From IMG/VR virus record IMGVR_UViG_3300035517_000383, positions 32,001 to 96,000 of that record: a stretch of DNA of 64,000 nucleotides. One strand, written 5' to 3'. This stretch comes from a virus. Lineage: Duplodnaviria > Caudoviricetes. Positions 1-64,000 of the stretch are shown here, piece after piece. A model generated the notes under the pieces. That model saw nothing but the letters and a program-made list of their open reading frames with translations, was not told the origin of the DNA and did no database searches. The number at the start of each line of letters is the position of its first letter. Position 1 is the first letter of the stretch. The translations under genes and the position numbers were made by a program.

Positions 1-92
1 GAACAACCAATTATCTTCGCAACCTGTGACTTAATTCCAATCTCACAGTAGAGTTCATTTATTTGTTCTGCTATTTCTGGTGTTATTTTCAT
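1..92 (-). CDS. HTH DNA-binding protein (truncated at window edge)
   Basis: ATG at 92 overlaps the TGA of the upstream ORF. MKITPEIAEQINELYCEIGIKSQVAKIIGCS resembles the two HTH units of the 47366 protein. Confidence 0.6.
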   Translation of the reverse strand, partial: MKITPEIAEQINELYCEIGIKSQVAKIIGC

Positions 93-355
93 ATAATATC
101 CTCACTTTCATCTTCCCAAATCCATATAGTTTTTCCATTTTTCTTTAAGTAAAATATATTTTTCTCAATTTTGGTGGGATAATCATCTACAAGTTTAACA
201 TAAATTTTCACGTCTCCAAGTCGCTCTAAAAACTTTTTTCTTGTAATCTTAATATTAATCTGCTTTTCCTCTCCTAGTTTATTAATAGAATAAACTACAA
301 GATTAAAAGAAAATTTCAAAGTATTTTGCAATAGGATTCTATTTACATCCATCAT
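89..355 (-). CDS. hypothetical protein
   Basis: ORF with GGAG RBS, downstream of a sigma-A-type promoter near 390-417. Confidence 0.6.
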   Translation of the reverse strand: MMDVNRILLQNTLKFSFNLVVYSINKLGEEKQINIKITRKKFLERLGDVKIYVKLVDDYPTKIEKNIFYLKKNGKTIWIWEDESEDII

Positions 356-478
356 AAAATTTGTTTTCTCCTTTTTTCTTATAATAATATTATATCATAA
401 CAAAAGAAAAAAGTCAAGATATAATCTTGACTTTAATTAATACTCTTAAGTTATAAATAATTTTTCTTATTTAAAATC

Positions 479-724
479 TTAGTTATGAATTGCCGCACTA
501 TCATCTTCAACAATCCACTTCTCTATCTTACTATAAATATCTTCCTCAGAATATACCCAAGTATCTCCAAATTCCAAGGATGCGAGTGCGCCAATAACGC
601 TTTTACCATTAACACGATAGCCATTGGTTTTAGAAACAAGTTCTACTTTACCATTAACCTGCCCGCATATGTTACAAAATTCCTTTATATCTTCGAATCC
701 AGTGAGTTCAATTTTATTATACAT
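479..724 (-). CDS. HPr-like protein lacking the His15 phosphocarrier site
   Basis: RVNGKSVIGALASL matches the HPr Ser46 motif (VNAKSIMGVLSL); 81 aa; GGAGG RBS. Confidence 0.7.
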   Translation of the reverse strand: MYNKIELTGFEDIKEFCNICGQVNGKVELVSKTNGYRVNGKSVIGALASLEFGDTWVYSEEDIYSKIEKWIVEDDSAAIHN

Positions 725-736
725 ATATAATCCTCC

Positions 737-817
737 TTAAAACAAATCAAAAAAACCTTTAAATAATGAATATAGGATATAGAATACCAGACCCAAAATA
801 ACTAGAGTCCAAAGCAT
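737..817 (-). CDS. 26-aa single-TM micropeptide
   Basis: GGAGG RBS then MLWTLVILGLVFYILYSLFKGFFDLF*, directly after a promoter near 850-877. Confidence 0.5.
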   Translation of the reverse strand: MLWTLVILGLVFYILYSLFKGFFDLF

Positions 818-898
818 TAAGAATCCTCCTTTCTTTTAATCTATAATTATTATACCATAGACTTAAGAAAAAGTCAAACTATAATATTAAATTGGAAA

Positions 899-1939
899 TT
901 AGCCTCCAGCTTTTGAATTATACCCATATTCCATGGCTTTATAAAAATTAATCCAATATTTTTCTTTTTCAGCTTGTTCTTCTTTAGAACATACTTCTAC
1001 TATTTCAAAAGAGAAATTTTCTATACCCTCAGAAAACATTGCATCATAAATTTTTCCACTAATTCTATCAATATTACAGCCACGTTTAATATGCTCAATC
1101 CATCTTTTCTTAAAATTTACAGTTCTACCTACATACACTTTTTCATTGGTAATATTAGTAATCTTGTAAATTCCACCACAATCTTTTTTATCACCTAAAA
1201 TTCTATCAAACAATTCATTAGTTTTAGTTTTATAGTAAACTTCATAAAGAATTTTATAAAGAGCTTCTGGTTTTGAAAATTCAAGTGCTAAATTTTTTAG
1301 TTTATAGATGTCTTGCTGCGCCGCCGAGTCAATTTTTATGTGATAAAAATCACGTTGCTGACGAATTTCTTCATCTTGTTTAAAGCGAGCAATAATTTTC
1401 TTTTGTTTATCTTCATATTCTTGAATTTCTTTTTCAAGAGTCTCCCTTTGTAAATTTATTTGCTCGCTAAATTGAAAAAAATTTTCTTTTATTTTATCTT
1501 CTTCATCTTTAAAAGAAGCTTGTAATTGATTTAAACTTTTTTGATATTTATCTCTTTCCTCATAAAGAGCGTTAGTTAATTTAGATTGACGCTTAATTTC
1601 TTCGTCTTTATCCATTTGTTCATAATTTTTTCTAGTAGTGAGATAATTTTCTTCTAATTTCTCTAATTTTCTTTGATATCTTTGTTCTTCAATATTACAC
1701 TTATTTTGTAATTCGTTGGCTTGTTCTCGTAAAGAAGAAATTTTCTCTTCAACTTCTTTTGAGATTTCTTTTTCTAAGCTGTCCTTTTTCTTAGTTAAAT
1801 CTTTGGCTATTTTTTCTTGTTCTTTAGAAAAGTTTCCTTTTATTTTTTTAGAAGGAAGAAGTAGCTAACAGCAATTGAATATTGTTGCACCTAAGCCGGC
1901 GCAAAACAAACAAATTAATATTAATTTAATTGTACTCAT
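899..1939 (-). CDS. N-terminal TM + coiled coil + C-terminal GIY-YIG nuclease domain (1 in-frame TAG)
   Basis: ATG at 1939 overlaps the thyX stop (ATGA); frame is open through one TAG near 1865; GGIYKITN..VYVGRT..RWIEH is the GIY-YIG motif. Confidence 0.75.
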
Positions 1940-2622
1940 GTTTCTTCCCTCTTTGGCTTTCTGCCGCAAGAAAATTTCTCATTACAATATCCATATTCCT
2001 CACATTTAGGCTTAAATACTTTTTCTTCTTCAACTAAAAATTTCCATTCATCAGAATAAAAAGCAAGACTATCAAGAATATCATTCATAAGCTGGCGATA
2101 CTCCCAATAAGCACGAGTACACATTCTTACTCTACTCATATCAATCAAATTTCTTAAATTAGTTCTATAAACAATTTTTGTTTCCATAGCAAGCGGCAAC
2201 ATCATACTAATATCTTCTTTTGGAATATCTAAGTCCTTAAGAATATTAATACTTTTTGAAATTTGTTCCATAGTATTCTGATAAATTATCGCCGCCTCAT
2301 CGCATTTTTTTATAGAAGGTGGTGTTATATAAGAAAAATTATCATTTAAAACATAACGAGTAGATTCTTGAAGAAATGTCATTAATCCCCCTATATGTCT
2401 TGTAAACTCACGAATTACTCTTGCAGAATACCCTGAAATTTCCATATAAATTTGGGGATATTCGAGAACCCTACCATGTCCATTTCTTAAACATTCAAGT
2501 CCACGTTTAAAATTCTTTTCATGGTCTTTGGTGTCTGCATTCCAACATGAGCCTGCCATTTCACCGCACATTGTTAATGGAATATCTGTTGTATCTGTTA
2601 AAATTTTTACTCTCTTTCCCAC
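1936..2622 (-). CDS. thyX: FAD-dependent thymidylate synthase
   Basis: GHGRVLE and EFTRH...QESTRY (RHRX7-8SXR-like) motifs, TNLRNL, AYWEYR. Confidence 0.9.
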   Translation of the reverse strand: MGKRVKILTDTTDIPLTMCGEMAGSCWNADTKDHEKNFKRGLECLRNGHGRVLEYPQIYMEISGYSARVIREFTRHIGGLMTFLQESTRYVLNDNFSYITPPSIKKCDEAAIIYQNTMEQISKSINILKDLDIPKEDISMMLPLAMETKIVYRTNLRNLIDMSRVRMCTRAYWEYRQLMNDILDSLAFYSDEWKFLVEEEKVFKPKCEEYGYCNEKFSCGRKPKREET

Positions 2623-3162
2623 TTACTCCTCCTCCATTTTTTCATATGTTATCATAAAATTAATCATAGTTGGAATATAATTATACTCTATAGGACTATA
2701 TCCCCATTCATCAATACTAATACTTAATGTTCTATTTTTAAACGAGGTTTTACCTATATCAACTAAACTTCGAGGTGCCGCAACATACCCCTGAGATACT
2801 AATGCTTTATAATTATCTTTGTTACTTAAAATTACAATACGCTGTTCAGTTCCTTCAATTTCTCCTCTAACATAACCATTAATACAATATATCCCACTTA
2901 TTCCTAAATTAAAATATTCTTCTCTTGTAAATTTTGATTCATTTTCTTTAAAAGTAATTAACTTTATTGTACCTGTAAGTTGTGAAAATAATTCCTTTGT
3001 TTCCTCAAATGAACCATGACTTATATCTCCCATTAAAAGAACATATTCATCATTTGTAATAACACTTGTCCAATTATCTATAATTGATTTATTACGTTTT
3101 TCTGGAGTATCAAAATTATCATCTATTGAAAAGAATTTCGGGTCAGCAACAATATAAACCAT
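2623..3162 (-). CDS. calcineurin-like phosphoesterase, degenerate
   Basis: YIVADPKF, WTSVITNDEYVLLMGD and ISIDEWGYSPI resemble phage metallophosphoesterases, but the metal-binding His residues are missing. Confidence 0.55.
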   Translation of the reverse strand: MVYIVADPKFFSIDDNFDTPEKRNKSIIDNWTSVITNDEYVLLMGDISHGSFEETKELFSQLTGTIKLITFKENESKFTREEYFNLGISGIYCINGYVRGEIEGTEQRIVILSNKDNYKALVSQGYVAAPRSLVDIGKTSFKNRTLSISIDEWGYSPIEYNYIPTMINFMITYEKMEEE

Positions 3163-3392
3163 TTTTCTTACCTCCTATTGTTTAATTTATAATAATTATA
3201 CCATATTCTATAAAAAAAGTCAAATAAAAAGAGAGTAGTATAAACTACTCCCTTACTCGCGTGAAATTTCCCCATAATGATTATTTTCGCTTCATTTTAT
3301 TGGATTCTCTTTTTGCTTACGCAATTGATTTGCCACGTCAATTTACGCTATTTTCTTCATTATGGTTGCCAATCATAATGTTAATTTTCTTC

Positions 3393-4316
3393 TTATCCAA
3401 TATAGCAATTTACACTGACAACTCCCTGATTTTGGAATTGACAATTGCTATTATAATAGTAAAAGAAGTCTATTACTTCTGAATTGCCTGCATCACAATC
3501 ATCTAAGTAATAATATCCATTCATTTCTGGATACCCATTAATTTCTAAATAAACCTGAGTTCTATTTCCATTATAGTTATATCCATATAAATTATATAGA
3601 TAAGACGAAGCTATAGAACCCTTTATATTACCTTCTCCATAAAGACAATCTATCAATGTTCGTCCTGAACCACCTACCATTGCGCCGCCATAAGCATAGA
3701 AAGTTCCTCTTGAAAAGGTTTTAACATAAGTTAACCCACTAGAATTACTTTCAACTTGCGGCTCCTCATAAAGATTAATAATTTCAATATGAGGATTACA
3801 TTCATCACATAGCCGCGCCTCAATATCCTCTGTCGAGGTAATTTCATAGCAACTATTATCCGCCCATCGACAAGATGAATAATGAATATAATGCGTCGTT
3901 GGCTTATAAACAATAGTATTAATAGTTTCAAAAGCTACTTCATCGTTTAATTCTTCATTTTCTAATAGTATACATTCTGTTGTTTCAATTTCTTCTTGTA
4001 TATTTTCAATTGTTGTTGTTGTAACTATATTAGTCGTAATATCTGTTGTAACACCTATTTCTGTTGTAGTATTAAAAATTGTAGTAGTAATATTTGAAGT
4101 TGTAGACAAGATATTTTGTTTTGTAGTACTACTAGAAGTTATAACTGTGGTACTTATTGGGCTATTAGTCGTATAAGTAACAACACTATTTTCGCTATAG
4201 TCAATACTACTTACTATACTTTCATTTTCGGAAGCATTTACTACAAAAATAGTAAATATACCTATCATAAATAATAAAATAAAACCCCAAAAATTTCTAT
4301 AAAAAAAGTTCCTCAT
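3393..4316 (-). CDS. secreted/membrane protein: signal/TM, Thr-rich linker, Cys/His metal-binding module, C-terminal 3D-like domain
   Basis: Hydrophobic N-terminus; Thr/Ser-rich stretch; HYSSC..LCDECNP; TFY..GGSG..IAS..YYLDDCD..VIDFF resembles the 3D cell-wall hydrolase domain. Confidence 0.55.
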   Translation of the reverse strand: MRNFFYRNFWGFILLFMIGIFTIFVVNASENESIVSSIDYSENSVVTYTTNSPISTTVITSSSTTKQNILSTTSNITTTIFNTTTEIGVTTDITTNIVTTTTIENIQEEIETTECILLENEELNDEVAFETINTIVYKPTTHYIHYSSCRWADNSCYEITSTEDIEARLCDECNPHIEIINLYEEPQVESNSSGLTYVKTFSRGTFYAYGGAMVGGSGRTLIDCLYGEGNIKGSIASSYLYNLYGYNYNGNRTQVYLEINGYPEMNGYYYLDDCDAGNSEVIDFFYYYNSNCQFQNQGVVSVNCYIG

Positions 4317-4423
4317 ATTAAATTCCTCCTTAATAATAGTTCATTACTGAACTCTCTTAAGGGGAAATTCACGCATTTTAGTAGCAAAACGCTACAATAT
4401 AAAGTGTATTTTAACTTAAAATA

Positions 4424-4897
4424 TTATAGTAAAATCATATCTGGCGGGTTATCGTCATAACCAAAAAAGATAATATAGATAAGTTCATCTTTTATTCCAT
4501 ATAAATAACCTTGAATATCTTGTTTCTTATCTTTAAAAATTTTACAATAAATATTGTCTGAATTAACCAGTGAATTAATTTCATCTTCTGCCGCCGCTAT
4601 ATCTTCTGAATAGCTTAAATAATTTATTGCATTATTAAAAATATCAAATGGCGCAGATAGTCCAATCTCCTTACCATATTGTAGAATCGGAGCATTACTA
4701 CACATAGAAATTTTATATTGACCCATATTAGAAATATTTTTCTTTATATCGGGTAAAATGGAAGTGTTAAAAATCACTTGTCTTAAAGTTCTATTAGGAT
4801 AAAACATTTTAACTCTCATATAATTTAACCAAAAATGAACTCTTCCATCTATTTCTATTTGAGTATTTTCATCTTGATATATTAAATAATTCTCCAT
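4424..4897 (-). CDS. hypothetical protein
   Basis: 157-aa ORF coupled to the helicase stop. Confidence 0.6.
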   Translation of the reverse strand: MENYLIYQDENTQIEIDGRVHFWLNYMRVKMFYPNRTLRQVIFNTSILPDIKKNISNMGQYKISMCSNAPILQYGKEIGLSAPFDIFNNAINYLSYSEDIAAAEDEINSLVNSDNIYCKIFKDKKQDIQGYLYGIKDELIYIIFFGYDDNPPDMILL

Positions 4898-7068
4898 TAA
4901 AATTTAATCACCTTTCTATCTGACTTATCAAATAAATTTCCTGCCTTTGCCGACGGCGGCATAGACTTACCAAAAGAACGCTTTGCAATTGTAGGACACC
5001 AATACAAAGATTGCTCTGCTCGTGTCGCCGCAACATAAGCTATTCTTCTTTCTTCTTCACTATAAACTCGTGCACCTACTACAATTACATTTTTAAATTG
5101 TTCTCCTTTCGCAGAATGAATTGTTAAAATTTTAACTCTATTAGTTGCCATAAGAGCTTTTAATTCAAAATTATCTAAGTCTCCTTTTTTAAAAGTTACG
5201 TTAGGAATATCCCTTTTATCCAATGCTTGCTGTGCGGCTTCAATCTCGTTGTTAGTTCTGGTTAAGATAGCCCAGTTTCCCCAATCACCAGACCATTCTA
5301 ACTCTTCTAAAGCGTCTATAAAGCCACATTCCTCAATAAGTCCATTTTTTGTTTTTATTGGAATAGTATGAGGACTTAATTGTTCGGAATTATTAAGAAA
5401 ATTTTCTGCAAAAGTTACAATATTGGGAGGGTTTCGATAATTTTCCACAAGATAATATTTTTTATAACTATCATCTAAATACATATTATGAAGATATTCG
5501 TCACTACATCCTCTAAAAGAATATATTGCTTGCCGCGAGTCGCCGCAGAAAAAGATATTCTCAGTTGGAATTTTCATTAAGAAATTATATTCTAAAGAAC
5601 TAATATCTTGACATTCATCAATAAATAGATATTTAATATTCTGATATTTAGTAGATGGTAAAGTTAAAGCTTTCTCAATAATTTTATCAAACTTTTGTCT
5701 TAAAATATATTCGGTATTATCAATATGATTTAAAGAACAAATTTTATTAGCATAAGAATGAATAGTTCCAATAAAAACTTCTTCCGCAATATTTCCTAAT
5801 CTATCTCTCATTTCTTGTGCCGCTTGATTAGTAAAGGTTATACTAACTATATCTTTTGGTTTGATGTTTTTTTCATTAATAAGATAGTTAACTCTTTCCG
5901 TAATCAAACGAGTATTATGAGTAACAATAAAATCATTCATTAAAAATAAATGTTCTTCATTATCTACATAAAAGCACGTCATTTCTTCCTCATAACCAAG
6001 AGATTCAATGTTACTAATTGTTGTTTTATCATAATTTCTATGTTGTTTTTCTTCCTTGATACTGAGGGCTATTTCTTTTTTTCTTGGTAGCCAGAATAAC
6101 TTTTCTTTTTCTAAGTTTGAAATATTAATTGATAGCTTATACGCTTCCTCTTTGGTGTATTTTTCTACTCTCGTGTCTGTTAGAATGGTGCTAATATAGC
6201 CAAGAGAGCCTAAAACTTCTTGTAAGTCAAGAATTAATTGATAACTTGTTGAACTAAAGGAAACGGGTGCTGTGAAAAGACCTTCTCTTCCTTTTATTTT
6301 GGAAATACTTCCATCAGTATCCATTAATCCACGAACTAATTGTAATCTTTGTTCTATTGAACCATATTTATATTCTTCTGGAATACACTTGTCATATGAA
6401 TAATTAATTAACTCTTTCGGCAATATATTACTATGTAGATTTTCACCATTTTGTTTAAAAGTCCAATTAAAATTATTTTTAGATAGTTTTTTTATAGTGA
6501 CATTATCTCCCAATAATTGTGCGATGTGATTTGGAATAACATCATCCTCAGAAGATAATATAAGTTGATGTTCTCGACAACAGCCATCTCCTAAAAATGC
6601 TCCAATAACATATGGGTGTATATCATATTTTTTTTCACTATAAGAAACTGCTTTAGAACAAGGAATTGAAAACTGATGTGATTTATGCCCCCTCTTATCA
6701 ATTATTTCCCATTTGTCTTTTAATATTTCATCTACAGTCATTTCTCTAAAATCATTTTTATTTTTCCATGTTCTTTTATTTACATACCAAATGTGGTCTT
6801 TAGAACATTTTGCTTTTCTTTTATCTCCAAAGGTAATTTCATAAACCTCTTTTTTACCTTGTGGATAAATTCCAAGTACCTTGGTTGGATTACCATATCT
6901 ATCAAATAGATAATCACCTATTTTAATATCCCCAACTCTCTTCTTACCTTCTGTCGTCGGAATGACAGTAGAATTTGGTAGAGCTTTGCCACTTCCAGCA
7001 GAGGCCAAACATAAAACCTTATTTTCTTCTGCAACTAAAGCTTTCTTTTGTCTTATATTCAGTTTCAT
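4897..7068 (-). CDS. UvrD/Rep-family SF1 helicase containing an intein
   Basis: ASAGSGK|T Walker A split by the intein; TFTNQAA, GTIHS, IDECQD, GDSRQAIYSFRG, NYR, TIHSAKG, YVAATRA. Confidence 0.92.
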   Translation of the reverse strand: MKLNIRQKKALVAEENKVLCLASAGSGKALPNSTVIPTTEGKKRVGDIKIGDYLFDRYGNPTKVLGIYPQGKKEVYEITFGDKRKAKCSKDHIWYVNKRTWKNKNDFREMTVDEILKDKWEIIDKRGHKSHQFSIPCSKAVSYSEKKYDIHPYVIGAFLGDGCCREHQLILSSEDDVIPNHIAQLLGDNVTIKKLSKNNFNWTFKQNGENLHSNILPKELINYSYDKCIPEEYKYGSIEQRLQLVRGLMDTDGSISKIKGREGLFTAPVSFSSTSYQLILDLQEVLGSLGYISTILTDTRVEKYTKEEAYKLSINISNLEKEKLFWLPRKKEIALSIKEEKQHRNYDKTTISNIESLGYEEEMTCFYVDNEEHLFLMNDFIVTHNTRLITERVNYLINEKNIKPKDIVSITFTNQAAQEMRDRLGNIAEEVFIGTIHSYANKICSLNHIDNTEYILRQKFDKIIEKALTLPSTKYQNIKYLFIDECQDISSLEYNFLMKIPTENIFFCGDSRQAIYSFRGCSDEYLHNMYLDDSYKKYYLVENYRNPPNIVTFAENFLNNSEQLSPHTIPIKTKNGLIEECGFIDALEELEWSGDWGNWAILTRTNNEIEAAQQALDKRDIPNVTFKKGDLDNFELKALMATNRVKILTIHSAKGEQFKNVIVVGARVYSEEERRIAYVAATRAEQSLYWCPTIAKRSFGKSMPPSAKAGNLFDKSDRKVIKF
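5914..6984 (-). mobile_element. class 3 (Ala1, WCT) intein with LAGLIDADG homing endonuclease, 357 aa
   Basis: Starts ALPNST and ends VTHN|T; Trp in block B (DHIW), Cys in block F (MTCFYV), Thr in block G; LAGLIDADG helices IGAFLGDG and RGLMDTDG. Confidence 0.88.
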
Positions 7069-7153
7069 TTTCTAAATCTCCTCTTCATTTTTCTATAATC
7101 ATATTATATCACAGTTAAAAGAAAAAGTCAAGATTTCTCTTGACTTAGTTCTC

Positions 7154-8632
7154 TTACTGACATAACCATTCTATATTTGTACAATTTTTAAAAGTATACT
7201 TAGAATTCAGTTTTTCTTCATCGGTAATATATGGATAAGAATTTTCATCCGTATAATTATATAAATAATCAGTAGTTACTATTCCATTTTCTTCAGGCTT
7301 TCTTGCCGCATAATTTCCTCCTGAACCAATATCTGGTGGTAAATATAATAAAGTAGTATTATCATCTTTATCTGGTTCTATTTGAGACTATAAATATTTT
7401 ACACTTCTTAAGTTACCACAATTTGAAAAAGCTTCTGTATCTACCACTGTTAAACTAGTACATTCTGTAAAATCTATTTTATTTAAGCCTGCTGAATTAT
7501 AAAAAGCCTTTTCTCCTATTGTTTTTAAACTAGAAGGAAATACGGTATATCCTTCCTCATTTTTATCTATATTAAGTAGAGCAAGGTTAGACATTTCTGC
7601 AAAAGCATATTTACCTATTTTTTCTAATTTAGGAGAATTAATAGTAATTTCACCACTTATACCACTTCCATAAAAAGCATAGTCACCAATTTCTTTTACA
7701 GAAGACGATATAATAATACCATCAGTAGCATTTACTATGTTTGCAAAATATTCTATAGTTTCTATTGTATCTGAAATTACAAGTTTTCTCATAGTTCCAG
7801 CAGTAAAACATAAGGTTATATCATCTTCATCATTAATAGATGGTAAAGAGGAAGGAGTTATACCGTCTCCAATACCAAGATAATATGAGGAAGATTTATA
7901 TTCATCTTGTGAAGAAAAATATTTAATATTATCTTCCGTTTCTCCATTCAACCAGAAACCAGATTCATCAGCATTATAATAAACCAATCTAGCTGAAATA
8001 CAATTGAATAAATATAATTTATTTTCTATTTCATAATAATAACCCGTTCCTAGTTCCAAAGAAAAATCTGAGCCGCCGCTATTATCTTGAAAGCCTACAA
8101 TTTCACAAGAACCAGCTATATAAACTTTATAACATTCTTCTCCTGATTCTAAAGTAATTATTTCATTATTATAATTTGTCTCTTCTTGTTTCTTTATCAA
8201 TACATAAATTCTTCCAGTTGAATCAATTTGATAATAAATAGTATTCTCATCAACTTCGTGTCCTAAATTTTTCATATATTCTCTAGCAATAGAATTTAAA
8301 GTGTCAATATCCAAAGAAGAAGTATAAGTATTATTATCATCATCTGTGTTATAAATAATAACCAAATCTTTCGAAGAAAAACCTTCTGGAAAAGAACCAT
8401 TAATTATAGTTGGAATTTCTGGAAGTTCTTCTTCTATTTTTTTAATATATTGAAGATATATTGTTTTTATATCTTCTAAATCCATATAAGTAGCTTTAAT
8501 TGTAATAGGCGTTTTTTCATTATAAGTATCATAGTTATTATTATTTGAATCTGTTACAATATTACCAGTCTTATCCGTTATATTTTTAATATCTTTTTTT
8601 TCAAAAATAATTTTATTTTCTTGAATCTTCAC
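7154..8632 (-). CDS. BspA-type leucine-rich-repeat protein, probable virion/adhesion protein (1 TAG)
   Basis: Repeats VKEIGDYAF, LEKIGKYAF, LKTIGEKAF, VDTEAFSNC; frame continues past TAG 7388 to TAA 7154. Confidence 0.75.
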
Positions 8633-8645
8633 TAAATATCACCTC

Positions 8646-10190
8646 TTAGTTAGCTAAAGAATTATTCCAACAACTAGGTATTTCACCTAAATAATATTTT
8701 GTTATTCCATTGTCTAATTTTATATCTTCATATGAGGTATTTGTATTTTTTTCAGAGCCGTATTCTGTTTTTGAAATTGCTACAGTTTTTTTATGATTAC
8801 TGCTATTCAATTCATTTAAATCTTGTGCTGTAAAACTAACGATTTTAGTATTGCTACCTGTTAATGATTCAACAGCATCATATCCATTTAATTCAAATTT
8901 AGTAATATTAATCTTGTCAACATCTACTGTAGCTTCTATTTGAGGAACAATTCTTATTGCACTATAAAATTTTTTAGAACCTTTTTCATCGGATATCTTA
9001 CTTAAAGCTTTAGCTGCACTAATATATCTATATCCATAGTCTTCTTCTCTTGCCGCCGCTAGCTTTGATAAATATTCTGATGGTTGAAAACTAATCTTCT
9101 AAGTATTACCGAGAGTAATATATGTCCAAGTCTCTTGTCCTCTATGATAAAAGAAGATATAAGGATAGTATTCTTTATTATAATAATTATGCTTATAATT
9201 TCTAGCTTTAATTATAGGAAGAATAACCAAATTTGTTTTATTATATTTATCTGCTAAGAATTTAATCCTTTCTAAAACTACATTTGCCGCAATATAACCT
9301 GTATCAAAATTATCGTATTTTTTTTCCAATGAAACTTTTGATATTGGCAATGGTATAACTTCTATGCGAACTTCTGTACAAAATTTCTAAGATTCTATTG
9401 CTGTTGCCGCCCAAAGAAATAAAATGTTTTCCCATAACTAAGAAACTTCGTCAAATAGCTTCTTAAACATATCGGGAATTGGAGCATCTTCATCAAACAA
9501 GTACCCACAAATTACTCCCAAAACCTAAGCAATAACCCAGAAATTTCTATTTAAATCTTCAATTTCAACTCTACGTGTATTTTTAGGCATTATTAAACGT
9601 ATCCACTGATTTATAGACCACTCTGAGGTATCTATAGTTTCAAGAGTTCCATCCTCTTTTCTATAATTAACTTCTTTTGGCATTCGTGTAAACTAAAGAT
9701 TTAAAGGGTTTTTAAGAACACTTAAGGTTTTATCATTTCCGCGTATTTGTATATAACTATTTAAATTAATATTTTTCCATGGTCTGACCCACTCTTCTTT
9801 AGAAAAATTTCGTCCAGCGTCAGCATTTTTTATATCAGCTTTTGTTGCCCATTCCGCACCCTGAATTACACTGTTATCATTTTCTTCTGAATTATCCAAG
9901 TACTTATAAAAATAATTTATTGCTGTTTGAACCGATTCATTCCAAAAACCGTTGACATCTGTCTTATTCTTAAAATTTTCAATATCAACCTAATCAATAT
10001 CACTGTTATTTTCAATAAATTCCATTAAACTATTTTCTTCAAATAATGATTGTATTTCTAGAGAATAGTTCTTCATGTATTGCAAAAAATTCTTCCATGC
10101 GGCCGCACGTTGTTCTGGAGATAATTTTAAAACTTCACTTAATTTATCTTTAGAATTTTCAGTAGTAAATAGTGTTTTTATACTATTCAA
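8646..10190 (-). CDS. large probable virion protein, paralogue C (514 aa, TAG=Gln)
   Basis: ORF pieces 9990, 9693 and 9099 share one frame, separated only by TAG; shares the WIRLIMP..EDLNRNFWV..LWENIL block with paralogues A and B. Confidence 0.75.
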
Positions 10191-10205
10191 ATTAACTCAC
10201 CTCCC

Positions 10206-13200
10206 TTACTTTACGTTGTCATACCAATTAACATTATAACTATTCGTATCATCATTATTCGGTATGTATAAGCCATTACTTTTAAATTTTTCCCAGTTGT
10301 AGCCACTATAATTATTATACCATACCTTATAATCTGTTCTCATAAGGTCAACATTACTAATTTCTCGCTCTGTTGCCTTTACCCATTTTCCATAATTTGT
10401 AGTACTAGGGGTGCCGCCTTGTCTAATCCAAACTCTTTGTGCAAATTCACCATTAGCTTTAAATACTGAAATTGTAACTTGGTCAGTTAGATTTAGGAAA
10501 GGATATCCGTTATTTTTAATAGCAGTATATATATCATAAGCAATTGGATTACTTTCTTTAAATGAACTAATATAAGTATCTGTCAATGTTTTTCTTAAAG
10601 CAGTATAAGAACTAATCCACCAGTCATTATTATTTAAGATATTATTAGAGTCATAAACAGTTTTAGAATTACGATTTGCAGCACTTAATTCTAAATATGT
10701 TCTTTCTGTAAAATTAAAATCTGATTCTGCATTAGTATATAAACGAGTATAAGCGCCAATACCAACATCAATGTGAGTAACGCACCAATTGTCTTTTGTA
10801 AGCCTTGTGTCTCCATCTTTTAAAAGTAATAAAAGCTGGCTGAATTGATTGCCGCCACCAGAGCCTGTTCCCTTGTAAGATGTAATTATATTTTTTCCAT
10901 CTTCATTTTTTGTTTCAAAAACAGATGCAAAAGTGGCAAAATTACTACTAGAATTAGAATTGGTATTGTAATAATCCTTATAATAAATAGAATTATAATT
11001 TCCTACCTTTAATACACATCCTGCCGCAAAACCATATGAATTTCCACCATAATTCTTTAGTTCCAGCTGCTTTAATTCTCCATTTTCAATAACCCAGTAT
11101 TTATAAATATTTGTGTCACTGCCATTTAAATTATATTGTACGCTATGGTCACCATAAAATAATTGTATTAAATTGTTTTTATGTTCAATATAATCACTAT
11201 TAATATAAGCTTCTAAAACAGCCTAATCTGATTTTTGCTAATTTGAAGTTGTATAATTTGCCTTTAAATCATCTAATGAACTAAATTCATAGCTATTGCC
11301 AAGTTGTAAAGGAATTAATTTTAAAGAAGAAAAATTTAAAGTATAGGTTAAAGTATTGGTTACTTTATAATAACTAATCAATTCTCCTTGATAATAACCC
11401 TAAGAAATATCTACTGAATTAATTTCATCATATGAATCTGGGGTAAAATTCCCGTCTTTAATTGTTAAGGTTGCATTAAGATAATTAAATTCTTTTACTA
11501 AATTTTCGTCTTTTCCTATTAACTATCTACCTATATCTTTAATATAAATAGTCAATGAATTAAGCTAAACTTCCTATTTTTCCTCAGAGTAAGAAGATTC
11601 AATTAAAATTTCTTCTCTAAGTAATCCATAAAAACGTCTAGGAGTTTCTTCATAGAAACTACTATTTAAAGGAGAATAATAATCATAAATACTTTCTTGC
11701 TCATTAATTGCATAGATTTTATTTTGTAGCGTTTCATCAGTCGCCAAATCTATATTCCAAAAAGAACCATCAGAAATCAATGGTATTTCAGTTTGCCACT
11801 TATCTGTGTTCCTGTTATATAATAATACATAAGGATAAACAGATTTACTATAATAATTCTCCTCGTAGTTATTTTCTCGAATAATTGGTAAAATACAAAG
11901 ATTGCAGTCTGTATAAGTTTTTACTAAATAATCTAATCTATTCTTTAACGTTGATAAGTCTTCCGTTTTAGTGTTATCAAAATTATCATATTTAAAAAAG
12001 GATTGAAATTCTGAATTTGGAATATATACAGCCTCTGTATGAATTTTTGAATAGTGAGGTTTTTCTATTAAAGATGCTAAATTAGCCCAAAGATATAATA
12101 TATTTTCCCACAATTGTACTACTTCACTTAATAGGTCTTCCGCCGCCTTAGCGTAGGGAGCATTATCTCCGAATAAGTAGCTGCTTACTGCCGCGAGTGT
12201 CTAACCAATAACCCAAAAATTTCTATTTAAATCTTCAACTTCAACAAATCGAGAATTTTTAGGCATAATTAAACGAATCCATTTTTCTAAAAAGTTAGAT
12301 TTCCCTTGTTCTAATTTTTTCTCTTCTTGTTGATTTAACTCATTTTTATCTATATTATTTAAAGATGAATCTAATTCTATATCTTTATAAGTCTTTGCAT
12401 TTAGCTCTTTGCTATAATCATCTTCTAATTTTTTTAGTTCTTCATGAGACATTTTTTTATAATAATCTTTTAAAACCCAAATGTTATTAGTATAATCACA
12501 AAAATATTGAGATAATAAATTCTATTTAATCTAATAGTCTAAACCAGTAATATCACTATAAGGTTGTCGAGTAAATTGTAATTCTTCTTTATTAGAAAGC
12601 ACCTCTTCAATTTTATCATTACCTCGTACTTTACTATATGAATCACCATTAACATTATACCATGGTACTACCCACGGATTTATAACTTCATAAATTGTTT
12701 TATTTTTATATTTTATAGGATATTCCCTTAAGGTTCTGTTTTCTGAAACAAAATTTTTTCCTGCGTCTGCCTCTTTTAAATCTGAAATTCTAAAAGATGT
12801 ACCATTATTATCTTCTATAGTTGTATCTATAGCTCCAAAAAGTAAATCTGAAATTACATTACCATTTTCATCTACATAAATACCAGCAGGAATTTCTTCT
12901 TTTGTATTAGGATTAACCCATTTCTAGTTTTCCCATGCCGCAATACCATCTGGGTCTATATTATTAATAAAATTTACTAAAGCTTTACTTAAAGATTCAT
13001 TCCATACATAGTCAGTCACATTTGATGTAAATCCCGTTGATGAATTTAAATCCCATTTATCAATTTCTTTTAAATAAAAGTCTTGTATTGAATCAAAAAA
13101 ACCTAATTCGCTATTATCACTATCTTTTAAATCAGCATTCTTGTCTATCGTTTTTATTAAAGAACCATTAATATCTTTCTGAGAAGTTCCATTTGTTATA

Positions 13201-13292
13201 TCAAGAATATTTAGAAGCTCTTCCCATAAAGTTTGTAATTCTTCATTAGAAAAATCATCTACAGAACTATTCATCAATTCTTCATATGTCAT
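10206..13292 (-). CDS. large probable virion protein, paralogue B (1028 aa, TAG=Gln)
   Basis: ORF pieces 12924, 12201, 11574 and 10206 share one frame; the junctions checked are TAG; same conserved block as A and C. Confidence 0.75.
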
Positions 13293-16200
13293 TCAATTTC
13301 ACCTCCCACATTTTTAGGTAAGCTTCTAAAATCAAAATTTAAACTATAGAAGCCTTCAGGACTTTCAACCCCGTATTCTTTCATATTCTCTTTTGTATAT
13401 GACCAATATGCAGTATTACCATTAAGTTTATTTATTAATTGTTTTCCACCAATAAATTCTCCAGAAATTTCACCATCTACAATTTTATATTTATAACTAC
13501 ATACATATCTGTTTTCTGGTGTCGTTAATGTAAATGCTCTGTCTATTACTGTTAAATAAAATTCTTTGGAATTAATTTTTCCTGCTTCATCAAAACTAAA
13601 AGTTTCATTGTTAGCATTACATAAAATTGTACCATTATATATTCCGCTAGTAACGGAGTCAACATACGAATTATTAGAATGAGATAAATAAATTCTAATA
13701 TCATTGGGGTTAGGATTAGTTGGTAAATACATAAGGCCAACGTTATTTTCATCTGTATAACGACCAGCAACAGTTTTATTGCTATTATTAGTATATTTAC
13801 CTGAATCTGCTAAATAGCCTAAATATTTTGATATAGGGACTCCCGGCACAGAAGTAACAGCGGGATATATACAATCCGCCTAATCTTGCCAATAGGGGTC
13901 TATAGTTATGCCCTTCCATTTTGGAGCTAAGTTAAAATAGTGCATATCTACTGTTCCATCTCTAAATTTCTTAATTATACCAAGATACTTACAAACTTCA
14001 AAAAGGTTTGATTTGTTTTTTCCATTTTCATCACCTTGGCTCTTTATAAAATATTTAAAAATTAAAATTTTTCCAGTTCCATTTTCTAATTCAACTGCTT
14101 TTTCTTCAAGTTTTTTCTTCATTGTCTCTTCATATTCATACGCTTCTGGATTATAAGCCCCCTCTTCGTACTAGTCTGTTATATCAATTCCAACAAATTC
14201 ATAACTACTACCCAAATCAATTTTTTCCAAAACCTCTGTTAAATAGCTATTACACTCTCCTAAATAATAACCCTTTTCTATCTAAATAGAAGATGCCGTT
14301 ATATCAGCTATATCTGGAAAAATTTCGTTTAAAGAAGTCGTTGAGTCTTTTTCTGAGAAATTATCATTTTGCCAAAGAGCCAAAGTGTTTGAATTATTCT
14401 AAATAAAAAGCTCTCGTGATACATCATAAAAAGCCAAAGTAAAATCTTTAATTTTTATAATTCCATCTTCATATTCAGCTTTTATTGTTGGAATTGTTCT
14501 ATCCGCCGCAAAATAATAACCTCCATTACATTGCTAACGAGTTCCCAATAATGAAGCCTAAAAATTTTGAACAGACTGATAATGGTTATTATACTTTCTA
14601 AAGCCAGAGATTCTTCTTGTTATTCTATCGTTCACATCTGATAAATCAATTTTAGTAGAATGAGAATAGCTTGTATAACAATAAGGGTCTAAACTCTCTA
14701 TTGTATCACAAAATCTTTTCCATCCATCTGGAGTATTTGAATATTCATTATTTTCACAGGCTGCTATAAATTGTAATATATAACTAGAATATATTGCATC
14801 AATTGTTGCGCCGCCGCTAGCATAATTTAATAATTCAATTTGTTTCTTAGTAAGATTTTCTGGGCTTTCCGTTTGAATTTGAGCATAATAAGAAAGCACA
14901 TTATTCGCATCTTCTTTATCTACGATGCCATTATCATTGATATCAGGGAAATATATATATTTAGAACCCTTAACTTCTGAAAAAATAGTGTAAGCAACTT
15001 TATTACTATTTCTATTATAAAAAATAACGCCGGGATAGATAACTGTATTATAATAATTATGTTTATAATTATTAAATCTAATTTCTGGAACTACAACTAA
15101 ATTACTTTCACTATACTAGTCTTTTAAATATTTTAATCTATTCCAACATTTTTCTAAGGTCTATCTTTTTGTCTATTCGTTAATGAAAGTGCTGTCATTA
15201 TCAAAATTATCAAATTTTATATAACTTTGAATTTCATCATTAGTAATAGGCATGAAAATCGTTTGAATATCTGTATATTCTTTTCTTTGTGATAGTGCGG
15301 CAGCAGCAATCCAAAGGAACAATACATTTTGCCATAACTATAAAATTTCATTTAATAAGCCTTTTAATGCTTTTATTAAAGGAGAATCTTCACTAAACAA
15401 ATAAGAACTAATGCCAGATAAAATTTGAGCAACAACCCAAAAATTTCTATCTAAATCTTCTACCTCAAAATGTCTTTGATACATTGGCATAATTAATCTT
15501 ATCCATTTTTCAAAAACATCTTGTCCATTAATTATTTTTTTAGGTATATACATTTTATTATTTTCAGTACTATACAAATACCAACCCTCTGGAGTATTTG
15601 GATATTCACTTTCGATAAAGCTAAGAACCTAAGAAGCATACAAAGCATTTCCACTTTGCTTATTTGCTATGCCACCACCATCAAGTAATAATTGCTCTTG
15701 TTTGCTTGTTAAAGAAGTTTCTTTTCCAGTACCATAATCAGCATAATATTGCTCAATTAAAGAAGCATCATTTTGAGATAAAACTCCATCCCCATCTAAA
15801 TCTGGGAATGCATAAGTAATTATAATTCCTGCTATATCTAAAATAGTTGACACAAGAATACCAGAAGCATCTTCTATTTCATTAATTTTTGCAGAAGAAA
15901 AATCTGAATCAATTAGTTGTTTCAAGTAATTATCAAAATTATCCTTAAACCACTAGATTTTAATTTTTAAAATTTCTTCATATTCCTCATCCGTAATTGA
16001 TATAGATTCTAAATTCTTTTCTATAGCTTTTTCCGCCCATGTCTTAATTTTCTATTCAATATTCTCATCACCATTATTTATATAGAAATAGGGCTTACGG
16101 GTAAATTGAAGATTTTTACTACTTTGTAATGTTGAAGAAATACTATCTTCATCTCTTACTTCTTTATAAGTTTCTAAATCTATATTAAACCATGGCCGCA

Positions 16201-16795
16201 CCCATTTACCATCTTTGTCAAAACTATTTCCAGCATTGCCATTGATGATATCCTAAATTCTAAAAGAAACTTTAGTTCCATTTGAATTAACTCCCATTGG
16301 TATTGCACCACCAGTGTCGCCAGATGAGATTTGTTTATCTGTTGGGTCATTTCCTTCAATTTTTTTAATACTATCAGGAAATAAGTGCTGCAAACAATAA
16401 GAAATTAGCTTACTAACAGACTCATTCCAATAATACTCCGATTCGCTATTAGTTCCATTTAAAGTACTGTTATCAAGATTTTCATTTTTATCTAACTTAT
16501 CAGAAGTATAATATTTTTCTATTAAATCATTTACAATATTATCTAAATCTGCTTTTTCATTAATATAATAAAAAACAGATTTATTAGACATATCGTCTTC
16601 TCGAACTCCGTAATGAGATAAATCAATTTCTTCATTTTTTAAATACTCTATTAAATACTTCCAAAAATTATCTTGTTCTTCCTCACTTAAACCTTGGAAG
16701 GCCGCACCACAGAAATTTTCATAAGTAATTTCGGGATTATCATTGCTATTAATTAATTTATCTATAAGTTCATTAAAAATATTTTGTTGACTCAT
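13289..16795 (-). CDS. large probable virion protein, paralogue A (1168 aa, TAG=Gln), with two dockerin-like inserts
   Basis: Six ORF pieces in one frame joined at TAG; PDLDGDGVLSQNDASLIEQYYA and PDINDNGIVDKEDANNVLSYYA Ca-loop/helix motifs. Confidence 0.75.
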
Positions 16796-16821
16796 TTATT
16801 ATCACCACCTGTGATATTATT

Positions 16822-17124
16822 TTAAAGAGGGTATTTAAATTTTGTTATTATTTCTTTAAAAGTGTCCCAGCCGTACATAGCGATAAAAGCAACAACAAAA
16901 CTACCTACAATTCCTAATAAAATTAATTTTAAACTAAGTGTACAAAAAATTAAAATAAAACCAATAGTTAAAATTAAAGAAATGATTATAACTAAAGCTT
17001 TAGTAGGAAAGCTATTGGGGATAATCTTTTTTAAAACCTCAGTAACAATACTAACTAAAGCTGCAAGTATTCCTATTACTCCTAAAGAAGTACTCGCTGA
17101 AATACCAAAAACAGTTTCTAACAT
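16822..17124 (-). CDS. putative holin (3 TM)
   Basis: Three hydrophobic segments; next to the endolysin; GGAGG RBS favours the ATG at 17124. Confidence 0.65.
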   Translation of the reverse strand: MLETVFGISASTSLGVIGILAALVSIVTEVLKKIIPNSFPTKALVIIISLILTIGFILIFCTLSLKLILLGIVGSFVVAFIAMYGWDTFKEIITKFKYPL

Positions 17125-17237
17125 ATTAACGCCTCCTCTGTAAAATATTGTAATAATTTCAAGAATAAAACCCATTCTTGACCTTTAATAAAAAGTAAAA
17201 AATTAAGGGAAACACTCTAATGTTCCCCTTAATATTC

Positions 17238-18470
17238 TTATTTCTTAACAATTACAGCTTGTATTTTATCAATAGGTTTACCAAAAGAACCTGCATAATC
17301 AGTATCTTGAATTACCCAATCGTAATAGTTCTTTGAAGAAGTTGTTGAAACTCTATATTTAACTTGATATTCGTCACAGTTACTTAATACCATTTGAATA
17401 GCATCAATTTGCTGACTTTTTAATCCAGCACAGCCTATGTTCCAATCATTTATATTATATTTTGTAATCCAGCTAAGCCAGCCGCCATTCTTAATATGAA
17501 CACGATATTTTAAAGTTCCTTTTGTTACTGTTGCGGCAAGTCCACTAATAGCTTTGTTTTCAACACCAGAATATCCCATATCATTTGTATCATTATAATT
17601 TGTAATTTCACTATACCATTTTCCATTAGTATATACTCGATATTTTATATCGGGAACTGTTGTGGAACTAGATGTTGAAGTTGAAGCATTATTACTATAA
17701 ACACTTTTTCCATTTTCATCAAAAACACTATATCCAGTTTTACAAGCTTTCTTTGCGTTTTCAAGAGAGGAATATGCTCCAATTTGAGAAGAAGCATCCT
17801 CCCATGCTTTTCTTACTCTATAAGTAACTGTTTTCGTTGCTGCCGCAGCGACATTTGTAGAATTATTGTTGCCTTTTAACTTATTTAATGCTGTTGAAAC
17901 ATTAGTTTTAAAAGTTGACCAATGCGGCAAAATATAGATGGGACAATTCTTCTTTGAATTCGAAGCAGTATTAAGATAATCAATTGTACCGGTTTTTCCA
18001 TCTTTAACATTAAGCCAATGAGTATGAGTAAATAAATTCTTTTCAACAGTTAAATTGTAAAGATTCAATAAATAAGCAACCAATTTAATAGCATTAGCTT
18101 CTGCTTTAGTAGAATTACCAATTACCTCAATCGCAATAGTCTTTCTATTGCCGTCACCATTTCCATCTGCAGCGTGCCAGCCAGACAAAGTTAAAGGTAA
18201 ACATTGCCAAGCACAAATATCATCTACATAAAAATGTACTCTTACATCCTTCATATTTCCATTTACAGTACTTCTTAAATATTGTTCTGCCATTGTTGTA
18301 CTTGAAGATACTGAAATAGCTTCTGTGTTATGAACCGTTACACCCAAAGGAACAGAAGGAAGATTGGCTGTTGGCATATCTATATTATTAGGATTGTGTT
18401 TAGTAAGTAAATATTCTTTTACTGTCAATCCATTTGCATTATAAGTTTTATCAGGATTTAAAAAACTCAT
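17238..18470 (-). CDS. endolysin, N-acetylmuramoyl-L-alanine amidase (Amidase_2) with C-terminal cell-wall-binding repeats
   Basis: VTVHNT, VHFYVDD, GWHAADG.GN.KTIAIE, THTHW and KNCP motifs; C-terminal YRV..W repeats. Confidence 0.9.
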   Translation of the reverse strand: MSFLNPDKTYNANGLTVKEYLLTKHNPNNIDMPTANLPSVPLGVTVHNTEAISVSSSTTMAEQYLRSTVNGNMKDVRVHFYVDDICAWQCLPLTLSGWHAADGNGDGNRKTIAIEVIGNSTKAEANAIKLVAYLLNLYNLTVEKNLFTHTHWLNVKDGKTGTIDYLNTASNSKKNCPIYILPHWSTFKTNVSTALNKLKGNNNSTNVAAAATKTVTYRVRKAWEDASSQIGAYSSLENAKKACKTGYSVFDENGKSVYSNNASTSTSSSTTVPDIKYRVYTNGKWYSEITNYNDTNDMGYSGVENKAISGLAATVTKGTLKYRVHIKNGGWLSWITKYNINDWNIGCAGLKSQQIDAIQMVLSNCDEYQVKYRVSTTSSKNYYDWVIQDTDYAGSFGKPIDKIQAVIVKK

Positions 18471-18485
18471 AATATATCAACCTCC

Positions 18486-18788
18486 TCAATCATTTAAAAT
18501 ATTTGTTAAACTTTCTATAATTCTAACTTCATTTTCAGTTAGTTCTTCTTGTGTCTAGCTAATTTCTTTTATTGCACCTAAGACAATTTTTATTTTATTT
18601 TCATGTTTTGCTTTATTATAATAAAAACCAGTGGCGGCGGCACATTCTGTAAAAACAGACGGTACTATATAACACAATGGTTCATATGTTTCAAATTTAA
18701 ACATAATAATTCCAGAAAAAATTAATACTATTAAACTTATAATAGAGGCAAAACCTAAAAGAATTTTGGATGTTTCTATAATACTCAC
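18486..18788 (-). CDS. putative holin/membrane protein (1 TAG)
   Basis: Two TM segments and FYYNKAKHENKIK; read-through of TAG 18555 to TGA 18486. Confidence 0.65.
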
Positions 18789-19216
18789 CTCTTAAAAATA
18801 GATATATAAGTCGGTTTTTGTTCTTTAAAAAATTTATATCGAATAAAATCATCTAAAAAAATAACTAAAAAACTAATTAAATACCACAAGATTGAAAAAG
18901 GTAAACATATTTGTCCCTTTATATTAAAAAGTATATTAGAATAATCCCAAACATTCCATTGTAAAATAATATTTACTATTATACCAGTAATAAATTCTGC
19001 TATAGTAATAATTATTGCACCAATTAAACTCTATATTTCTATAAACATATCCCAAGAAAACAAATTATTAATTAATCCAACTAAAACAAAACATAGTCCT
19101 CCGAGAATAAACATTGTCCAATGGGTATGTCCTCTCCATAAAATTTCTATTAAATTATAGCTTGCGCCGCCAAAGAGAAATAAAAATAAATATTTTATAA
19201 TACTTGTAACTTTCAT
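18785..19216 (-). CDS. CmpB/ABC type IV-like membrane protein (1 TAG)
   Basis: EILWRGHTHWTMFILGG, then past the TAG: ITIAEFITG..VWDYS..NIKGQICLPFS family motif. Confidence 0.75.
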
Positions 19217-20016
19217 TACATATTCACTATTTCATTAATAATATCTTGATATTCCTGCTTTAATTCAATACCATATTCAACAGCTTGAATTTCCTGAATA
19301 TCATCCATTTCTAGTATCTAATGTTTCAAAAGATTAAAATAAGTAGTATGATAAATAATCCATGCAGATGCGGCATTAACTAAACCAACAATTTCATCTG
19401 GAGTAAAAACTCTACATACTTCATCGTCTGCGTGATAAGGAACTGATTTACCTTGTGCGGCCAAAGAATAAAGAGTTATTAAATTGATTTGGTCTGTAGT
19501 ATTAAGTCTATAATGCTTTTCATTGTAGTCTATTCCATTAGTAATTGTCGTTTGACTATAAGCCATCATTTCAATAATTTTTTTATTTCTTTCTTCATCT
19601 AAAGAATCGCCGGTTGTCAATTCATCATTCTAAAGATTGTTAATTTCATTTCGAATACCAATTCTATTATACAAAAGCTCAGAAAAATCATATGGAAGTA
19701 CAGAACCTAACATATAACTTTCTATACATTTAATTACCTAATAATCTGTATTTGTTAATTGCTTTTTAAGTAATGAAGTTTTTTCATTTGTAAAACGTAT
19801 TTGTTCATTCCTTTTACTAACTTCAAGCCAAATTTCTTTATTAAGTTCTATATCCTTATCTATATCCTCAGATTTCTGAGTAATTTCATATTCATTATAT
19901 GAGTAAACATTATCTTGGGTCTAAGTAATATTCTCTCTAAAATAAATTTTATAATATTGAGGAACTAATTCTATATATTCCAAGGGTTTAACTTCTTCAC
20001 TAGAATATTTTAACAC
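19216..20016 (-). CDS. DUF4376-like tail-fibre-associated protein (several TAG)
   Basis: GTG at 20016 with GAGGTG RBS; DQINL..YHADDEVCR..TTYFNLL; frame runs to TAA 19216 through TAGs. Confidence 0.65.
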
Positions 20017-20030
20017 TTAAACTTCACCTC

Positions 20031-21401
20031 TTAATAATTTAGATATTCAATTTTTGCATAAGTAAAATATCCGTTACTAGCCTTAATAGTACCTCGTAAA
20101 ACTAAATAATAGTCTCCAAAGTCAACTGATGAAAAAGTTGTTGAAATAGCCAAACCAGATGCACCACCAGAAATATTAAGAGCTTTATATTCAACATAAT
20201 CTTCTGCATCTATCTTTTGTCTTATACTAGCCATAATTTCATCAATAGTATTACCAGAAGCTTTTACTAAGCATAAATTACAATCAGAACTCGTCCAAGT
20301 AGATTGATAAGTTGTTATAAGAATAGCTAATGTATCTGCTTGAATGGTAATTGGAGTAGAAAATGTCATCATATTCTCTGTGGCATTTGAAGTAGACCAG
20401 TTATCCATTTGAATACCATACTTTCTTTCTTCTGGTGCTATGTAAGAATTAACCGTACCTATACTACCATATCTATTATTCTGCTGTTCTAGAGAAGCAA
20501 ATTGAGTATTCTCTGTTTCAGAGATATAAATTGTTTTTCCATATGTATTTAAGGTTTCTTCTGGGGACGAGAAAGATGTGGTATCTAATAATACTTGACT
20601 ATAAACACTTCCTGAAGACTCGCTTGAATAAGTTCCTGTAACTCCCCAAATTGTTACTCCTTTTTTAATATTACTTGCTATAAAATTTTCGTCACCTTGA
20701 ATTGTAAAGGTTTTTTGTCCCTCACAAATTACTGGTCCTTGAATTATCTAATCAACATCTGTCGGAATATAAATTTCATCAGCAATTGACTTAGCTATAC
20801 CAACAACTTTTGCACCATTAATAAACGCAACCATTCCCTCTTGAACGTTAGAAGAAGAAGCTGTTTTATTTGATAATTCTGTTGTATCAATCAAATTGGG
20901 ATTTGTACCAACAATTTTCTCTCCATTAACATAGGCGGAAGTTCCATAAACAAGGTCTGCTGACGTTGCAGTTGCATCAGAAGTGTCTAATCCTTCTATA
21001 GAACCTTTATAAGAACCATCTACCTCAAAAATAGTTATTCCATCTTTGATATTTTCTGGAACTAAATTCTCATCACCTTTAATAGTTTGTTTACCAGCAA
21101 TGTAAATTCCAGAGCTAATAGTTTTATCAATAGTTGAAGGTACAATAGTTTGTTCTTCTTGTGACAAGATTGTCCCTACTATTTTCTCATTATTCACATA
21201 GGCAATTTTATTAAGTAAAATATCATTTTCTGTTGCTGTTCCATCAGTAGTATCAATTCCTGTTTCTATTTCTAAAACTTTTGGAACTAAAGAATTAAAT
21301 TTTTCCGTGACTTCTGCGGCAACCCCTTTAGCATTTAAGTTTTCCGCTAAAGATTCTTTTTGCTTTTTTAGTTCAATTAATTTTTCAGAAATTGTAGACA
21401 T
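20031..21401 (-). CDS. tail fibre-like protein (1 TAG)
   Basis: Repeated TATxxDxxxGxxAYVNGEKIVGT and IKGDENLVPENIKxGxTIxxVxG units; 20748 and 20031 ORFs are in the same frame. Confidence 0.7.
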
Positions 21402-22690
21402 TAATCACTCACCTCAACTAAAGTACTAAGTGCTAAATCTATATCTCCTAAAATTTCATCTATATATTCTTTAATTATTTTATTTTGAACAGGATTTTCA
21501 CTAGTATCGCTAATTGCAGAATCTACTACAATTACAGTATCGCTTCCTTCTCCGTCTTTACCATTTACCACATTAAAAGTAGAAGAAGTATTGTCGCTAT
21601 AATTAATAGTATAAGTATCTGTTGCTCCCGCAATTCCCGCATCTTCGCCATGAGTACTGGAAGTAAAATTAATTGATATAATTCCTCTACCGGTGTCACC
21701 TTTTAACCCCTGTTCACCTTGTGGACCTTGTTCACCAGTATCACCTTTATCACCCTATGGACCAGTTTCACCTTGTAATCCTTGAATACCTTGCTCACCT
21801 TGTGGGCCTTGCTCACCCTGTTCACCCTGAGGACCCTGAGGACCTTGTTCACCAGTATCACCTTTAGGACCTGTTTCTCCAGTGTCACCCTTGGGACCTT
21901 GTTCACCTTGCAATGATTTTAGCCAATCCGTCTCTGTTCCCTCAAAACCATTTTCAACAGCAACTTCATAAGCGGATTTTCCATTTTTAATTATAGAGGT
22001 GTCTATTTCAACCTAATCTGTATCAGGATTGTATTTTAGACCATAACCAATTTTTATACCACCGAGTATATCTTCCGTTGCTTGCGGCAACGTATAAGTT
22101 GTTCCAGTCCATTCTAAAGCTGTTTCAATGTTAGAAGATGAGTTTCCAGTAGTATAATATACTGAACTCCATTTATAGGGATATACAGAAATAGAAGTGG
22201 CATCACACCAATATATATATTGTCCACCACTACCTTTAGTGATTTGTACTTGAATTTCTGCCGCCTAAGTAAGTTGGGGGTCTATATCTGTAGAAGCTGG
22301 GGGATAAATATTACCAGTAATAATAGTATTAACGGGAAGATTTAAGCTATTAACTTCACTTAATATAGTTTGTAAGTCCTTTCCAGTGGTTGTAATCCCT
22401 AATTCTGAAAAAGTAACAAAATTATAATTTCCATCAATAGCATTTAATATGTAAGTTAAAGCTTCTTCAACATTAGAAGCAACTGAAGAAGTATAAGCTA
22501 TATCTTTAGAATCAAATTTAATAATATCTCCTACGTAACTTTTTACACCGTTTAGATTCTGCTGAAGTTTATAAGATACGATATTATTTTCTTCTAATTT
22601 TACAATACTATATCTAATTAATTCAGAACTTCCTGTGCCGCCACCAGAACTACCAGAACCATTACCAATAAAAGGATTAAAAAATTCCAT
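21401..22690 (-). CDS. collagen-like tail fibre protein (2 TAG)
   Basis: After TAG 22265: [41 protein letters not shown], then a Gly-X-Y run, ending at TAA 21401. Confidence 0.8.
21692..21909 (-). repeat. collagen Gly-X-Y coding repeat
   Basis: [24 protein letters not shown]...; 9-nt periodicity. Confidence 0.85.
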
Positions 22691-22702
22691 TTAAATCACC
22701 TC

Positions 22703-22987
22703 TTAAATGATATAATATATATCGCCAGAAAAACCAGAGTCAAAGACTAAGGAATTAATTCTTTGGTGACGTTCAGTAGTATATGGTGTAATAAAATATC
22801 CACACTGAGGTATTTTTAAGGTATTGTCCCCATTAATTGTAAATTCTAACCCAGTTGCTCCTTCAAAACCAACATAATCAAGATAAAAAGGACTTTGGTA
22901 TAATCCTTTTTCTTTTAAATCTTTTTCAATTAGTTCAACAACATTCTCTCCTGCTGGCGCGCCGCCACTGTACATTCTATAATTCAT
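22703..22987 (-). CDS. hypothetical protein
   Basis: ORF with GGAGG RBS. Confidence 0.65.
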   Translation of the reverse strand: MNYRMYSGGAPAGENVVELIEKDLKEKGLYQSPFYLDYVGFEGATGLEFTINGDNTLKIPQCGYFITPYTTERHQRINSLVFDSGFSGDIYYII

Positions 22988-22988
22988 A

Positions 22989-23255
22989 TTATCCCTCCTT
23001 TATTTCATCAGCGATATTAGAAAATATTTCTCTTAATTTTATTTCATCTTCGGAATTAGTTATTCTTATTTCAATTGGAGTTTCAAATTTCATCCCCAGA
23101 CTGAGTACTCCAACTAAACTTTTTCCATTAATAACTTTTTCATTCTATATAATAAAAACTGAACCTTTAAGTTCATTTAAAGCATAAACTAAATTAGTTG
23201 CTATACGTCCATATACATCGTTTTTTAATTTATATCTAATAGATATTAAATCCAT
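22989..23255 (-). CDS. HPr/Crh-like protein (Tyr15, Arg17, Ser46; 1 TAG)
   Basis: 88 aa, MDLISIRYKLKNDVYGRIATNLV...VINGKSLVGVLSLG, colinear with HPr numbering; absent from the ORF track because of the TAG at codon 37. Confidence 0.8.
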
Positions 23256-23286
23256 TTTATAATCATCTCCAGAAAATTAATATAAG

Positions 23287-23350
23287 GGAACTGTATTCCG
23301 CAAGCGGAATACAGTTCCGATTGCAATTTCGCTACGCTACATTGCAATCG
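23287..23350. promoter_or_regulatory. two adjacent GC-rich hairpins at the divergence point of the two gene arms
   Basis: GGAACTGTATTCCGC-AA-GCGGAATACAGTTCC perfect stem, then CGATTGCAAT..ATTGCAATCG. Confidence 0.55.
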
Positions 23351-23474
23351 TCTATTTTTAACTCTCTATATTAAAATTATATCACTCTCTTATGCAAAAG
23401 TCAACATTTTAAATAAATAGTTCTATTGCTTGACTTTTTCATATCAATATGGTATAATATTTATAAAGAGGTGA

Positions 23475-24416
23475 ATGAGAATGACATCAGAATTAACAAA
23501 TAAAATTGAACACTTTAATCTAGATTTAGATTATTCAAATCCATTATTTAATTCTCTTGAAACACAAACAAATCAAATTATTAATTCTATATTAAATTTA
23601 TATTTAATACAATTTAAGGATAAAAAGAAAATAATTCTTGAATATCAAGATGATTTATTAAGTGTAATTACTTATCGTATTTTAAAAAATATTTGTGCCA
23701 TAAATGAGTTTGAAATTTTTATTTATGGAAAGAAAAAGAAAACTAAAACTTATATTGAAAAGAAAGATAAGAATATCTCTTTAAGAAAAATTAATAAAAT
23801 TATAAAAAAAGAAAAGCAAGATATTTTATATGTATCTTGTTTTAATCCTATTTATAAAGTAATAAATAGTAAAAAAGTCTTTAATGTTTTCCAATGTGAT
23901 ACATATAATCCAATTGCGAATTTTACCCCAGATGAAATTCATATGACACAAGTATTTTATCATATTGGATATATAAAAGATGAGATTAACTTTACAAGTA
24001 GTATAATAAAAGACTATTCTTTCTTTTGTGATAGTATATATAATATGAGTTCAGATATTGATATATTTTTAAGTAATTTCTTATATCCTATTCCAAATGA
24101 AATAAATCTTATTTGGTTGTGCGGCGATGAGAAAATTGATGAAGAGGAGTTAAAAGAAATTCAAAACACAAAAGGTATGAATTTTTATTTCTATCAAGAA
24201 GAACCATCTATATTTAAAAGTTATTTTTCTCTATATCTATCTAATAAATCAAATATTCCAAATAAAAATTTTGGAAATATTAATAACTATCAACTTGTTA
24301 ATGAATTTATTAAATTCCTTGAAAAGAGAAAAAAAGAGAAAAATATTAATTATACAATTAATTGGATAGGTAAATGGGATAATATCATTAAAAATAAAAT
24401 TCTAATGGAGGATTAA
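23475..24416 (+). CDS. hypothetical protein
   Basis: 313-aa ORF after a TTGACT-17-TATAAT promoter and GAGGTG RBS. Confidence 0.65.
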   Translation: MRMTSELTNKIEHFNLDLDYSNPLFNSLETQTNQIINSILNLYLIQFKDKKKIILEYQDDLLSVITYRILKNICAINEFEIFIYGKKKKTKTYIEKKDKNISLRKINKIIKKEKQDILYVSCFNPIYKVINSKKVFNVFQCDTYNPIANFTPDEIHMTQVFYHIGYIKDEINFTSSIIKDYSFFCDSIYNMSSDIDIFLSNFLYPIPNEINLIWLCGDEKIDEEELKEIQNTKGMNFYFYQEEPSIFKSYFSLYLSNKSNIPNKNFGNINNYQLVNEFIKFLEKRKKEKNINYTINWIGKWDNIIKNKILMED

Positions 24417-24417
24417 A

Positions 24418-24930
24418 ATGAAAGTATTTATAGTAAATGGTTGTGGCGGCAGCGGCAAAACGAGTTTTGAATTAATGATACGTGATATTGCAGAAGCACA
24501 TGGAGAAAAAATTAAAATTCTCTCTATTATTGATTATGTTAAAGATGTAGCAACTTATTTCGGTTGGTCAGGAGAAAAATCTTTAAAAGGAAGAAAGATG
24601 CTATGTGACCTAAAAGATGTTATGACAGAATATAATGACATTCCATATAAACAGTTAGTAAAACAAATTGAAGAATGTAGAGATGATAATATATCTGCTG
24701 TTTTTATTGATAGTAGAGAAGCAGAAGATATTAAAAGACTGGTAGAAGATTTTCATGCTCTTACAATTTTAGTGCGTCGCGACGCAGAAAGAATTATTTA
24801 TGGCAATAGAGCAGATGATAATATAGATAATTATGAATATGATATTATTATTGATAACAGTAGAGGTTTAAGTGAATTATTAGAGGAAGCTTCTATATTC
24901 TATGAAACCTTTATTAAGGAGGAAAATTAA
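24418..24930 (+). CDS. P-loop nucleotide (dNMP) kinase-like protein
   Basis: NGCGGSGKTS Walker A; FIDSRE; YDIIIDN. Confidence 0.65.
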   Translation: MKVFIVNGCGGSGKTSFELMIRDIAEAHGEKIKILSIIDYVKDVATYFGWSGEKSLKGRKMLCDLKDVMTEYNDIPYKQLVKQIEECRDDNISAVFIDSREAEDIKRLVEDFHALTILVRRDAERIIYGNRADDNIDNYEYDIIIDNSRGLSELLEEASIFYETFIKEEN

Positions 24931-25764
24931 TTGACTTTTAATGGTTCAAAAAATAAATTTAAAAATGATATACCGCCTATAATTAATAAATATATAGAAA
25001 AAAATGATATAAAAGTTTTTATTGATTGTACTTGTGGTGGGGCTAATTTAACAGATAAAATTGTTTGTAAGGATATTTATGGTATCGACTTGTCACCAAG
25101 CTTAATTGCTTTACATCTTCAAGCTCAACAAGATTTTTCTCAAATTCCAACAGATGGGAGTAGAGAAATGTGGGATAAAGGCTATTCTGCTTGGAAAGTT
25201 ATGAAACAGATTTTAGATACAAAACCTTTTGCTGATTTTACTATTGAAGATTTTGATAAAATCAGTATTCCTCTCTATCAAATTGGTTGTATTGAATGGT
25301 ATGCAAGTTTTTCTAACAGAGGATTTCCAGGTGGGTATGCAAAAAATTCTACAACAAGAAATTATTATCAAGAAGCTTGGAGAAATCATAAAAAGCAGAG
25401 TGAAACAGATAATTATAAGAAAATAAATTTTTGTTGTGGTGACTATTAGGATTTAGTCTCACAAATATTAACAAAAGAAGAAAATCTAAATCTTAATATA
25501 CTTTTGTATATTGACCCACCATACAAAGACACGAAGCCTTACGCCATTTCAAAAGATTTTAATTACGAGAGATTATATGAGTGGCTAAATAATATCAGTA
25601 AAATTTGTCCCATTTTTGTAAGTGAACAATATTTACCCGAAGAATTTAATAAATATCAAGTTTGGGAAAAGAAAACAAAAAGAACAATAGGTTTAGATAA
25701 TAATTACTCAGCAAAAGAAAAACTTTGGTTAATAGATAAAAGAAATATAAATAAGGAAAATTAA
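24931..25764 (+). CDS. DNA adenine methyltransferase (1 TAG)
   Basis: FNGSKNK and DCTCGGAN SAM motif joined in frame across TAG 25447 to YIDPPY. Confidence 0.82.
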
Positions 25765-25794
25765 AAAAGAAAGTAATTAATAGGAGGATTATAA

Positions 25795-26763
25795 TTGAAA
25801 GTAATAGAATTATTTGCGGGAATTGGTGCACCAAGAATGGCACTAAAAAATTTAGGAATACAACATGATGTAATTGGAATTAGTGAAATAGATAAAAATG
25901 CTATTAAAATGTATAATATGATTCATGGAGAAACAAATAACTTTGGAGATATATCTCAAATAGAAAAACTCCCTTATTGTGATTTTTTACATTTTTCTTC
26001 TCCTTGTCAGAGTTTTTCTCAAAGCGGCAAGAAAAATGGATTAGAAGGTTCAAGTGGTATAATTGTAGAAGTGTATAGATTAATGGATAATTTATATGAA
26101 CGCAAAGAGCTACCGAAAGCTATTTCTTTTGAAAACGTACCTACTCTATATACTAAATTTCGAGATGTTTTTGATGATTTAATAGAACGTTTTAAAAATT
26201 GGGGATATAATGTTTATTACAATACCTTATCGGCACAATATTTTAATAATCCTACTGCTAGAAGTCGTTTATTTATAATAGGAATTAGAAAAGATTGTGA
26301 CACAGGAACATTTATAATGCCTCAAAATACTAATTTAACAAAAATAAGACTAAAAGATTATTTAGTTGATAATGTTGATAAAAAGTACTACTGGCCGCAT
26401 GAGGTAATCTTTCATAGTTTAAATGACAACGAAGAAAAAATAGATACTACTAGAAAACTTGGTTGGCTAGAGACAGCTTGTGGACATGAAACTCAGAGTA
26501 ATAGAGTTTGGAGCAAAGAAGGATTTTGTCCTACTATCACTTGTTATTCACAATTTCTAATCAGAGAAGGGTCAGGTGTGTATAGAAAATTAACTGAGGA
26601 AGAATATTGGAGAATTCAAGGATTTTCTCAAAATGATTTTGAAAAAATTCAGAAAGATTTTTCTAGGTCAGCAATTATTAAAGCAGTAGGAAATTCTATT
26701 GCATTAGGGCCTCTTGAAGCAATTTATTCTAATCTCTTTTCTTCTGTTCCTTCTTTGATTTAA
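25795..26763 (+). CDS. DNA cytosine-C5 methyltransferase
   Basis: ELFAGIG, SPCQSFS, FENV, RSRLF and GNSI motifs. Confidence 0.93.
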   Translation: MKVIELFAGIGAPRMALKNLGIQHDVIGISEIDKNAIKMYNMIHGETNNFGDISQIEKLPYCDFLHFSSPCQSFSQSGKKNGLEGSSGIIVEVYRLMDNLYERKELPKAISFENVPTLYTKFRDVFDDLIERFKNWGYNVYYNTLSAQYFNNPTARSRLFIIGIRKDCDTGTFIMPQNTNLTKIRLKDYLVDNVDKKYYWPHEVIFHSLNDNEEKIDTTRKLGWLETACGHETQSNRVWSKEGFCPTITCYSQFLIREGSGVYRKLTEEEYWRIQGFSQNDFEKIQKDFSRSAIIKAVGNSIALGPLEAIYSNLFSSVPSLI

Positions 26764-26850
26764 AAACTAAATTTTAAAATGACGGCAATGCCAATTGCCG
26801 GCACAACTCTTTTGATTACTTTTCTCGTTGCTGAGAAAAGTAATACTATA

Positions 26851-26954
26851 TAATATCGTAAATTACGGAACATAATATCGTAAATTACGGAACATAATAT
26901 CGTAAATTACGAAAAGCACTATCGTGAATTACGAAAGTTATATCGTAAATTACG
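26851..26954 (+). repeat. iteron-like array: five copies of TATCGTRAATTACG at 22/22/22/21-bp spacing
   Basis: Cores at 26854, 26876, 26898, 26920 and 26941; each holds the near-palindrome CGTAA-A-TTACG. Confidence 0.85.
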
Positions 26955-27014
26955 ATTCCGAAATTTTTATAGATATTTTTTTCGTAATTTACTTATAGTA
27001 TAGGAGGTGGTTAA

Positions 27015-27770
27015 ATGATAACCAACAAAGAAATTAAAGGTCGAGCAATTTTTAGTGATGAAGAACAAATAAAAGAAAGAAGCTTGAAGATTTATACTTA
27101 TTTAGTCTGTATTAGTGGATTAAAGGATAATTATAATCATGTTCGAATTTTTCAGCAAAAAGATGTAAATCTTTCTGATATTAAAAGAACTTTTCATATG
27201 GATGAAAGAACAATTAAACGATATTGGGAAATGCTTGAATTAGAAGGTTTAATAGTATATAACGGATTTTTTAAAGAAGATTTATCACTATCTTTTAAAG
27301 AACGCTGGAAAATTAGGAATAAAAATAAAAATGTTTATTATGAGATTCCTACACCACCAAAGTTTAGAAAAATTCCAAAAGAAACTTTAATAGAATTAAA
27401 TTAGAAGAGAAATATTGATGAATTAACTTTTAAAATTTATATGACATTGATTAATTATCAAGAAGCTTGTATTAACAATGGAAAAAGTTATAAACCATTT
27501 ACCTATCAAGATTTAAGAGAATTATTAGGATACAAACTTCATGATGATATAGATAAAAAAATGGAGACATCTTTGAATCAATTACAGGGTTTAGGTTTAA
27601 TTATAATACGTCGAGATGTTATGTTAAATAAATTTGGAGTAGCGATTCCGGTATTTGTATTAGAGCAAGCTAATTTTTATACAAATTTTGATATTAAAGA
27701 TTTTGAAACTGCGGAAGAAGAAGTGATTGAAGAACCTGAAAGACAACTAATTAAGGAAAATCTTAAATAA
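27015..27770 (+). CDS. Rep-like/winged-helix DNA-binding protein (1 TAG)
   Basis: 27015 and 27441 ORFs are in frame across TAG 27402; two wHTH-like segments (ERTIKRYWEMLELEGLI; LNQLQGLGLI); directly downstream of the iterons. Confidence 0.55.
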
Positions 27771-27896
27771 AATTAAAACGTTATATTAAAAACTATAAAT
27801 GGTTTTAGAAATTTTTCTTTAATTTTTACTATAATAACTTGACAATTTTCTTATCTTATGATATAATATTAATATAATAGAAAAGGAGTGACATAA

Positions 27897-28439
27897 ATGA
27901 TTATACTATGTGATGTAGACAATATAGTAGGAAATCTCGTCGAAGCAGTATTATCAGTTTATAATCAAGACAGCGGCGATAATTTAAAACTTACTGATAT
28001 AACTAAATATCATATTGAAAATTTTGTTAAACCACAATATAAAGATACTTTCTTTCATTATTTTTTGGATAAAAGAGTTTGGAAAAGGATGGGACTTGTA
28101 CCCAGTGTACAAAAATATATGAGTAAATTATTCAACGATGGACATGAAATTTATTTTTGTACTAAAACTGAAATGAAGAATGCCCCAAAGAAAGAATCTT
28201 ATCTTCAAAGAATTTTTCCTTATATTGATATAAGAAAACACTTAATTATTTGTTATGATAAGAAAATGATTAAAGGTGATATCTTAATTGATGATTGTAC
28301 TAAAAATTTTGGAGGGCAAAAATATTCTATCTGTCTTGCTTATCCTTATAATAAAGATTTTATCGATGATGGAATGTATAATTTTAGATGTAATAACTGG
28401 GAAGAGATTTATAACATTATTTCCAACTTAGAAAAATAA
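27897..28439 (+). CDS. 5'(3')-deoxyribonucleotidase (HAD, NT5C-like)
   Basis: CDVDN, K..IKGDILIDD, YPYN. Confidence 0.8.
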   Translation: MIILCDVDNIVGNLVEAVLSVYNQDSGDNLKLTDITKYHIENFVKPQYKDTFFHYFLDKRVWKRMGLVPSVQKYMSKLFNDGHEIYFCTKTEMKNAPKKESYLQRIFPYIDIRKHLIICYDKKMIKGDILIDDCTKNFGGQKYSICLAYPYNKDFIDDGMYNFRCNNWEEIYNIISNLEK

Positions 28440-28517
28440 GTTCTCTTGACTAGTTCTGCGAAATGAGGTATAATATTGGTAGAATAAAAAAGAAGAAGAG
28501 AAAAAGGAGGAAGGGTA

Positions 28518-28987
28518 TGCTGAAAATATATACCGATGGTGCGGCGACAATGAAAAAGATAGACAATAACTATGAAAAAGGACCCGGCGGTTGGGCGTAC
28601 TGTATTCTTGATGAAAAAGATAATTGTTTATATAAAGAATCTGACGGTAAGAATCCTACAACCAATAACGAAATGGAGTTAACTGGTATTTTAAGGGGTT
28701 TAGAACAAAGTCTTAATTTGCCATCTGAAGAAATTGAAGTTTATAGTGATAGTGCTTATTGTATAAATACTTTTACTGGATGGGTTTTTGTTTGGGTGAA
28801 CAATGATTGGACAAGAGGAAAGAAGAAAGAAGAGATTAAGAATGTAGATTTGATAAAAAAAATTTATAATATTATTACCGAAAGTAATAAAAAAATAAAA
28901 TTTATAAAGGTAAAAGGACATTCAGATGATTACTACAACGAAGTCGTAGACCATATGGCTGTTGTGGCAAAAGAAAAGTATAAGTAA
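28518..28987 (+). CDS. rnhA: ribonuclease HI
   Basis: IYTDGA, GPGGWA, TTNNEMEL, YSDSAY, KVKGHS, NEVVD; RBS favours ATG 28518. Confidence 0.92.
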
Positions 28988-29014
28988 TAAGTAATAAGAC
29001 AAAAGGAGAATTTT

Positions 29015-30145
29015 ATGTACGGATATATTGATGGAATTGATTTTAATAATGAACCCACAGAAAAATATTGGAGTTTTCCTAAGAGTTACAAAGGAAATAA
29101 AAGTGAAGAAACTAAACAAATGATTCTTTCTGGGGAGTATATTGGCAGTGAGAAGAAAGATGGTTGGTATGCAAGAATTATCAAGGATGAAGATGGTAAT
29201 ATAATTCTTCATGGTAGAGATAAGTCTGTTGATGGTACTTATCATAATAAGGTTGAATGGGTGCCGCAATGCCAGTCTTTTTTTGATTCTCTTCCTAATG
29301 GAACTTGTTTACTTGGAGAACTTTATTTTCCTAATCAAAGAGGTAGTAGACGAATAACAACTATATTAGGCTGTCTTAAAGATAAGGCTCTGGAAAGACA
29401 GAGTAAGGGAGAAAAAGTTTGCTATTATGTTTTTGACGTATGGGCTTATAATGGTAAGAGTCTTCTTAATATAACAATGAAAGATAGAATTGAAAAGTAT
29501 CTTAATAAAGAACTTGTAAGTTTTTTTGTTAATCAAGACTATGTTCATAAGGCAATCTATTTTGAAAAAGAAGAACTTTGGAATGAACTTGGTAAGATTC
29601 TTTCTCGTGGTGACGAGGGGATTGTAATTACTAAGAAAAATTCAACTCCAGACCCCGGTAAGCGGCCAGCGAGAAAAACTCTTAAGATTAAAATGGAAAT
29701 TGAACAAACTATTGACGCTTTTATTGATGGTTCATATAAACAACCTACTCGTCTTTATACAGGTAAGGAAATTGAAATATGGGAGTATTGGGAGAATGTT
29801 AAAACACTTGAAAAAGTAAATAAGAATATGTATTTTGAATACTCTCGTGGTGGTGCATGGGAACCTGTTACAAAGAATTATTTTTATGGTCGTGCGGCCG
29901 CCCTGTCATTCTCTGTAATGAAAGATGGTATTCCTACCCATATTGGTTATATCAGCGGGATTACAGATGAAATGAGAGATGCAATTGTAAATAATCCTGA
30001 AAGGTATAAGAATAAGGTTTTTGAAATTTCGGCGATGGAAATAGAGAACATAAAAGGACAATATTCTCTTCGTCACGCAAAGATTATTCAAGAGCGTCCA
30101 GACAAGAATTATGAAGATTGTGATTGGTCACAAATAGCACAATAA
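29015..30145 (+). CDS. ATP-dependent DNA ligase
   Basis: EKKDG adenylation motif; GELY, VFDV, EGIVI, LKIK, LRH. Confidence 0.85.
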   Translation: MYGYIDGIDFNNEPTEKYWSFPKSYKGNKSEETKQMILSGEYIGSEKKDGWYARIIKDEDGNIILHGRDKSVDGTYHNKVEWVPQCQSFFDSLPNGTCLLGELYFPNQRGSRRITTILGCLKDKALERQSKGEKVCYYVFDVWAYNGKSLLNITMKDRIEKYLNKELVSFFVNQDYVHKAIYFEKEELWNELGKILSRGDEGIVITKKNSTPDPGKRPARKTLKIKMEIEQTIDAFIDGSYKQPTRLYTGKEIEIWEYWENVKTLEKVNKNMYFEYSRGGAWEPVTKNYFYGRAAALSFSVMKDGIPTHIGYISGITDEMRDAIVNNPERYKNKVFEISAMEIENIKGQYSLRHAKIIQERPDKNYEDCDWSQIAQ

Positions 30146-30227
30146 AACATTAGAGAGTTTTTGTTAAAATTTCACTTTATATTGAGGAAGAGGTAGATGA
30201 CTACCTCTTTTATTTTTATTTTGTGAG

Positions 30228-31091
30228 GTGAAATCTATGAAACATAAAGAAGCTTTTTTAACTCCAATTAGGAAACAACAATCCACACATACTAAAACTA
30301 ACCCCAGATGTTTTACTTGTAAAAAATTTCCAGTGTGTAACATCCGAGAAGATTATCTAAAAACACTTTCTTTAATTGAAAAAGATTTAGGACATCCGCA
30401 AGAAGATGATGAGATTAAATTCTTTTTCTCTAAGACTTGCGGCAGACCATTGCCGGGATTCGAAGGTAGAAATATTTTAGATTATAATAAATATTTTACT
30501 ATAGAATCATCAGTGCTTAGTGAAGATAATAAAGAGCTGGCGGCCGCAATAAAGGAAGTTAAATTTAGAAATAAGGATAATGTTTAGTTCTTATTTGAGG
30601 TTGAAGAATATTTTGTAGTATTTTCTGCTATTTGGAATAAAGAAAAAGAAGCTTATACTCTTACAGAAGGTCAAGAAGTTTTCTATCATCTTCACTATTC
30701 TTTAAAAGAATCTTCAATAGAAAAATTGCAATCAGAATTATTAGTTTGGCGTGAAGATATTGAAAAGAAAGAAAACCAAAACAAAGAATTGGATATTATT
30801 AATACAACTCATTTTTCCGCACAACTTAATTGCAACTTTTATGAACAAGAAAAAGGACTAACTGAGAAAGAAAGGATACAAAGACTTGTTAAACAGTATC
30901 CTTGCGGCATTCCGATGAGAGATGGAAGATATTATCATTTAGCAACATACCATATTGAACCCAATAAAGTTCCTTATTGTCATTCTAAAGATAATTATTC
31001 TACTTTTTCTCCTATGCCTTACCCCGTATTTCCTCAAACTCCTATTCCTCATAAAGTACCAATAAAAAGAGGAGATAGAGATGAATACTAA
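30228..31091 (+). CDS. hypothetical Cys-containing protein (1 TAG)
   Basis: 30228 and 30726 ORFs are in frame across TAG 30585; CFTC..C motif. Confidence 0.55.
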
Positions 31092-31497
31092 AAAAATTTC
31101 CAAAGGGGAACAAAAACTTATTGATATTTTCACTAAAAATGGAATCCAATTTAAAAGGGAAGTATCTTTTAACGATTTAGTAGGAAATAAACGAGTTCCT
31201 TTAAGATTCGATTTTGCAATTTTCAAAAATAATAAATTGTTATTCTTATGTGAATACGACGGTATTTAGCACTACAAATATACAAAATATTTTCACAAAA
31301 ACATACAAGGTTTTAAAAAACAACGTGAGTGGGACAGACGTAAAAATAAATATTGCTTATTACATAATATACCATTGATAAGAGTCCCTTATTGGGATTT
31401 GGAAACACTAACCCTCGGCAAAATATTAACAGAACCTTCATATCGTGTAAGAGACAAATATCATTTGGATTATATTATTCAACAAGGAGGTTTTTGA
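31081..31497 (+). CDS. DUF559/Vsr-like PD-(D/E)XK endonuclease (1 TAG)
   Basis: LRFDFAI..CEYDGI*HY (family motif EYDGxQH), D..KN.YC..LIRVPYW. Confidence 0.75.
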
Positions 31498-31498
31498 A

Positions 31499-31918
31499 AT
31501 GACATGGTTAGGATTCTTAGAAATATTAAAAACAATTGGTGGTGCGGCTGGAGCTATTATTACTCTTACAGCTTTATGGGGCTTAATAGCAAAAAAGCCT
31601 AAACAGTGGATAAAAAATGTTGTGAAAGAGACTATAGCAGAATCTCAAAATAATGAACAATTCAGTCAAGATATAAATAAAATAAAAACAGTATTAGATG
31701 ATATAAAAGAGTAGCTAAAGACACAAAATGAAAATGATTTAGTAATGTTGAGACATGAGATAACTACATTATATGTTACATATAAAGAAGAAAAGAAAAT
31801 ACCAACTAGAGCGAAATAGGATTGGTTATCTTTATATGAAAGATATACCCGTTTAAATGGGAATTCTTATATAAAAACAATTACTCAAAATATGATTGAT
31901 GAATGGGAAGAGAAATAA
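31499..31918 (+). CDS. phage membrane/holin-like protein (2 TAG)
   Basis: N-terminal TM, coiled coil, LRHEI..Y..LNGNSY; ends at TAA 31918. Confidence 0.6.
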
Positions 31919-31922
31919 GATT

Positions 31923-31967
31923 AAGTCAAGAGAAAATCTTGACTTTTTCTATTAAATATGATATAAT
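31923..31967 (+). promoter_or_regulatory. terminator-like hairpin whose 3' arm is the -35 of the next promoter
   Basis: AAGTCAAGA-loop-TCTTGACTTTTT..TGATATAAT; same design near 411, 7125, 34180, 37872 and 54069. Confidence 0.7.
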
Positions 31968-31999
31968 ATTGATATAAAGATATAGAAGGAGGGTATAAA

Positions 32000-34129
32000 A
32001 TGGTAGTTTTAAAGAAAAATGGAGCATTTGAATACGATGATACAAAAATTCAACACGCTATAATACAAGCATGGAATCAAATTGGTTATCCAGATTTTAA
32101 TAAGGTTAAGGACTTGGTTAATGAAGTTAATAGTTTAGTATTAAAGGAATCTAAGAATAATGAAATTGAAGTTGAAAAAATTGAAAATTTTGTTATGAGT
32201 ATTCTTTATAGGGAAGTCCCAGATGTAGCAAGAGAATATAGTGCTTATAAAATGGACAAGGAGAGAGCAATAAAGAATCCTACGGAAATTGAAAAGGTTC
32301 TTTTTTGTAATAATGAAGTTTCGCAAGAAAATGCCAATAAAAACAATGAACTTACTCATATTAAAAATGCATATCTCGCTGAAATTCCGAGTAGAGAGAT
32401 GATGGATAAACTCCTTCCACAAGAATGTATTGATGCTCACGAAAGAAAAATTGTTTATTTCCATGATTACTCCTATAGTGCGAGAGATAATTTTAATTGT
32501 GAACTACTTAATCTTGAGGAATTGTTTAAGGGTTGCGAAATTAATGGTACTTGGGTTGAAACACCAAAAAGCTTTCGTACAGCCTGCACAGTAGCTACAC
32601 AAATTCTTTGTCATGTATGCTCCAATACCTATGGCGGCACAACAATAAATTTATTACATTTAGCAAAATTTGTTGATGTTAGTCGAAAAAAGTTAAGAAA
32701 AAAATATAAAAAATACAATTTTTCACAAGATGTTTATAATCAACTTGTTGAGGATGAGTTAAAAAATGAAATAAAAGATGGAATGCAAACTTTTCAATAT
32801 CAATGTCAAACATTATGTTCTAGTGTTGGACAGGCAGTATTTTTAACTGTTTCTGTCTATTTAGGAGAAGCGGGAAAGTATATTGATGATTTGATTATGG
32901 TCTTTACTGAAATGCTAAAACAAAGAATTCAAGGATTAAAAGATTCAAGTGGGCATTATGTTAATCCTAATTTTCCCAAAATTCTATATGCTTTAGATGA
33001 AAATACAATGCGTGGTGGAAAATACTATAATGTAACAAGACTTTGTGCAGAATGTACTGCAAAAAGACTCGTACCAGATTATATGAGTGTTAAAAAGCAT
33101 ATAGAACTTAAAGGGGTTTATACTCCAAGCATGGGTTGTAGGGCACTTTTGTCCCCATATAAAAATAAAGACGGAAATTATGTAACATGGTCACGTTTTA
33201 ACTGTGGAGTTCAAACACTAAACTTGCCATATATTGCTATGGAAAATAATTTAAATCATTCGGAGGAGATTTTGTTTAAAAATTTGGAGCATTATTTACA
33301 AATTGCTTATAGAGATTTATTATGGAGAGTAAATCATGTAGCTAAAATAAAAGCTAAATCCTGTCCAGTTCTTTATGTTTATGGTGGTGTAGCAAGATTA
33401 AATCCAGAAGATGATTTATCGAGTTTGGTTTATGGTGGTTATGCTACAGTTACTATTGGTTATATTGGTCTATATGAAACTGTAAAGTATATCACAGGAG
33501 AAAATCATTGGGAGGGAAAGGGAAAAATTCTTGCTCACAAAATTCTCGATTTTATTAACGAACACAATGATAAGCTTGGAAAAGAGATAAATGTATCAAT
33601 TGCCTTATATGCTACTCCTTCTGAAACCTTAACAGATAAGGTTGCTAGAGCTTGCTTAAAAGATTTCGGGCAAATTGGAGATGGAACACAAAGAACTTAT
33701 CTTACTAACGGCTATCACGTTCCTGTATTTGAAAAGATTGATGCTTTTTCTAAATTAACTGAGGAAGCTCAATTTAGTGATAAAACTAGTGGAGGTTCTA
33801 TTAGTTATGTTGAATTACCTAATCTCTCTGGTAATATAGATACTGTCCTTGAAATAATTGAACATATAGGTAATACAAGTTTATATGCAGAATTAAATTC
33901 AGAAGTAAGTCAGTGCGAAAATCCAGAATGCGGATTTAGCGGTTATGATTTTAAGAAAATAATTACAAAAGATGGAATCTCTTGGCAATGTCCAAAGTGC
34001 GGTGAGACTGAACGTGTTAGAACATCATATCGTGTATGTGGTTATTTATCAAACTTAACTAAGTTAACTCGTGGAAGAAGTTATGATGTATTTGAAAGAA
34101 CAAAACACGTAAATTTAGAAGAAGATTGA
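32000..34129 (+). CDS. nrdD: anaerobic ribonucleoside-triphosphate reductase
   Basis: ATP cone, NC, MGCR, TPSE, TNGYH, Zn-binding Cys pairs, RVCGYL glycyl-radical loop. Confidence 0.95.
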   Translation: MVVLKKNGAFEYDDTKIQHAIIQAWNQIGYPDFNKVKDLVNEVNSLVLKESKNNEIEVEKIENFVMSILYREVPDVAREYSAYKMDKERAIKNPTEIEKVLFCNNEVSQENANKNNELTHIKNAYLAEIPSREMMDKLLPQECIDAHERKIVYFHDYSYSARDNFNCELLNLEELFKGCEINGTWVETPKSFRTACTVATQILCHVCSNTYGGTTINLLHLAKFVDVSRKKLRKKYKKYNFSQDVYNQLVEDELKNEIKDGMQTFQYQCQTLCSSVGQAVFLTVSVYLGEAGKYIDDLIMVFTEMLKQRIQGLKDSSGHYVNPNFPKILYALDENTMRGGKYYNVTRLCAECTAKRLVPDYMSVKKHIELKGVYTPSMGCRALLSPYKNKDGNYVTWSRFNCGVQTLNLPYIAMENNLNHSEEILFKNLEHYLQIAYRDLLWRVNHVAKIKAKSCPVLYVYGGVARLNPEDDLSSLVYGGYATVTIGYIGLYETVKYITGENHWEGKGKILAHKILDFINEHNDKLGKEINVSIALYATPSETLTDKVARACLKDFGQIGDGTQRTYLTNGYHVPVFEKIDAFSKLTEEAQFSDKTSGGSISYVELPNLSGNIDTVLEIIEHIGNTSLYAELNSEVSQCENPECGFSGYDFKKIITKDGISWQCPKCGETERVRTSYRVCGYLSNLTKLTRGRSYDVFERTKHVNLEED

Positions 34130-34256
34130 AGTTAAAGTTAAAACAGGATAAAAATAAAATAGAAAAATTATTTGTTTTTAAGTCAAGAGAAATCTTGACT
34201 TTTTCTTTTAATTGTGATATAATATTAATATAAGATAAAAGAAAGGAAGTTTCTGA

Positions 34257-34805
34257 ATGGTTGGAATTTATTCTTTTACAAATATAATTAATGGAAAAGT
34301 CTACATTGGTAAGTCAGTTGATATAATTCGTAGATATAACGAACATATGGATTTTAGTCGTTATGCAACTCAATATGAGGATGAATTTCATTTTTTATTA
34401 AATGAACATCCCGAAAATTTTATATTTCAAATACTCGAAATTTGCAATAAAGAAGAACTTAATGAAAAAGAGGCTTATTATATAAATTATTATAATTCAA
34501 TAGAAAGTGGCTATAATAAAATTAAGGCTTCTAACAATTTTTATGAGGATAGCTGTGCGGCCGTCCCATCAAAAAGAGAGATAATAAAAATGATAACAAA
34601 CTTACTTGAAAAACCTTTATTTAAAGAAGATAAAGAAAAGTTAGCGAGATTTTTTAATTATAAAGGTTCTAAAGGACAATTATTAAAATGGAGAACAATT
34701 AAACAGATTATTATTGATAAGGGTTTTGATGTTGTAGAATCTAAAAGATTTTTTAATGGAAAAACGGTTAATTGTTCTATTATCAGATTAAGATGGGATG
34801 AATAA
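34257..34805 (+). CDS. free-standing GIY-YIG endonuclease
   Basis: GIYSFTNIINGKVYIGKS..RRYNEH..E..GYN; has its own promoter. Confidence 0.8.
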   Translation: MVGIYSFTNIINGKVYIGKSVDIIRRYNEHMDFSRYATQYEDEFHFLLNEHPENFIFQILEICNKEELNEKEAYYINYYNSIESGYNKIKASNNFYEDSCAAVPSKREIIKMITNLLEKPLFKEDKEKLARFFNYKGSKGQLLKWRTIKQIIIDKGFDVVESKRFFNGKTVNCSIIRLRWDE

Positions 34806-34873
34806 TTATTTGATTTTTACTATAGTTTATGATATAATTTAATTTAATATAATAAAATAAGGAGGAAATTTAA

Positions 34874-35299
34874 ATGGAACAGCAGAAAAAGAAAGGTCCG
34901 AAGAAACCAGTTAAACGTGTTCGTAAGAATGTAATTAAGAATTTGGTAAAGGAAAATCAGCGAATTCATGATTATGATAGTCCATTTGGAGTAAAATTTT
35001 GGAATAAAATATTAAAGGATTCTAAATTTCTAGCAAAAAATCATAAGGTTTTTGATAAAAATTTACCAGCAATTATTGAACGAGATTATGAATATTATAA
35101 TCGTTGTTTGGAGACAGAAACCGACTCAAATAAAATCTATATTTTAAAAAGAAAAATCTATCAGCTTGAATATTTTCTTGATGATAGATGGAAAACACTT
35201 TTTGACGATGCGGCGCGACTTTACCCTGATAAAAGAGAAATTTTATGGGCAGAAAATCATGAAAATATTTATGAGAAAAAGAAAAACAAAGGTGAGTAA
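34874..35299 (+). CDS. hypothetical basic protein
   Basis: ORF with GGAGG RBS. Confidence 0.6.
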   Translation: MEQQKKKGPKKPVKRVRKNVIKNLVKENQRIHDYDSPFGVKFWNKILKDSKFLAKNHKVFDKNLPAIIERDYEYYNRCLETETDSNKIYILKRKIYQLEYFLDDRWKTLFDDAARLYPDKREILWAENHENIYEKKKNKGE

Positions 35300-35301
35300 A
35301 A

Positions 35302-35844
35302 ATGAATTATCAAAAAATTAATTATTTTGACACCGCTAATGCACGAGGTCTATCAACTGTTTTATGGGTCAGTGGCTGTGAACATTATTGTGAGGATTGC
35401 TTTAATAAGGAGACTTGGAGTTTTGATAGTGGAAAAGAATTAACACAAAATAAAATTCGAGAAATTATTGCTTCTTTGAAGAATCGTCATATTAATAATT
35501 TTGTACTTAGTGGTGGTGACCCCTTGCACCCAAAGAACATAAGTGATACAATAGAGTTATGTAAGAAAATCAGACAAGAGGTTGAGGATATTAATATAAT
35601 TATTTACACTGGATATACTGTGAATGAATTATGGAATAGGGGTGAATATATGACCCTGTTTTCAATTGTGGATATTTTAATTGATGGTAGATATGATAAA
35701 ACTAAGCCTACTAAGGGATTAGATTATCGAGGTAGTACTAACCAAAGAGCAATTCAGTTTAAAGTTGATAAGAATGGAAAAATAATTGGTTATTATGATA
35801 AAAGCGATTTTTATTTTAAAGAATCTCAATTCATTATATCTTAG
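35302..35844 (+). CDS. nrdG: anaerobic RNR activating enzyme (radical SAM)
   Basis: GCEHYCEDCFN, SGGDP, YTGY, DG.Y, RGSTNQ. The final codon is TAG, so the protein may extend 4 codons to TAA. Confidence 0.93.
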   Translation: MNYQKINYFDTANARGLSTVLWVSGCEHYCEDCFNKETWSFDSGKELTQNKIREIIASLKNRHINNFVLSGGDPLHPKNISDTIELCKKIRQEVEDINIIIYTGYTVNELWNRGEYMTLFSIVDILIDGRYDKTKPTKGLDYRGSTNQRAIQFKVDKNGKIIGYYDKSDFYFKESQFIIS

Positions 35845-35911
35845 TTTATAAATTAATACTTATTATTAGTTAATTATTTGACTTTTTTATAAAAATATGA
35901 TATACTATATA

Positions 35912-36482
35912 AGTAAGATAAAATTCTTATTTACGGTTAGTTTTACTAACTGATTACCTCTACGATATATTCGTAACTACAAGTGAATAGCTAAGTAAGA
36001 ACTGATACAACACTAATGGATTGTACCACTGTATGAACAGCAAATTTAAGACAAAATGTTTTAATTTTAAATTAAACTAAATTGCCTTAACGCAGTAATG
36101 ACGCTGTAAAAGATACTGCGATAACAAAAAGAAATAAAGGGACTGTTGGGATGATAGGCTCTTTATTTCCATGTCTTTATAGTTTAATAAGCTGAGCAGT
36201 AGAAATTTATTCGTTTAATAAATATCGTAATATTAATCGTCAAAAAGGTATCTTAAACCTTTGACAAACGTATTGTCATAAAAGTAGGGGTAGGGCTTAT
36301 TGTAAATAGAAGAAACTGATTTGTCTTATAGGAGAGAAGTATAGACAGCACTTAACTTAATATTCTTTTTCAGTTTCAAGCCATCTGTGGTTTAAAGTTA
36401 TATAGTGTAAAAGGAAGAACTCATTTCGTATCAGTGACGGAACAGTTTAAAGCAAAAGACCAGAATTAATTTTCTGGTCTTT
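35912..36482 (+). ncRNA. large structured ncRNA, ROOL-like candidate
   Basis: ~570 nt with no credible ORF, between a TTGACT-17-TATACT promoter (35878) and a terminator (36455-36482). Long-range pairings ACTGATAC/GTATCAGT, ACACTA/TAGTGT, GAAACTGA/TCAGTTTC. Family call is from recollection only. Confidence 0.6.
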
Positions 36483-36485
36483 ATT
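36455..36485 (+). terminator. intrinsic terminator ending the ncRNA
   Basis: AAAGACCAGAA-TTAATT-TTCTGGTCTTT followed by a T-rich tail. Confidence 0.7.
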
Positions 36486-36569
36486 TGTTTTCTCTTTCTT
36501 AGGGAAAAATCTATTTGAAATCGTTCGGGAACAGTTTAGTTTATAATATTTTTAAAGAGGTGAATTAAT

Positions 36570-37718
36570 ATTTTTATAAGTAATCAAAAATATTTTATTG
36601 ATAGAATAAACTCTCATGATGCAAATAAATTTGTAAGTATATACCACTATTCTCATAGCGGCTTTAAAGGTGCAAAATTAAACTTAGGAATTTATAATAT
36701 AAACACTAAAGAATTAGTTGGTGTTTAGCAATGGGGTCGTGCGGCTTAGTCTAAAATAAGACTTGACAGATATGTTAAAGAATCAATTAATATAGATGAA
36801 TATTATGAATTAAATAGATTTTGCATGGCTGATTCAGAAGAAAGAAATAGTGAAAGTCAAGCTATTTCTTTAGGTATAAAATGGATTAAGAAAAATTGTT
36901 AGAATATTAGATTATTAGTCTCTTATTCTGGCAGAAAAGAGGGAAATTATGGATATATTTATTAGGCTACTAATTGGGAGTATTTAGGTTATTTTTTATC
37001 TTCGGCTTTTTGGCGGCTTGACGGAGAAGAAAGACATTAGTTTACCGCTTGGTAGAGATATAAGTTACATGGAAACTAGAATTTAAGTTTTGTTGATGCA
37101 CTTTGTGAAATGTATCACGATGTCCGTTAGATTGAGAGTAAGCAATTTATTTATATAATAAGACTTGACAAAACTCTTACTCCCGCATCGACAGTACTTC
37201 CTTATCCCAAGTCAACAACTGAATATCCTATAGAAACAAACTGTATAATTTATTAGGAGGACAATAAATATTTGGAATATTCTTATAATTTAGAAAAGGA
37301 ACATTTTTATTATAAACCTTATCGAGAAAAAAGAAAAATAGATACAACTTGTTATAAATATGCTGTTTATGAATTAGATGGGACTTTAGAGGGAATTTTT
37401 GATAAACTAGGAGATATTAAAATTGATGGTTATACCTCAGATGGAATTCGTGCAGCCGCAAAAGAAAACAGAAAATACAAGAAAAAATATTTTTTGAGAG
37501 ATTTAGATGCTTCTAATTTTCCCTTACAGTTAGATATAACCCCAATATGCTGGATAGATGAAATTCCATTTTATACAAGACCTGATATTGTACAATATCT
37601 TCAAATTTCTAGACAAGCGGTACAGCAAGCTTGCGTACGTAAAAGTAAAATAATTGGTGGAAAGAATGTTATCTGGGGAGAGGAAAATAAAAATGAGCGA
37701 GTTTCGCACGAAAATTAA
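36570..37718 (+). CDS. mom: Mu Mom-like adenine-modification enzyme with C-terminal NUMOD/HTH-like extension (9 in-frame TAG; start probably ATT)
   Basis: HYS..LGIY..LVGV*QWG..YYELNRF..RNSESQAIS..VSYS..GYIY*ATNWEYLG..KQFIY..PYPK parallels Mu Mom; in frame with ORF 37272; GAGGTG RBS at 36557. Confidence 0.8.
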
Positions 37719-37887
37719 AGCTTATGATAAAGAGGGTAATCTTTATGATTGTGAAATGGTTATAAATAATTGTAAATTGTTTCATAATGAGATAGAACGA
37801 TGTGAAGAAGTCACATTTAACAAGGAAACATCAATACAGTTTATTATTGATAATGCTAAAGAATTATTAGAAAGTCAAGATAAATAA
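37693..37887 (+). CDS. hypothetical protein
   Basis: GAGG RBS before ATG 37693. Confidence 0.5.
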   Translation: MSEFRTKIKAYDKEGNLYDCEMVINNCKLFHNEIERCEEVTFNKETSIQFIIDNAKELLESQDK

Positions 37888-37949
37888 TCTTGACTTTTTC
37901 TTTAGTTTATGATATAATTGTTATAGAAAATAAAAAAGGAGGAAAGTGA

Positions 37950-39806
37950 ATGAGTTATAATGCAAATGATTTAAAAACTCTCTCTGCTGGCGCGGCCTAT
38001 AGAGAAAAATTGGGTATGTATCTTTCAGCAGATTTACAAGAGGCTATTGATTTAGGACTACGAGAGCTTCTTTATAATGCTCAAGATGAATATGAAGCTA
38101 CTCATAAAGATGGAAGTCAAGTATCTATTACAATAGATACTAAAACTAATAAAATTATTGTAGAAGATAATTTAAGAGGTATTCCGTGTTCAATCAGAGA
38201 TGATGGAATTAATTCCCTTACTGCTGCCTGTTTACTACCTCATTCTGGTGCAAAGCATAAGGGTGAAAATGCTTATAAACAGGCGGTAGGTGTCAACGGG
38301 CAAGGAATGAAAATTGTCTGTCATACTTCTAGCTTTTTTGAAATTGAAGTAAAAAGAGATGGAAATATTTACTACCAATCTTTTCATGAAACAGACGAAG
38401 GTGCTGTCCCCAATGATGATGTAAAAATTATAGGAAGCACTTCTTTAACTGGAACAAAAATTACTTATATTCCATCTCCCACTGTATACGGAAAAGATAC
38501 TAAAATTGATATTGACCAACTTAAAAAGAATTTAACGGACTTATCTTATTTTACAAAAGGATTCAAAATCATTTTAGTTGTAGATGGAATTAAAACTGAA
38601 TTTTATTCAGAAAATGGACTTTTGGACGGTCTAGATTCTACACTAAGATACCATAAGAATGCTTTATATTTTCAAAAGGATTACAATGATTGTAGTGTGG
38701 AAATAGCAATTCAATGGAATAAAAAGCATGGGGAAATTAAACCTTATGCAAATAATTTGTATGTAAGAGATGGTGGCGCATTTATTGTAGGTTTTAAAAG
38801 GTCATTAACAACCACGTTTAATAGACTAGCTAATAAAAATTTTTCAGGAGACTTAATTAGAAAAACATTAGAAGGATATGTTAGTGTAAAAGTTTCTGAT
38901 GTTCAATTTTCAAATCAGGCTAAAACTGCTTTAGCTAATAAAGAAGCTCAAACTGCAACTTCTGCAGCAACTAAAGAAGCTTTAGAAACTTTTGCAAATA
39001 TTTTTAGAGATGATTTTTTTGCAATTGTCGAGGTACTATCAAAAGAAGAAAAAGCTGATAAGGCCGCGGAGAAAGCAAGAGAAAATGCACTAAAACGAGA
39101 TAATGAAATTAATAAAGAACTAAAGAAAAAAACAATTTTAGCGGGGAAACTTGCTGATTGTAGATACCATGATGAGAAATCTCAATTGATTATAGTAGAA
39201 GGCTTGTCAGCATTAGGCAGTATAATAAAATCAAGAAATAGTGATTATACAGCCGCTTTTCCATTGACAGGTAAAATTCTCAATGTACTAAAAAGTACAG
39301 AAGATGAACAAATTTCAAACGAAGTATTAAAAAATCTCCATACTGCTATTGGAGCTGGTTTTGGTTGTAATTTTAATATGAAAAAGATGAGATATGGAAG
39401 AATCGTTTTTGTGTGTGATGCAGATGAAGATGGATATTCTATTATGTGTTTGCTTTTGGCTTTTATGTATAAATATTATCCAGAATTGTTAAGACAGAAA
39501 AAGGTCTATTGGGGACAGACACCATTGTTTAAGGTTACAACAAAACAAGATAAAGTTTATTATGCATATACAGAAAAAGAACTCGAATCATTACCAGATG
39601 GTGATATTTTAAGAGCAAAAGGAATTGGAGAACTTGAACCAGAAGATTTTAAAAATACTCTTTTTTCAAAAGAAGGTAGATATATTCCTTTTAGTTTTGA
39701 AGATGCAGAAAAAGCAAATTATTATTTTGATGTATTACTTGGAGAGAATATTAAAGAACGTAAGGAATACATTAGTAAAAATGCAGATTTTGACGCTTTT
39801 GATTAA
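37950..39806 (+). CDS. gyrB: type IIA topoisomerase subunit B (GyrB/ParE-like)
   Basis: ELLYNAQDE, DNLRGIP, HSGAK, GVNGQG, GKLADC, VEGLSA, PLTGKILN, DADEDG, KGIGE. Confidence 0.9.
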   Translation: MSYNANDLKTLSAGAAYREKLGMYLSADLQEAIDLGLRELLYNAQDEYEATHKDGSQVSITIDTKTNKIIVEDNLRGIPCSIRDDGINSLTAACLLPHSGAKHKGENAYKQAVGVNGQGMKIVCHTSSFFEIEVKRDGNIYYQSFHETDEGAVPNDDVKIIGSTSLTGTKITYIPSPTVYGKDTKIDIDQLKKNLTDLSYFTKGFKIILVVDGIKTEFYSENGLLDGLDSTLRYHKNALYFQKDYNDCSVEIAIQWNKKHGEIKPYANNLYVRDGGAFIVGFKRSLTTTFNRLANKNFSGDLIRKTLEGYVSVKVSDVQFSNQAKTALANKEAQTATSAATKEALETFANIFRDDFFAIVEVLSKEEKADKAAEKARENALKRDNEINKELKKKTILAGKLADCRYHDEKSQLIIVEGLSALGSIIKSRNSDYTAAFPLTGKILNVLKSTEDEQISNEVLKNLHTAIGAGFGCNFNMKKMRYGRIVFVCDADEDGYSIMCLLLAFMYKYYPELLRQKKVYWGQTPLFKVTTKQDKVYYAYTEKELESLPDGDILRAKGIGELEPEDFKNTLFSKEGRYIPFSFEDAEKANYYFDVLLGENIKERKEYISKNADFDAFD

Positions 39807-39865
39807 TATTGACTTTTTCTTAGAAATATGATATAATATATGTGTAATAAAAAAGGAGTGATTAT

Positions 39866-42492
39866 ATGAGAGAAATTGTTACTGATGGAGAATTAGAAGT
39901 ATCTGATGCACTTCCAAATTTTTACGTTCCTTATGCATCATATGTAATTCAAACAAGAGCATTACCTGATGCGAGGGATGGCTTAAAAACAGGGGCGCGC
40001 TTTATTTTGTATGCTCAATACAAAAATAAAAATACTTTTAAAAACAAGAGAAGAAAAGCCACAGCTACAAAATCGGCAGCAATGATGTTCAGCCCACATG
40101 GTAAATAATATTGCCTGTTATACCTTTTCTCAGTAATGAGGGTGTAAAAGCTAACGGGGAAAGCTAAGGGTTTCTATGCTAATCCCGTGGGAATTAATTT
40201 ACTTCTTTTAAAGAAATAAATTAAAACCTGTACAGACTATCCTTGGAACGAAGGAGTAAGAGAACTATTTTCTCTGAAATGGGTATTTCTATTTTATAGA
40301 TAAGATATAGTCGATACCTACAGAAATGTGGGAATAATATGGATGCGAGTATTTATGGAAACGCAGTAAGAATGAGTCAAGATTTTTCCTTACGCTACCC
40401 TTTAATTGATACTCACGGTAATAATGGTAGCTTAATGCATAATAACGACTTTGCGGCCGATAGGTATTTGGAAATGCGAAGTGGTGAGATTGCAGATGAA
40501 ATGACTAATTTACTGCAAAAAGAAACTATTGATAAATGGAAACTTAATTATACAGAGGAAGAAGAATATCCAACTTATTTTCCAACAACATTCCCAAATA
40601 GTTTAGTAAATGGAAATTTTGGAATCGGAGTAAGTTTAGCTTCTTCTATCCCCTCTCATAATTTGAGTGAAGTTTCAGATGCTTTAATAAGACTATTAAA
40701 TAATCCTGAAATTGATTTTGATGAAATTTATTGTCCAATTGATTTTCCGACTGGAGGAACTATAATTAATTCCGAGGAAGTTAAAGAAAGTCATAAAATG
40801 GGAACTGGTAAGGCCGCCATTATTAGAGCGGATATCATATATGATGAAAATACCAATGAGTTAACAGCGATAAATTTACCATATATGGTATTTTCTTCTA
40901 ATGCGACAGTATCAATACAAAATGCAATAGACGAAGGAAAAATTTATGGTATTGAAAGCGTATTTGATGGAACAGATATGGATGGAGTAAAAATAGTCAT
41001 AAAATTATCAAAGAATGCTAATGTAAATAAGGTTGTTAAACTACTATATAAACATACTTTACTACAAAGTAGCTATGGAATAAATATGAATATGTTGGCA
41101 GATGGAAAATATCCGAAATGTTTTACTTGGAAAGAGATGATGGAAACATATTTGGAACATCTTTGTAATATACTTAAAAAATCATATGAATTTGATTTGA
41201 AGAAACTGAAACAAAGACTTCATATTGTAGATGGATTAATTATTGCTATTCAGAATATTGAAGAAGTAATTAAAATTATTAAATCATCTTCTTCGCCCTC
41301 TCTCGCAAAAACAAGATTACAAGAAAATTTTAATTTATCTGAGGAGCAAGGTCAAGCAATACTAAATTTAAAACTTTCAAGACTTGCTAATTTGGAATTA
41401 CAAAAATTAATTGATGAAAAAAATGAATTAAATAAGAATATTGAAAATATTAATCTTATTCTTACAGACGAAAACAAATTTAAAGAAATTGTTACAAGCG
41501 AAATTTTAAGAATTAAAAATAAATATGGAGATAAAAGAAAGACTAAATGTATAAATCTTGATTTTACTTCTGAAGATGAAGATGCAGAACCAATTGAGAA
41601 AAAAGAACTCTTAATTTACTATACAAATCTTGGCAACATTTATACACAGGAATCTACAACTCTTGTAAAAACTCGCCGCGGTGGCAAGGGTACAAAGATT
41701 AAACTTGCAAAAAATGAAGCTGTAATTAAGACTTTAAATGATGATAATTTTAGTTCTTTACTTGTATTTTCAAATCTTGGTAAGATGTACCATCTTTCAA
41801 TTGATGAATTACCTATAAATGGCAAGATTAATATTGCACAGCTTTTTGAGTTTGAAACAGGTGAAAAGCCTACAACTATAACCTCTCTCGCTCGAAAGAA
41901 CGAAATTAATTATTTTGTTTTTGTCACAAAGAACGGAATGATTAAAAAGACAGCAGCTTCTGAATATACAATTAAGCGTGGTAAATCCTTAAAAGCAATT
42001 AACCTTAAAGACGATGACCAAGTAGTTAATGTACTTTTTATGAATAATGAAAAAGTTAGTATCTTGACTAATAATGGAAATTGTGTTATAATAGAGACAG
42101 AAGAAATTAATCCGATTGGAAGAGCAACGGCAGGTGTAAAAGCAATAAAATTATCTCCAGATGATTATGTAATTGATGCTCAGACAGTATCCAACTCGGA
42201 TAAATATCTCATTACTATATCTGAACATGGTCTTATTAAAAAAGCAAGTTTGGATGAATTTCCTACTTGCGGCAGAGCAACAAAAGGCAAGAAGATTTCT
42301 GATACTCGTGAAAATGACCAGATAATTAAACATTTGACTTTAGCACAAGATTGTGATATAATAATTATAGTAAATCAAAAGAACATAAAAATTTCCACTT
42401 CGGAACTTAGAGTTCTTTCAAGAACCGCAACGGGCGTTAAAGCAGTAGACATTGCTGATACAGATGTTGTAGTTGATTTAATTGTAAGTTAG
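39866..42492 (+). CDS. gyrA: type IIA topoisomerase subunit A (GyrA/ParC-like), spliced 39866-40102 + 40342-42492
   Basis: RALPDARDGLK, SPHG|DASIY, AADRY catalytic Tyr, C-terminal pinwheel repeats with a GyrA-box-like TRRGGKG. Confidence 0.9.
40103..40341 (+). mobile_element. group I intron without ORF in gyrA
   Basis: Exon ends in U and intron ends in G; removal restores PHGDAS; R element CAGACTA and S element AAGATATAGTC form P7. Confidence 0.88.
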
Positions 42493-43053
42493 GAATAAGT
42501 CATTTATTTGACTTTTCCTTAGACTTATGATATAATAAAGGAGGAAATTAATGACATTAATTGATAAAATTAATATTATTAAAGAAAATAAAGAATCAGC
42601 AATTAAAGCGTTAAACGCTTATCTTGATTCTATTTATAATCTTACAGACCAATATTTTGATAATGAAAATAATCTCAAAGAGGGTTTAACCCATGACGAA
42701 AATCTTGAAAAATTTATAAAAGAAACTCGTCAAGATGCAGATAAGTTTGAAAAAGTTAGAAGAAAACTTATTGATAATGACTTTGATTTATCCGCTACTG
42801 AAATAGCAAGGGTAGGTTTGGCATATGTTTTTATTAGTACAAGTTGGGATAAGCAAATTACTAATCTCCAGAAAGCTAAGGAAGAAGTTACTAATATTAT
42901 TGAAAAGCTAATGAGTGGAGTTAAGGATTTAAAGACTTAAATAATTGACTTTCAATGAGAATTATGATATAATATTTATATAATAAAGGTTAAGAAAATT
43001 AAATTAAATTAAAAAGTTTATAACTTGACTTTATTAATAAAATATGATATAAT
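42064..43053 (+). promoter_or_regulatory. five tandem consensus sigma-A promoters (TTGACT-17-TATAAT with extended TG)
   Basis: -35 boxes at 42064, 42334, 42508, 42945 and 43025, each exactly 17 nt from TATAAT. Confidence 0.75.
42551..42940 (+). CDS. hypothetical protein
   Basis: GGAGG RBS; own promoter. Confidence 0.65.
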   Translation: MTLIDKINIIKENKESAIKALNAYLDSIYNLTDQYFDNENNLKEGLTHDENLEKFIKETRQDADKFEKVRRKLIDNDFDLSATEIARVGLAYVFISTSWDKQITNLQKAKEEVTNIIEKLMSGVKDLKT

Positions 43054-43158
43054 TAATATAGAAAATAAAACAAACGACATAAACGAAAAGTTTTGTAGTT
43101 GTGAGTTTTTATTTAATAAATAAATAATTTTAAAATTTTTAAAGGAGTGATTTTTATT

Positions 43159-43437
43159 ATGGCAACAAAGATGACAAAAAATAGTAGAGAAGTTTTTGAT
43201 TATTTGAAGGCAGCAGGTGCAGGTGTTAAGTTCACAACTAAGGATGTTCAGTCAGCTCTCGGTTTTGAAAAGGCAGGTTCAGTAACAGGTTCGGTAACAG
43301 GTCTTGTAAAGAAGGGTTATGCAGAAAGATTTACTGAGACAGTTGAAACTGAGGATGGCAAGGTAAAGGAAATTAAGTATTTTGCTCTTACAGAAGCAGG
43401 TGCTAATTTCGACCCCGATGCCGCAACAGAGGACTAA
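43159..43437 (+). CDS. small winged-helix DNA-binding protein
   Basis: T..SREVFDYLK..GSVTGLVKKG..KYFALTEAG wHTH pattern; GGAG RBS. Confidence 0.6.
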   Translation: MATKMTKNSREVFDYLKAAGAGVKFTTKDVQSALGFEKAGSVTGSVTGLVKKGYAERFTETVETEDGKVKEIKYFALTEAGANFDPDAATED

Positions 43438-43516
43438 TTTTAAGTTCATAATTGAGAGGGTTAAGTACCCTCTCAACTTTTAAGAAAAAGTATTGTTATT
43501 TTGCGATTAAATTATT

Positions 43517-44419
43517 TTGGAGGAAAAGAAATATATGTTAGATATTAATAAGATTGAAAGTAAAAATGAAGTTTATGTTAGTGGTATTCTTAATGAACTT
43601 GAAATTGTAGAAGGAATAACAAATGATGGTCGCGGCTGGGTACGTGGTAATGCACAAATTCGTGTTGACCAAGAAATTGATGGAGTAGTAACAGAGAATA
43701 TTATTCCAGTTAGAATGTTCTCTATGAGAAAGAAGAAAGACGGCACAGATAATAAGGTTTATGACCGTATTGTAGGGTACAAAGAAAAGTTTACCTCTCT
43801 CGCGGCTGCAGATGATGAAAGTGAGGCATCGAAGATTACTATCTCTAATGGTAGAATAGAAGAAAACCCCTATGTAAACAGAGAAGGAAATGTTGTTTCT
43901 TCATGGCAGATTTCAGCTAATTTCCTTAATGATTACAGAAATAATGACGAAGAGTCTGCTAAGTTTGAGGTAGTAGGTGTTATTGCTAATATTCGACAGG
44001 AAGTAAATAGAGATGGTGATGAAACAGGAAGAGATATTATTAGTCTTGTTCTTGTAGGATACGCCGGCAAGGCAAATGTAATTGACCTTATTGCTTCTGG
44101 TTCAGCTAAGGACTTTATTGAAACAAACTGGAACAAGGGCGATACAGTCCATGTTACAGGTCGAATTAGTATGACACGAAAGGTAGTTACTTGGAAGGAA
44201 GAGCAGGGATTTGGAGAACCAATTCTACGTTCTAGAACAGAAAGTCGAAAGGAACTTATAATTACTGGTGGCTCCCCTAGTGGACTTGAAGAGGCTCTTT
44301 CTTATGATGCAAATGATGTAAAGATTATTCTTAACAAGAGAAAGGCAGACCATGAAGCTCTTAAGAATGAGAGAACGGCGAAGGTTTCTCCCAAGAAAAC
44401 TATAGACCTCGGTTTTTAA
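43517..44419 (+). CDS. single-stranded DNA-binding-like protein (tandem OB folds)
   Basis: NEVYVSGIL..; GDTVHVTGRI; C-terminal DLGF; lies before the Sak4-like gene. Confidence 0.55.
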   Translation: MEEKKYMLDINKIESKNEVYVSGILNELEIVEGITNDGRGWVRGNAQIRVDQEIDGVVTENIIPVRMFSMRKKKDGTDNKVYDRIVGYKEKFTSLAAADDESEASKITISNGRIEENPYVNREGNVVSSWQISANFLNDYRNNDEESAKFEVVGVIANIRQEVNRDGDETGRDIISLVLVGYAGKANVIDLIASGSAKDFIETNWNKGDTVHVTGRISMTRKVVTWKEEQGFGEPILRSRTESRKELIITGGSPSGLEEALSYDANDVKIILNKRKADHEALKNERTAKVSPKKTIDLGF

Positions 44420-44460
44420 TCCGAAGTCTTATAGTTTTAAATAAAAAGGAGGAGAAATAA

Positions 44461-45701
44461 ATGGCTATTGATTTACTTAACCTAGAACCGCAGAAGATAA
44501 GCAAAGATTTAAAAGGAAAATTTACATTGATTTATGGACAAGCTGGGTGAAACACGCCCCTTATTTAAGTAATTAAATAATGAAAATAGAGTAAAAAGCT
44601 GGAAACCTAAACTTTTTTTGAGCATGGTAATCAGAGCGGAAGTTATTTTTAAAAGAGATAACACGCGCAACGCATAGGTAAAATAACTTTTAAAATTTAT
44701 TTTTAAGAGAATAAAAACCCAAGAGACTCTACAACCAAACAATGGTTGAAAAGATATGCTGAACTTATAGGAAACTATAAGAAATAAAAGATAAAAAACT
44801 TTTATGATAACACAATGGTGGAAAGACCACACTTGCTTCTCAGTTTGACAAATGCTTGATAGCTGGTTTCGAGCAAGGAAGCAATGCCCTAAATAATGTT
44901 TATGTTCAACCAATTAAAACTTGGCAAGATTGGAAGTCTGCAGTTTCTCAGTTGATAAAGAAACCAGAACTACAATCTAAGTTTAGTACAATTGCAATTG
45001 ATACAGCCGATGAAGCGTTTAAACTTTGTGAAAAATGGACTTGCTCACAATATGGAGCAGAAACGATTAAGGATATTGCGGCATATGGTGGCGGATACAA
45101 AATCCTAGATGATAATTTTATGACACCTTTTAGAGATTTAGCTTACGCTGGGTATGGTCTTATTTTTGTTTCTCATGAAGCTGAAAAGACTTATGTAAAT
45201 GACAATGGTGAGGAGTATACAAAGATTGTTCCTGCTCTTCCAAACCGTCCTTTTGGTCTTATTAATAAAATGGTAGATTTAATAGGTTATATACGAGAAA
45301 TTCCAATAAAGAAAGAAGATACTATAGAACATAAGAGATATATGTTCTTTAGAGGAGATGAAAGATTTTTAACTAAATCTCGTTTTAAGTATATCACTCC
45401 TAAAATAGAATTATCATATAGTGCTTTTGTTGACGCAATTTATGATGCAATAGATAAGGAAGTTGCTCATAGTGGCGGCGAAGCAACAGAAGAAAAGAAT
45501 CCTTATTTGGAACGTTCATTTGATGAACTTATGGGTGAAGCAAAGGAGCTTTGGAATAAGGTAATTGCAAATGATGTAATTGAAGATGCTAAAAAGATTC
45601 TAGAAACAGAATTTGGAAAGCCTATTAAATTTAGTGAAATTGTACCAGAACAAGCGGATAAATTAAGTAAAGTCCTTATCTTAATTAAAGAATTGTTCTA
45701 A
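44461..45701 (+). CDS. Sak4/AAA_24-like ssDNA-annealing ATPase, spliced 44461-44548 + 44818-45701
   Basis: Splicing restores YGQAGCGKTT; FEQG, IAIDT, FVSH, VDLIGY, KSRF. Confidence 0.8.
44549..44817 (+). mobile_element. group I intron without ORF in the Walker A of the Sak4-like gene
   Basis: U/G boundaries; GGTAATCAG; R element CAACGCATA pairs with S element AAGATATGCT. Confidence 0.85.
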
Positions 45702-45705
45702 TTTT

Positions 45706-45735
45706 TAAGGTAGGAGATATTCTCCTACCTTTTTT
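45706..45735 (+). terminator. intrinsic terminator
   Basis: AAGGTAGGAGA-TAT-TCTCCTACCTT followed by TTTT. Confidence 0.75.
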
Positions 45736-45754
45736 ATTTATTGGGAGGAATTAA

Positions 45755-47250
45755 ATGACTTATATTATTGATACGTGTGTACTTTTAGATTATCCTCAAA
45801 TTGTAGAAGATAAGAATAATCAATTAATTATTGCCACCAGTGTATTAAAGGAACTTGATGGATTAAAAAAACATAACAACCCAGAAACTGCTGCGGCCGC
45901 ACGACGTGCCGCTGTTTATATTTCTAGGAATTTAGACAATTTAGACTGGTATTCAGATTGTGAGAATTGGAATATTCCAGTTGATGACCAACTACTTAGA
46001 ATTACTAAAGAACTTTCAGGAATTTTATTAACTAACGATGTCTATTTAAAAGTTAAAGCTCTAATTGATGGAATTAATACTAAGGGATATGGTAATAAAG
46101 ATGATTATATTGGTGTAGAGTATTGGTATTTAAATTTTGATAGTAATTATTATAATGCTCGTTTAGCTCATGTTTTTGAGACTGGTAAAAAGCCTGAAGA
46201 AATTAAACTCTATGAAAATCAATATTTAATTGTAAAAAATCTTGACTCAATCGTAATGACAAGACATCAAGAAGAAGATTATGAGATTATGGCCTGCTTT
46301 GTTTATCGTAATGGCAGACTTATGCAAATTGATAATCTTAAAATTAAAAATAAGTGGATTAATTGTATTGTTCCAAAAAATGCTGAACAAATGTGTTTGT
46401 TTGAAGCTCTTAATAACAAAGATATTAATATACTCTATGCAGGAGGCAAATTTGGAACGGGTTATTGATTAGCTCCCTTATATAGTGATATATATTGAAT
46501 AACGTGGTTAATTACTGGAAAACCTAAGTCTTTTAGATATGGCAATCAGCAGCCAAGTCACTTAGTTAGTGAAAAGGTTCAACGACTATCTCGGAAGAGA
46601 GTAGAATTTTATTAATTCTAAATTACCACGCTTCTATTATTAGAAGAAGATATAGTCTACTCCGACCATTAAATTGGTGTTAAAGTATCTCGAAAGAGAC
46701 GGTATATAGGAAGTCCTTTATTTTAAATAATTTTGCATTGCAAGAGTTGGAAAAAGAAAGAATAAAGAAAATTGTTTATATTCCTAATAATTCTTATGTT
46801 GAAAATTCTATGGAACTAGGATTCCTTCCGGGTTCTGATTTTGAGAAGTTAACCCCCTCTATTGGTCCGTTAATTGACCTTATCGGAATTGATGCGGTTC
46901 AAGATATGATTTCTAGAGAACAGCTCGAAATTGTTCCTACTGGATTTATCAGAGGACGTAGTTTTGAAGATTCTATAGTAATTGTAAATGAAGCTCAAAA
47001 CCTTACAGAAGACCATATAAAACTTTTAATTGCACGTTGCGGCGAAGGCACAAGAATTCTATTTGACGGAGATTATAAACAAGCTGATTCTTTTATTTTT
47101 AGAAATAGAAATGGATTAAAGTTACTTCTAAATTTAAGAAAATCTCCTTTTTATGCAAAAATGTTTTCTACTGTTAAATTGGTTATTACAGAAAGAAGTT
47201 CTACCGCTCAGGCGGCTGAATACCTTGACCAATTAGCATCGGAAATATAA
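45755..47250 (+). CDS. phoH: PIN-PhoH (PhoH2-like) protein, spliced 45755-46462 + 46711-47250
   Basis: IIDTCVLL..ELDGLK..DD..TND PIN domain; GKFGTG|KS; LGFLPG, RGRSF, NEAQN, GDYKQ. Confidence 0.88.
46463..46710 (+). mobile_element. group I intron without ORF in the Walker A of phoH
   Basis: U/G boundaries; GGCAATCAGCAG, CAACGACTA and AAGATATAGTC core elements. Confidence 0.88.
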
Positions 47251-47365
47251 AAATATAGTGGTACAATCTTATTTATTGTACCACTTAAAATAATATATTG
47301 ACTTTTTTATAAAAATATGGTATAATATATATAGAAAATAAAGAAGAAGGGTGAATAAAAATTAG

Positions 47366-48091
47366 ATGAAATTATCAGAAGAAACAATTTTAAAAATTCC
47401 AATTCTTTATAAAAAATTGGGAACAAAAAAACAAGTGGCGGAACAATTAAATATATCACCCACGACAGTTTCAAAATATTTAAATCTTTTTGAGGCGGCC
47501 GCACCGCAAGAAAAAACAAAGAAAGAAAAAAAGAAAAGAATTAAAATAACAGATGAAATTATTGAAAAAATAAATCAAGTTTATAGTGAACAAAAGAATT
47601 TAACAAAGACAGCAGAAATTATAGGTTGTTCTATTCAAACAATTAAAAAATATTTGACAGAAGAAAATCTTAATATTAGTGAATCCCAAAAAGATGACAG
47701 AGATGCATTGTTCTTCTATATTTATAATCTATTTGGACAATATTCAGATGACAAACCTGTTAGTGACTGGAATCTTGTTCAGATGCAAAATTTTAAAAAG
47801 CAGGGAATGTCTTACAAGGGACAATTACTTACTTTAAAATATTTTTATGAAGTAAAGAAAAATTCAATTGAAAAATCAAATGGTTCGATTGGAATAATTA
47901 AATATGTATGGGATGAAGCGGAAAGATATTATACTCAGCAAGCAGAAAAAGCAGAAGAATTTAATAAAGCAATTCAGCGGCAACTTGAACAAGACAGACT
48001 TTCAATTAAATATAATCCAGAAGATTATGTCAATAAAAGAAGAAGAAAGAAAACTATTGACCTAAATTCATTAGGAGGTGAAAGTGGTTGA
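47366..48091 (+). CDS. double-HTH protein, putative replication initiator/helicase loader
   Basis: Two HTH units; C-terminal LKYFY..SIGII.Y domain; coupled to the helicase gene. Confidence 0.55.
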   Translation: MKLSEETILKIPILYKKLGTKKQVAEQLNISPTTVSKYLNLFEAAAPQEKTKKEKKKRIKITDEIIEKINQVYSEQKNLTKTAEIIGCSIQTIKKYLTEENLNISESQKDDRDALFFYIYNLFGQYSDDKPVSDWNLVQMQNFKKQGMSYKGQLLTLKYFYEVKKNSIEKSNGSIGIIKYVWDEAERYYTQQAEKAEEFNKAIQRQLEQDRLSIKYNPEDYVNKRRRKKTIDLNSLGGESG

Positions 48092-49776
48092 TTCAAATTG
48101 ATAGACGTACCATAATCCAAATTTTTGGCAGTTTGATGAGCCGTCCCAATCTTTTAAGTGATGTTGATAAATACCACCTAGAACCTAATGACTTTCATAA
48201 TCAGTTTGATAAATATGTTTTTTCTGCAATTTATAATCTCTATGTAAACGGAGCAGAAATTATTCATACTGTTGATATAGATAATTTTCTTCAATCTAAT
48301 ACATTAGCTAAAGATTTATTTGAAAAAGAAAACGGAGTAGCTTTTCTTCAAGATTGTGAAACATATTGCGAACCTAATAACTTTTCTTATTATTACAATA
48401 AACTAAAAAAGATTAATCTATTAAGAGAGTTACAGAGAACAGGAAAAGATATTAGTAAATTCTATTCAGAGGATTCTTTAGATGAAAATCATGATAGTAT
48501 AAATATGAATTTTGAAAAATTAAGTACTTCTGATATTGTTAATGCTTTAAAAGGGGAAATTGCTGGACTAGAAAGAAAGTACGTTCTTAATTCTGTTGTT
48601 GAAGAAAGTAATGCCTATGATGGTATAAGAGACTTGATTCAAGACCTAAAAACAGTTCCAGAAATTGGTTGTCCACTTCAAGGTGAAATATTTGATACAA
48701 TTGCTCGTGGCGGCCGCAAGGGAAAAATGTATTTACGTTCAGCGGCAACATCAGTGGGTAAATCAAGAAGTATGGTTGGTGATGCTTGTAATATTGCTTA
48801 TCCAATTAGATATGAACCGACTTATGGTAAGTGGATTGCTACAGGACATCATGAAAAAGTTCTTTATATAATGACAGAACAAGACCCCGCGGAAATTCAA
48901 ACGATGATTTTGGCGTATCTTACTGGATATAATGAGGAAATGTTTCTATATGGAACATATCAAGAAGAGCATATGGATAGAATTATGAAAGCTATTGATA
49001 TTATGGAAAAATATAAAGATAATATGTTATTTGCTAGAGTTCCAGACCCATGTGCCTCAGTAATTAAAAACTTGTTTAGACGTTATGCTTTACAATATGG
49101 AGTAGAAAATTTTTTCTATGATTATATTTTTTCTTCTCCTGCAATGCTAGATGAATATAGAGATTTAAAACTTCCAGAACACGTTTGTTTAAGATTGTTT
49201 ACAACAGCCTTAAAAAATCTTGCGGTTGAACTTGATGTTTTTATCATGACTTCCACTCAGATTAGCGGAGACGAAGAAGAAGGTTTTAGAGATTATAAAA
49301 AAATTAGAGCTTCTAAATCAATAGCAGACCTTGTAGACTTGGGTTGTATTATGTCAAGACCATCTATAGATGAATTAAAGATGGTTGCTAATTTTCAAAA
49401 GAATTTTGGATTCAGTCCAAATTGCGTTACTGATATTTACAAAAACAGACGTGGCCGCTGGAATATGGTTAGAATTTGGTCTAGAAAAGATTTAGGAACG
49501 TGTAGAACTTATGACTTATTTGTAACAACAGCAGATAATAAAATTATAGAAGATTTTCAAATTATTGATTTTGAGTGTCTTAAGACTAAAGAAATGGATG
49601 AATTAGAAGATTTTTATAATAATGGAGTTGTTTCTGATGAAGTAGTAGAGGATTTATTAATGAATATTTCTAGAGAAGAGCCAGAAAGTCTTTTGGAATC
49701 AGTTACTAATGCTTTTGGAGATTTTGAAAAGAAAAAAGAAAAAATAAAAGAAACAGATTTGAGTGATTTATTATGA
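48088..49776 (+). CDS. DnaB-like replicative helicase
   Basis: SAATSVGKSR Walker A; TE, FYDYI, STQ, KNRRG. Confidence 0.85.
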   Translation: MIQIDRRTIIQIFGSLMSRPNLLSDVDKYHLEPNDFHNQFDKYVFSAIYNLYVNGAEIIHTVDIDNFLQSNTLAKDLFEKENGVAFLQDCETYCEPNNFSYYYNKLKKINLLRELQRTGKDISKFYSEDSLDENHDSINMNFEKLSTSDIVNALKGEIAGLERKYVLNSVVEESNAYDGIRDLIQDLKTVPEIGCPLQGEIFDTIARGGRKGKMYLRSAATSVGKSRSMVGDACNIAYPIRYEPTYGKWIATGHHEKVLYIMTEQDPAEIQTMILAYLTGYNEEMFLYGTYQEEHMDRIMKAIDIMEKYKDNMLFARVPDPCASVIKNLFRRYALQYGVENFFYDYIFSSPAMLDEYRDLKLPEHVCLRLFTTALKNLAVELDVFIMTSTQISGDEEEGFRDYKKIRASKSIADLVDLGCIMSRPSIDELKMVANFQKNFGFSPNCVTDIYKNRRGRWNMVRIWSRKDLGTCRTYDLFVTTADNKIIEDFQIIDFECLKTKEMDELEDFYNNGVVSDEVVEDLLMNISREEPESLLESVTNAFGDFEKKKEKIKETDLSDLL

Positions 49777-50831
49777 TTGATTTAAAAGAATTGGAACAAA
49801 GTTTAACAGACGAACGTATAATTGAATTAGTTACTGAATTAGGTTCTGATGATTATAAAGATACACCAAACGCTATAATATTTAAAACAATATGTCATAA
49901 CATAGATTCTACAGAAGCAAGTTTAAAACTTTATTATTATAAAAATACTAAAAGATTTAAATGTTATACAGATTGCGGTGATACATTTAATATATATGAG
50001 CTGTTTAGGCGGCGATATGAGTTATTAGGAATAGAATATGATTTTTATAAAGATATAATTCTTAAAATCTCAGAAAACAATCTGGTGTTTCAAGAAAAAG
50101 GTTTTTACAACAAATATGAAAGTGTTTATGAGAAATATAAGAAAAATAGCCCTAAAGTAAATATATCTATTCTACATCCTTCTTTATTAAATACTTTTAC
50201 TTTCTATCCAACACAAGAATGGTTAAATGATGGAATTAGTATTCAATCTATGAGAGAATATAACATAAAATATTCAGTATCTGAAAACAAAGTTGTTATT
50301 CCTCATTACGATAAAGACGGATATTTAATTGGAATCCGTGGACGTGCCCTTAATGAAGAAGATATTGAGCTTGGTAAGTATATGCCAATTCAAATCGAGG
50401 GAAAATTTTATTCTCATCCTCTTGGATATAATCTTTATGGATTAAATTTTGTTAAAGGTAATATTAAGAAAAATAAAATTGCAATAGTATATGAATCGGA
50501 AAAAGCTGTTCTTCAATATAATACAATGTTTGGACATCAAAATAATATTGCTGTTGCGGCTTGTGGTAGCAGTTTTCATGATTATTAGATGAAATTGCTT
50601 GTGGCCGCTGGTGCAGAAAAAGTAATAATTGCTTTTGATAAAGAAGGGGAGGATTGGAAATCGAAAGATAGATATTATAATAAATTAAAAAAAATATGTG
50701 AACGCTACAAAAATATTTGTAATATGGGTTTTATATTTGATTTTCAAAATCTACTGGCTTTAAAAGATAGTCCAACAGACAAAGGTAAAGATATTTTTTT
50801 AAAATTATATAAAAAGACAATATGGATATAA
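49773..50831 (+). CDS. DNA primase (1 TAG inside TOPRIM)
   Basis: CH..CYTDC Zn finger, IPH..GIRGR, LYG, YESEK; after the TAG, AFDKE and KDSP in the same frame. Confidence 0.85.
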
Positions 50832-50851
50832 TAGGAGGAATTTTCTTAAAA

Positions 50852-52597
50852 ATGAAGTATATACAACGAACAAAGACAAATATAGATAATGATTTTTTTA
50901 GGAATTTGTTAATTGATAGAAAGATTATTGATTCTTCTAGAGAAAGTTATGAAAATTTTATAAGACCTAGAAAAGATTTTTTATTAGAACCAACCCTGCT
51001 AGATAATATGGAAGAAGGTTTTAAATTATTTAAAAAACATTTAGATAATAATAGTACGATATATTTTGTAGTTGACTGCGACGTAGACGGCTTTACTTCT
51101 TCATCAGTACTCATTAATTATTTTAATGACAATTTGAAAGAAAAATATCCTAATGTTGAAATTCAATATCATGTACCAGAAGCAAAGGCGCATGGACTTT
51201 CAACAATTATGGAAAATTTTACTAATAAAAAGATATGTGATTTAATTATATGTGCGGATTCTTCAAGCAATGATTTTGAAGAGCATAAGATACTTAAAGA
51301 TTTAGGGTATGATATATTGGTTTTAGACCATCATATTACATCTCATTATAGTGAAAATGCAGTTGTAATTAACAATCAGTTATCAGAAAATTACTCTAAT
51401 AAGAATTTAAGTGGCGTTGGGGTTGTTTATAAATTTCTTCAATATTGTGATGAGCAATTTAATTTTAATAATGTCGCTGATAATTATTTAGATTTAGTTG
51501 CATTCGGTGAAATAAGTGATATGATGGAAATGACAACTTTAGAAAATAGATATATTTGTAAATATGGACTTGACCACATAAATAATCAATTTATGAAAGA
51601 TTTAATTGAAAAGCAATCATACTCGCTTGGAGATAATCTTACTCAAATTGGTGTAGCATTTTATTTAACTCCTCTTGTTAATGCTCTTATTCGAATAGGC
51701 TCTCAAACTGAAAAAGAAAACCTATTTAAAGCTTTTATTGATGGTCTTGAAATTGTTCCTTCTACGAAACGCGGCGACAAGGGTAATTTTGAAACAATTA
51801 GTGTACAGAGCGTAAGAAACTGCGTTAATGCTAAAGCAAAACAAAATAGAGAAAAAGAAAAAGCAATGGAAATTCTTGATATTCAAATTATTGAGAATTG
51901 TTTGGATGACAATAAAATATTAATTCTCAACGCTGATGAATTAGATGTTCCTAATTCATTGACAGGATTGATAGCAATGGGGGTTAGTGCTAAATATAAG
52001 AAACCAGTGCTGCTTGGTAGAACAAGTCCAGATGGATTTTTAAAAGGCTCAGGTCGTGGCCGTAATGGAAGCGAATTACAGGACTTTAGACAATTTCTTT
52101 TAGATAGTGGCTATATGGATTTTGCAGAAGGACATTCTCAAGCTTTTGGACAATCAATTAAAATTTCCAATATTGATAAGCTAACTAATTATGCTAATTA
52201 CAAATTGGCGGATATCAACTTCAACGAAGGATTCTATGAAGCTGATTTTGTTGTTAATGGCAGTTATCCTGCACTATCTACCTTAATTGAGGAAATGGAT
52301 AAAGGAAAAACTCTGTGGTCGCAAGGTAATGATGAGCCAATTATTATTATAAAAAATATTCAGGTTAATAAAAATGAAATTTCTATAATTGGCAAAAATC
52401 ATGATACTATAAGGCTTGTTTATAATGGAATTACTTATATAAAATTTAAAGCAGAAGAAATAATTAAAATGCTTGATAATATTAGTGATGATTTAATAAT
52501 TACAATTGCTGGTAGAGCAAATATAAATGAATGGGGCGGCCAGAGAAAGCCGCAGATATTAGCAGACGAGATGGAAATTATTGATGTTTCGTTTTAA
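50852..52597 (+). CDS. recJ: RecJ-like ssDNA exonuclease (DHH)
   Basis: DCDVDG, HG, DHH, GSGR, GHSQAFG; RBS favours ATG 50852. Confidence 0.88.
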   Translation: MKYIQRTKTNIDNDFFRNLLIDRKIIDSSRESYENFIRPRKDFLLEPTLLDNMEEGFKLFKKHLDNNSTIYFVVDCDVDGFTSSSVLINYFNDNLKEKYPNVEIQYHVPEAKAHGLSTIMENFTNKKICDLIICADSSSNDFEEHKILKDLGYDILVLDHHITSHYSENAVVINNQLSENYSNKNLSGVGVVYKFLQYCDEQFNFNNVADNYLDLVAFGEISDMMEMTTLENRYICKYGLDHINNQFMKDLIEKQSYSLGDNLTQIGVAFYLTPLVNALIRIGSQTEKENLFKAFIDGLEIVPSTKRGDKGNFETISVQSVRNCVNAKAKQNREKEKAMEILDIQIIENCLDDNKILILNADELDVPNSLTGLIAMGVSAKYKKPVLLGRTSPDGFLKGSGRGRNGSELQDFRQFLLDSGYMDFAEGHSQAFGQSIKISNIDKLTNYANYKLADINFNEGFYEADFVVNGSYPALSTLIEEMDKGKTLWSQGNDEPIIIIKNIQVNKNEISIIGKNHDTIRLVYNGITYIKFKAEEIIKMLDNISDDLIITIAGRANINEWGGQRKPQILADEMEIIDVSF

Positions 52598-52650
52598 TTT
52601 TATTTAAAAAAATCAAGAATATATTATAAACAGATTTAAGGAGGATAATA

Positions 52651-53172
52651 ATGGAAACTAAATTAATGTATGTAGCCTTAGACGGTTCAATGTTCTGTTC
52701 TTCGGAACAGTGTGAAGCATATGATAAAAAGTTAAAAAAAGAGAATAAAGTAAGTAAAGACAATTTTTTTGATAATATTCGTATAATTTCTTTAGAACAT
52801 GATTTCTATGATATCAACAATAACAAAAATGGTATAACAATAAGTACACCTGAAAATTTTAGAGATTTTTTAAAAATGATAAATGGTGATATTACAGCCA
52901 TTTATTTTGACCATCAAATTTATCAAAAATTTTTATTAGATTTGTCTGAACAGACACAAAAAGAATATCAAGACAAAGAAAAAAATCTCTTTCGCAGTCT
53001 TAAAAGTAATCTTCTTTGCCACAGAATAACTAACAGTAATGCGATTATTTTTTATTACAACAAAGAAAAAGATTGTTGGGAAACTCTTGAAGATATTCTT
53101 GATAAGCAGGCGGCAATATATAAGCATTTTATAAAAATTAATAATGACATTATAAAATATGCAAAATACTAA
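52651..53172 (+). CDS. hypothetical protein
   Basis: GGAGG RBS; Y.A.DGSMF.S.EQC..Y N-terminus. Confidence 0.6.
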   Translation: METKLMYVALDGSMFCSSEQCEAYDKKLKKENKVSKDNFFDNIRIISLEHDFYDINNNKNGITISTPENFRDFLKMINGDITAIYFDHQIYQKFLLDLSEQTQKEYQDKEKNLFRSLKSNLLCHRITNSNAIIFYYNKEKDCWETLEDILDKQAAIYKHFIKINNDIIKYAKY

Positions 53173-53270
53173 AAATAGAATATTAATATTTTATTCTAAT
53201 CATAAGATTTTACATTTTAAATAAATTATGCTATAATTATTATAGTAAATAGGAAAAGGAGAGAAAAACT

Positions 53271-53459
53271 ATGGAAGAAATAATTTTAAAAAGAACAGAA
53301 GAATGGAGAACAAATTCTGAGGAAGAAGCAGAAGCACTTATTAGAAAAGCAAAAGAAGACCCAGATAACGAGGGGTATGAATTGACTTCATATTCTTCAA
53401 CAAGAAAAGAAAAGAAAGATGACTTATATTATATTGTTAAGTTAGTTAAGGTATGGTAA
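53271..53459 (+). CDS. hypothetical protein
   Basis: Short ORF with RBS. Confidence 0.55.
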   Translation: MEEIILKRTEEWRTNSEEEAEALIRKAKEDPDNEGYELTSYSSTRKEKKDDLYYIVKLVKVW

Positions 53460-53486
53460 TACAAAAATTTAAACAGGAGGATATTT

Positions 53487-53908
53487 ATGAAAATTTTAGT
53501 AGCAGGTAGTCGAGAATATAATGATTATGAAGAATTTCAGGATATGATGAAAATTTTTATATAATAAATATACTATTACTGAAATAGTTAGTGGTGGAGC
53601 GAGAGGAGCAGACACTTTCGCCATCTCTTTTTGTAAAAAGAATAATATTCCAATTAAAATTTTTTAAAGCTGACTGGAAGCTATATAGAAAACGTGCAGG
53701 ATTTCTTAGAAATGTAGAAATGCACAAATATCTTAAGGATTTCTCAGATAGATTATGCATATGTTTTTGGAACGGAAAGTCTAAAGGAACAACATATAAT
53801 TTTAAGTTATGCGAAAAATACAATACGCCATTAATTATATATGATTATAACAAACATCATGTTGTAAATGCTAGTGATGAAATTATTAAACAAGGTGAGA
53901 AAAAGTGA
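53487..53908 (+). pseudogene. YspA/DUF2493 SLOG-family gene with two +1 frameshifts
   Basis: MKILVAGSR, IVSGGARGAD and ADW..G..RN..FWNGKSKGT lie in three successive frames; breaks at T-runs near 53556 and 53662. Confidence 0.7.
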
Positions 53909-54181
53909 GATTATTTGATAGAAAAAATGTTAGTAAGAGCAAAAAGATATGCAAAGTAAATTAATCAAATTGATAAACTATTAAATCAGTTTGAGAAAAG
54001 AAAGGAATTATCACAAGATGCAAAAGAATTAATTAATAAAATTGATGAGATTTTAGAGTAAAAAGAATAGTCAAGGTATAATCCTTGACTTTTTCTATAA
54101 ATTATGATATAATATATATAGAAAATAAATAAGAGATAGAAATTTTGGAAATCTTCATCTCTATTTTAAGGAGGGTACTAA

Positions 54182-57100
54182 ATGGAATTTTATGGAAGTC
54201 TGCATAACCATACCGACCGCTCAAATTTTAGACTTAGGGATAGTACGAACAGACTTGATGAACTTTGTTGGTATGCAGCTGAACTTGGACATAGATTTAT
54301 TGGAATTACTGACCATGAGACAATCAATACAGCAATAGATTGTGAAAAGGTTGAGAAAAAAATAAGAGAAAAATATCCCGATTTTAAAATAATTCGTGGT
54401 AATGAGATTTATTTATGTAGAAATGGTCTTACCAAAGAAAATTTTAATAAGGAAACTGACAAGTATTTTCATTTTGTGTTAGTGGCTAAGGACGCTGAGG
54501 GGCATAGGCAGATAAGAGAACTTTCCACAAGAGCATGGTTAAGAAGTTTTGAAGAAAGAAGAATGATTCGTGTGCCTACTTATTATCAAGATATTATTGA
54601 TATTATTGGAGCCAATCCCGGCCATGTGATTTGTTCTAATGCCTGTGCTGGCGGCTATGTGGGTCAATCTCTTCTGAAATATATGAGAACTGAAAACGAA
54701 GAAGACTATGAATATATAAAGGCTTGGATTTTAAGAATAGCAGAAATTGTGGGTAGAGAAAATTTTTATCTTGAAACCCAACCTTCCTTTAATAAGGAAC
54801 AGATTTTTGTAAATCAGCAGATTAAAAGAATATCAGAGGAAATTGATTTTCCAGTTATTATTACTCTCGATGCCCACTATTTAAAGAAAAGTGATGCAAG
54901 TATTCATAAGGCTTTTCTTAATTCACAGGGCGGCGATAGAGAAACAGAAAGTTTCTATGCTACAACATATATGATGTCAACAGAAGAAATTCATTCTTAT
55001 ATGGATGAAACAATTGGAACTGAAACAGTAACACAGTGGATGGAAAATTCAAAATTGGTTTATGATGTTTGCGAAGATTATAGTCTGATTAAACCACTAA
55101 AAATTCCTTATCTTCCTAAGACAGTCGATACAATTTCATTTGAAGAATTTCATCAGTTTGAGAATAAAATTAGGGAACTTTCTTATTTCTATCATTCGGA
55201 AGGACAACCTGATAGAGATATGGCCGCGGCAATTGTAAGAAAGATTTTGAACGACCCAATTCAGTATTCAAATGAAAAAACCTTTGCCGCAATTGATGAA
55301 TGTTTAACAGCAATTCGTCTTGCGTCAGAAAAACAGCATACTTATTGGAGTGCTTATCTTCTTAATATGAGAGATTATGTTAATATAATTTGGGAAAAAG
55401 GAAATTCTCTTGTTGGCCCAAGCCGTGGAAGTGGTGGTGGTTTTATACTATTGAATATTCTTGGAATTACGCAGATTAACCCAATTCTTGAAAAAGCTCC
55501 ACTTCGTGCATGGCGTTTTCTTAACCCAGAGCGTGTATCCCCTCTCGATATTGATACAGATATAGAAGGAGGAAAGAGAGCACAAGTTTATAAAGCTTTT
55601 CAAGATGAATATGGTTCAGATAGAGTTTCAAAAGTTCTTACAATTAGAACTGAAAAGAGTAAGTCTGCAATCCTTACCGCCGCGAGAGGTTTGGGAGTTG
55701 ATATTGACGAGGCTCAGTATTTATCTTCCTTTATTAAGGCTGACAGAGGAATGGATAGAACTCTAAAACAAACATTCTATGGTGACGAAGAAAACGATAT
55801 ACCAGCAGATACAAAGTTCCAAAAGCTTATGACAGAGAAATATCCAGAACTTTGGGAGGTTGCTCAAAGAATTGAAGGACTTTGTAATGGTGTTGGCTCT
55901 CATGCTGGTGGTGTAATTTTCTATGATGAAGATATTACAAACACAACAGCATTAATGGCTACAAACAATGGAGATATTGTAACTCAGTTCGACCTCCATA
56001 CTGCCGAAGGTTGTGGTCTTATTAAAATCGACTTGCTTTCAATTGAAGCACTCGATAGAATAAGAGCTTGTTTAGACCTGCTTGTCAAGTATGGTTATAT
56101 TAACGGAAAAGAAAAGACCTTAAGAGAAATTTACGAGGAAGCAATTGGAGTCTATAATATCGAAAGAGATAGTGAAAAAATGTGGAAAATGCTTCACGAG
56201 CATAAGGTTCAAGCATTATTTCAAATGGAACAGCAGAGTGGAATAAAAGGTATCGAATTAACAAAACCAACTACAGTTGAGGAATTAGCGGCTATCAATT
56301 CGGTAATGAGACTTATGCCGCCAGAGAAAGGAGCAGAACAACCACTTGATACTTTCGCAAAGAGAAAGAAAGATTCTACAATTTGGGAAAAAGAAATGAT
56401 TAGTTATGGACTTAATAACCATGAAAGACAATGGTTACATAGTTGGCTTGATACAAGTTATGGAATTTGTGAAACACAGGAAACTATGATGAGTATGTTA
56501 CAGGATAAGGAAATTGGTGGACATTCATTACTTTTTGCAGATAGAGTTCGTAAAGCTGTGGCAAAGAAAAAGCCAAAGGAATTCCTTGAATGTCAGGCCG
56601 AATATTATCAAACAGCAAAAGAACAAGGATTAAGTGAAAAACTCACTCATTATTGTTGGGATGTTATTTTTAGTAGTAGTAGAGGATATTCATTCTGTAT
56701 GGCTCATACACTTGCTTATTCAATTGTTGGTCTACAAGAACTAAATCTTGCATATAAATACCCTATTATTTTTTGGAATACAGCTAATTTGATAGTGGAT
56801 TCTGGCTCAATGAATTTATCTCAAGAATTTAATTTTGACGAAGATAATGAGGATGAAAAAATTGAAAATTCTTCTGCTGATTATGGACGTATTGCTGCGG
56901 CGATAGGTAAAATGAAAAGTAGTGGTATTAAATTTACCCTTCCTGATATTAATGAATCTGATATTACCTATTCACCAAATGTAGAAAAAGATATGATTAT
57001 TTGTGGGCTTCGTGGTCTTACGAGAATTGGTAATCAACTTATTTATGATATTATCAAAAATAGACCTTATACTTCAGTTGAAGATTTTTTGAACAAGGTT

Positions 57101-58099
57101 AAAGTCAATAAAGTTCAAATGATTTCTCTTATTAAATCTGGTGCATTTGACTCTCTTTATAATGGTAATAGAAAAGAAGCAATGCAAATATATCTTGAAC
57201 TTATTGCAGACAAAAAGAAAAGAATCACTCTCCAGAATATGCAAATGCTTATTAACAAGAATATGATTCCAGAAGAGCTAAATTTTGAAAAAAAACTTTT
57301 TAACTTTAATAAGTATTTGAAACAATTTAAAGAAGGAAATTATTATAGACTTGATAAGATTGCGATGAAGTTTTTTATTGAAAATTATGACGAAAATATT
57401 CTTGAAAATGTTGAAATTAATAATGAAGAAATGACTGCATTAATTAAACAAAGTATTTGGGATAATACCTATAAGAAAGGAATGGATGCAGTAAGAACAT
57501 GGATGAAAGCGAATCATAATATAATTCTAGATGCTCTTAACCAGTCATTACTTGATGATGTTGCTGAAAAATATACAGAGGGTAGTATTTCTAAATGGGA
57601 AATGGATAGTCTTAATTTTTATTATCATGAACATGAACTTGCTTCTCTTAAAAATATAGCTTATGGTATTGTTGAATATACAAATTTACCAGATGAGCCA
57701 ATAATTGATAGAGAATTTACAACGAAAGATGGACATGAAGTTGTTATTTATGAAATTAATAGAATTGCAGGAACTGTTATTGATAAAGATAAAAATAAAG
57801 GTATTGTAACTTTATTGACAACCTCTGGCGTTGTTACAGTTAAAGTTTGGAAATCACAGTTCTCTATATGGGATAAACAAATTTCAGCAAAGGATACAGA
57901 TGGAACAAAACACGTTTTGGAAAAGTCTTGGTTTTCGAGAGGTACAAAATTAATTATCACTGGGATAAAAAGGGACGATACATTCATTCCTAAAAAATAC
58001 AAAAATACAGAATGGCCGCTCTTTGAGAAAATTGAAGAAATTGATGAGAATGGATATATAACCAAATCATCAACAGAAAGAATTGAAATTGAAGAGTAA
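54182..58099 (+). CDS. dnaE: DNA polymerase III alpha subunit
   Basis: PHP domain (HNHT, TDHE, DAHY), RGSGGG, PLDIDTD, HAGG, KIDLL, C-terminal OB fold. Confidence 0.93.
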   Translation: MEFYGSLHNHTDRSNFRLRDSTNRLDELCWYAAELGHRFIGITDHETINTAIDCEKVEKKIREKYPDFKIIRGNEIYLCRNGLTKENFNKETDKYFHFVLVAKDAEGHRQIRELSTRAWLRSFEERRMIRVPTYYQDIIDIIGANPGHVICSNACAGGYVGQSLLKYMRTENEEDYEYIKAWILRIAEIVGRENFYLETQPSFNKEQIFVNQQIKRISEEIDFPVIITLDAHYLKKSDASIHKAFLNSQGGDRETESFYATTYMMSTEEIHSYMDETIGTETVTQWMENSKLVYDVCEDYSLIKPLKIPYLPKTVDTISFEEFHQFENKIRELSYFYHSEGQPDRDMAAAIVRKILNDPIQYSNEKTFAAIDECLTAIRLASEKQHTYWSAYLLNMRDYVNIIWEKGNSLVGPSRGSGGGFILLNILGITQINPILEKAPLRAWRFLNPERVSPLDIDTDIEGGKRAQVYKAFQDEYGSDRVSKVLTIRTEKSKSAILTAARGLGVDIDEAQYLSSFIKADRGMDRTLKQTFYGDEENDIPADTKFQKLMTEKYPELWEVAQRIEGLCNGVGSHAGGVIFYDEDITNTTALMATNNGDIVTQFDLHTAEGCGLIKIDLLSIEALDRIRACLDLLVKYGYINGKEKTLREIYEEAIGVYNIERDSEKMWKMLHEHKVQALFQMEQQSGIKGIELTKPTTVEELAAINSVMRLMPPEKGAEQPLDTFAKRKKDSTIWEKEMISYGLNNHERQWLHSWLDTSYGICETQETMMSMLQDKEIGGHSLLFADRVRKAVAKKKPKEFLECQAEYYQTAKEQGLSEKLTHYCWDVIFSSSRGYSFCMAHTLAYSIVGLQELNLAYKYPIIFWNTANLIVDSGSMNLSQEFNFDEDNEDEKIENSSADYGRIAAAIGKMKSSGIKFTLPDINESDITYSPNVEKDMIICGLRGLTRIGNQLIYDIIKNRPYTSVEDFLNKVKVNKVQMISLIKSGAFDSLYNGNRKEAMQIYLELIADKKKRITLQNMQMLINKNMIPEELNFEKKLFNFNKYLKQFKEGNYYRLDKIAMKFFIENYDENILENVEINNEEMTALIKQSIWDNTYKKGMDAVRTWMKANHNIILDALNQSLLDDVAEKYTEGSISKWEMDSLNFYYHEHELASLKNIAYGIVEYTNLPDEPIIDREFTTKDGHEVVIYEINRIAGTVIDKDKNKGIVTLLTTSGVVTVKVWKSQFSIWDKQISAKDTDGTKHVLEKSWFSRGTKLIITGIKRDDTFIPKKYKNTEWPLFEKIEEIDENGYITKSSTERIEIEE

Positions 58100-58112
58100 A
58101 GGGAGGAATTAA

Positions 58113-59030
58113 ATGGCTTCAATAGGAATAGTAGATTTAGACCTTTGGTCTAATATTAAATCATTTCCCAATTTAGAATTAATGAAAGTTTATAATTATT
58201 ATTATAATAAAAACAATATAGTTAGAATGGTGCGGCCAACTGACCCATTAACAACTTTTACTCATATTTACTTTTTTAAAGAAAATCCTAATACATCAAT
58301 TTCAAAAAAAATTAATATGAGAATGGATAATAAAACTCTATATGGATATGGTTTCTATAAGAAATTTTTTCCTTTAAAAAATGAAATAAGCGAGGTGCCG
58401 CCGAGGTATCTCCCTTATGATTCTTTTGTGGAACGATTAGCTAATACAAAATCTTATGATACAATGAAACAGAGTTCCTATATAAGAGTGGAAAATAAGG
58501 ATTTTACAGACTATAAACCTGATAGAACAAATATTTATATTGCGGATTATGATTTTATTCATTTACAAGAATCTTTAGATTTTCTTTAGGAATATAAAAA
58601 GCATAATTTTAAATTCACTCATGGGTTAAAAATTGATAACGAAATCCTTTATAATCAATTTATTAGATATAGTAATCTATTTGATAGAAGATTATATATT
58701 ACTTTTAATTACTCTAAGGACTTTTTATTAGAAAATTATTATGAGAATATAGTGCTAAACATTAACAAGCCCCTAAATGAAATAATACAAATTATTTTAT
58801 TCTTAAAAAGTAAAGAAAATAGTAAGGCTATTCTAGAAAAAGTAAGTAATATTAATCAATTATAGGATTATGTCATTAAATGGGGTTATGCCGCGGCAAG
58901 AGAATCTTACTATGAATATTATAAGAAAAACAGGAACGCAATAAATCTTGCTGAAAAAAGTGACAGTAATATACGTCTACTTTTAAAGACAAAACCTAAA
59001 AACTATAAATCCTCAAATATTGACTTTTAA
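58113..59030 (+). CDS. hypothetical protein with FPNL.LMK N-terminus (2 TAG)
   Basis: Frame open through TAGs to TAA 59030; N-terminus resembles phage radical-SAM-associated proteins but has no CxxxCxxC. Confidence 0.55.
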
Positions 59031-59079
59031 GATAAATTATGGTATAATTATAATACAAAATAAAGAGGAGGGGAAGATA

Positions 59080-59283
59080 ATGGAAAAAGATGTTTTAACT
59101 CAAATTTCTGAAAGATATGAAACATTGTGTTTTTCTTTAGAAAGAAAACACTCAGAATTAGAGCAACTGAAAGTTGATATTTTTACACATAACCCTAAAT
59201 TTCAAAAATTAATTACAGAAATTACGCAATTAGAAAATGAGAAAAATGATTTGGAGGATTTAATGAATGGAAGAAAAGATTAA
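59080..59283 (+). CDS. hypothetical coiled-coil protein
   Basis: GGAGG RBS before ATG 59080. Confidence 0.55.
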   Translation: MEKDVLTQISERYETLCFSLERKHSELEQLKVDIFTHNPKFQKLITEITQLENEKNDLEDLMNGRKD

Positions 59284-60016
59284 TCAACAAGACATAATAT
59301 CAATTTATAATGAAGATGGAACACTAAAAACTAAAGAAGAGTTTCTTAATCTTGTTGGACAAACCTATGATGTAATGCTAGAGGAAGAAAGTAAAAATAT
59401 AGATATTTTTGAAGAACTTACTAATTCTGAAAATCATATAGATGTAGAACAAACTCTTGAAACTTTTGATTTTATTGAACGTTCAATTTTTATTCAGGCA
59501 GAAATTACTCCAGACCATGCAAATCAAGTTTTTGAATTAATTAAATTTTGGAATAAAATTGATTCAGTCAATCAAACCCCAGTTGAAGAAAGAATTCCAA
59601 TAAAAATTTATATTAATACACCAGGTGGCGACCTTAATGCAGTATTTAGTATAATTAGTTCTATTAAAATTTCTCAAACACCAGTTCATACAATTACAAT
59701 TGGTACTGGATATAGCGGTGGATTCTTTATTGGAATTTGCGGTCATAAAAGATTTGCTTATCCTTATAGTTCGTTCCTTTTTCATGAAGGATGCTCAGCA
59801 AACGAAGGTGACGCACATAAGTTTATTCAGAATGCAGAGTTCTATAAAACTCAATTATCTATTTTAAAAAAGATTACAATTGATAATACAAAGATTAAAG
59901 AAACAAAATATGACAAACATCGCAAAGATGACTGGTATTTTGATGCTGAGGAAGCTTTAAAATATGGAGTCATTGATGAAATTATTACAAATTTTGATAA
60001 ACAAGGAGAGATATAA
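59267..60016 (+). CDS. clpP: ClpP-like protease with N-terminal extension
   Basis: IYINTPGG, YSGG catalytic Ser, FH, D..FDAEEALKYG.ID. Confidence 0.85.
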   Translation: MEEKINQQDIISIYNEDGTLKTKEEFLNLVGQTYDVMLEEESKNIDIFEELTNSENHIDVEQTLETFDFIERSIFIQAEITPDHANQVFELIKFWNKIDSVNQTPVEERIPIKIYINTPGGDLNAVFSIISSIKISQTPVHTITIGTGYSGGFFIGICGHKRFAYPYSSFLFHEGCSANEGDAHKFIQNAEFYKTQLSILKKITIDNTKIKETKYDKHRKDDWYFDAEEALKYGVIDEIITNFDKQGEI

Positions 60017-60018
60017 GA

Positions 60019-60813
60019 ATGAAGAATGAAATTAGAGATACTTTTAAAAAGATAGCTAGCACATCTGGTAGTGATGGTACTATAGAACAGTTTATGGCAA
60101 TTCTGGATTTACCAGATGAAAAATTTGATAGTGTTTATCCAACTTTTAAAGAAAAACTTTCAGAGATTTTTGAATCAAGTTCTTTTCAGAAAGAAGTTCT
60201 AGATAATATTAATATGAACCCCAATATTAATATTGAAGAAGAGAGCGCAGCGATAAAGGAATTTATTGCGGAAATTAAAGCTGATGATTCATTGTCAGAC
60301 AATAAGAAAGATATGTTGATTACTTTAATTGATAAATCTCTTCTTTCTGTTTATGAACTCGTTAAAAACCCTAGAGAACGTATTTCAGTTAAGATTCAGA
60401 AGATTAGTGAAGATGCAGTTATTCCTACTTATGCTCATGATTCTGATGCTGGCTGTGATGTTTATGCAATTGAAGAAACAGTTCTTAAGCCTCATGAAAC
60501 AGTCCTTGTTAAAACGGGTATTAAAGTTGGTATTCCTCTCGGCTACGAGTTGCAGCTAAGACCTCGCAGTGGAACAAGTTTAAAAACAAATATAAGAATT
60601 GCAAATACACCGGGCACCATTGATGCTAACTATCGTGGAGAGGTTGGCGTTATCTGTACTAATACTGGTAATCTCTCTTATACAATTAACAAGGGAGATA
60701 AAATTGCTCAGATGATTATTGCTAAGTCACCTATGATTAAGTGGGAGGAAGTTACTGAACTTGATGAAACAGATAGAGCAGAAAATGGTTTTGGTAGTTC
60801 AGATAATAAGTAA
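60019..60813 (+). CDS. dut: trimeric dUTPase with ~120-aa N-terminal extension
   Basis: DAGCD, RPRSG, GTIDANYRGE, DKIAQ, RAENGFGSS. Confidence 0.92.
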   Translation: MKNEIRDTFKKIASTSGSDGTIEQFMAILDLPDEKFDSVYPTFKEKLSEIFESSSFQKEVLDNINMNPNINIEEESAAIKEFIAEIKADDSLSDNKKDMLITLIDKSLLSVYELVKNPRERISVKIQKISEDAVIPTYAHDSDAGCDVYAIEETVLKPHETVLVKTGIKVGIPLGYELQLRPRSGTSLKTNIRIANTPGTIDANYRGEVGVICTNTGNLSYTINKGDKIAQMIIAKSPMIKWEEVTELDETDRAENGFGSSDNK

Positions 60814-60815
60814 TT

Positions 60816-61541
60816 ATGGCAAACAAAATTAAATTTGAAGATGTAAAATAGGATATAGAGAAAAATGGTTGGCTATTAAAGTCAACCGAATATCTTAATT
60901 TAAAAACAGATTTATTGGTTGAATGTCCAGAAGGTCATGAATGTCATGTATCCTATGAGAAGTGGCGGCGAAAGAACTATGAGTGTCCAACTTGTAAAAA
61001 CAATCCTTATGCCCATAGTGATAATATTGTAGTAAAGAAAACTGGTTTTAGAATTCTTGCTTTAGATTAGGCATCAATTACAAGTGGTTGGGCAATATTT
61101 GATGATGGAAAATTAATTAAATTTGGTAAATGGACCTCAGATGGAAATAAAAGTACAGAAAGAATTGCAAAGACTAAATACTGGGTAGCCTCTATGATTG
61201 ATAAATGGAGGCCAGACCAAGTAGTACTTGAAGACATATAGCTTCAAAAGTTTGATAGTGGACAAGAAGGTGTTACTACTTTTAAGAAACTTGCTCATTT
61301 ACAGGGGGTTTTAAAAAATTATTTCTATGAATTGGGCTTACCTTATAAAGTCGTGCCGCCGTCAACATGGAGAGCTTTTAGTGAGATTAAAGGAAAAACT
61401 CGTTCAGATAAAAAGAAAAACGCTCAAATTAAAGTTAAGCGTTTTTATGATATAAGTGTAGACAATGATACAGCAGATGCAATTCTAATAGGTCACTGGG
61501 CAGTGCATGATAATGAAAGCAATAAAATAATTGAATTTTAA
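60816..61541 (+). CDS. Zn-ribbon + RuvC-like Holliday junction resolvase (3 TAG)
   Basis: CPEGH..CPTC, then RILALD*AS..GW, VVLEDI*, LAHLQG, PSTWR, D.ADAILIG. Confidence 0.8.
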
Positions 61542-61572
61542 AAAGGGAGCAGAATAATCTGTTCCCTTTTCT
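61542..61572. terminator. bidirectional intrinsic terminator between convergent genes
   Basis: AAAAGGGAGCAGA-ATAA-TCTGTTCCCTTTT with A/T tails on both sides. Confidence 0.75.
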
Positions 61573-61573
61573 T

Positions 61574-61909
61574 TTACATTGATTTTAATTTGTCTATATG
61601 TCTTTTAATTATATCCTTTTCAGCACGAGTGCCAGTATAATTATAAAGTTCATAAATTAATTTATCTATATGGTCCATAATTTTATTAATCTGCTCATCT
61701 TGACTTTCAGTTAAAAAATGTTCGCCATGAACTTCTTCTGATTCTACCCAATCTTCATATTTCTTAGCCTTAACTTCATAATAATGGGCCTCTTTAATAT
61801 CTTTATAAATATCTATTAGTTTATAGGTAGTATCAAGATTAGAAGATGTTAAACCTTTATCCCCAATGTTTTCGAGTTCCTTACAAACTCTTTCTTCAAG
61901 TCTCTGCAT
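61574..61909 (-). CDS. hypothetical protein of the conserved right-end cluster
   Basis: ELE.I..GL....LD..YKLIDIYKDI; GGAG RBS favours ATG 61909. Confidence 0.6.
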   Translation of the reverse strand: MQRLEERVCKELENIGDKGLTSSNLDTTYKLIDIYKDIKEAHYYEVKAKKYEDWVESEEVHGEHFLTESQDEQINKIMDHIDKLIYELYNYTGTRAEKDIIKRHIDKLKSM

Positions 61910-62321
61910 TAGTCTCATCTCCTTCATTATCTACTTTTGCAGTTGTAGTAGTTATTGGTAATGCTGCGGCCGCACCGCACATGGAACAATTTGATGTCCC
62001 CAGCATTTTAAAAACTCCAGACTAAATATTAGTATGAACTCTTACAGAATATCTTGTACGGCTATGAATTTGGCAAGCTTTCACATTCGTACAATCATTA
62101 TTTACTAATGGATATGCTGTAGTACCAGTTCCTATTGTAATAACTGCATTTGCGGCGATAGTTGTAGTTAATGGAATTGACTACCCAACAACTATACAGT
62201 ATTTTTCATTATTCCCATAACTACCAGCTGGAATATTAATAATCAATTGACCATTGGAATAAGTAACACTTTGCGAAATAATTAAATGCTCACAAAGGCA
62301 TTTAGTAGCTGAGCAACTCAT
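61896..62321 (-). CDS. Cys-rich hypothetical protein (2 TAG)
   Basis: MSCSATKCLCEHLIISQ..IPAGSY..KYCIVVG*SIP; missed by the ORF track. Confidence 0.7.
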
Positions 62322-62331
62322 AAAGCATCAC

Positions 62332-63499
62332 TTAGCAGCAGCCGCAAGAATTTCCATTTGTAGGGAATACTCCGCCAAGGGGAATTGATTGATACGGTGA
62401 GGTTACTAGGTATGAAGGCTAAGGTGTGGGTTGAAGAGCATTTATAATATTACTTGTTTGTGAAAGTTGTGACAACTGGAAATTAGCGGACTGTAATTGA
62501 GTTCTTAAATTATCCATTTCAGACTGAACCATATGATTAATAATTCTATCTGTATTAGCATCTGCATTAGTCTTTAATTCACAAGCGGCCTGTGCAATAG
62601 CATAATTAAGTTTTTCTTGTCCGTTCTGAACGCCGCAGAATCCAGACTGCATTTGAGATTGAATATTATTGAATGCGCTCTGATTATTGAAATTAGACTG
62701 CATAATTGACTCTCTTGTCTCGCAGCAACAATCTTTCATGTTGTAGTTTGTATTAGCAATCGCACTTTGAATGTTGTCAAAACCGCAATTTAGTGACTGC
62801 TGAATTCCATTGACTCCAGAATTTACTGCGTTCTGTAATGCGAAATTATTTTGCATTGCATTAATTTCACTATTATAAGAATTTGCTTGTATCTGCGAAC
62901 CAATATTAGCAAGTTCTCCACTCATAGCATAGAAGCCTTGACATAAACCATTTTGTGCACCTCTAATGCTATTATTAAGACTATTGAAATTAAAGGCATC
63001 TGTCATGCCTTGCTGAGTTGCTGGTGTGCAACAAGCATTATATCCATTATTTTCATTGTTAGGAATTATTACTGTATTTGGACCACCGTTTCCACCACGA
63101 TTTCCGTTCCATCCTCCTACTGCAAAGAAAAGAATTAATATAATCACCCCAATATGTTATCATATAAGCTTTTTATCTTATATTTCTATTACTTTCTATT
63201 CGTAATAGTTCAGCATAACTTTTCAACTATTTTTAATTAAATAGTGCCGCGGCCTCGTGGAAACATTATATCTTTTCAGTTTCTATGCGTTGCCCCTGAC
63301 TTAACTTTGTTAAGTCTTCGGTTCGGATTAGCATTTCAGCCTTCCCGTTTAATTCCGCGGTTATTCAATATAAGTTACCTTATAAGGTGGCAGGAGTCTA
63401 CCATGCGCCACTGGCACCGCCAAAAGTATCATTACTATTCTGTCCATTTTTGTTTTGCAATGCCAAAGCATCTGCTACTGTTAAACCATTTTCTCCCAT
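62332..63499 (-). CDS. Gly/Asn/Cys-rich membrane-anchored protein, spliced 63499-63400 + 63149-62332 (1 TAG)
   Basis: Splicing restores GAWWVIILILFFAVGGW; DCCCET; read-through of TAG 62419 gives PTPQPSYLVTSPY..SCGCC. Confidence 0.75.
63150..63399 (-). mobile_element. group I intron without ORF
   Basis: U/G boundaries; GCTAATCCG, CAACGCATA and AAGTTATGCTGAAC; 3' end closely resembles the 44549 intron. Confidence 0.8.
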
Positions 63500-63533
63500 A
63501 AATAATACCTCCTAAATATTATTTTATTATTGT

Positions 63534-63773
63534 TTATTTAAACATAGACATAAATGAGTTAAATTCCTGACCAAAATTTAACCCCTGTTGTCCAAAATAG
63601 TTTTCTGCCATTTTATTAAGACTTGAAATATCACCATTCTAAGCTAACGAAACCATTTCATTAATAGTAGGGTCATTTATATTATTTTCTTTTATAATAG
63701 ACCTTACTAGCTGTTCTGGGTTCATACCTCCTTTTAATAATCCTATCAATTGCATTGGATTAACATTCATCAT
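63534..63773 (-). CDS. hypothetical protein (MNPMQL..GMNPEQL)
   Basis: 79 aa when read through TAG. Confidence 0.6.
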
Positions 63774-64000
63774 AATGGAAATTCACCACCATTAGGTTTA
63801 ATATTTTTTTGAAGCTCATTAATTTGAGACTCAATTTTTACAAAACGATTATTAAATTCTTCTAATTGAGAAGAAGTAAGATTACTTATTTCTTCATTTA
63901 CTTGATTACTGTTCTCTTTGGGTATATTATTGTAAGGTTCAATTTTATATGCCCAGAATAGAGGATTACCATTCTACATAGATTTAATATACATCAATCC

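Follow-up and report, generated by a model that had tools for sequence, protein, structure and literature searches.

In this phage genome the pentamer GCSGC, read as GCGGC or GCCGC, occurs 315 times in 152,102 bp where 24.5 copies are expected (2.1 per kb; 2,071 per Mb), and is the top pentamer genome-wide with an observed/expected ratio (O/E) of 12.9. The excess is shared by an entire clade of large, AT-rich gut and rumen phages with recoded TAG. We argue that GCSGC is a clade-wide, highly iterated short palindrome and not a collection of sites that each have a function, and that its cause is a weak drive biased toward creation of the word, a reading to which we assign a probability of about 0.45. 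Loss of short palindromes is a known habit of phages; this clade instead accumulates one to near saturation.

Abundance, codon context and distribution of GCSGC

The window, i.e. the whole stretch of 64,000 nucleotides analysed here, has a GC content of 29.5% and contains 130 GCSGC (63 GCGGC and 67 GCCGC; ~2 per kb) from 492 to 63249, while mononucleotide and first-order Markov models each predict ~9. The first-pass annotation had estimated ~120 sites where ten or fewer were expected and had given seven positions of an octamer, all of which are exact; the exact count and the composition models agree with its two estimates.

492..63253, no strand assigned: dispersed GCSGC pentamers (n=130), in genes and spacers
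10099..10106, no strand assigned: GCGGCCGC octamer, made of two overlapping GCSGC; also at 29894, 30540, 45893, 47495, 48710 and 61966
32000..34129, plus strand: nrdD, with one site, at 32634 (non-significant deficit)

The NotI octamer GCGGCCGC occurs 8 times in the genome where its two 7-mers predict 8.2; it consists of overlapping pentamers without enrichment of its own. In the window, GCCGC is enriched 15.8x and GCGGC 13.6x. The remaining GC-only pentamers, asked after in the first-pass annotation, are not equally enriched: most stay at 0.2x-2x, and CCGCC, CGCCG and GGCCG, which overlap GCSGC, reach 4-8x. Genome-wide, GCWGC is not enriched (1.5x), and the words one change away from GCSGC have O/E of 0.8-2.0, with no depletion. 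As had been remarked at first reading, accumulation reverses the sign of the restriction-site avoidance usual in phages, and it does so in a genome purged of GATC (0 vs 425 expected) and nearly of CCWGG. The same reading had counted a single site in nrdD and found the ncRNA free of them; these counts are right, and neither deficit is significant (1 vs 4.4 expected, P about 0.07, and 0 vs 1.2, P about 0.3; Poisson).

That the sites are made by synonymous choices, and that the signal acts at the DNA level, had both been proposed before, and both proposals hold. As GCSGC is present on either strand, in each of the three frames and also in non-coding DNA, where it is enriched 13x (16.5x in a methylase-free relative), the signal lies in the DNA and not in translation. 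Synonymous shuffling that preserves each protein sequence and each gene's codon usage, named in the first-pass annotation as a possible refutation, leaves an excess of ~4x: sense GCGGC and GCCGC number 84 and 45 in the window genes, against 18.1±3.7 and 12.1±3.0 after within-gene shuffling, and 188 and 108 in the whole genome, against 46.7 and 25.5. In a methylase-free relative the corresponding ratios are 3.4x and 2.8x. Codon choice is itself context-dependent: Ala before Ala is encoded by GCG or GCC in 74% of cases (15% elsewhere), Gly after NGC by GGC in 66% (11% elsewhere), and Cys before GGC by TGC in 85% (22% elsewhere). Of 207 Ala-Ala dipeptides in this genome, 154 (74%) bear GCSGC. Proteins are altered as a result, Ala-Ala being 2x over-represented here (O/E 2.03) and 6x under-represented in GCNGC-avoiding relatives (0.17), with 0.55 in the candidate host bin.

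Regular spacing of the sites, raised in the first-pass annotation, is absent. The gaps between GCSGC are exponential, i.e. the spacing is Poisson (CV 0.91-1.08 in four genomes); no favoured inter-site distance was found in the four genomes apart from a 3-base overlap, and long gaps show no deficit in three of them.

Relatives were collected by GyrA homology as 80 IMG/VR loci. Most of these have GCSGC at 5-14x, a subclade has GCGC/CGCGC at 4-19x, and some sister lineages purge GCNGC and Ala-Ala along with it. The candidate host, a Clostridia bin linked to the clade by co-binning only, does not share the word: its bacterial contigs hold 11 sites vs 13 expected in 112 kb, and the clade phage contig in the same bin holds 39-43 sites per 20 kb. 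Every clade member examined has kept one or both of two palindromic words made of G and C only, which hints at a function and not at a by-product alone.

Gains, losses and a proposed creation-biased drive

Many close genomes in the clade permit direct counting of gains and losses. This genome has no close sequenced relative; the sample consists of three methylase-free genomes (96% and 93% identical) that are ~53% identical to this phage in GyrA, with 114 kb aligned and 3,770 polarised substitutions, and 200 histories, simulated so as to include parsimony errors, serve as the null. The counts are modest, with gains of the word at 36 against 15.6±4.4 expected (2.2x), a value reached in 0 of 200 simulations, and losses at the neutral rate (60 vs 60.9±7.6 expected; 1.0x). 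Gains of unrelated control words were 1.0-1.3x. Synonymous gains were elevated at positions 2, 3 and 5 of the word, and at the centre base we counted 15 gains vs 3.3 expected and 15 losses vs 18.5. From these centre-base rates, 64% of Ala-Ala is predicted to be occupied in the methylase-free relatives, and 63% is observed. Since fewer gains (36) than losses (60) were counted, yet totals are stable across the three genomes, either some gains were missed or the lineages are off equilibrium. Separating creation from maintenance in this way narrows the range of mechanisms.

The word arises wherever a single cheap change permits, and its copies are randomly scattered and turn over fast. We propose that a weak genome-wide process favours creation of the word. 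The drive would be a molecular drive of the repair or mutation type, with a scaled strength of ~1.5 per site, and its agent may be a replication, recombination or repair activity intrinsic to the clade that reads GC-S-GC with twofold symmetry and, in the sister lineages, would recognise GCGC instead. No word-recognising enzyme or protein was found, so this agent is hypothetical. More tentatively, we suggest that a clade-intrinsic, methylation-independent drive writes the palindrome (GCSGC here, GCGC runs in the sisters) and doubles Ala-Ala, and that host restriction picks the word that survives.

A different account, unlikely but to be taken seriously, is weak selection for site density, in which GCSGC about every 500 bp (GCGC in the sisters) would serve a conserved twofold-symmetric phage protein that binds or processes DNA in replication, recombination, condensation or nuclease control, each site bringing a small benefit (scaled coefficient ~1.5). 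Its predicted gain of ~1.8-2.1x is within error of the observed 2.2x, but it predicts losses at ~0.4-0.5x, where those observed are neutral (60 vs 61±7.6). The density does converge on roughly 1.3-4 per kb across clade GC contents of 29-40%, although the spacing is Poisson and long gaps are not deficient in three of four genomes. Likewise, every clade member keeps at least one of the two GC-only palindromes even where host restriction purged the other, yet GCNGC-avoiding lineages live entirely without the word. The word is palindromic, as are its flanks, and amino-acid sequences are bent to accommodate the word, but no candidate protein was found. On the gain and loss ratios, which are predicted alike for weak selection and biased gene conversion, either of these is only marginally disfavoured; on tip branches, losses that are deleterious and transient could mask real protection.

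The C5 methyltransferase and methylation

The genome encodes one orphan C5 methyltransferase, and the first-pass annotation had offered a self-tag written by this enzyme as a possible origin of the word.

25795..26763, plus strand: C5 cytosine DNA methyltransferase gene, the sole one of the genome (PF00145, E 1e-54, single match in the genome)

The gene holds two GCSGC sites (26024 and 26394), and its best solved relative is M.HhaI (E 1e-23). GCNGC is the target of Fnu4HI and Bsp6I, and the word counts among the classical type II targets. The clade resembles such systems in that some relatives avoid GCNGC altogether, and in one of these GCNGC-avoiding phages a 37%-identical homologue of the methyltransferase adjoins a Bsp6I-type (GCNGC) endonuclease. 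No restriction enzyme accompanying the methyltransferase of this phage was found, including RE_Bsp6I. GCSGC is also the target of the CglI/NgoAVII restriction-modification systems (PMC4267653).

An origin linked to methylation, with GCSGC as the target of a phage or host C5 methyltransferase, could work through a self-tag, through methyl-directed repair or through very-short-patch repair as proposed for cyanobacterial palindromes. The orphan enzyme, its homologue paired with the Bsp6I-type endonuclease, and the enrichment of all relatives with 47-64% identical orthologues are consistent with such an origin, as is the link drawn between the GCsGC excess of Cyanothece PCC 7822 and GCsGC methyltransferases (Elhai 2015, PMC4390886). 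We nevertheless regard it as improbable. PF00145 is present in 2 of 31 related phage records, 23 of which are at least 90% complete; the other 29, most of which also lack PF01555 (found in 3 of 24 related records), are enriched nonetheless, and complete methylase-free relatives carry 355-370 GCSGC sites each, which speaks against the self-tag. The methylase of the closest relative has 34% identity and a different genome location. Genes for Vsr (PF03852), MutS and TGT were looked for and none was found. In the relatives without a methylase, the two C of the word are neither C>T hotspots nor protected (position 2: 9 vs 11; position 5: 3 vs 10.4), while gains of the centre base are also raised, for which very-short-patch repair does not account. 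Nor are the one-off neighbour words depleted, GCWGC enriched (1.5x), or GCSGC enriched in the candidate host bin.

The enrichment is independent of phage methyltransferase, Vsr, MutS and DpdA, and the methyltransferase is probably accessory and not the cause. It is possibly protective: it would be a sporadic secondary acquisition that most plausibly shields the abundant word from GCNGC-type restriction, and the abundance of the word may account for the orphan methylases acquired by some members. An unrecognised family of modification enzymes may exist in the clade.

Bhagwat and McClelland are said to have found in 1992 that CCWGG of E. coli is enriched through very-short-patch repair (Dcm/Vsr). 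Under the creation-biased drive the phage case would be alike, in that a repair bias and not per-site selection lifts a short palindromic methylase target. It is unlike E. coli in the size of the effect, which is small there and 13x here, and a very-short-patch drive of the Dcm/Vsr type was rejected: the phage has no Vsr gene (no PF03852), gains are up at positions 2, 3 and 5, the centre base included and not one cytosine alone, and neighbour words, including those containing T, are not depleted (O/E 0.8-2.0).

Strand polarity, Chi sites and iterated palindromes

The orientation of the word follows that of the genes.

492..22690, minus strand: left arm; the plus strand reads mostly GCCGC, i.e. 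GCGGC on the sense strand
22855..63253, plus strand: right arm with the replication module (ligase, NrdD, GyrB/GyrA, DnaB, RecJ-like, DnaE); the plus strand reads mostly GCGGC

Up to 23,300 the plus strand has 14 GCGGC and 38 GCCGC, and beyond it 49 and 29, so the flip of polarity near 23.3 kb noticed at first reading is real. It is not a property of the signal itself. After codon-aware shuffling GCGGC and GCCGC are enriched to the same degree (4.0x and 4.2x genome-wide; 4.6x and 3.7x in the window), with 37 vs 7.5 and 14 vs 4.1 in the left arm and 44 vs 9.6 and 27 vs 7.0 in the right arm. The flanks are reverse-complement symmetric, roughly K-GCSGC-M, and both 6-mer extensions are enriched (GCGGCA/TGCCGC 130; GCCGCA/TGCGGC 152). 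The strand bias is a coding effect, and since the orientations are equal and the flanks symmetric, the polar Chi-like or translocation signal suggested in the first-pass annotation is unlikely.

Chi sites of RecBCD/AddAB are short, GC-rich, over-represented words with a DNA-level role, and are asymmetric and polar; those of Firmicutes contain GCGG (Bacillus AGCGG) or GCGCG (Lactococcus GCGCGTG). A Chi-like protection would have GCGGC read by a host AddAB/RecBCD-type or a phage recombination nuclease, with both orientations kept to shield linear replication or packaging intermediates. The word is as short, GC-rich and abundant as Chi, both clade words resemble the Firmicute sites, and the phage has its own recombination set, including AAA_24 and a RecJ-like protein. 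We consider this very unlikely all the same, as no polarity is left after the codon-aware shuffle, word and flanks are symmetric with both pairs of 6-mers enriched, position -1 disfavours the A of AGCGG (15%), the sites already present show no conservation, and the candidate host bin, assigned by co-binning alone, is not enriched. There is next to no chance that composition, codon usage or amino-acid content produced the excess as a by-product, with no process at the DNA level: amino-acid and codon usage absorb about one third of the raw 13x (~72 sites after shuffling vs 24 from base composition), but the 4x residual lies more than 15 standard deviations above the shuffle mean, and the shuffles, the context-dependent codons, the 13x in non-coding DNA and the lack of enrichment of GC-only pentamers other than GCSGC refute it.

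The closest likeness is cyanobacterial. GCsGC is the alternate highly iterated palindrome (HIP) of Cyanothece sp. PCC 7822, in one class with HIP1, GCGATCGC (Elhai 2015, PMC4390886). The word is identical, GC-only, palindromic and an outlier in over-representation, though the carrier here is a virus clade. With ~2,000 per Mb, scattered over both genes and spacers, the phage word lies within the published HIP density of 1,000-2,000 per Mb (PMC4390886). Two reports describe HIP1 as periodic or quasi-periodic in spacing and as conserved in evolution (PMC5861425, PMC13756078), unlike the phage word, whose spacing is Poisson and whose individual sites are lost at the neutral rate. The phage clade further differs from the HIP class in that a cognate methyltransferase is not obligatory (a C5 methylase is missing from 29 of 31 relatives), and MutS and Vsr were not found in the phage. 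HIP function is still under study, the published idea being a link to methyltransferases, and the phage clade has the same word without that link.

The first-pass annotation had called this a candidate undescribed system. That is fair for viruses; no viral instance of such an iterated palindrome was found in the literature searched, and the GCsGC of cyanobacteria is a close precedent (PMC4390886). If our reading is true, the clade would provide the first highly iterated palindrome system of viruses in that literature, and a tractable, fast-evolving model for the HIP problem. Iterated words also distort k-mer-based host prediction and binning, and they create dense NotI, Fnu4HI and BisI sites.

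GCSGC enrichment and its word specificity

The virus record that contains the window (its bases 32,001-96,000) has 152,102 bp, a CheckV completeness of 92% and a GC content of 30%. The window holds 63 GCGGC and 67 GCCGC, giving 130 copies of the 5-base palindrome GCSGC where ∼9 are expected from base composition or a first-order Markov model, and the whole genome holds 315 against 24.5 expected (observed/expected ratio, O/E, 12.9; 2.07 per kb). The enrichment claimed in the first-pass annotation is therefore confirmed, and all seven positions that it gave for the octamer GCGGCCGC (NotI) are exact. That octamer was found 8 times, with 8.2 expected from its own 7-mers, so the NotI sites are overlapping pentamers.

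GCSGC is the most deviant pentamer genome-wide. The other GC-only pentamers (n = 30) are not equally enriched and mostly lie at 0.2x-2x, while those outside this range (CCGCC, CGCCG, GGCCG) overlap GCSGC. Since CGCGC and GCGCG reach only 0.9x in the genome, a thermodynamic preference for stable GC words in general is ruled out, as is a general enrichment of palindromes (GGCC 0.95x, GCGC 0.86x, CCGG 0.43x, CGCG 0.58x, GATC 0). One-off neighbour words of GCSGC were tested for depletion and none was depleted. Around the sites there is a weak flanking preference with reverse-complement symmetry, roughly K-GCSGC-M. The GCSGC finding is real and strong.

This accumulation coexists with strong restriction-type avoidance of other words. 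GATC occurs 0 times in the whole genome against ∼425 expected, CCWGG is almost missing (CCAGG O/E 0.04) and CCGG is at 0.43x. The related contig L007, which has a weak Dam-family Pfam match, tolerates GATC (25 vs 56).

Coding context and placement of the sites

TAG appears to be decoded as an amino acid throughout the genome, especially in window 8000-18000 (genome bases 40,001-50,000). Reading TAG as Gln raises open-frame coverage from 73% (table 11) to 90% for the whole genome, from 71% to 99% in that region and from 77% to 91% in the related genome G006, and genes were therefore called with TAG as Gln. Synonymous codons were permuted inside each gene, preserving every protein and the per-gene codon usage. 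The excess did not disappear after this shuffling, remaining at 4.0x for GCGGC and 4.2x for GCCGC genome-wide. As it is about equal in the two orientations, coding constraints explain both the strand bias and the change of polarity near 23.3 kb; the flip that had been noticed earlier exists, but it is not a property of the signal itself.

Sense-strand counts against codon-aware shuffles
Whole genome, GCGGC: 188 observed, 46.7 ± 5.5 shuffled
Whole genome, GCCGC: 108 observed, 25.5 ± 4.6 shuffled
Window genes, GCGGC: 84 observed, 18.1 shuffled
Window genes, GCCGC: 45 observed, 12.1 shuffled

Codon choice in and out of GCSGC-forming context
Ala followed by Ala, GCG or GCC: 74% in context, 15% elsewhere
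Gly after NGC, GGC: 66% in context, 11% elsewhere
Cys before GGC, TGC: 85% in context, 22% elsewhere

Codon choice is thus strongly context-dependent near GCSGC-forming positions. The word is carried by 154 of the 207 Ala-Ala dipeptides, which are themselves twice as frequent as expected from Ala content, and in non-coding DNA it is enriched 13x.

Regular spacing, which was checked as a possible feature of the signal, is absent: inter-site gaps follow an exponential distribution (mean 521 bp, CV 0.91, longest 2.5 kb), likewise in three related genomes. Neither selection for even coverage nor cooperative pair distances were seen, and there is no preferred inter-site distance besides the 3-base overlap (GCSGCSGC). 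The scarcity noted in nrdD and the ncRNA holds as a count (one site and zero sites, respectively), but both values are within Poisson expectation. In a test of low power, no individual gene had significantly low occupancy, which would have hinted at its recent acquisition.

Related genomes and the phage methylase

An alignment of GyrA led to 80 IMG/VR loci, 34-81% identical, most of which have GCSGC at 5-14x. Scans with other single proteins gave one distant locus for DnaE and none for the methylase. A large sister subclade (L053-L090 and others) has GCGC/CG runs, either in place of GCSGC or in addition to it, with CGCGC at 8-19x, seven-base CG runs (CGCGCGC) at 50-80x and symmetric flanks. 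Several lineages avoid GCNGC (O/E 0-0.6) yet retain GCGC runs. Avoidance is nearly complete in L021, L074, L075, L086, L087, L090 and L098, and in the proteins of GCNGC-avoiding relatives Ala-Ala falls to 15 against 89 expected (0.17 of expectation).

Loci of the methylase discussion
Window 25795-26763 (+): C5 methyltransferase gene, the sole gene of family PF00145 in the genome
L021:9433-10939 (related phage): Bsp6I-family (GCNGC) endonuclease immediately upstream of a C5 methylase
L007:4918-6749: IS607-like pair of a serine resolvase and an OrfB/TnpB Cas12f-like gene

A self-tag written by the phage methylase had been proposed in the first-pass annotation, and the enzyme as cause was initially favoured at about even odds. 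This explanation was dropped, as the enriched relatives are mostly without PF00145 or PF01555. PF00145 is present in only 2 of 31 related records (23 of the 31 at least 90% complete) and PF01555 in 3 of 24, while three complete or near-complete genomes lacking a methylase hold 355-370 sites each (O/E 8-9). In one of these the codon-aware excess is 3.4x and 2.8x, with 63% Ala-Ala occupancy. Since most relatives have no methylase and are enriched all the same, the phage methylase is not the cause of the enrichment.

Homology could not reveal the specificity of the enzyme, as GenBank phage methylases are at most 38% identical to it and solved structures were uninformative. Metagenomic methylases 47-64% identical lie on large contigs of phage-like character, on which GCSGC is likewise at 7-14x; several of these contigs are syntenic with this genome. 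The bacterial homologues examined are in Fusobacterium prophages without endonucleases, and one further homologue is on a large phage-like contig. The methylase of the nearest relative is only 34% identical and at a different genomic location, which makes separate acquisitions probable. Genes for RE_Bsp6I, Vsr, MutS and TGT/DpdA were searched for in the genome and not found.

In L021 the methylase is a 37% identical homologue in the equivalent position beside gyrB, and with the endonuclease it forms a complete GCNGC-type restriction-modification pair within the phage replication module. The phage with the Bsp6I-type endonuclease avoids GCNGC (5 sites vs 20 expected). A GCSGC-rich genome would be exposed to GCNGC-type restriction, and exposed lineages might either purge GCSGC or acquire a protective methylase. 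That GCSGC abundance led to methylase acquisition is the more plausible direction of cause. The IS607-like pair of L007 is ∼3 kb upstream of the methylase and is missing from the near-identical contig L009; a SNP comparison of the two contigs had too few differences.

Gain and loss of sites, known systems and candidate host

The turnover of sites was followed in the three methylase-free genomes, the inner pair 96% identical and the outgroup 93%. Over 114,202 aligned positions, 3,770 substitutions were polarised, null rates were set by mutation type and class (synonymous, non-synonymous, non-coding), and 200 null simulations reproduced the errors of parsimony.

GCSGC gains and losses
Gains: 36 observed, 15.6 ± 4.4 simulated; 0 of 200 simulations reach 36
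Losses: 60 observed, 60.9 ± 7.6 simulated

GCSGC arises more often than the neutral expectation and its loss rate is close to neutral, a pattern that marks a creation bias; the mechanism of accumulation itself we infer. Control words unrelated to GCSGC were gained at 1.0-1.3x, and words overlapping the extended motif at 1.8-2.0x. Synonymous gains are elevated at positions 2, 3 and 5, with too few events at the remaining positions. At the centre base there were 15 gains vs 3.3 expected and 15 losses vs 18.5, and these rates predict 64% Ala-Ala occupancy, where 63% was observed. Selection or gene conversion at the same equilibrium would predict gains of ∼2x and losses of ∼0.4x, whereas observed losses are at the null. 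Given the event counts and possible transient deleterious losses, these models are only marginally disfavoured against a creation bias. C>T changes are neither concentrated at the two Cs of GCSGC nor clearly reduced there, which argues against m5C at the sites and against very-short-patch repair.

The highly iterated palindromes (HIPs) described in cyanobacteria, GCsGC of Cyanothece PCC 7822 among them, reach 1,000-2,000 copies per Mb and always come with cognate methyltransferases; Elhai (2015), who described them, proposed a methyl-directed repair ratchet (PMC4390886). Phage GCSGC resembles the Cyanothece HIP in sequence, density and dispersal, but lacks the cognate methylase. It is also without the periodicity and conservation that two abstracts report for HIP1 (PMC5861425, PMC13756078). 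Chi, very-short-patch repair and self-tagging each have a tested defining feature that phage GCSGC fails. No viral case of GCSGC enrichment was found in the papers searched; new here are a direct test of whether the enrichment needs a methylase, the rates of site gain and loss, the effect on the proteome and the contrast with a candidate host.

The candidate host came from an NrdD scan of species genomes, which returned one locus, a 106-kb contig of the phage clade (C15 of bin G032; L131, L142, L143) binned in a public 1.4-Mb 'uncultured Clostridia' bacterium genome. Either this contig contaminates the bin or it gives a clue to the host. It has 39-43 GCSGC per 20 kb, whereas the bacterial contigs of the bin (112 kb, GC 28-30%) have 11 against 13 expected; GATC is under-represented in both. 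If the bin is the host, for which co-binning is the sole basis, GCSGC would be intrinsic to the phage. The lysin's C-terminal domain, used as a query for the host, gave no match.

Two further features of the genome were observed.

Window 44856-52597: recombination/replication set of AAA_24 (Sak4-like), PIN/PhoH, an HTH protein, a DnaB-like helicase and a RecJ-like exonuclease (DHH + RecJ_OB)
Genome 151,225-152,102 (right end, beyond the window): ∼880-bp array of 7-bp tandem repeats

The units of the right-end array are CTGAATG, CTGAATT and CTGAAAT; it includes 57 copies of GAATGCTGAA, all on the same strand, and extends to the end of the record.

Follow-up and report, generated by a model that had tools for sequence, protein, structure and literature searches.

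Code-15 phages of the gut and the phage analyzed here

Reassignment of TAG is already established in gut phages, in which genetic code 15 comes with a bias of the recoded codon toward late genes (Borges et al., 10.1101/2021.08.26.457843). For crAss-like phages, proteomic proof of code 15 has been published (Peters et al. 2022, PMC9523058), and Devoto et al. 2019 (PMC6784885) is a further source on such phages. Code-15 phages of the gut and of animals, including Lak, the crAss-like phages, and Firmicutes-infecting clades, share with the phage analyzed in this study a low GC content, TAG read as glutamine (Gln), a suppressor tRNA with a CUA anticodon, the enrichment of TAG in structural and lysis genes and its absence from the early block, and a host that presumably uses the standard code. 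The present phage differs from all of these in belonging to a different lineage and in carrying a suppressor with a long extra arm, and from Lak in having no RF2 gene. A comparison with code-15 gut phages such as some Crassvirales and Lak, proposed in an earlier sequence-only reading, was apt, although the phage itself is neither Crassvirales nor Lak. By description, it may be likened to phAss-1 of the proposed "Phassvirus" (Babkin et al. 2023, PMC10607447), a large gut member of the Caudoviricetes with a tape measure gene. The phAss-1 phage (∼136 kb; predicted Clostridia host) has TAG in its terminase, tape measure, and portal genes and encodes tRNA-Sup-CTA genes with no dedicated synthetase. 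It has 28 to 36 tRNAs and 2 to 3 suppressors, whereas the genome analyzed here encodes seven tRNAs and a single suppressor.

The record is a 152-kb contig of an uncultured gut phage with an estimated completeness of 92%, so a second suppressor could sit in the missing part. The window is the whole stretch of 64,000 nucleotides that was analyzed, and coordinates refer to it unless the contig is named. The phage is siphovirus-like (tape measure, Dit, and portal), and its relatives are ∼150 to 180 kb with direct terminal repeats. Its host is probably a member of the Firmicutes and, at the genus level, probably Ruminococcus, as assigned solely from endolysin similarity and a dockerin-like note. 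From the sequence comparisons described below, we place at roughly 95% the probability that this phage uses genetic code 15, with TAG encoding Gln and TAA and TGA as the only stops left. This is a clear new example and an incremental gain, by which the recoded gut phages acquire a siphovirus-like, probably Ruminococcus-infecting lineage.

Coding capacity with TAG as a sense codon

Genes were called as greedy open reading frames (ORFs) rather than with a trained gene finder. These ORFs cover 69.5% of the genome under code 11 and 88.7% with TAG as sense, compared with 73.3% in a control that takes TGA as sense, and their mean length rises from 180 to 274 amino acids (aa). The sequence-only reading had named the lack of such a gain under code 15 as one result that would speak against its proposal. 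Chance cannot account for the effect. Within the window, coverage by ORFs of at least 100 aa, counted from stop to stop, increases from 77% to 91% (TGA control, 80%). The in-frame TAG codons number 288 and are spread over 73 of the 164 predicted genes; with TAG read as sense, all 164 genes terminate in TAA (130) or TGA (34). Three early genes have a TAG lying 1 to 3 codons ahead of TAA or TGA, where it may act as an early-phase stop. Table 11 loses or fragments about one-fifth of the coding capacity of the genome, affecting the portal, tail, lysis, sigma-like factor, and Mom genes, and table 15 is required for annotating this phage and its 150- to 180-kb relatives.

Usage of TAG differs among the gene blocks. 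The early block, which contains an array of tRNA genes, one of them with a CUA anticodon, as well as genes for RNA repair (Pnkp-like, Rnl1-like, and Rnl2-like), is nearly free of TAG, with 0.84 per 1,000 codons and a share of 0.03 of Gln-type codons. The replication and nucleotide-metabolism block (22855..61541, plus strand) is TAG poor, with 2.6 per 1,000 codons, 8% of Gln-type codons, and none in most of its large genes. The two virion blocks carry 8.0 and 11.4 TAG per 1,000 codons, a share of 0.23 to 0.25 of Gln-type codons. The former value belongs to the virion and lysis block at 7154..22690 (minus strand; 41 in-frame TAG; 23% of Gln-type codons), which encodes a BspA-type LRR protein, three paralogues, an endolysin, and tail-fibre-like proteins. 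TAG-bearing late genes include those for the portal, the tail, and Mom, together with a sigma-factor-like gene that has 11 TAG.

TAG aligns with glutamine in paralogues and relatives

When TAG is taken as sense, the ORF fragments at 8646-16795 fuse into three paralogous genes on the minus strand: paralogue 1 (P0001, 8646..10190, 514 aa, 6 in-frame TAG), paralogue 2 (P0002, 10206..13292, 1028 aa, 10 in-frame TAG), and paralogue 3 (P0003, 13289..16795, 1168 aa, 14 in-frame TAG). Searches of PHROGs and Pfam families returned no match for any of the three. In paralogue 1, TAG occupies the bracketed residue of L[Q]FTR (9684-9698, TAG at 9693-9695), which appears as L[TAG]FTR in the sequence, and those of FWVIA[Q] (9525-9542, TAG at 9525-9527) and EVS[Q]LW (9432-9449, TAG at 9438-9440), two columns in which the relatives have Q. 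Paralogue 2 has TAG in FWVIG[Q] (12201-12218, TAG at 12201-12203), and its LQFTR and EVVQLW columns carry CAA, while paralogue 3 has TAG in EIL[Q]LW (15332-15349, TAG at 15338-15340) and CAA at FWVVAQ and LQFTR. All strings quoted in the earlier reading were recovered at the places it gave for them or immediately beside these, and its pairing of TAG with CAA is borne out by the three-paralogue alignment, in which TAG stands opposite CAA (Gln) in three columns within invariant motifs and in one column outside them. The variable regions of the paralogues place assorted residues opposite TAG and are uninformative. Relatives of the three paralogues from 12 genomes, scored at two columns, hold Q in 13 to 15 of 16 cells and in 11 of 15 cells.

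Comparison with 78 related phage loci gave 1,099 informative cells opposite TAG, and Gln fills 579 of them. A likelihood tally of 49 TAG positions against these loci, with one vote per position, ranks Gln best at 65 natural-log units above the next residue, K, and Q is the majority at 26 of the 49 positions. The reciprocal pattern is also seen: the relatives place TAG on 5.7% of the Gln positions of this phage but on less than 0.7% of the positions of any other residue, and TAA or TGA in frame in the relatives is essentially nil (7 cells).

Family motifs elsewhere in the window had been offered as further support. A plus-strand gene at 31081..31497 (138 aa) contains EYDGI[TAG]H (31252-31272, TAG at 31267-31269), and at this column (position 63) 34 relatives have Q and 4 have TAG. 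In the Mom-family gene (PF25680; 36825..37718, plus strand, 7 in-frame TAG in the ORF call), the motif IY[TAG]ATN (36957-36974, TAG at 36963-36965) aligns with VYQASN in Mom of the standard-code phage Mu (PDB 8bv8), that is, with Q. These two motifs stand as described, with Q in the relatives or in Mu Mom, while the family assignment of the third, ALD[TAG]AS (61059-61076, TAG at 61068-61070), is unconfirmed; no Pfam family was found for its gene (60816..61541, plus strand, 241 aa, 3 in-frame TAG). The assignment of TAG to Gln is where the paralogue columns, the 78-locus tally, the 12-genome columns, the reciprocal pattern, and Mu Mom all agree with the initial proposal.

A CUA suppressor tRNA with a long extra arm

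A tRNA(CUA) gene was identified by ARAGORN and by Rfam (RF00005, 47.7 bits, E = 2.6e-8) on the minus strand at contig positions 27510-27603, which is 4.4 kb upstream of the window on the same contig. The sequence-only reading had recognized neither a suppressor nor a release factor in the window and had suggested looking for a CUA tRNA elsewhere in the genome; a tRNA search of the window found no suppressor, the ARAGORN hit lies outside it, and a domain search of the whole phage genome detected neither a release factor (PF00472) nor RtcB (PF01139).

The nearest neighbours of tRNA(CUA) are tRNA-Gln(UUG). It has U1-A72 and G2-C71, as in bacterial tRNA-Gln, and a Gln/Glu-type D arm, but departs from the tRNA-Gln identity set at G3·U70 and A73, where the set has G3-C70 and G73. 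Its anticodon loop is CCCUAAA, placing C33 at a position that is near-universally U33 in tRNAs, and its variable region of ∼23 nucleotides (nt), a 6-bp stem with a GAGA loop, compares with the 4 to 5 nt expected of tRNA-Gln. Among amber suppressors that insert Gln, the classical one is E. coli supE, a tRNA-Gln with a CUA anticodon that GlnRS charges directly. The supE and phage tRNAs are alike in the CUA anticodon, U1-A72, G2-C71, G10, and a 3-bp D stem. Where the phage tRNA has G3·U70, A73, and C33, supE has G3-C70, G73, and U33, and the variable loop of supE is short compared with the ∼23-nt region of the phage tRNA.

Relative to tRNA(CUA), the homologous tRNA of the closest relative carries 8 double changes that preserve pairing: the T stem has 4 of them, the extra arm 3, and the anticodon stem 1. 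Because these compensatory changes keep the arm in the nearest relative, the long extra arm is likely functional. In pattern scans of IMG/VR, a long-arm suppressor turned up only in this nearest species, where separate samples yielded four identical copies; the remaining matches were a coding sequence that fitted by chance and a tRNA, unrelated to the suppressor, that we read as Glu(UUC). Our survey of the literature, the coverage of which is incomplete, found no report of a long-arm Gln-accepting suppressor tRNA.

CCA-ended, tRNA-shaped mini-introns divide the suppressor gene of several relatives. These introns belong to a published class, and tRNAs with tRNA-like introns are described in Lak (Devoto et al. 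2019, PMC6784885). The register of such genes was set by the rule that a canonical 7-nt loop must be left and the insert must end in NCCA. By this 7-nt-loop/NCCA rule, the "Ser-cga" and "Leu-caa" calls in the relatives are CUA suppressors. The "tRNA-Stop(tta)" call at contig positions 27810-27935 of the present phage is a register error, and the single register that fits the rule reads as tRNA-Gln(UUG). We also weighed and discarded an ochre suppressor (UUA), since most genes terminate in TAA (130 of 164) and this codon does not occur in frame in the relatives.

Other assignments of TAG

The likely host supplies the first argument for a different residue. A Ruminococcus genome, the one that was searched, has GatB and no GlnRS-type domain, as judged by one Pfam domain for GlnRS, and if GluRS charged the suppressor and GatCAB amidated it poorly, TAG would be read as Glu or as a mixture of Glu and Gln. 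In addition, tRNA(CUA) shares a D arm, identical across 21 nt, with a tRNA of another phage, a locus mis-parsed by ARAGORN, in which we read the anticodon loop as UUC (Glu). E is also among the commoner non-Q residues opposite TAG (72 of 1,099 cells). The ratio of Q to E is nevertheless 8:1, Q exceeds E by 69 natural-log units in the per-position likelihood, and the share of E resembles that of ordinary CAA/CAG codons (∼9%). Furthermore, GatCAB recognizes U1-A72, and this determinant is kept in 12 of the 13 distinct CUA suppressor tRNAs of the clade. We therefore consider Glu, alone or mixed with Gln, highly unlikely.

Slightly less probable still is that TAG is partly or wholly Ala in this genome, which the G3·U70 and A73 seen in tRNA(CUA) would allow; these are reportedly the major identity elements for AlaRS, as Hou and Schimmel and McClain and Foss are said to have found in 1988. 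Because G3-C70 and G73 are found in the closest relative, the change to G3·U70 and A73 appears to be recent. Against Ala, this residue is rare opposite TAG (23 of 1,099 cells), TAG sits in invariant Q columns of the paralogues, and the first pair of the tRNA is U1-A72, whereas tRNA-Ala has G1-C72. The base in question comes from a single contig and could be an assembly or population variant.

The many short ORFs that table 11 gives in this region would fit TAG as a true stop in decayed or naturally fragmented genes. This reading has a vanishing probability and is, on the sequence evidence, already refuted by the alignments with relatives, which cross TAG with conserved flanks and in which the relatives have CAA or CAG in the TAG columns. 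The frames are interrupted by TAG only and never by TAA or TGA, a dedicated CUA tRNA is encoded, and true stops would break essential genes such as the portal. Least credible of all is pyrrolysine, suggested by nothing but the "tRNA-Pyl" label that ARAGORN gives to any CUA anticodon. The variable loop of tRNA-Pyl is 3 nt long, its small D loop lacks G18G19, and its anticodon stem has 6 bp; in tRNA(CUA), G18G19 is present, the anticodon stem has 5 bp, and the extra arm is long. Moreover, TAG aligns with Gln rather than Lys.

Charging of the suppressor and a possible late-gene gate

With TAG encoding Gln, the U1-A72 and G2-C71 pairs and the Gln/Glu-type D arm of the tRNA, along with the presence of GatB and the absence of a GlnRS-type domain in Ruminococcus, lead us to infer that the suppressor is charged through Glu-tRNA transamidation, that is, indirectly via GluRS/GatCAB and unlike the GlnRS-charged supE. 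The most likely route is that a non-discriminating GluRS would make Glu-tRNA(CUA), which GatCAB would then amidate to Gln. The phage offers a concrete case in which to ask how Gln is attached to a suppressor when the host apparently has no GlnRS.

During infection, early genes would be translated under the standard code of the host. The phage tRNA(CUA) would then build up and out-compete host RF1 at UAG, which would make the TAG-bearing late genes (sigma-factor-like, portal, tail, and Mom) translatable. The long, class-II-like arm kept in two species, the mini-introns of the relatives, the Pnkp-, Rnl1-, and Rnl2-like genes of the early block, and the host without GlnRS together suggest a tentative joint reading, in which the structure and processing of the suppressor might control the code switch over and above the presence of a suppressor gene, and its maturation and GluRS/GatCAB charging might form a timed gate for late genes. 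We hold this joint reading to be unlikely, while giving it appreciable weight.

A putative HDV-like element next to tRNA-Leu(UAA)

Theta ribozymes, which are HDV-like, adjoin phage tRNAs with the cleavage site next to the tRNA (Kienbeck et al. 2024, PMC10879173). A putative HDV-like match, which is weak and under the Rfam gathering threshold (31.6 bits, E = 0.0034), begins exactly at the 3′ end of the phage tRNA-Leu(UAA). Its tRNA-adjacent position is the same as that of the theta ribozymes, and here it follows tRNA-Leu rather than the suppressor.

TAG as a sense codon

Under the standard code (table 11), the minus-strand interval at window 8646-16795 breaks into about 12 ORFs of 66 to 186 amino acids each, while reading TAG as sense leaves three: paralogue 1 (8646-10190; 514 amino acids, 6 in-frame TAG), paralogue 2 (10206-13292; 1,028 amino acids, 10 in-frame TAG), and paralogue 3 (13289-16795; 1,168 amino acids, 14 in-frame TAG). 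The gain in coding density was seen in the window and in the whole contig. Stop-to-stop ORFs of at least 100 amino acids cover 77.3% of the window under table 11, 90.6% with TAG as sense, and 80.3% in a control with TGA as sense. The phage genome is represented by a single contig (C1; 152,102 bp, 30% GC), of which the window covers bases 32001-96000; on this contig, a greedy non-overlapping ORF set reaches 69.5% coverage (mean, 180 amino acids) under table 11, 88.7% (274 amino acids) with TAG as sense, and 73.3% (177 amino acids) in the TGA control. The TAG-sense set contains 288 in-frame TAG codons across 73 of its 164 ORFs, all of which end in TAA (130) or TGA (34). Three early or replication genes carry a TAG one to three codons before TAA or TGA (window 35842-35856 and 42490-42498; C1:13642-13974), a mild enrichment over the approximately 0.7 expected in low-TAG blocks. 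These codons may act as stops under the host code, backed by the nearby second stop once the suppressor is active.

The paralogues share 38 to 39% pairwise identity. The sequence-only reading had reported TAG in columns where a sister paralogue has CAA, and our codon-level alignment agrees: TAG lies opposite CAA in three invariant-motif columns (L-Q-FTR, FWV(I/V)x-Q, and E(V/I)x-Q-LW) and in one more outside these motifs, and variable stretches place it opposite assorted, uninformative residues. In homologues drawn from 12 related genomes, Q fills 13 to 15 of the 16 cells at FWVxxQ and 11 of the 15 at ExxQLW. The same reading had also noted TAG within family motifs in other parts of the window; pattern searches located all eight quoted strings at or beside the positions it gave. 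The conserved core common to the three paralogues comprises WIRLIMP, EDLNRNFWV, LW.N.L.LW, YDNFD, and NY..NYY, and searches of these proteins against Pfam and PHROG matched no family. Of 15 related genomes, 12 have homologues, six of them with two matches each, and the adjoining gene (window 7154-8632, minus strand) encodes a BspA-type leucine-rich-repeat protein. The paralogues probably serve in host recognition or at the virion surface.

A suppressor tRNA with a long extra arm

As the sequence-only reading had noted, the window lacks a suppressor tRNA (anticodon CUA); a tRNA search of it found no tRNA at all. Elsewhere in the genome, ARAGORN found one, at C1:27510-27603 on the minus strand (L001:7510-7603), within a tRNA array at contig 25.7 to 27.9 kb that also holds Leu-CAA, Leu-UAA, Met, Ile-GAU, Lys-UUU, and one interrupted tRNA. 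This gene spans 94 nt with an encoded CCA and scores 47.7 bits against the Rfam tRNA model. It has U1-A72, G2-C71, G3·U70, G10, discriminator A73, a 3-bp D stem with G18G19, a 5-bp anticodon stem, the anticodon loop CCCUAAA (C33), and a class-II-like variable region of about 23 nt with a 6-bp stem and a GAGA loop. Its nearest neighbors among approximately 250 clade tRNAs are tRNA-Gln(UUG), and apart from the extra arm its body is Gln-like. No release-factor domain was found in the genome.

The closest relative (82% portal identity) encodes a homologue at L140:4451-4590, identical in four separate metagenome assemblies, with G3-C70, G73, and U33. The first 29 nt of the two genes are identical, and comparison of these two sequences reveals pair-preserving double changes in the anticodon stem (1), extra-arm stem (3), and T stem (4), which argues that both suppressor genes, including the extra arm, are under selection as structure. 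Pattern scans of IMG/VR placed the long arm on the suppressor in two species only, the studied phage and its nearest species, and no Gln-type suppressor with such an arm came up in a literature search of incomplete coverage. The genome holds just two copies of a conserved leader of approximately 70 nt (C1:27605-27680 and 27935-28010, minus strand), one each directly upstream of the CUA tRNA and the interrupted tRNA-Gln(UUG), an arrangement that suggests that the two Gln-type tRNA units are regulated together or arose by tandem duplication.

TAG is read as glutamine

All predicted proteins of the C1 genome, with X at each TAG, were compared by tblastn with 78 portal-gene loci from related IMG/VR phages, which fall into two groups by portal identity (60 to 84% and 30 to 33%). 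Cells were counted only where ungapped and with at least 5 of 10 flanking residues identical. Among 1,250 cells opposite TAG, 151 are TAG in the relative too; the remaining 1,099 hold Q in 579, followed by K (86), E (72), R (51), D (50), L (39), S (26), Y (24), and A (23). The phage's own CAA and CAG codons, which align with Q at 44% and 56%, respectively, yield a matching profile; the profiles for codons of Leu, Ser, Tyr, Lys, Glu, and Trp do not resemble it. A likelihood test on the same alignments, using empirical substitution profiles for all 20 residues and 49 positions with one vote each, favored Gln by 65 natural-log units over the runner-up, Lys; Q is the majority residue at 26 of the 49. 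Reciprocally, relatives place TAG on 5.7% of the phage's Gln positions and on <0.7% of those of any other residue. Almost no in-frame TAA or TGA appears in the relatives (7 cells altogether). With [TAG] marking the in-frame codon, the EYDGI[TAG]H column has Q in 34 relatives, and VYQASN of phage Mu Mom (PDB 8bv8) aligns with IY[TAG]ATN, placing Q at the TAG site; by this alignment, Mu Mom is an anchor from outside the recoded clade.

The G3·U70 pair and A73 of the suppressor suggest Ala at TAG, a reading to which the aligned columns lend no support (23 of 1,099), although minor mischarging with Ala might occur in the C1 genome alone. Reading TAG as Glu is disfavored, as Q outnumbers E 8 to 1 opposite TAG and exceeds it by 69 natural-log units in likelihood. 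That TAG is a true stop or the genes are pseudogenes is excluded, since the frames are interrupted by TAG only and alignments with relatives continue through it with conserved flanks. Pyrrolysine is only a software label. Collectively, the observation is confirmed, and its interpretation as code 15 (TAG as Gln) is supported by ORF coverage, the Q columns of relatives, Mu Mom, and the CUA tRNA.

Distribution of TAG

TAG use rises from 0.84 per 1,000 codons (3% of Gln-type codons) in the early block (contig 4.8 to 39.1 kb) to 2.6 (8%) in the plus-strand replication block (window 22.8 to 61.6 kb), 8.0 (23%) in the virion and lysis block (window 7.1 to 22.7 kb), and 11.4 (25%) in the tail and head block (contig 93.5 to 150 kb). 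TAG-bearing genes, named by PHROG and Pfam matches, include those for the portal (5 TAG), a Dit-like protein and tape-measure pieces, tail-fibre-like proteins, a GH25-like second lysin (12), a sigma-factor-like protein (11), and Mom (7 in the ORF call used). The same late-gene bias of the reassigned codon has been described in recoded phages (10.1101/2021.08.26.457843).

Probable host and charging route

The endolysin (window 17238-18470, minus strand) is without TAG, and its best cellular homologues (53 to 62% identity) are in Ruminococcus callidus and other Ruminococcus/Oscillospiraceae genomes, a homology that would point to Ruminococcus as the host. The complete R. callidus genome gave no match to the GlnRS-type C-terminal domain PF03950 in a search that matched control genomes with known GlnRS and missed controls known to be without it, and it has two GatB matches. 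In hosts without GlnRS, a nondiscriminating GluRS charges the tRNA with Glu, which GatCAB then amidates to give Gln-tRNA. The suppressor is probably charged by this indirect route: the host GluRS would attach Glu, and GatCAB would then convert it to Gln. GatCAB reads U1-A72, which, if the route holds, would explain why this pair is nearly invariant (12 of 13 distinct CUA tRNAs of the clade).

Relation to known recoded phages

The same code 15 has been described in gut phages of the Lak and crAss-like groups and of several Firmicutes-infecting clades (10.1101/2021.08.26.457843; PMC6784885; PMC9523058), with proof by proteomics in crAss-like phages (PMC9523058). A comparable published example is the phAss-1 group (PMC10607447) of large, Clostridia-associated phages that carry a tape-measure gene. 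The present phage is a further case of an already known recoding and differs in detail: it belongs to another lineage, lacks RF2, has a suppressor with a long arm, C33, and G3·U70, and probably relies on indirect charging.

tRNA inserts and RNA-repair genes

Twelve distinct clade tRNA genes carry an insert of 45 to 73 nt in the anticodon loop, at 32/33, 34/35, or 35/36. For each, only one splice register leaves a canonical 7-nt loop together with an insert that ends in NCCA and has terminal pairing (its first 7 nt against the 7 nt just before NCCA, paired at 6 to 7 of 7 positions). The inserts comprise a 6- to 7-bp acceptor-like helix, a 5-bp hairpin with a 7-nt loop, and NCCA; given this end and the pairing, they have the shape of an acceptor stem, T arm, and CCA. 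Spliced anticodons are CUA (4), UAA (5), UGG, UUU, and UUG, the four amber suppressors all being in relatives. The studied phage has one such gene, tRNA-Gln(UUG) at C1:27810-27935 on the minus strand (L001:7810-7935), 4.1 kb before the window start; its ARAGORN label, tRNA-Stop(tta), was rejected because the sole valid register gives Gln(UUG). The others are at L140:4451-4590, L121:3506-3632 and 5294-5426, L126:2209-2335, L130:4340-4461 and 5158-5291, L122:6536-6654, L128:1782-1915, L133:4429-4562, L135:6363-6510, and L137:6310-6444 in related phages. Unexplained tRNA-like introns have been reported in Lak phages (PMC6784885).

RNA-repair-type genes lie before the window in the TAG-free early block beside the tRNA array (C1:12165-25439). 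They encode a BrxL-like Lon ATPase (C1:12165-13601), an Rnl1-like RNA ligase (C1:16711-17835), an AAA_33 kinase-like protein, possibly Pnkp-like (C1:18800-19720), an Rnl2-like ligase (C1:20564-21562), and a DUF2828/DUF7788/VWA protein, possibly Ro-like (C1:23988-25439). At C1:25841-25911 on the minus strand (L001:5841-5911), a weak match to an HDV-like ribozyme (RF02682; 31.6 bits, E value of 0.0034, below the gathering score) begins precisely at the 3′ end of tRNA-Leu(UAA), the same tRNA-adjacent position in which theta ribozymes have been described (PMC10879173).

Follow-up and report, generated by a model that had tools for sequence, protein, structure and literature searches.

Cohesin-dockerin pairs are the glue of cellulosomes and amylosomes. 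A 64,000-nucleotide stretch of a gut phage genome (here called the window) raises the question of whether a phage can use the same pairing to attach to its host. The initial annotation, made from the sequence alone, had placed two Ruminococcus-type dockerin-like domains in a probable virion protein of this stretch, and proposed that the phage may use host cohesins as receptor or tether. It was not aware of any such system described in a phage, and a literature search likewise yielded no paper on a phage attaching to its host via cohesin-dockerin. The answer favored here, plausible but somewhat short of probable, is that the carrier, from a TAG-recoded phage of a Ruminococcus-like host, is expressed late and probably lies on the virion surface, and that two dockerin-derived modules, termed D1 and D2, dock onto host cohesins with Ca and aid adsorption. 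The carrier gene, its paralogue and the modules are located as follows.

13289..16795, minus strand: carrier gene P0001, a single open reading frame of 1168 amino acids under TAG=Gln, with 14 in-frame TAG codons
10206..13292, minus strand: paralogue P0002, 1028 amino acids, with 10 TAG codons, 30% identity to P0001 over the scaffold and no dockerin-like insert
15581..15808, minus strand: D1 (aa 330-405), a dockerin-derived module of ~76 amino acids
15767-15802, minus strand: Ca loop 1 of D1 (aa 332-343), canonical, D-L-D-G-D-G-V-L-S-Q-N-D, with ligands D, D, D, S, D
15629-15631, minus strand: in-frame TAG codon of D1, read as Q389
14720..14950, minus strand: D2 (aa 616-692), a second dockerin-derived module, without TAG
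14909-14944, minus strand: Ca loop 1 of D2 (aa 618-629), canonical, D-I-N-D-N-G-I-V-D-K-E-D, with ligands D, N, N, D, D

The phage genome, of 152 kb and an estimated 92% complete, reads TAG as glutamine. This reading is supported by a tRNA with anticodon CTA, encoded in the phage genome at 27510-27603, and by TAG codons that line up with glutamines conserved in the protein family, for example Q364 of P0002 with the nearly invariant Q457. The statement that both modules are split apart in the code-11 open reading frame track holds for D1, which has the TAG codon at Q389, but not for D2, which has none.

D1 consists, in order, of loop 1, helix 1, a linker helix, a degenerate loop 2, helix 3 and a tail, E-Y-P-N-T-P-E-G-W; D2 also has a degenerate loop 2 and ends with the related tail motif E-Y-S-N-T-P-D-G-W. 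In both modules loop 1 is followed by D-A-x-x-[IV]-x-x-Y-Y-A. Judged by the first-repeat criterion of dockerins, a 12-residue Ca loop (D/N at 1, 3, 5, 9, 12) and then a helix, both D1 and D2 have a dockerin first repeat; in neither does a second repeat contribute a Ca loop of its own. The two modules are paralogues of each other, with 37% identity over 84 aa (E 6e-16). An alignment with 46 dockerins reveals that ligand positions 1 and 5 of the second Ca loop are lost in both, and that position 12 is Tyr, such that Y-A-S or Y-S-S stands in place of the dockerin D-A-S. Loop 2 of D1 has a 5-residue insert besides, and this stretch shows low pLDDT in the predicted model; helix 3 is kept in both modules. 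As read from the sequence, the second Ca site of D1 and D2 is lost and loop 1 and all helices are intact, as the initial annotation had suspected of the second loop. The dockerin HMM that it proposed for the code-15 protein, Pfam Dockerin_1 (PF00404), does pick out D1, but at 16.2 bits, below the cut-off of 22.9, and over aa 332-355 only; D2 has no dockerin match in Pfam. D1 and D2 are internal inserts of P0001, unlike C-terminal tags, which counts against docking. Their GC content (36% in D1 and 32% in D2, with 29% for the whole gene) differs too little from that of the gene to argue a recent transfer.

Generic EF-hand proteins also have a D-x-D-x-D-G loop with a helix after it, but they rank far under dockerins, both by sequence and by structure. 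When a two-sequence profile of D1 and D2 was compared with the PDB, the top match was the Ruminococcus flavefaciens ScaH dockerin 8AJY (E 6.6e-8), followed by the group-2 dockerin 9GVB (E 8.4e-6). With D1 alone and D2 alone the best PDB matches are dockerins as well (8AJY at E 2.2e-6 for D2). Among 1.84 billion representative proteins, the same profile found 714 at E<=1e-3. Pfam Dockerin_1 is present in 121 of the 123 best matches scanned, and only 23 of the 123 are also touched by an EF-hand model; the commonest companion domain of dockerins among the profile matches is LRR_5. The predicted model of D1 (pLDDT 84.5) has 8AJY as its best structural match, with Z 8.0 and rmsd 2.6 Å over 77 of 84 residues, including an extra C-terminal helix; dockerins fill the top 14 rows of the search and EF-hand proteins stay at Z<=4.2, a fold result that is partly circular in that the alignment behind the model is made up mostly of true dockerins. 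On sequence, and for D1 also on predicted fold, D1 and D2 are derived from Ruminococcus-type dockerins rather than from the generic EF-hands that the initial annotation had named as the outcome against its proposal.

The closest known structure, 8AJY (ScaH, group 4), shares the motif D-A-[ST]...Y-[YA]...[ST]-G with D1 and D2. The ScaH dockerin has two working Ca loops and a Gly-Arg pair and is C-terminal in a secreted scaffoldin, whereas D1 and D2 have one loop, display Q-N or K-E, and are internal in a phage protein that has no signal peptide. The group-2 dockerins of R. flavefaciens (9GVB) resemble D1 and D2 in having just one Ca-coordinating loop, yet they bind the cell-anchoring ScaE cohesin (PMC12270676). 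In group-2 dockerins the module is physically shortened and Gly-Arg is retained; D1 and D2 have the full three-helix length, a decayed second loop and no Gly-Arg. In ScaE-binding dockerins, the Gly-Arg pair occupies recognition positions 10/11 (PMC12270676). In loop 1 these two residues read Q-N for D1 and K-E for D2, which counts against ScaE-type binding, and no partner cohesin can be named.

These differences bear on a rather unlikely alternative, in which D1 and D2 would be dockerin-derived but would now represent Ca-dependent structural elements, a scaffold-loop stabilizer or a Ca switch, with no cohesin binding left. Loss of one Ca site, the sub-threshold Pfam match, and recognition positions that differ between D1 and D2 as well as from known ScaE binders are consistent with such a role. 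So are the low confidence at which the inserts are modeled in the full-length AF2 model of P0001 (pLDDT 57.6) and the finding that most artificial single-repeat dockerins no longer bind (PMC12270676). The natural single-loop dockerins that do bind cohesin argue against it, as does the distribution of the modules among other phage proteins.

P0001 belongs to a family whose members are found only on phage-size metagenome contigs; the scaffold is conserved among them, and two insert positions and the C-terminus vary. Of 82 family proteins scanned, ~13 have modules of this type, again at those two positions (P0001, P0003, the P0005-P0033 group and P0052). Loop 1 is intact and loop 2 degenerate in all insert-bearing members, and helix 1 and helix 3 are kept, a conservation that speaks against a purely structural role; P0073 differs in having a two-loop version of the module. 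P0002 displays unrelated sequence at both positions, and a module profile run against all code-15 open reading frames of the 152-kb genome matched P0001 only, which bears out the earlier remark that the modules are confined to one of the two paralogues.

Intact relatives of D1 and D2 are found elsewhere. A profile of 98 positions, built from D1 and D2, was matched end to end by P0119, P0139, P0151, P0152, P0159, P0192, P0221, P0229, P0121, P0124 and a prophage Dit protein of genome G038. The sub-class of phage dockerins defined in this way in the present analysis, D1 and D2 included, is marked by a leading [FY]-P-D, an L-T-x-x-Q linker and the tail Y-x-N-T-P-[ED]-G-W. Copies with both loops intact are at the end of Dit proteins (phrog_33) and of a head/virion protein (phrog_1220), and one is in the TMP-Dit-Tal prophage module of G038, a genome of the family of Ruminococcus callidus that has 9 cohesin matches. 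These copies are 39-40% identical to D1, as close as D2 is to D1, and like D1 and D2 they occur on phage proteins at a site that faces the host. They differ in that both Ca loops are present, the recognition positions read A-T or A-S, and the module is C-terminal. In addition, their carriers are recognizable as tail or head proteins, whereas P0001 matches no known fold. With P0139 as query, deposited phages matched only the Dit half, the dockerin half being found in none of them, and the five candidate host genomes matched only the dockerin half. Phages of lactic acid bacteria have 'evolved Dit' proteins that bear carbohydrate-binding modules, and the dockerin-bearing Dit proteins parallel these. 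The presence of intact relatives on exposed tail-tip proteins, in prophages from genomes rich in cohesins, weighs against a modular element that has given up cohesin binding, and is more in keeping with docking onto host cohesins.

The remainder of the carrier offers few clues. It includes the following part.

14996..15514, minus strand: scaffold core between the inserts (aa 428-600), confidently modeled, with the family-invariant motifs R-L-x-x-P and E-D-L-x-R-N-F-W-V

A structure search with the scaffold core matched no known fold, and Foldseek searches of the PDB, VIA-align wide and BFVD with the full-length model of P0001 gave nothing usable for the scaffold. The scaffold has no Pfam match, a PHROGs search with both large paralogues returned no family, and none of 50,697 deposited phages had a tblastn match to the carrier. 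An ESM Atlas feature search with the homologue P0063 gave no usable match, and the C-terminal 309 aa of P0001 have no homologue among proteins of 642-2044 aa.

The location of the gene is more informative with respect to the virion. P0001 is in one block with fibre-like genes and lysis genes, and its neighbors are these.

17238..18470, minus strand: Amidase_2 endolysin, 53-62% identical to prophage endolysins in Ruminococcus genomes
16822..17175, minus strand: small open reading frame of 117 amino acids (phrog_18218), between the endolysin and the carrier gene
8646..10190, minus strand: open reading frame of 514 amino acids with 6 TAG codons, a candidate third paralogue directly downstream of P0002 and without dockerin-like insert
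7154..8632, minus strand: leucine-rich-repeat protein of BspA type (Pfam LRR_5, E 1.8e-20), whose gene closes this co-directional block

A related 182-kb phage has endolysin, small open reading frame and paralogue array in the same order, with a 109-aa gene at the place of the 117-aa frame. In a second relative, the paralogue pair is beside gyrase genes, apart from the main structural module. The number of TAG codons per gene is 14 in P0001, 12-28 in tail-arm genes and 0-2 in early genes. Within the family, paralogue arrays display variable inserts and unique C-termini, a combination typical of receptor-binding proteins. From gene context, TAG density and this paralogue-array pattern, P0001 is probably a late, virion-surface protein.

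The same neighborhood can be read differently, in that the gene comes after the lysis cassette and is outside the head-tail module. The carrier might then be no part of the particle, but a late protein that is freed at lysis and docks onto cohesins of neighboring cells or of the cellulosome, with a possible role in marking or blocking surfaces or in acting on the matrix. A scaffold unlike any known virion protein would fit this, and so would a separate secreted dockerin protein of this phage (P0265, described below), by which the phage does place dockerins extracellularly. The absence of a signal peptide in P0001, its tail-gene-like TAG density and the receptor-binding-protein pattern of arrays, inserts and C-termini are at odds with it, and a released carrier is considered quite improbable. 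The evidence leans instead toward display of the modules on the particle.

Docking of a particle presupposes a host that has cohesins. Of 52 relatives of the endolysin, nearly all are in Ruminococcus or Oscillospiraceae genomes, and three are prophage copies in R. callidus ATCC 27760; by sequence these relatives point to a Ruminococcus-like candidate host. Pfam cohesins are present in all five candidate host genomes tested, so that a host lacking cohesins, the other outcome named at the start as contrary to the proposal, was not what these candidates displayed. An elaborate cellulosome has been reported in R. callidus (PMC13463774). The phage also encodes the secreted protein P0265, with a signal peptide and a canonical, Pfam-level dockerin, which has no homologue but itself among proteins of 102-326 aa. 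Such a dockerin is sensible only in a cohesin-bearing host and is therefore counted in favor of one. CRISPR spacers, proposed as a means of host prediction, provided no link: BLAST of positions 1-20000 of the window against 151 genomes of the R. callidus family gave just endolysin/holin-region similarity and short matches of 82-91%, and none of the eight short-match places that were fetched is in a repeat array. The GC content of the phage is 30%, that of the candidate hosts 40-50%, and the low-GC 'Bacilli' MAG with which a related phage contig has been binned lacks cohesins. A predicted complex of D2 with a ScaC-like cohesin of R. callidus ATCC 27760, run without controls, scored 0.15 (mark 0.32) and is counted on neither side.

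The cohesin partner might instead be encoded by the phage, in which case D1 and D2 would engage a cohesin-like domain on a different protein of the phage and function in particle assembly or decoration, not in host binding. A related phage contig does encode a 249-aa adaptor-like protein with a signal peptide, a Pfam dockerin and a sub-threshold, full-length cohesin match (E 0.038, model 2-139), and ruminococcal cohesins may escape sequence profiles (PMC13463774). Against this, Pfam cohesins are absent from the present phage at E<=1 (in a genome estimated to be 92% complete), and the cohesin-like protein of the relative, being exported, would miss particles that assemble in the cytoplasm. This is the least probable of the readings considered here.

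Docking onto host cohesins best accounts for the dockerin homology, the predicted fold, the loss of the second site and the recurrence of the modules. D1 and D2 would be displayed in exposed variable positions of P0001, and each may keep one working Ca site and the three dockerin helices. The modules would then dock, with Ca, onto cohesins of the cellulosome-type surface system of a putative Ruminococcus-like host and thereby promote adsorption of the particle.

A broader proposal, which is distinctly unlikely, is that this lineage exploits the cohesin-dockerin interaction at two levels. Modules with a single Ca site, borne by a new class of virion surface protein, would use surface cohesins as the receptor, and an early, TAG-free secreted dockerin protein (in the relative, a secreted cohesin-dockerin adaptor) would occupy or rewire the cohesins of the infected cell, for superinfection exclusion or so that progeny do not adhere to debris.

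The value of the locus is tempered by the degenerate nature of the modules and by a carrier protein that is uncharacterized. If D1 and D2 do bind host cohesins, they would represent a second naturally occurring dockerin that works with one Ca site, and would help to assign hosts to large recoded gut phages for which none is in culture. The fiber-degrading machinery of gut and rumen Ruminococcus would then double as a phage receptor, and phage pressure would be tied to the marked divergence of ruminococcal cohesin and dockerin sequences.

The window comes from a virus contig of 152,102 bp and covers its bases 32001-96000. The contig is linear according to IMG/VR, its estimated completeness is 92% (CheckV), and the phage genome has a GC content of 30%. 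In the standard code, region 13289-16795 displays many short open reading frames. With TAG read as glutamine, its minus strand forms a single frame of 1168 amino acids containing 14 TAG codons, termed here the carrier. This reading is supported by a genome tRNA with anticodon CTA at 27510-27603 and by TAG codons that align with family-conserved glutamines, e.g. Q364 of P0002, the 1028-amino-acid paralogue directly downstream, opposite carrier Q457, which is almost invariant. Two dockerin-like peptides had been described in the initial annotation; their positions are exact, and both inserts were located in the translated carrier:

D1: amino acids 330-405, nucleotides 15808-15581, minus strand
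D2: amino acids 616-692, nucleotides 14950-14720, minus strand

The inserts are paralogues (37% identity, E 6e-16), and the D1+D2 profile matches no other open reading frame of the phage genome. P0002 has unrelated sequence at both insert positions. A 20-residue hydrophobic helix just before D1 (window 15809-15868, minus strand; carrier residues 310-329; G-I-L-V-S-T-I-L-D-I-A-G-I-I-I-T-Y-A-F) may act on membranes or pack on the scaffold; relatives with a module at the D1 position do not have it.

The suggested relation to Ruminococcus-type dockerins is borne out by profile search and by model superposition. Among all PDB sequences, the two top matches of the profile are 8AJY, the ScaH dockerin of R. 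flavefaciens (E 6.6e-8), and 9GVB, a group-2 dockerin of the same species (E 8.4e-6); dockerins are also the top matches of each insert searched singly. The profile detects 714 proteins at E<=1e-3 among 1.84 billion representative proteins, and Pfam dockerins make up 121 of the 123 best matches scanned. An alignment with 46 dockerin matches shows D1 to be colinear with Ruminococcus-type dockerins of two repeats, starting at the first loop and continuing through helix 3. The AlphaFold model of D1 (pLDDT 84.5) has its closest structural match in 8AJY (Z 8.0, rmsd 2.6 Å, 77/84 residues), and the top 14 rows of structure matches are dockerins only; this fold result depends in part on the sequence result, because the model's input alignment consists mostly of dockerins. 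The model speaks against a generic EF-hand identity of D1: no EF-hand protein scores above Z 4.2, compared with 8.0 for 8AJY. The dockerin HMM by itself gives a weak signal: Dockerin_1 matches D1 below its cut-off (16.2 bits, with 22.9 required), and D2 is unmatched.

The second Ca loop is degenerate in both inserts, as first noticed by eye: in the same alignment, ligand positions 1 and 5 are gone and position 12 is tyrosine. As the second Ca site is absent, D1 and D2 are termed dockerin-derived single-Ca-site variants and not full family members. Modules occur in about 13 of 82 carrier-family proteins scanned, each at one of the same two positions, with loop 1 intact and loop 2 decayed in all; one further member, P0073, has a two-loop version. 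Such a distribution suggests that selection has maintained a one-site module, and it speaks against random decay. It is hypothesized, tentatively and with slightly less than even confidence, that the carrier is a virion-surface adhesin: it would be displayed on the particle, and the single-site modules would dock, with Ca, on host cohesins. A precedent is offered by the group-2 dockerins of R. flavefaciens, which share the single Ca loop yet bind the cell-anchoring ScaE cohesin (PMC12270676). That D1 and D2, with one loop kept, are purely structural Ca modules is rather unlikely. The recognition positions are Q-N in D1 and K-E in D2, whereas ScaE binders have Gly-Arg (PMC12270676); D1 and D2 may have different partners.

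The carrier family, which lacks both a name and a Pfam domain, was detected exclusively on metagenome contigs about 150-190 kb long. Its layout is a conserved, confidently modelled scaffold, with an invariant E-D-L-x-R-N-F-W-V, and two variable insert positions. The scaffold fold is unmatched in PDB and BFVD, and the carrier C-terminus (309 amino acids) has no detected relatives among proteins of 642-2044 amino acids. TAG codons number 14 in the carrier, 10 and 6 in the next open reading frames, 12-28 in tail arm genes and 0-2 in early genes. The co-directional block consists of a collagen-like fibre, a DUF4376 fibre protein, a holin-like protein, an Amidase_2 endolysin, a 117-amino-acid frame, the large paralogues and a BspA-type LRR protein. 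A 182-kb gut phage displays a syntenic order of endolysin, 109-amino-acid frame and large genes of 1044, 1184, 838 and 998 amino acids, three of them family members (P0085, 1044; P0040, 1184; P0063, 998). TAG density, gene block and synteny point to a late, host-facing protein; against this, the paralogue pair adjoins gyrase genes in another relative. A late protein released at lysis and acting outside the particle, in place of a surface adhesin, is improbable. Elsewhere in the window, 4897-7068 (minus strand) encodes a UvrD-type helicase split by an intein that bears a LAGLIDADG endonuclease domain (Pfam matches: UvrD-helicase, LAGLIDADG_3 and Intein_splicing); the PHROGs label "terminase" for its N-terminal part is a mislabel.

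A sub-class of matches spans all 98 positions of the profile, the Y-x-N-T-P-E-G-W motif at its end among them, with both Ca loops intact. Its carriers are phage proteins:

P0119, P0139, P0192: distal tail proteins (Dit), phrog_33
P0221: head/virion structural protein, phrog_1220
P0152, P0159: phage family with no assigned function, phrog_1084

The Dit-borne modules are 39-40% identical to D1, as near to it as D2 is; dockerins of the Dit and head proteins have two intact Ca loops, whereas D1 and D2 keep one. In P0139, the Dit half has counterparts among Dit proteins of Streptococcus and Lactobacillus phages, and the dockerin half is in none of 50,697 deposited phages. Within a sample of 301 genomes of the R. 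callidus family, one (G038) has a full-length match, at the C-terminus of a Dit inside a classical tape-measure, Dit, Tal prophage module; G038 also yields nine cohesin matches, among them a scaffoldin with several cohesins. The G038 Dit (L108:1468-2175, minus strand) is 235 amino acids long, and the dockerin at its end has two loops and the tail N-Y-T-N-D-A-A-G-W.

Exported dockerin proteins are encoded by the phage and by a relative:

Genome 18118-18678 (= L104:1477-2037), minus strand: P0265, 186 amino acids, TAG-free, about 13.3 kb before the window start
L114:1175-1924 (genome G305, contig C29), plus strand: exported protein of 249 amino acids, signal peptide and Dockerin_1 (37.7 bits)

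P0265 lies among early genes. Its Sec-type signal peptide is accompanied by roughly 95 amino acids of beta-rich domain and, at the C-terminus, by a canonical dockerin (26.3 bits in Pfam, above cut-off; best PDB match A. cellulolyticus DocCel5, E 3e-5). Among proteins of 102-326 amino acids, a word-based search recovered no homologue of P0265. The protein might serve as a secreted decoy or as a cohesin blocker. The 249-amino-acid protein, from a 29.6-kb related phage fragment binned in a 'Bacilli' MAG, also has a sub-threshold Cohesin match over the whole model (E 0.038, positions 2-139) and looks like a phage-encoded ScaC-like adaptor scaffoldin. Docking of D1 and D2 onto a phage-encoded cohesin-like protein is the least probable reading: a Pfam-level search, which divergent cohesins could escape, found no cohesin in the phage genome. 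Exported phage dockerins point to a host with cohesins, since they are useful only where cohesins exist to bind.

The phage endolysin shares 60% identity with its counterparts in two human faecal records named 'Ruminococcus phage NatCom'. Its 52 relatives in bacterial genomes are nearly all in Ruminococcus or Oscillospiraceae; among them, the complete chromosome of R. callidus ATCC 27760 has three, as prophage copies, and Ca. R. primaciens has one. The docking idea presupposes a host with cohesins, and Pfam cohesins are present in 5/5 candidate-host genomes tested; R. callidus is reported to possess 76 proteins with dockerins and an elaborate cellulosome, most of which sequence searches fail to reveal (PMC13463774, 2026). 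Against a Ruminococcus-type host count a GC gap of 10-18 points and the binning of the related contig in a low-GC MAG; that contig is probably mis-binned, because the rest of the MAG has neither cohesin nor dockerin. Also against such a host, no CRISPR-spacer link was found between window 1-20000 and 151 genomes of the R. callidus family. The holin-like gene (PF06541, 18785-19216, minus strand) and the endolysin (17238-18470, minus strand) show 65-78% nucleotide identity to prophage regions in R. callidus and in further genomes of the same family; over its final ~110 amino acids, the endolysin matches only the related low-GC phage contig. Candidate hosts also encode lipoproteins with a Ser/Thr-rich linker (L064:763-1686, plus strand, R. 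callidus ATCC 27760; L102:987-2030, minus strand, Ca. R. primaciens), conserved in 4/5 genomes tested. Their Pfam cohesin match covers model positions 2-58 only, at the extreme C-terminus, after a segment resembling the remainder of a cohesin; they may be circularly permuted, membrane-anchored cohesins.

A full-text literature search found no paper that places dockerins on phage particles or describes them as a means of receptor binding. New here are the one-site degenerate dockerin form, the internal placement and duplication of dockerin modules, an uncharacterised carrier family bearing dockerin-derived modules, and the presence, in one recoded phage, of both these inserts and a secreted dockerin of canonical type.

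Follow-up and report, generated by a model that had tools for sequence, protein, structure and literature searches.

A TAG-rich Mom-family gene within the TAG-poor replication block of a recoded phage and its probable gating by stop-codon suppression

The DNA-modification enzyme Mom of phage Mu is lethal when over-expressed, and its synthesis is confined to late infection (PMC7261163). For recoded phages, a general model has been proposed in which in-frame stop codons block early translation (Borges et al., 10.1101/2021.08.26.457843). Here, we have analyzed a 64,000-nt stretch of a 152-kb phage genome (hereafter, the window) in which a mom-like gene carries nine in-frame TAG codons and no canonical start codon, and we asked how and when such a gene could be expressed. 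In our view it is an intact Mom-family enzyme gene whose full translation would depend on reading nine UAG codons as Gln from a weak AUU start, with a probability of roughly 0.7.

The reading frame and its start signals are as follows (window positions):

36570-37718, + strand: whole coding sequence, a Mom-like GNAT with a tandem HTH tail when TAG is read as Gln, 382 codons plus TAA (AlphaFold2 pLDDT 88)
36557-36563, + strand: Shine-Dalgarno (SD) sequence GAGGTGA, a 7-nt anti-SD match located 6 nt before the ATT at 36570
36570-36572, + strand: ATT, the likeliest start codon; in the alignment, homologs have their Met one codon further downstream, and there is no canonical in-frame alternative
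36726-37256, + strand: span of the nine TAGs, with first bases at 36726, 36747, 36900, 36963, 37038, 37053, 37077, 37128 and 37254

Counted from 36570, the nine TAGs, a number already given in an earlier note on this DNA, are codons 53, 60, 111, 132, 157, 162, 170, 187 and 229, and the 382-codon frame contains no TAA or TGA before its stop (TAA, 37716-37718); by a rough composition estimate, the chance of such a TAA/TGA-free frame in DNA of 30.3% GC is ∼1e-10. With translation table 11, the sole ORF of at least 80 aa at this locus was a 148-aa tail piece (37272-37718), and the catalytic part is therefore absent from the standard ORF list, as the same note had observed. No ATG, GTG or TTG could be found in the mom frame between the TGA at 36561 and the ATG at 36825 (85 codons). 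SD sequences were identified in 88 of the 148 genes of this phage, mostly at 6-9 nt, and the 6-nt spacing found here is the modal one; in no other gene of the genome did a strong SD precede a non-canonical start for which a canonical alternative was lacking. On the basis of the 85-codon gap, the SD spacing and the alignment with the Met of homologs, the ATT at 36570, proposed before, is most likely the best start for mom. A strong ribosome-binding site followed by AUU is also known from infC and pcnB of Escherichia coli, where initiation is low and factor-sensitive; mom resembles these genes in having a strong SD and a rare AUU, its start being read from sequence and alignment only. All relatives used ATG or TTG, and the ATT was private to this phage, so a recent loss of the start codon is possible. 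Two more samples yielded the mom region on assembly, with 100% identity in one and 1 SNP in 2094 nt in the other; thus, assembly errors do not account for the ATT or the TAGs. The phage is present in samples SRR11794475 and JGI 3300043095. IMG/VR contained no match to a degenerate DNA pattern encoding YIY-TAG-ATNWEY.

The assignment to the Mom family under code 15, as the earlier note suggested, was supported by profile, sequence and fold. The domain concerned is:

36591-37211, + strand: Mom domain, residues 8-214 (Pfam, PDB and fold matches)

With TAG read as Gln, the protein matched the Pfam Mom profile PF25680 at E 7.7e-42 (143.7 bits vs a curated cut-off of 27.1; residues 8-214 on profile positions 2-202 of 202), PHROG 1384 ('Mom-like') at 4e-42 and the sequence of Mu Mom (PDB 8bv8) at 1.7e-18, with 32% identity over ∼205 residues. 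A six-frame search of the genome with PF25680 revealed a single copy (137.4 bits), with eight TAGs lying within the match. When the AlphaFold2 model was searched with Foldseek, 8bv8_A and 8bv8_B ranked first (E 4e-15, TM 0.74-0.79, target-normalised) and ordinary GNATs ranked below them (E 4e-5 or worse); the model helices 157-167 and 174-181 occupy the place of the helical (HTH-like) insertion of Mu Mom. Some tblastn matches to other viral contigs were long enough to suggest introns in mom; they proved to reflect Mom paralogs in tandem.

The active site of Mu Mom was largely but not completely retained. Five residues (Mu H58, Y59, R111, S124 and Y159, corresponding to H26, Y27, R83, S96 and Y131 here) showed little or no variation among 12 diverse members of the family and none among the 77 members examined of the subfamily that carries a fused C-terminal tail; Q160 of Mu was also kept, whereas W48 (a dimer contact) and W181 were not. 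Mu A148-D149 aligned with S120-G121, in agreement with the earlier observation that SG replaces the usual AD. This is the subfamily norm and no private defect: Gly occupied the D149 position in 77 of 77 subfamily members, within the motif S/A-G-R-K-E-G-N-Y-G, whereas Asp was present in all seven sampled phage Moms outside the subfamily. R151 of Mu is likewise replaced subfamily-wide by Lys (K123 here); other phage Moms had I, D, E, S or G at this position, and this unconserved column is thus not membership-defining. Replacement by Ala strongly impairs Mu Mom at D149 (D149A) and inactivates it at R151 (R151A). The Asp might be substituted for by the invariant E124, located three positions after G121, and the reaction of the D149-less subfamily may be different from that of Mu, or weaker. 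Mu Mom transfers glycine from Gly-tRNA(Gly) to N6 of adenine in duplex DNA (PMC13219725), and the picture of Mu Mom chemistry in the earlier note is therefore dated. The resulting base in Mu is ncm6A (N6-carbamoylmethyl-adenine), which protects the DNA against restriction; for the present enzyme it would be no more than a candidate product.

The C-terminal tail of 150 residues has no counterpart in Mu Mom and appeared to consist of two small modules:

37353-37502, + strand: tail module 1, residues ∼262-311, beta-beta-alpha-beta, with a weak likeness to the C-terminal DNA-binding part of I-HmuI
37545-37679, + strand: tail module 2, residues ∼326-370, an HTH with an ISRQAV motif followed by a strand, NUMOD1-like or generic HTH

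Among solved structures, the tail was most similar to I-HmuI (1u3e; Z 5.3, rmsd 4.1 over 64 residues) and to the DNA-binding domain of I-TevI (1t2t; Z 3.6), but both matches are weak (Foldseek E 0.7 and 2.9), and at this level they may reflect no more than a widespread arrangement. I-HmuI and I-TevI (1t2t, 1i3j) also carry small tandem beta-beta-helix/HTH modules at the C-terminus, with the difference that their catalytic partner is a nuclease and here it is a transferase. A NUMOD1 match (PF07453) was detected in 7 of 77 homologs (best E 1.3e-5), with assorted HTH families matched in others, and for the protein itself no NUMOD1 or HTH match was present in Pfam at E up to 1. Of the NUMOD/HTH-like tail described previously, the HTH-like character was supported, and a NUMOD1 relationship may exist. 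Two HTH modules would probably help Mom to hold or select DNA.

Tail-fused Mom proteins form a large subfamily with no fewer than 329 protein clusters, most of which derive from metagenomes and from large phage contigs, and occur in low-GC phages of 115-260 kb; more than 120 homologs were single fused proteins of 366-407 aa. It is conceivable, and we put it forward only tentatively, that this Asp-less clade is a distinct modifier in which the number of UAGs (0-13 among relatives), joined here by the AUU start, serves as a selected and tunable timer and dose limiter for an enzyme harmful to its producer. Such an enzyme might use another acyl or aminoacyl donor, or direct its mark to particular sequences by means of the two HTH modules.

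With regard to decoding, TAG=Gln has been validated in recoded gut phages (PMC9523058). In the present genome, a tRNA(CUA) gene (anticodon CTA) was found by ARAGORN at genome positions 27510-27603; it is unusual in its length (94 nt) and scored 47.7 bits with the Rfam tRNA model. Possession of its own suppressor tRNA, together with stop codons that cluster in some genes and are avoided in replication genes, is a feature that this phage shares with recoded gut phages. At six of the nine TAG sites of mom (codons 60, 132, 157, 162, 170 and 187), Gln was the invariant, majority or closest-homolog residue, codon 132 falling on an invariant Gln column. Of the remaining three, codon 229 lies on a Lys/Gln column, codon 53 on a conserved Leu column (at least 95%; it aligns with Mu L83, the Leu to which one TAG had been assigned earlier) and codon 111 on a conserved Pro column (at least 95%), and Gln at codons 53 and 111 may carry a cost to activity. 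Over 174 TAG sites in 26 recoded relatives, the mean Gln fraction of the column was 0.42, compared with a background of 0.043. These data support the view that mom would be readable only with TAG as Gln. Structural proteins of related phages were also considered for TAG decoding and were too diverged for this purpose (35% identity over 115 residues).

The distribution of TAG codons in the genome and in related loci bears on whether they gate mom. TAG-bearing genes accounted for 59 of the 126 genes of at least 100 aa. The densest 230-codon windows genome-wide contained 10, 9 and 9 TAGs, mom being one of the two with nine, so that the earlier description of the gene as among the densest holds, although it is not uniquely dense. 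Tail-fiber-like genes (PHROG matches) had 3-4 TAGs, and several very large family-less ORFs had 6-28. The block around mom (nrdDG-mom-gyrBA; neighbors ligase, NrdD, NrdG, GyrB, GyrA and DNA polymerase) was TAG-poor: NrdD, GyrB and DNA polymerase were TAG-free, and the two TAGs of GyrA were located at its ends. The gene itself had 9 TAG vs 10 CAA/CAG codons, and the 33 other + strand genes of the block had 16 vs 325 (Fisher p 5e-7). We also examined 46 related loci, in which mom contained between 0 and 13 TAGs, with 3-13 in 22 of them. For the recoded loci pooled, the counts were 181 TAG vs 416 CAR in mom and 109 vs 1071 in the flanks (p 2.5e-28). In gyrB-like genes downstream, 1 TAG was found vs 163 CAR, as against 72 vs 99 in mom at the same loci. 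Thus, in this phage and in many of its relatives, mom forms a TAG-rich island surrounded by a replication block poor in TAG, which is a new finding.

An alternative, which we regard as rather unlikely, is that mom is functional and late for other reasons, with the TAGs having drifted in as passengers and the ATT being slightly deleterious but tolerated. CAG-to-TAG transitions under AT pressure would accumulate where UAG is read efficiently late. Several observations agree with such drift. First, in comparison with the other TAG-bearing genes of the genome, the TAG share of the whole mom gene was 47% vs 31% (p 0.11; for the Mom domain alone p 0.006, uncorrected for multiple testing), and since mom is no clear outlier in this set, nothing forces selection for its TAGs. 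Second, TAG sites of the mom family fell on 61 distinct columns in 26 relatives, mostly at lineage-specific positions, as drift expects. Third, the number of TAGs varied among relatives from none to 13, and CAG was depleted wherever TAG was common. However, the sharp class boundary was conserved, with almost no TAG in the gyrB-like neighbor at 10 of 10 recoded loci, and the TAG on the conserved Leu column was kept in two lineages sharing only 53% identity. Nine UAGs make the product dependent on suppression whether or not they were selected, and a gate thus exists in either case. It should be noted that the endolysin gene of this phage contains no TAG, and TAG use is therefore not a simple mark of every late gene. 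Near the ends of early genes, TAG as a true stop was not enriched (6 observed vs 7.6 expected).

A control of the Mu type was searched for around mom and in the genome. The flanking elements are:

36455-36482, + strand: terminator-like hairpin with a T-run at the end of the upstream transcription unit (11-pair stem, then ATTTGTTTTC)
36528-36538, + strand: 11-mer GGAACAGTTTA, present in three copies in the 152-kb genome, here 3 nt upstream of TATAAT
36542-36547, + strand: TATAAT, a hexamer resembling a -10 element; an acceptable -35 is lacking at 16-18 nt
37693-37887, + strand: 64-codon TAG-free ORF of no known family, overlapping the mom 3' end by 26 nt
37869-37899, + strand: terminator-like hairpin at the end of the mom unit, before gyrB (hairpin scan)

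No full sigma-70-type site was present between 36483 and 36569 in a consensus scan, and TATAAT could represent a weak or activator-dependent promoter. The 11-mer may be a regulator site; its other copies are at window position 36439 and at genome position 5781 (- strand). We rejected it as a shared promoter element because it has only three copies and none precedes another TAG-rich gene. The short ORF at 37693-37887 had no family match and no counterpart at the loci of relatives, and Rfam returned nothing relevant over 35800-42600. In Mu, mom is controlled by Dam/OxyR, C and Com, whereas here control would lie in nine UAGs and an AUU. No Mor/C activator (PF08765) was found in the genome by a search whose control was detected, and Com (PF10122) likewise had no genome match, although in that case the control search was silent as well. 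For a Com-type leader hairpin, the segment 36490-36620 folded no better than shuffled sequences (z 0.78).

We next consider the possibility that this copy of mom is inactive or decaying, which the earlier note had named as a possible refutation and which now appears improbable. It would account for the 85 codons without a canonical in-frame start, for TAGs that strike Leu and Pro columns of 95% conservation and for G121 at a position that is Asp in seven other phage proteins of the Mom family. On the other hand, 382 codons of 30% GC DNA remain free of TAA, TGA and frameshifts, the strong and correctly spaced SD is retained and the same sequence was recovered in three samples. All 59 subfamily-invariant residues were kept, and departures at columns of at least 90% conservation (3 of 112) were typical of the family (mean 2.3, maximum 8). 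The Gly at the D149 position is shared by all 77 members of a subfamily that otherwise appears constrained. The comparison of dN/dS with relatives, also proposed before, was only partly informative: for the Mom domain, dN was 0.23-0.26 against relatives of 50-60% identity, and dS was saturated (pS 0.64-0.72), so that the ratio says little on recent decay. Taken from its sequence, the mom copy looks intact.

We find it very hard to credit that only shorter products are made, from the ATG at 36825 or the TTG at 37272, because, although the tail ORF (37272-37718) can be read through with table 11, has 0 TAGs among 7 Gln codons and is given by gene callers as a separate 148-aa protein, neither internal start was flagged in a partial test (strong SD hexamers 4-10 nt upstream), the tails of relatives bear TAGs too, the more than 120 homologs are fused, and no stand-alone tail homolog other than those of this phage itself was present among the proteins of 81-259 aa searched. 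The product from the ATG would lack H26, Y27 and R83, and that from the TTG is the TAG-free 148-residue HTH tail, possibly a stand-alone DNA-binding protein under the standard code. The tail-ORF search among proteins of 81-259 aa found no relatives at 70-99% identity.

In the reading that we prefer, an intact gene fully translated only through suppression, the phage's own tRNA(CUA) would read all nine UAGs as Gln, and initiation would take place at the weak AUU behind the strong SD. The yield of Mom would then scale roughly with the suppression efficiency to the ninth power multiplied by a poor initiation rate; Mom would be absent under the standard code of the host and would reach low levels after suppression has set in. 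This gating would act although mom is located among TAG-poor nucleotide-metabolism and gyrase genes. There is good support for the view that the TAGs would restrict mom translation to the phase in which the suppressor is active, and Mom synthesis is probably late and low; its timing and low yield, its toxicity to the present host and the nature of its product are what we infer. As for the earlier proposal that the genetic code replaces the C/Com/Dam control of Mu, the part concerning gating is supported by the TAG island and by the relatives, whereas an adaptive replacement is a suggestion, since neutral accumulation of TAGs in a gene expressed late fits the counts equally well.

Previous work provides a close parallel: in Agate phages, a heavily recoded intron homing endonuclease is located inside an early gene (10.1101/2021.08.26.457843), and there, as here, a strongly recoded gene within a standard-code block points to translation after the code switch. 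Three differences from the survey of Borges et al. can be noted. The gene that would be gated here encodes a DNA-hypermodification enzyme, a class absent from that study (10.1101/2021.08.26.457843); the pattern concerns one gene, mom, and is repeated across many relatives; and the endolysin gene is TAG-free here, in contrast with the lysis bias reported there.

Stop-codon recoding as a timer in phages has been widely proposed and hardly tested, and the examples are mostly structural or lysis genes in late blocks. The mom gene offers a compact and testable case, with one gene, one tRNA(CUA) and toxicity or DNA modification as the read-out. The Asp-less tail-fused Mom subfamily is large and uncharacterised, and, as it lacks the catalytic Asp of Mu and has DNA-binding modules, a different DNA mark is possible. 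In addition, standard gene calling misses such TAG-loaded mom genes entirely; surveys of phage DNA-modification enzymes will under-count them, and this applies also to the published Mom survey, which relied on standard-code ORF calls. If true, the timer reading would provide a clear natural case in which code switching takes over the role that transcription factors and a translational activator have in Mu.

When TAG is read as glutamine, the frame opening at window position 36570 (hereafter mom) runs for 382 codons to a TAA stop at 37716-37718, with nine in-frame TAG codons and no TAA or TGA, as the earlier note had described. Under the bacterial code the sole ORF of at least 80 aa in this frame covers its last 148 codons, and thus the catalytic part is unseen by ordinary gene calling, which explains its absence from the ORF list noticed before. 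The proposed Mom-family assignment was borne out by profile, sequence and fold. The Pfam Mom profile matched residues 8-214 of the product end to end (E 7.7e-42; 143.7 bits, cut-off 27.1 bits), PHROG 1384 ('Mom-like DNA modification protein') matched at 4e-42, and the crystal chain of phage Mu Mom (PDB 8bv8) matched by sequence at 1.7e-18. An AlphaFold2 model using 77 homologs as input reached a pLDDT of 88, and its top solved structure was again 8bv8 (E 4e-15, TM 0.74-0.79), with generic GNATs far behind. No other Mom-family copy was found in the phage genome. By sequence and fold the product belongs to the Mom family, and within it to an uncharacterised clade that carries a fused tail and lacks the Asp of Mu Mom. 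Overall, the observation in the earlier note was confirmed, and its interpretation was partly supported.

The phage contig (152,102 bp, 30.3% GC, completeness judged 92%) carries a gene for a suppressor tRNA:

Genome 27510-27603, minus strand: tRNA with anticodon CTA, about 4.4 kb ahead of the window

At 94 nt and with an extended variable arm, this tRNA resembles class II tRNAs (Leu, Ser, Tyr); it also has U1-A72, A73 and a G3.U70 wobble, an unusual combination if it inserts Gln. Elsewhere in locus L156, where this tRNA occupies 2510-2603, Rfam matched a tRNA of 123 nt (L156:2813-2935, minus strand; 50.7 bits) where ARAGORN gave no call; an insertion or intron in a tRNA gene could account for this. 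A sub-threshold match to the HDV-like ribozyme RF02682 (L156:841-911, minus strand, genome ∼25841-25911; 31.6 bits, gathering score 44, E 0.0034) directly adjoins tRNA-Leu(UAA), reminiscent of the 'theta' ribozymes reported beside phage tRNAs (PMC10879173).

TAG occurs in 59 of the 126 genes of at least 100 aa in the genome, with 3-4 per tail-fibre-like gene and 6-28 in several very large ORFs that match no family; NrdD, GyrB and DNA polymerase genes have none. The endolysin gene (window 17238-18470, minus strand; PHROG 15001 at 4e-81) is also TAG-free and sits among TAG-bearing genes, tail-fibre-like ones included, unlike in other recoded phages, where a bias towards lysis genes has been reported. 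Within mom, codon 132 is a TAG in a column where Gln is invariant from the subfamily (Mom relatives sharing the tail fusion) through to Mu, and at codons 60, 157, 162, 170 and 187 most homologs, or the closest ones, have Gln. In an alignment of 76 standard-code homologs, the columns corresponding to 174 TAG sites from 26 recoded relatives were on average 42% Gln (background 4.3%). Judged by these alignments, TAG in mom is read as Gln. Two of the mom TAGs depart from this pattern. Codon 111 falls in a column that is 95% Pro. Codon 53 corresponds to Mu L83, the Leu pointed out previously, in a column that is 95% Leu and hydrophobic family-wide. The latter TAG is shared with a metagenomic relative of only 53% overall identity (L121:2113-3252), so it is an old change that has been tolerated, not a recent lesion. 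In total, four of the nine mom TAG columns recur in this relative, which points to an old recoded lineage.

Several further results argue against decay. All 59 residues invariant among the 77 aligned subfamily members are kept, and of 112 columns with conservation of 90% or more, the product differs at 3 (family mean 2.3, maximum 8). Against relatives of ∼50-60% identity, dN in the Mom domain was 0.23-0.26, with synonymous sites saturated. These results indicate that mom is intact. The unusual 'SG instead of AD' was found as S120-G121, aligned with Mu A148-D149. Asp occupies this position in Mu, PAN70, Melnitz, phiEf11, Vibrio F98, Thornton and LP-083-2; in the tail-fused subfamily Gly is invariant, within the motif S/A-G-R-K-E-G-N-Y-G. 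G121 is therefore a clade character, and was ruled out as a mark of decay. In Mu, the D149A change severely weakens the enzyme and R151A abolishes its activity (PMC13219725; PMC7261163), so the clade may use E124 or R122 instead, or a different chemistry.

The tail (residues ∼230-372) was confidently predicted to form a beta-beta-alpha-beta module and then a beta-beta-HTH-beta module, both small. Of the suggested NUMOD/HTH-like character, the HTH-like part agrees with the predicted fold; no Pfam HTH match was found in the product itself; NUMOD1 matched 7 of 77 homologs and assorted HTH families matched others. The same fused architecture is seen in more than 120 homolog clusters of 366-407 aa. 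Structurally, the tail came closest to the DNA-binding segments of I-HmuI (Z 5.3) and I-TevI (Z 3.6), and both matches were weak. A DNA-binding role appears likely and an origin from homing endonucleases plausible.

Initiation at ATT 36570, also anticipated, is best supported because a Shine-Dalgarno sequence (GAGGTGA, 36557-36563) lies 6 nt ahead, the Met of homologs aligns with the codon just after it, and no in-frame ATG, GTG or TTG exists between TGA 36561 and ATG 36825. Starting at the latter would remove H26, Y27 and R83. Shine-Dalgarno sequences of at least 5 nt precede 88 of 148 genes in this genome, mostly at 6-9 nt. A genome-wide scan found no gene besides mom in which a strong Shine-Dalgarno sequence precedes a non-canonical start and no canonical start is available, and all relatives examined start with ATG or TTG. 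Two further samples yielded the same DNA on assembly, in one case 100% identical and in the other differing by one SNP at 37378. The ATT is thus a genuine feature of the DNA, and one that sets this phage apart from its relatives.

The plus-strand block and the terminators around mom are as follows:

Plus strand, in order: ligase, NrdD, GIY-YIG protein, NrdG, gap, mom, GyrB, split GyrA, later DNA polymerase
Window 36455-36482, plus strand: terminator ending the gap upstream of mom
Window 37869-37899, plus strand: terminator between mom and GyrB

With terminators on both sides, mom has a short unit of its own. A TATAAT without a usable -35 lies upstream. The exact 11-mer GGAACAGTTTA has only three copies in 152 kb (window 36439-36449 and 36528-36538, plus strand; genome 5781, minus strand); two flank the upstream terminator, and one is 3 nt ahead of the TATAAT that precedes the ribosome-binding site. 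No significant structure was found in the leader, and no Mor/C homolog in the phage genome. The 3' end of mom shares 26 nt with a TAG-free ORF of 64 codons (37693-37887, plus strand), which has a purine-rich ribosome-binding site of its own and extends to the terminator; no family was found for this ORF, nor any counterpart beside mom in relatives. Between nrdD and nrdG, the free-standing, TAG-free GIY-YIG protein (34257-34805, plus strand) is probably a homing endonuclease. The gyrA gene is in two plus-strand pieces ∼130 nt apart, 39866-40108 (80 aa, DNA_topoisoIV profile positions 1-49) and 40243-42498 (751 aa, positions 50-431), and may contain an intervening element or be a split gene.

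As for TAG usage, mom has 9 TAG versus 10 CAA/CAG codons, and the 33 other genes of the block have 16 versus 325 (Fisher p 5e-7). Its TAG density had been placed among the highest, and the densest 230-codon windows in the genome indeed hold 10, 9 and 9 TAGs; compared with other TAG-bearing genes its share is high, not exceptional (47% versus 31%, p 0.11). More weight falls on the comparison with relatives. Scanning viral and metagenome contigs yielded 46 distinct subfamily loci, of which 22 had at least three TAGs in mom and 18 at least six (maximum 13). Pooled recoded loci gave 181 TAG versus 416 CAA/CAG in mom and 109 versus 1071 in flanking genes (p 2.5e-28); in paired loci mom was above its flanks in 18 and below in 9 (Wilcoxon p 5e-4). 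Downstream gyrB-like genes had 1 TAG versus 163 CAA/CAG, and mom at those loci 72 versus 99. The TAG columns (61 distinct) were mostly lineage-specific. The mom gene consistently belongs to the UAG-permitted gene class of this phage group, and the neighbouring gyrB-like gene never does. Among distant Mom-family genes, six loci in other viral contigs (L013, L049, L056, L064, L080 and L090) at first appeared to hold interrupted genes; this was rejected, as they carry two or three tandem paralogs.

Mu Mom is lethal on over-expression and confined to late infection (PMC7261163), and at SAS motifs it aminoacylates adenine with Gly-tRNA(Gly) as donor (PMC13219725). In a UAG-terminating host, nine in-frame UAGs would directly preclude full-length Mom until UAG is suppressed, and the yield would be a steep function of suppression efficiency. 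We infer that UAG dependence and the AUU start together confine Mom to late infection and low amounts in this phage. The main rival is that the TAGs arose by drift in a late-expressed gene rather than being placed by selection. Of the code-based control proposed earlier, the UAG dependence follows from the sequence and the enrichment recurs in relatives, and these data fit selection and drift equally well. Recoded stops were proposed as a block on early translation by Borges et al. (10.1101/2021.08.26.457843), who also described a heavily recoded homing endonuclease within an early gene; our literature search found no report linking Mom and recoding. Within such known kinds of system, gating by stop codons would be seen especially clearly in mom, and repeatedly across its relatives. 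The idea that recoding acts as a timer could be tested here on a single gene, and surveys based on the standard code miss Mom enzymes of this TAG-recoded kind.
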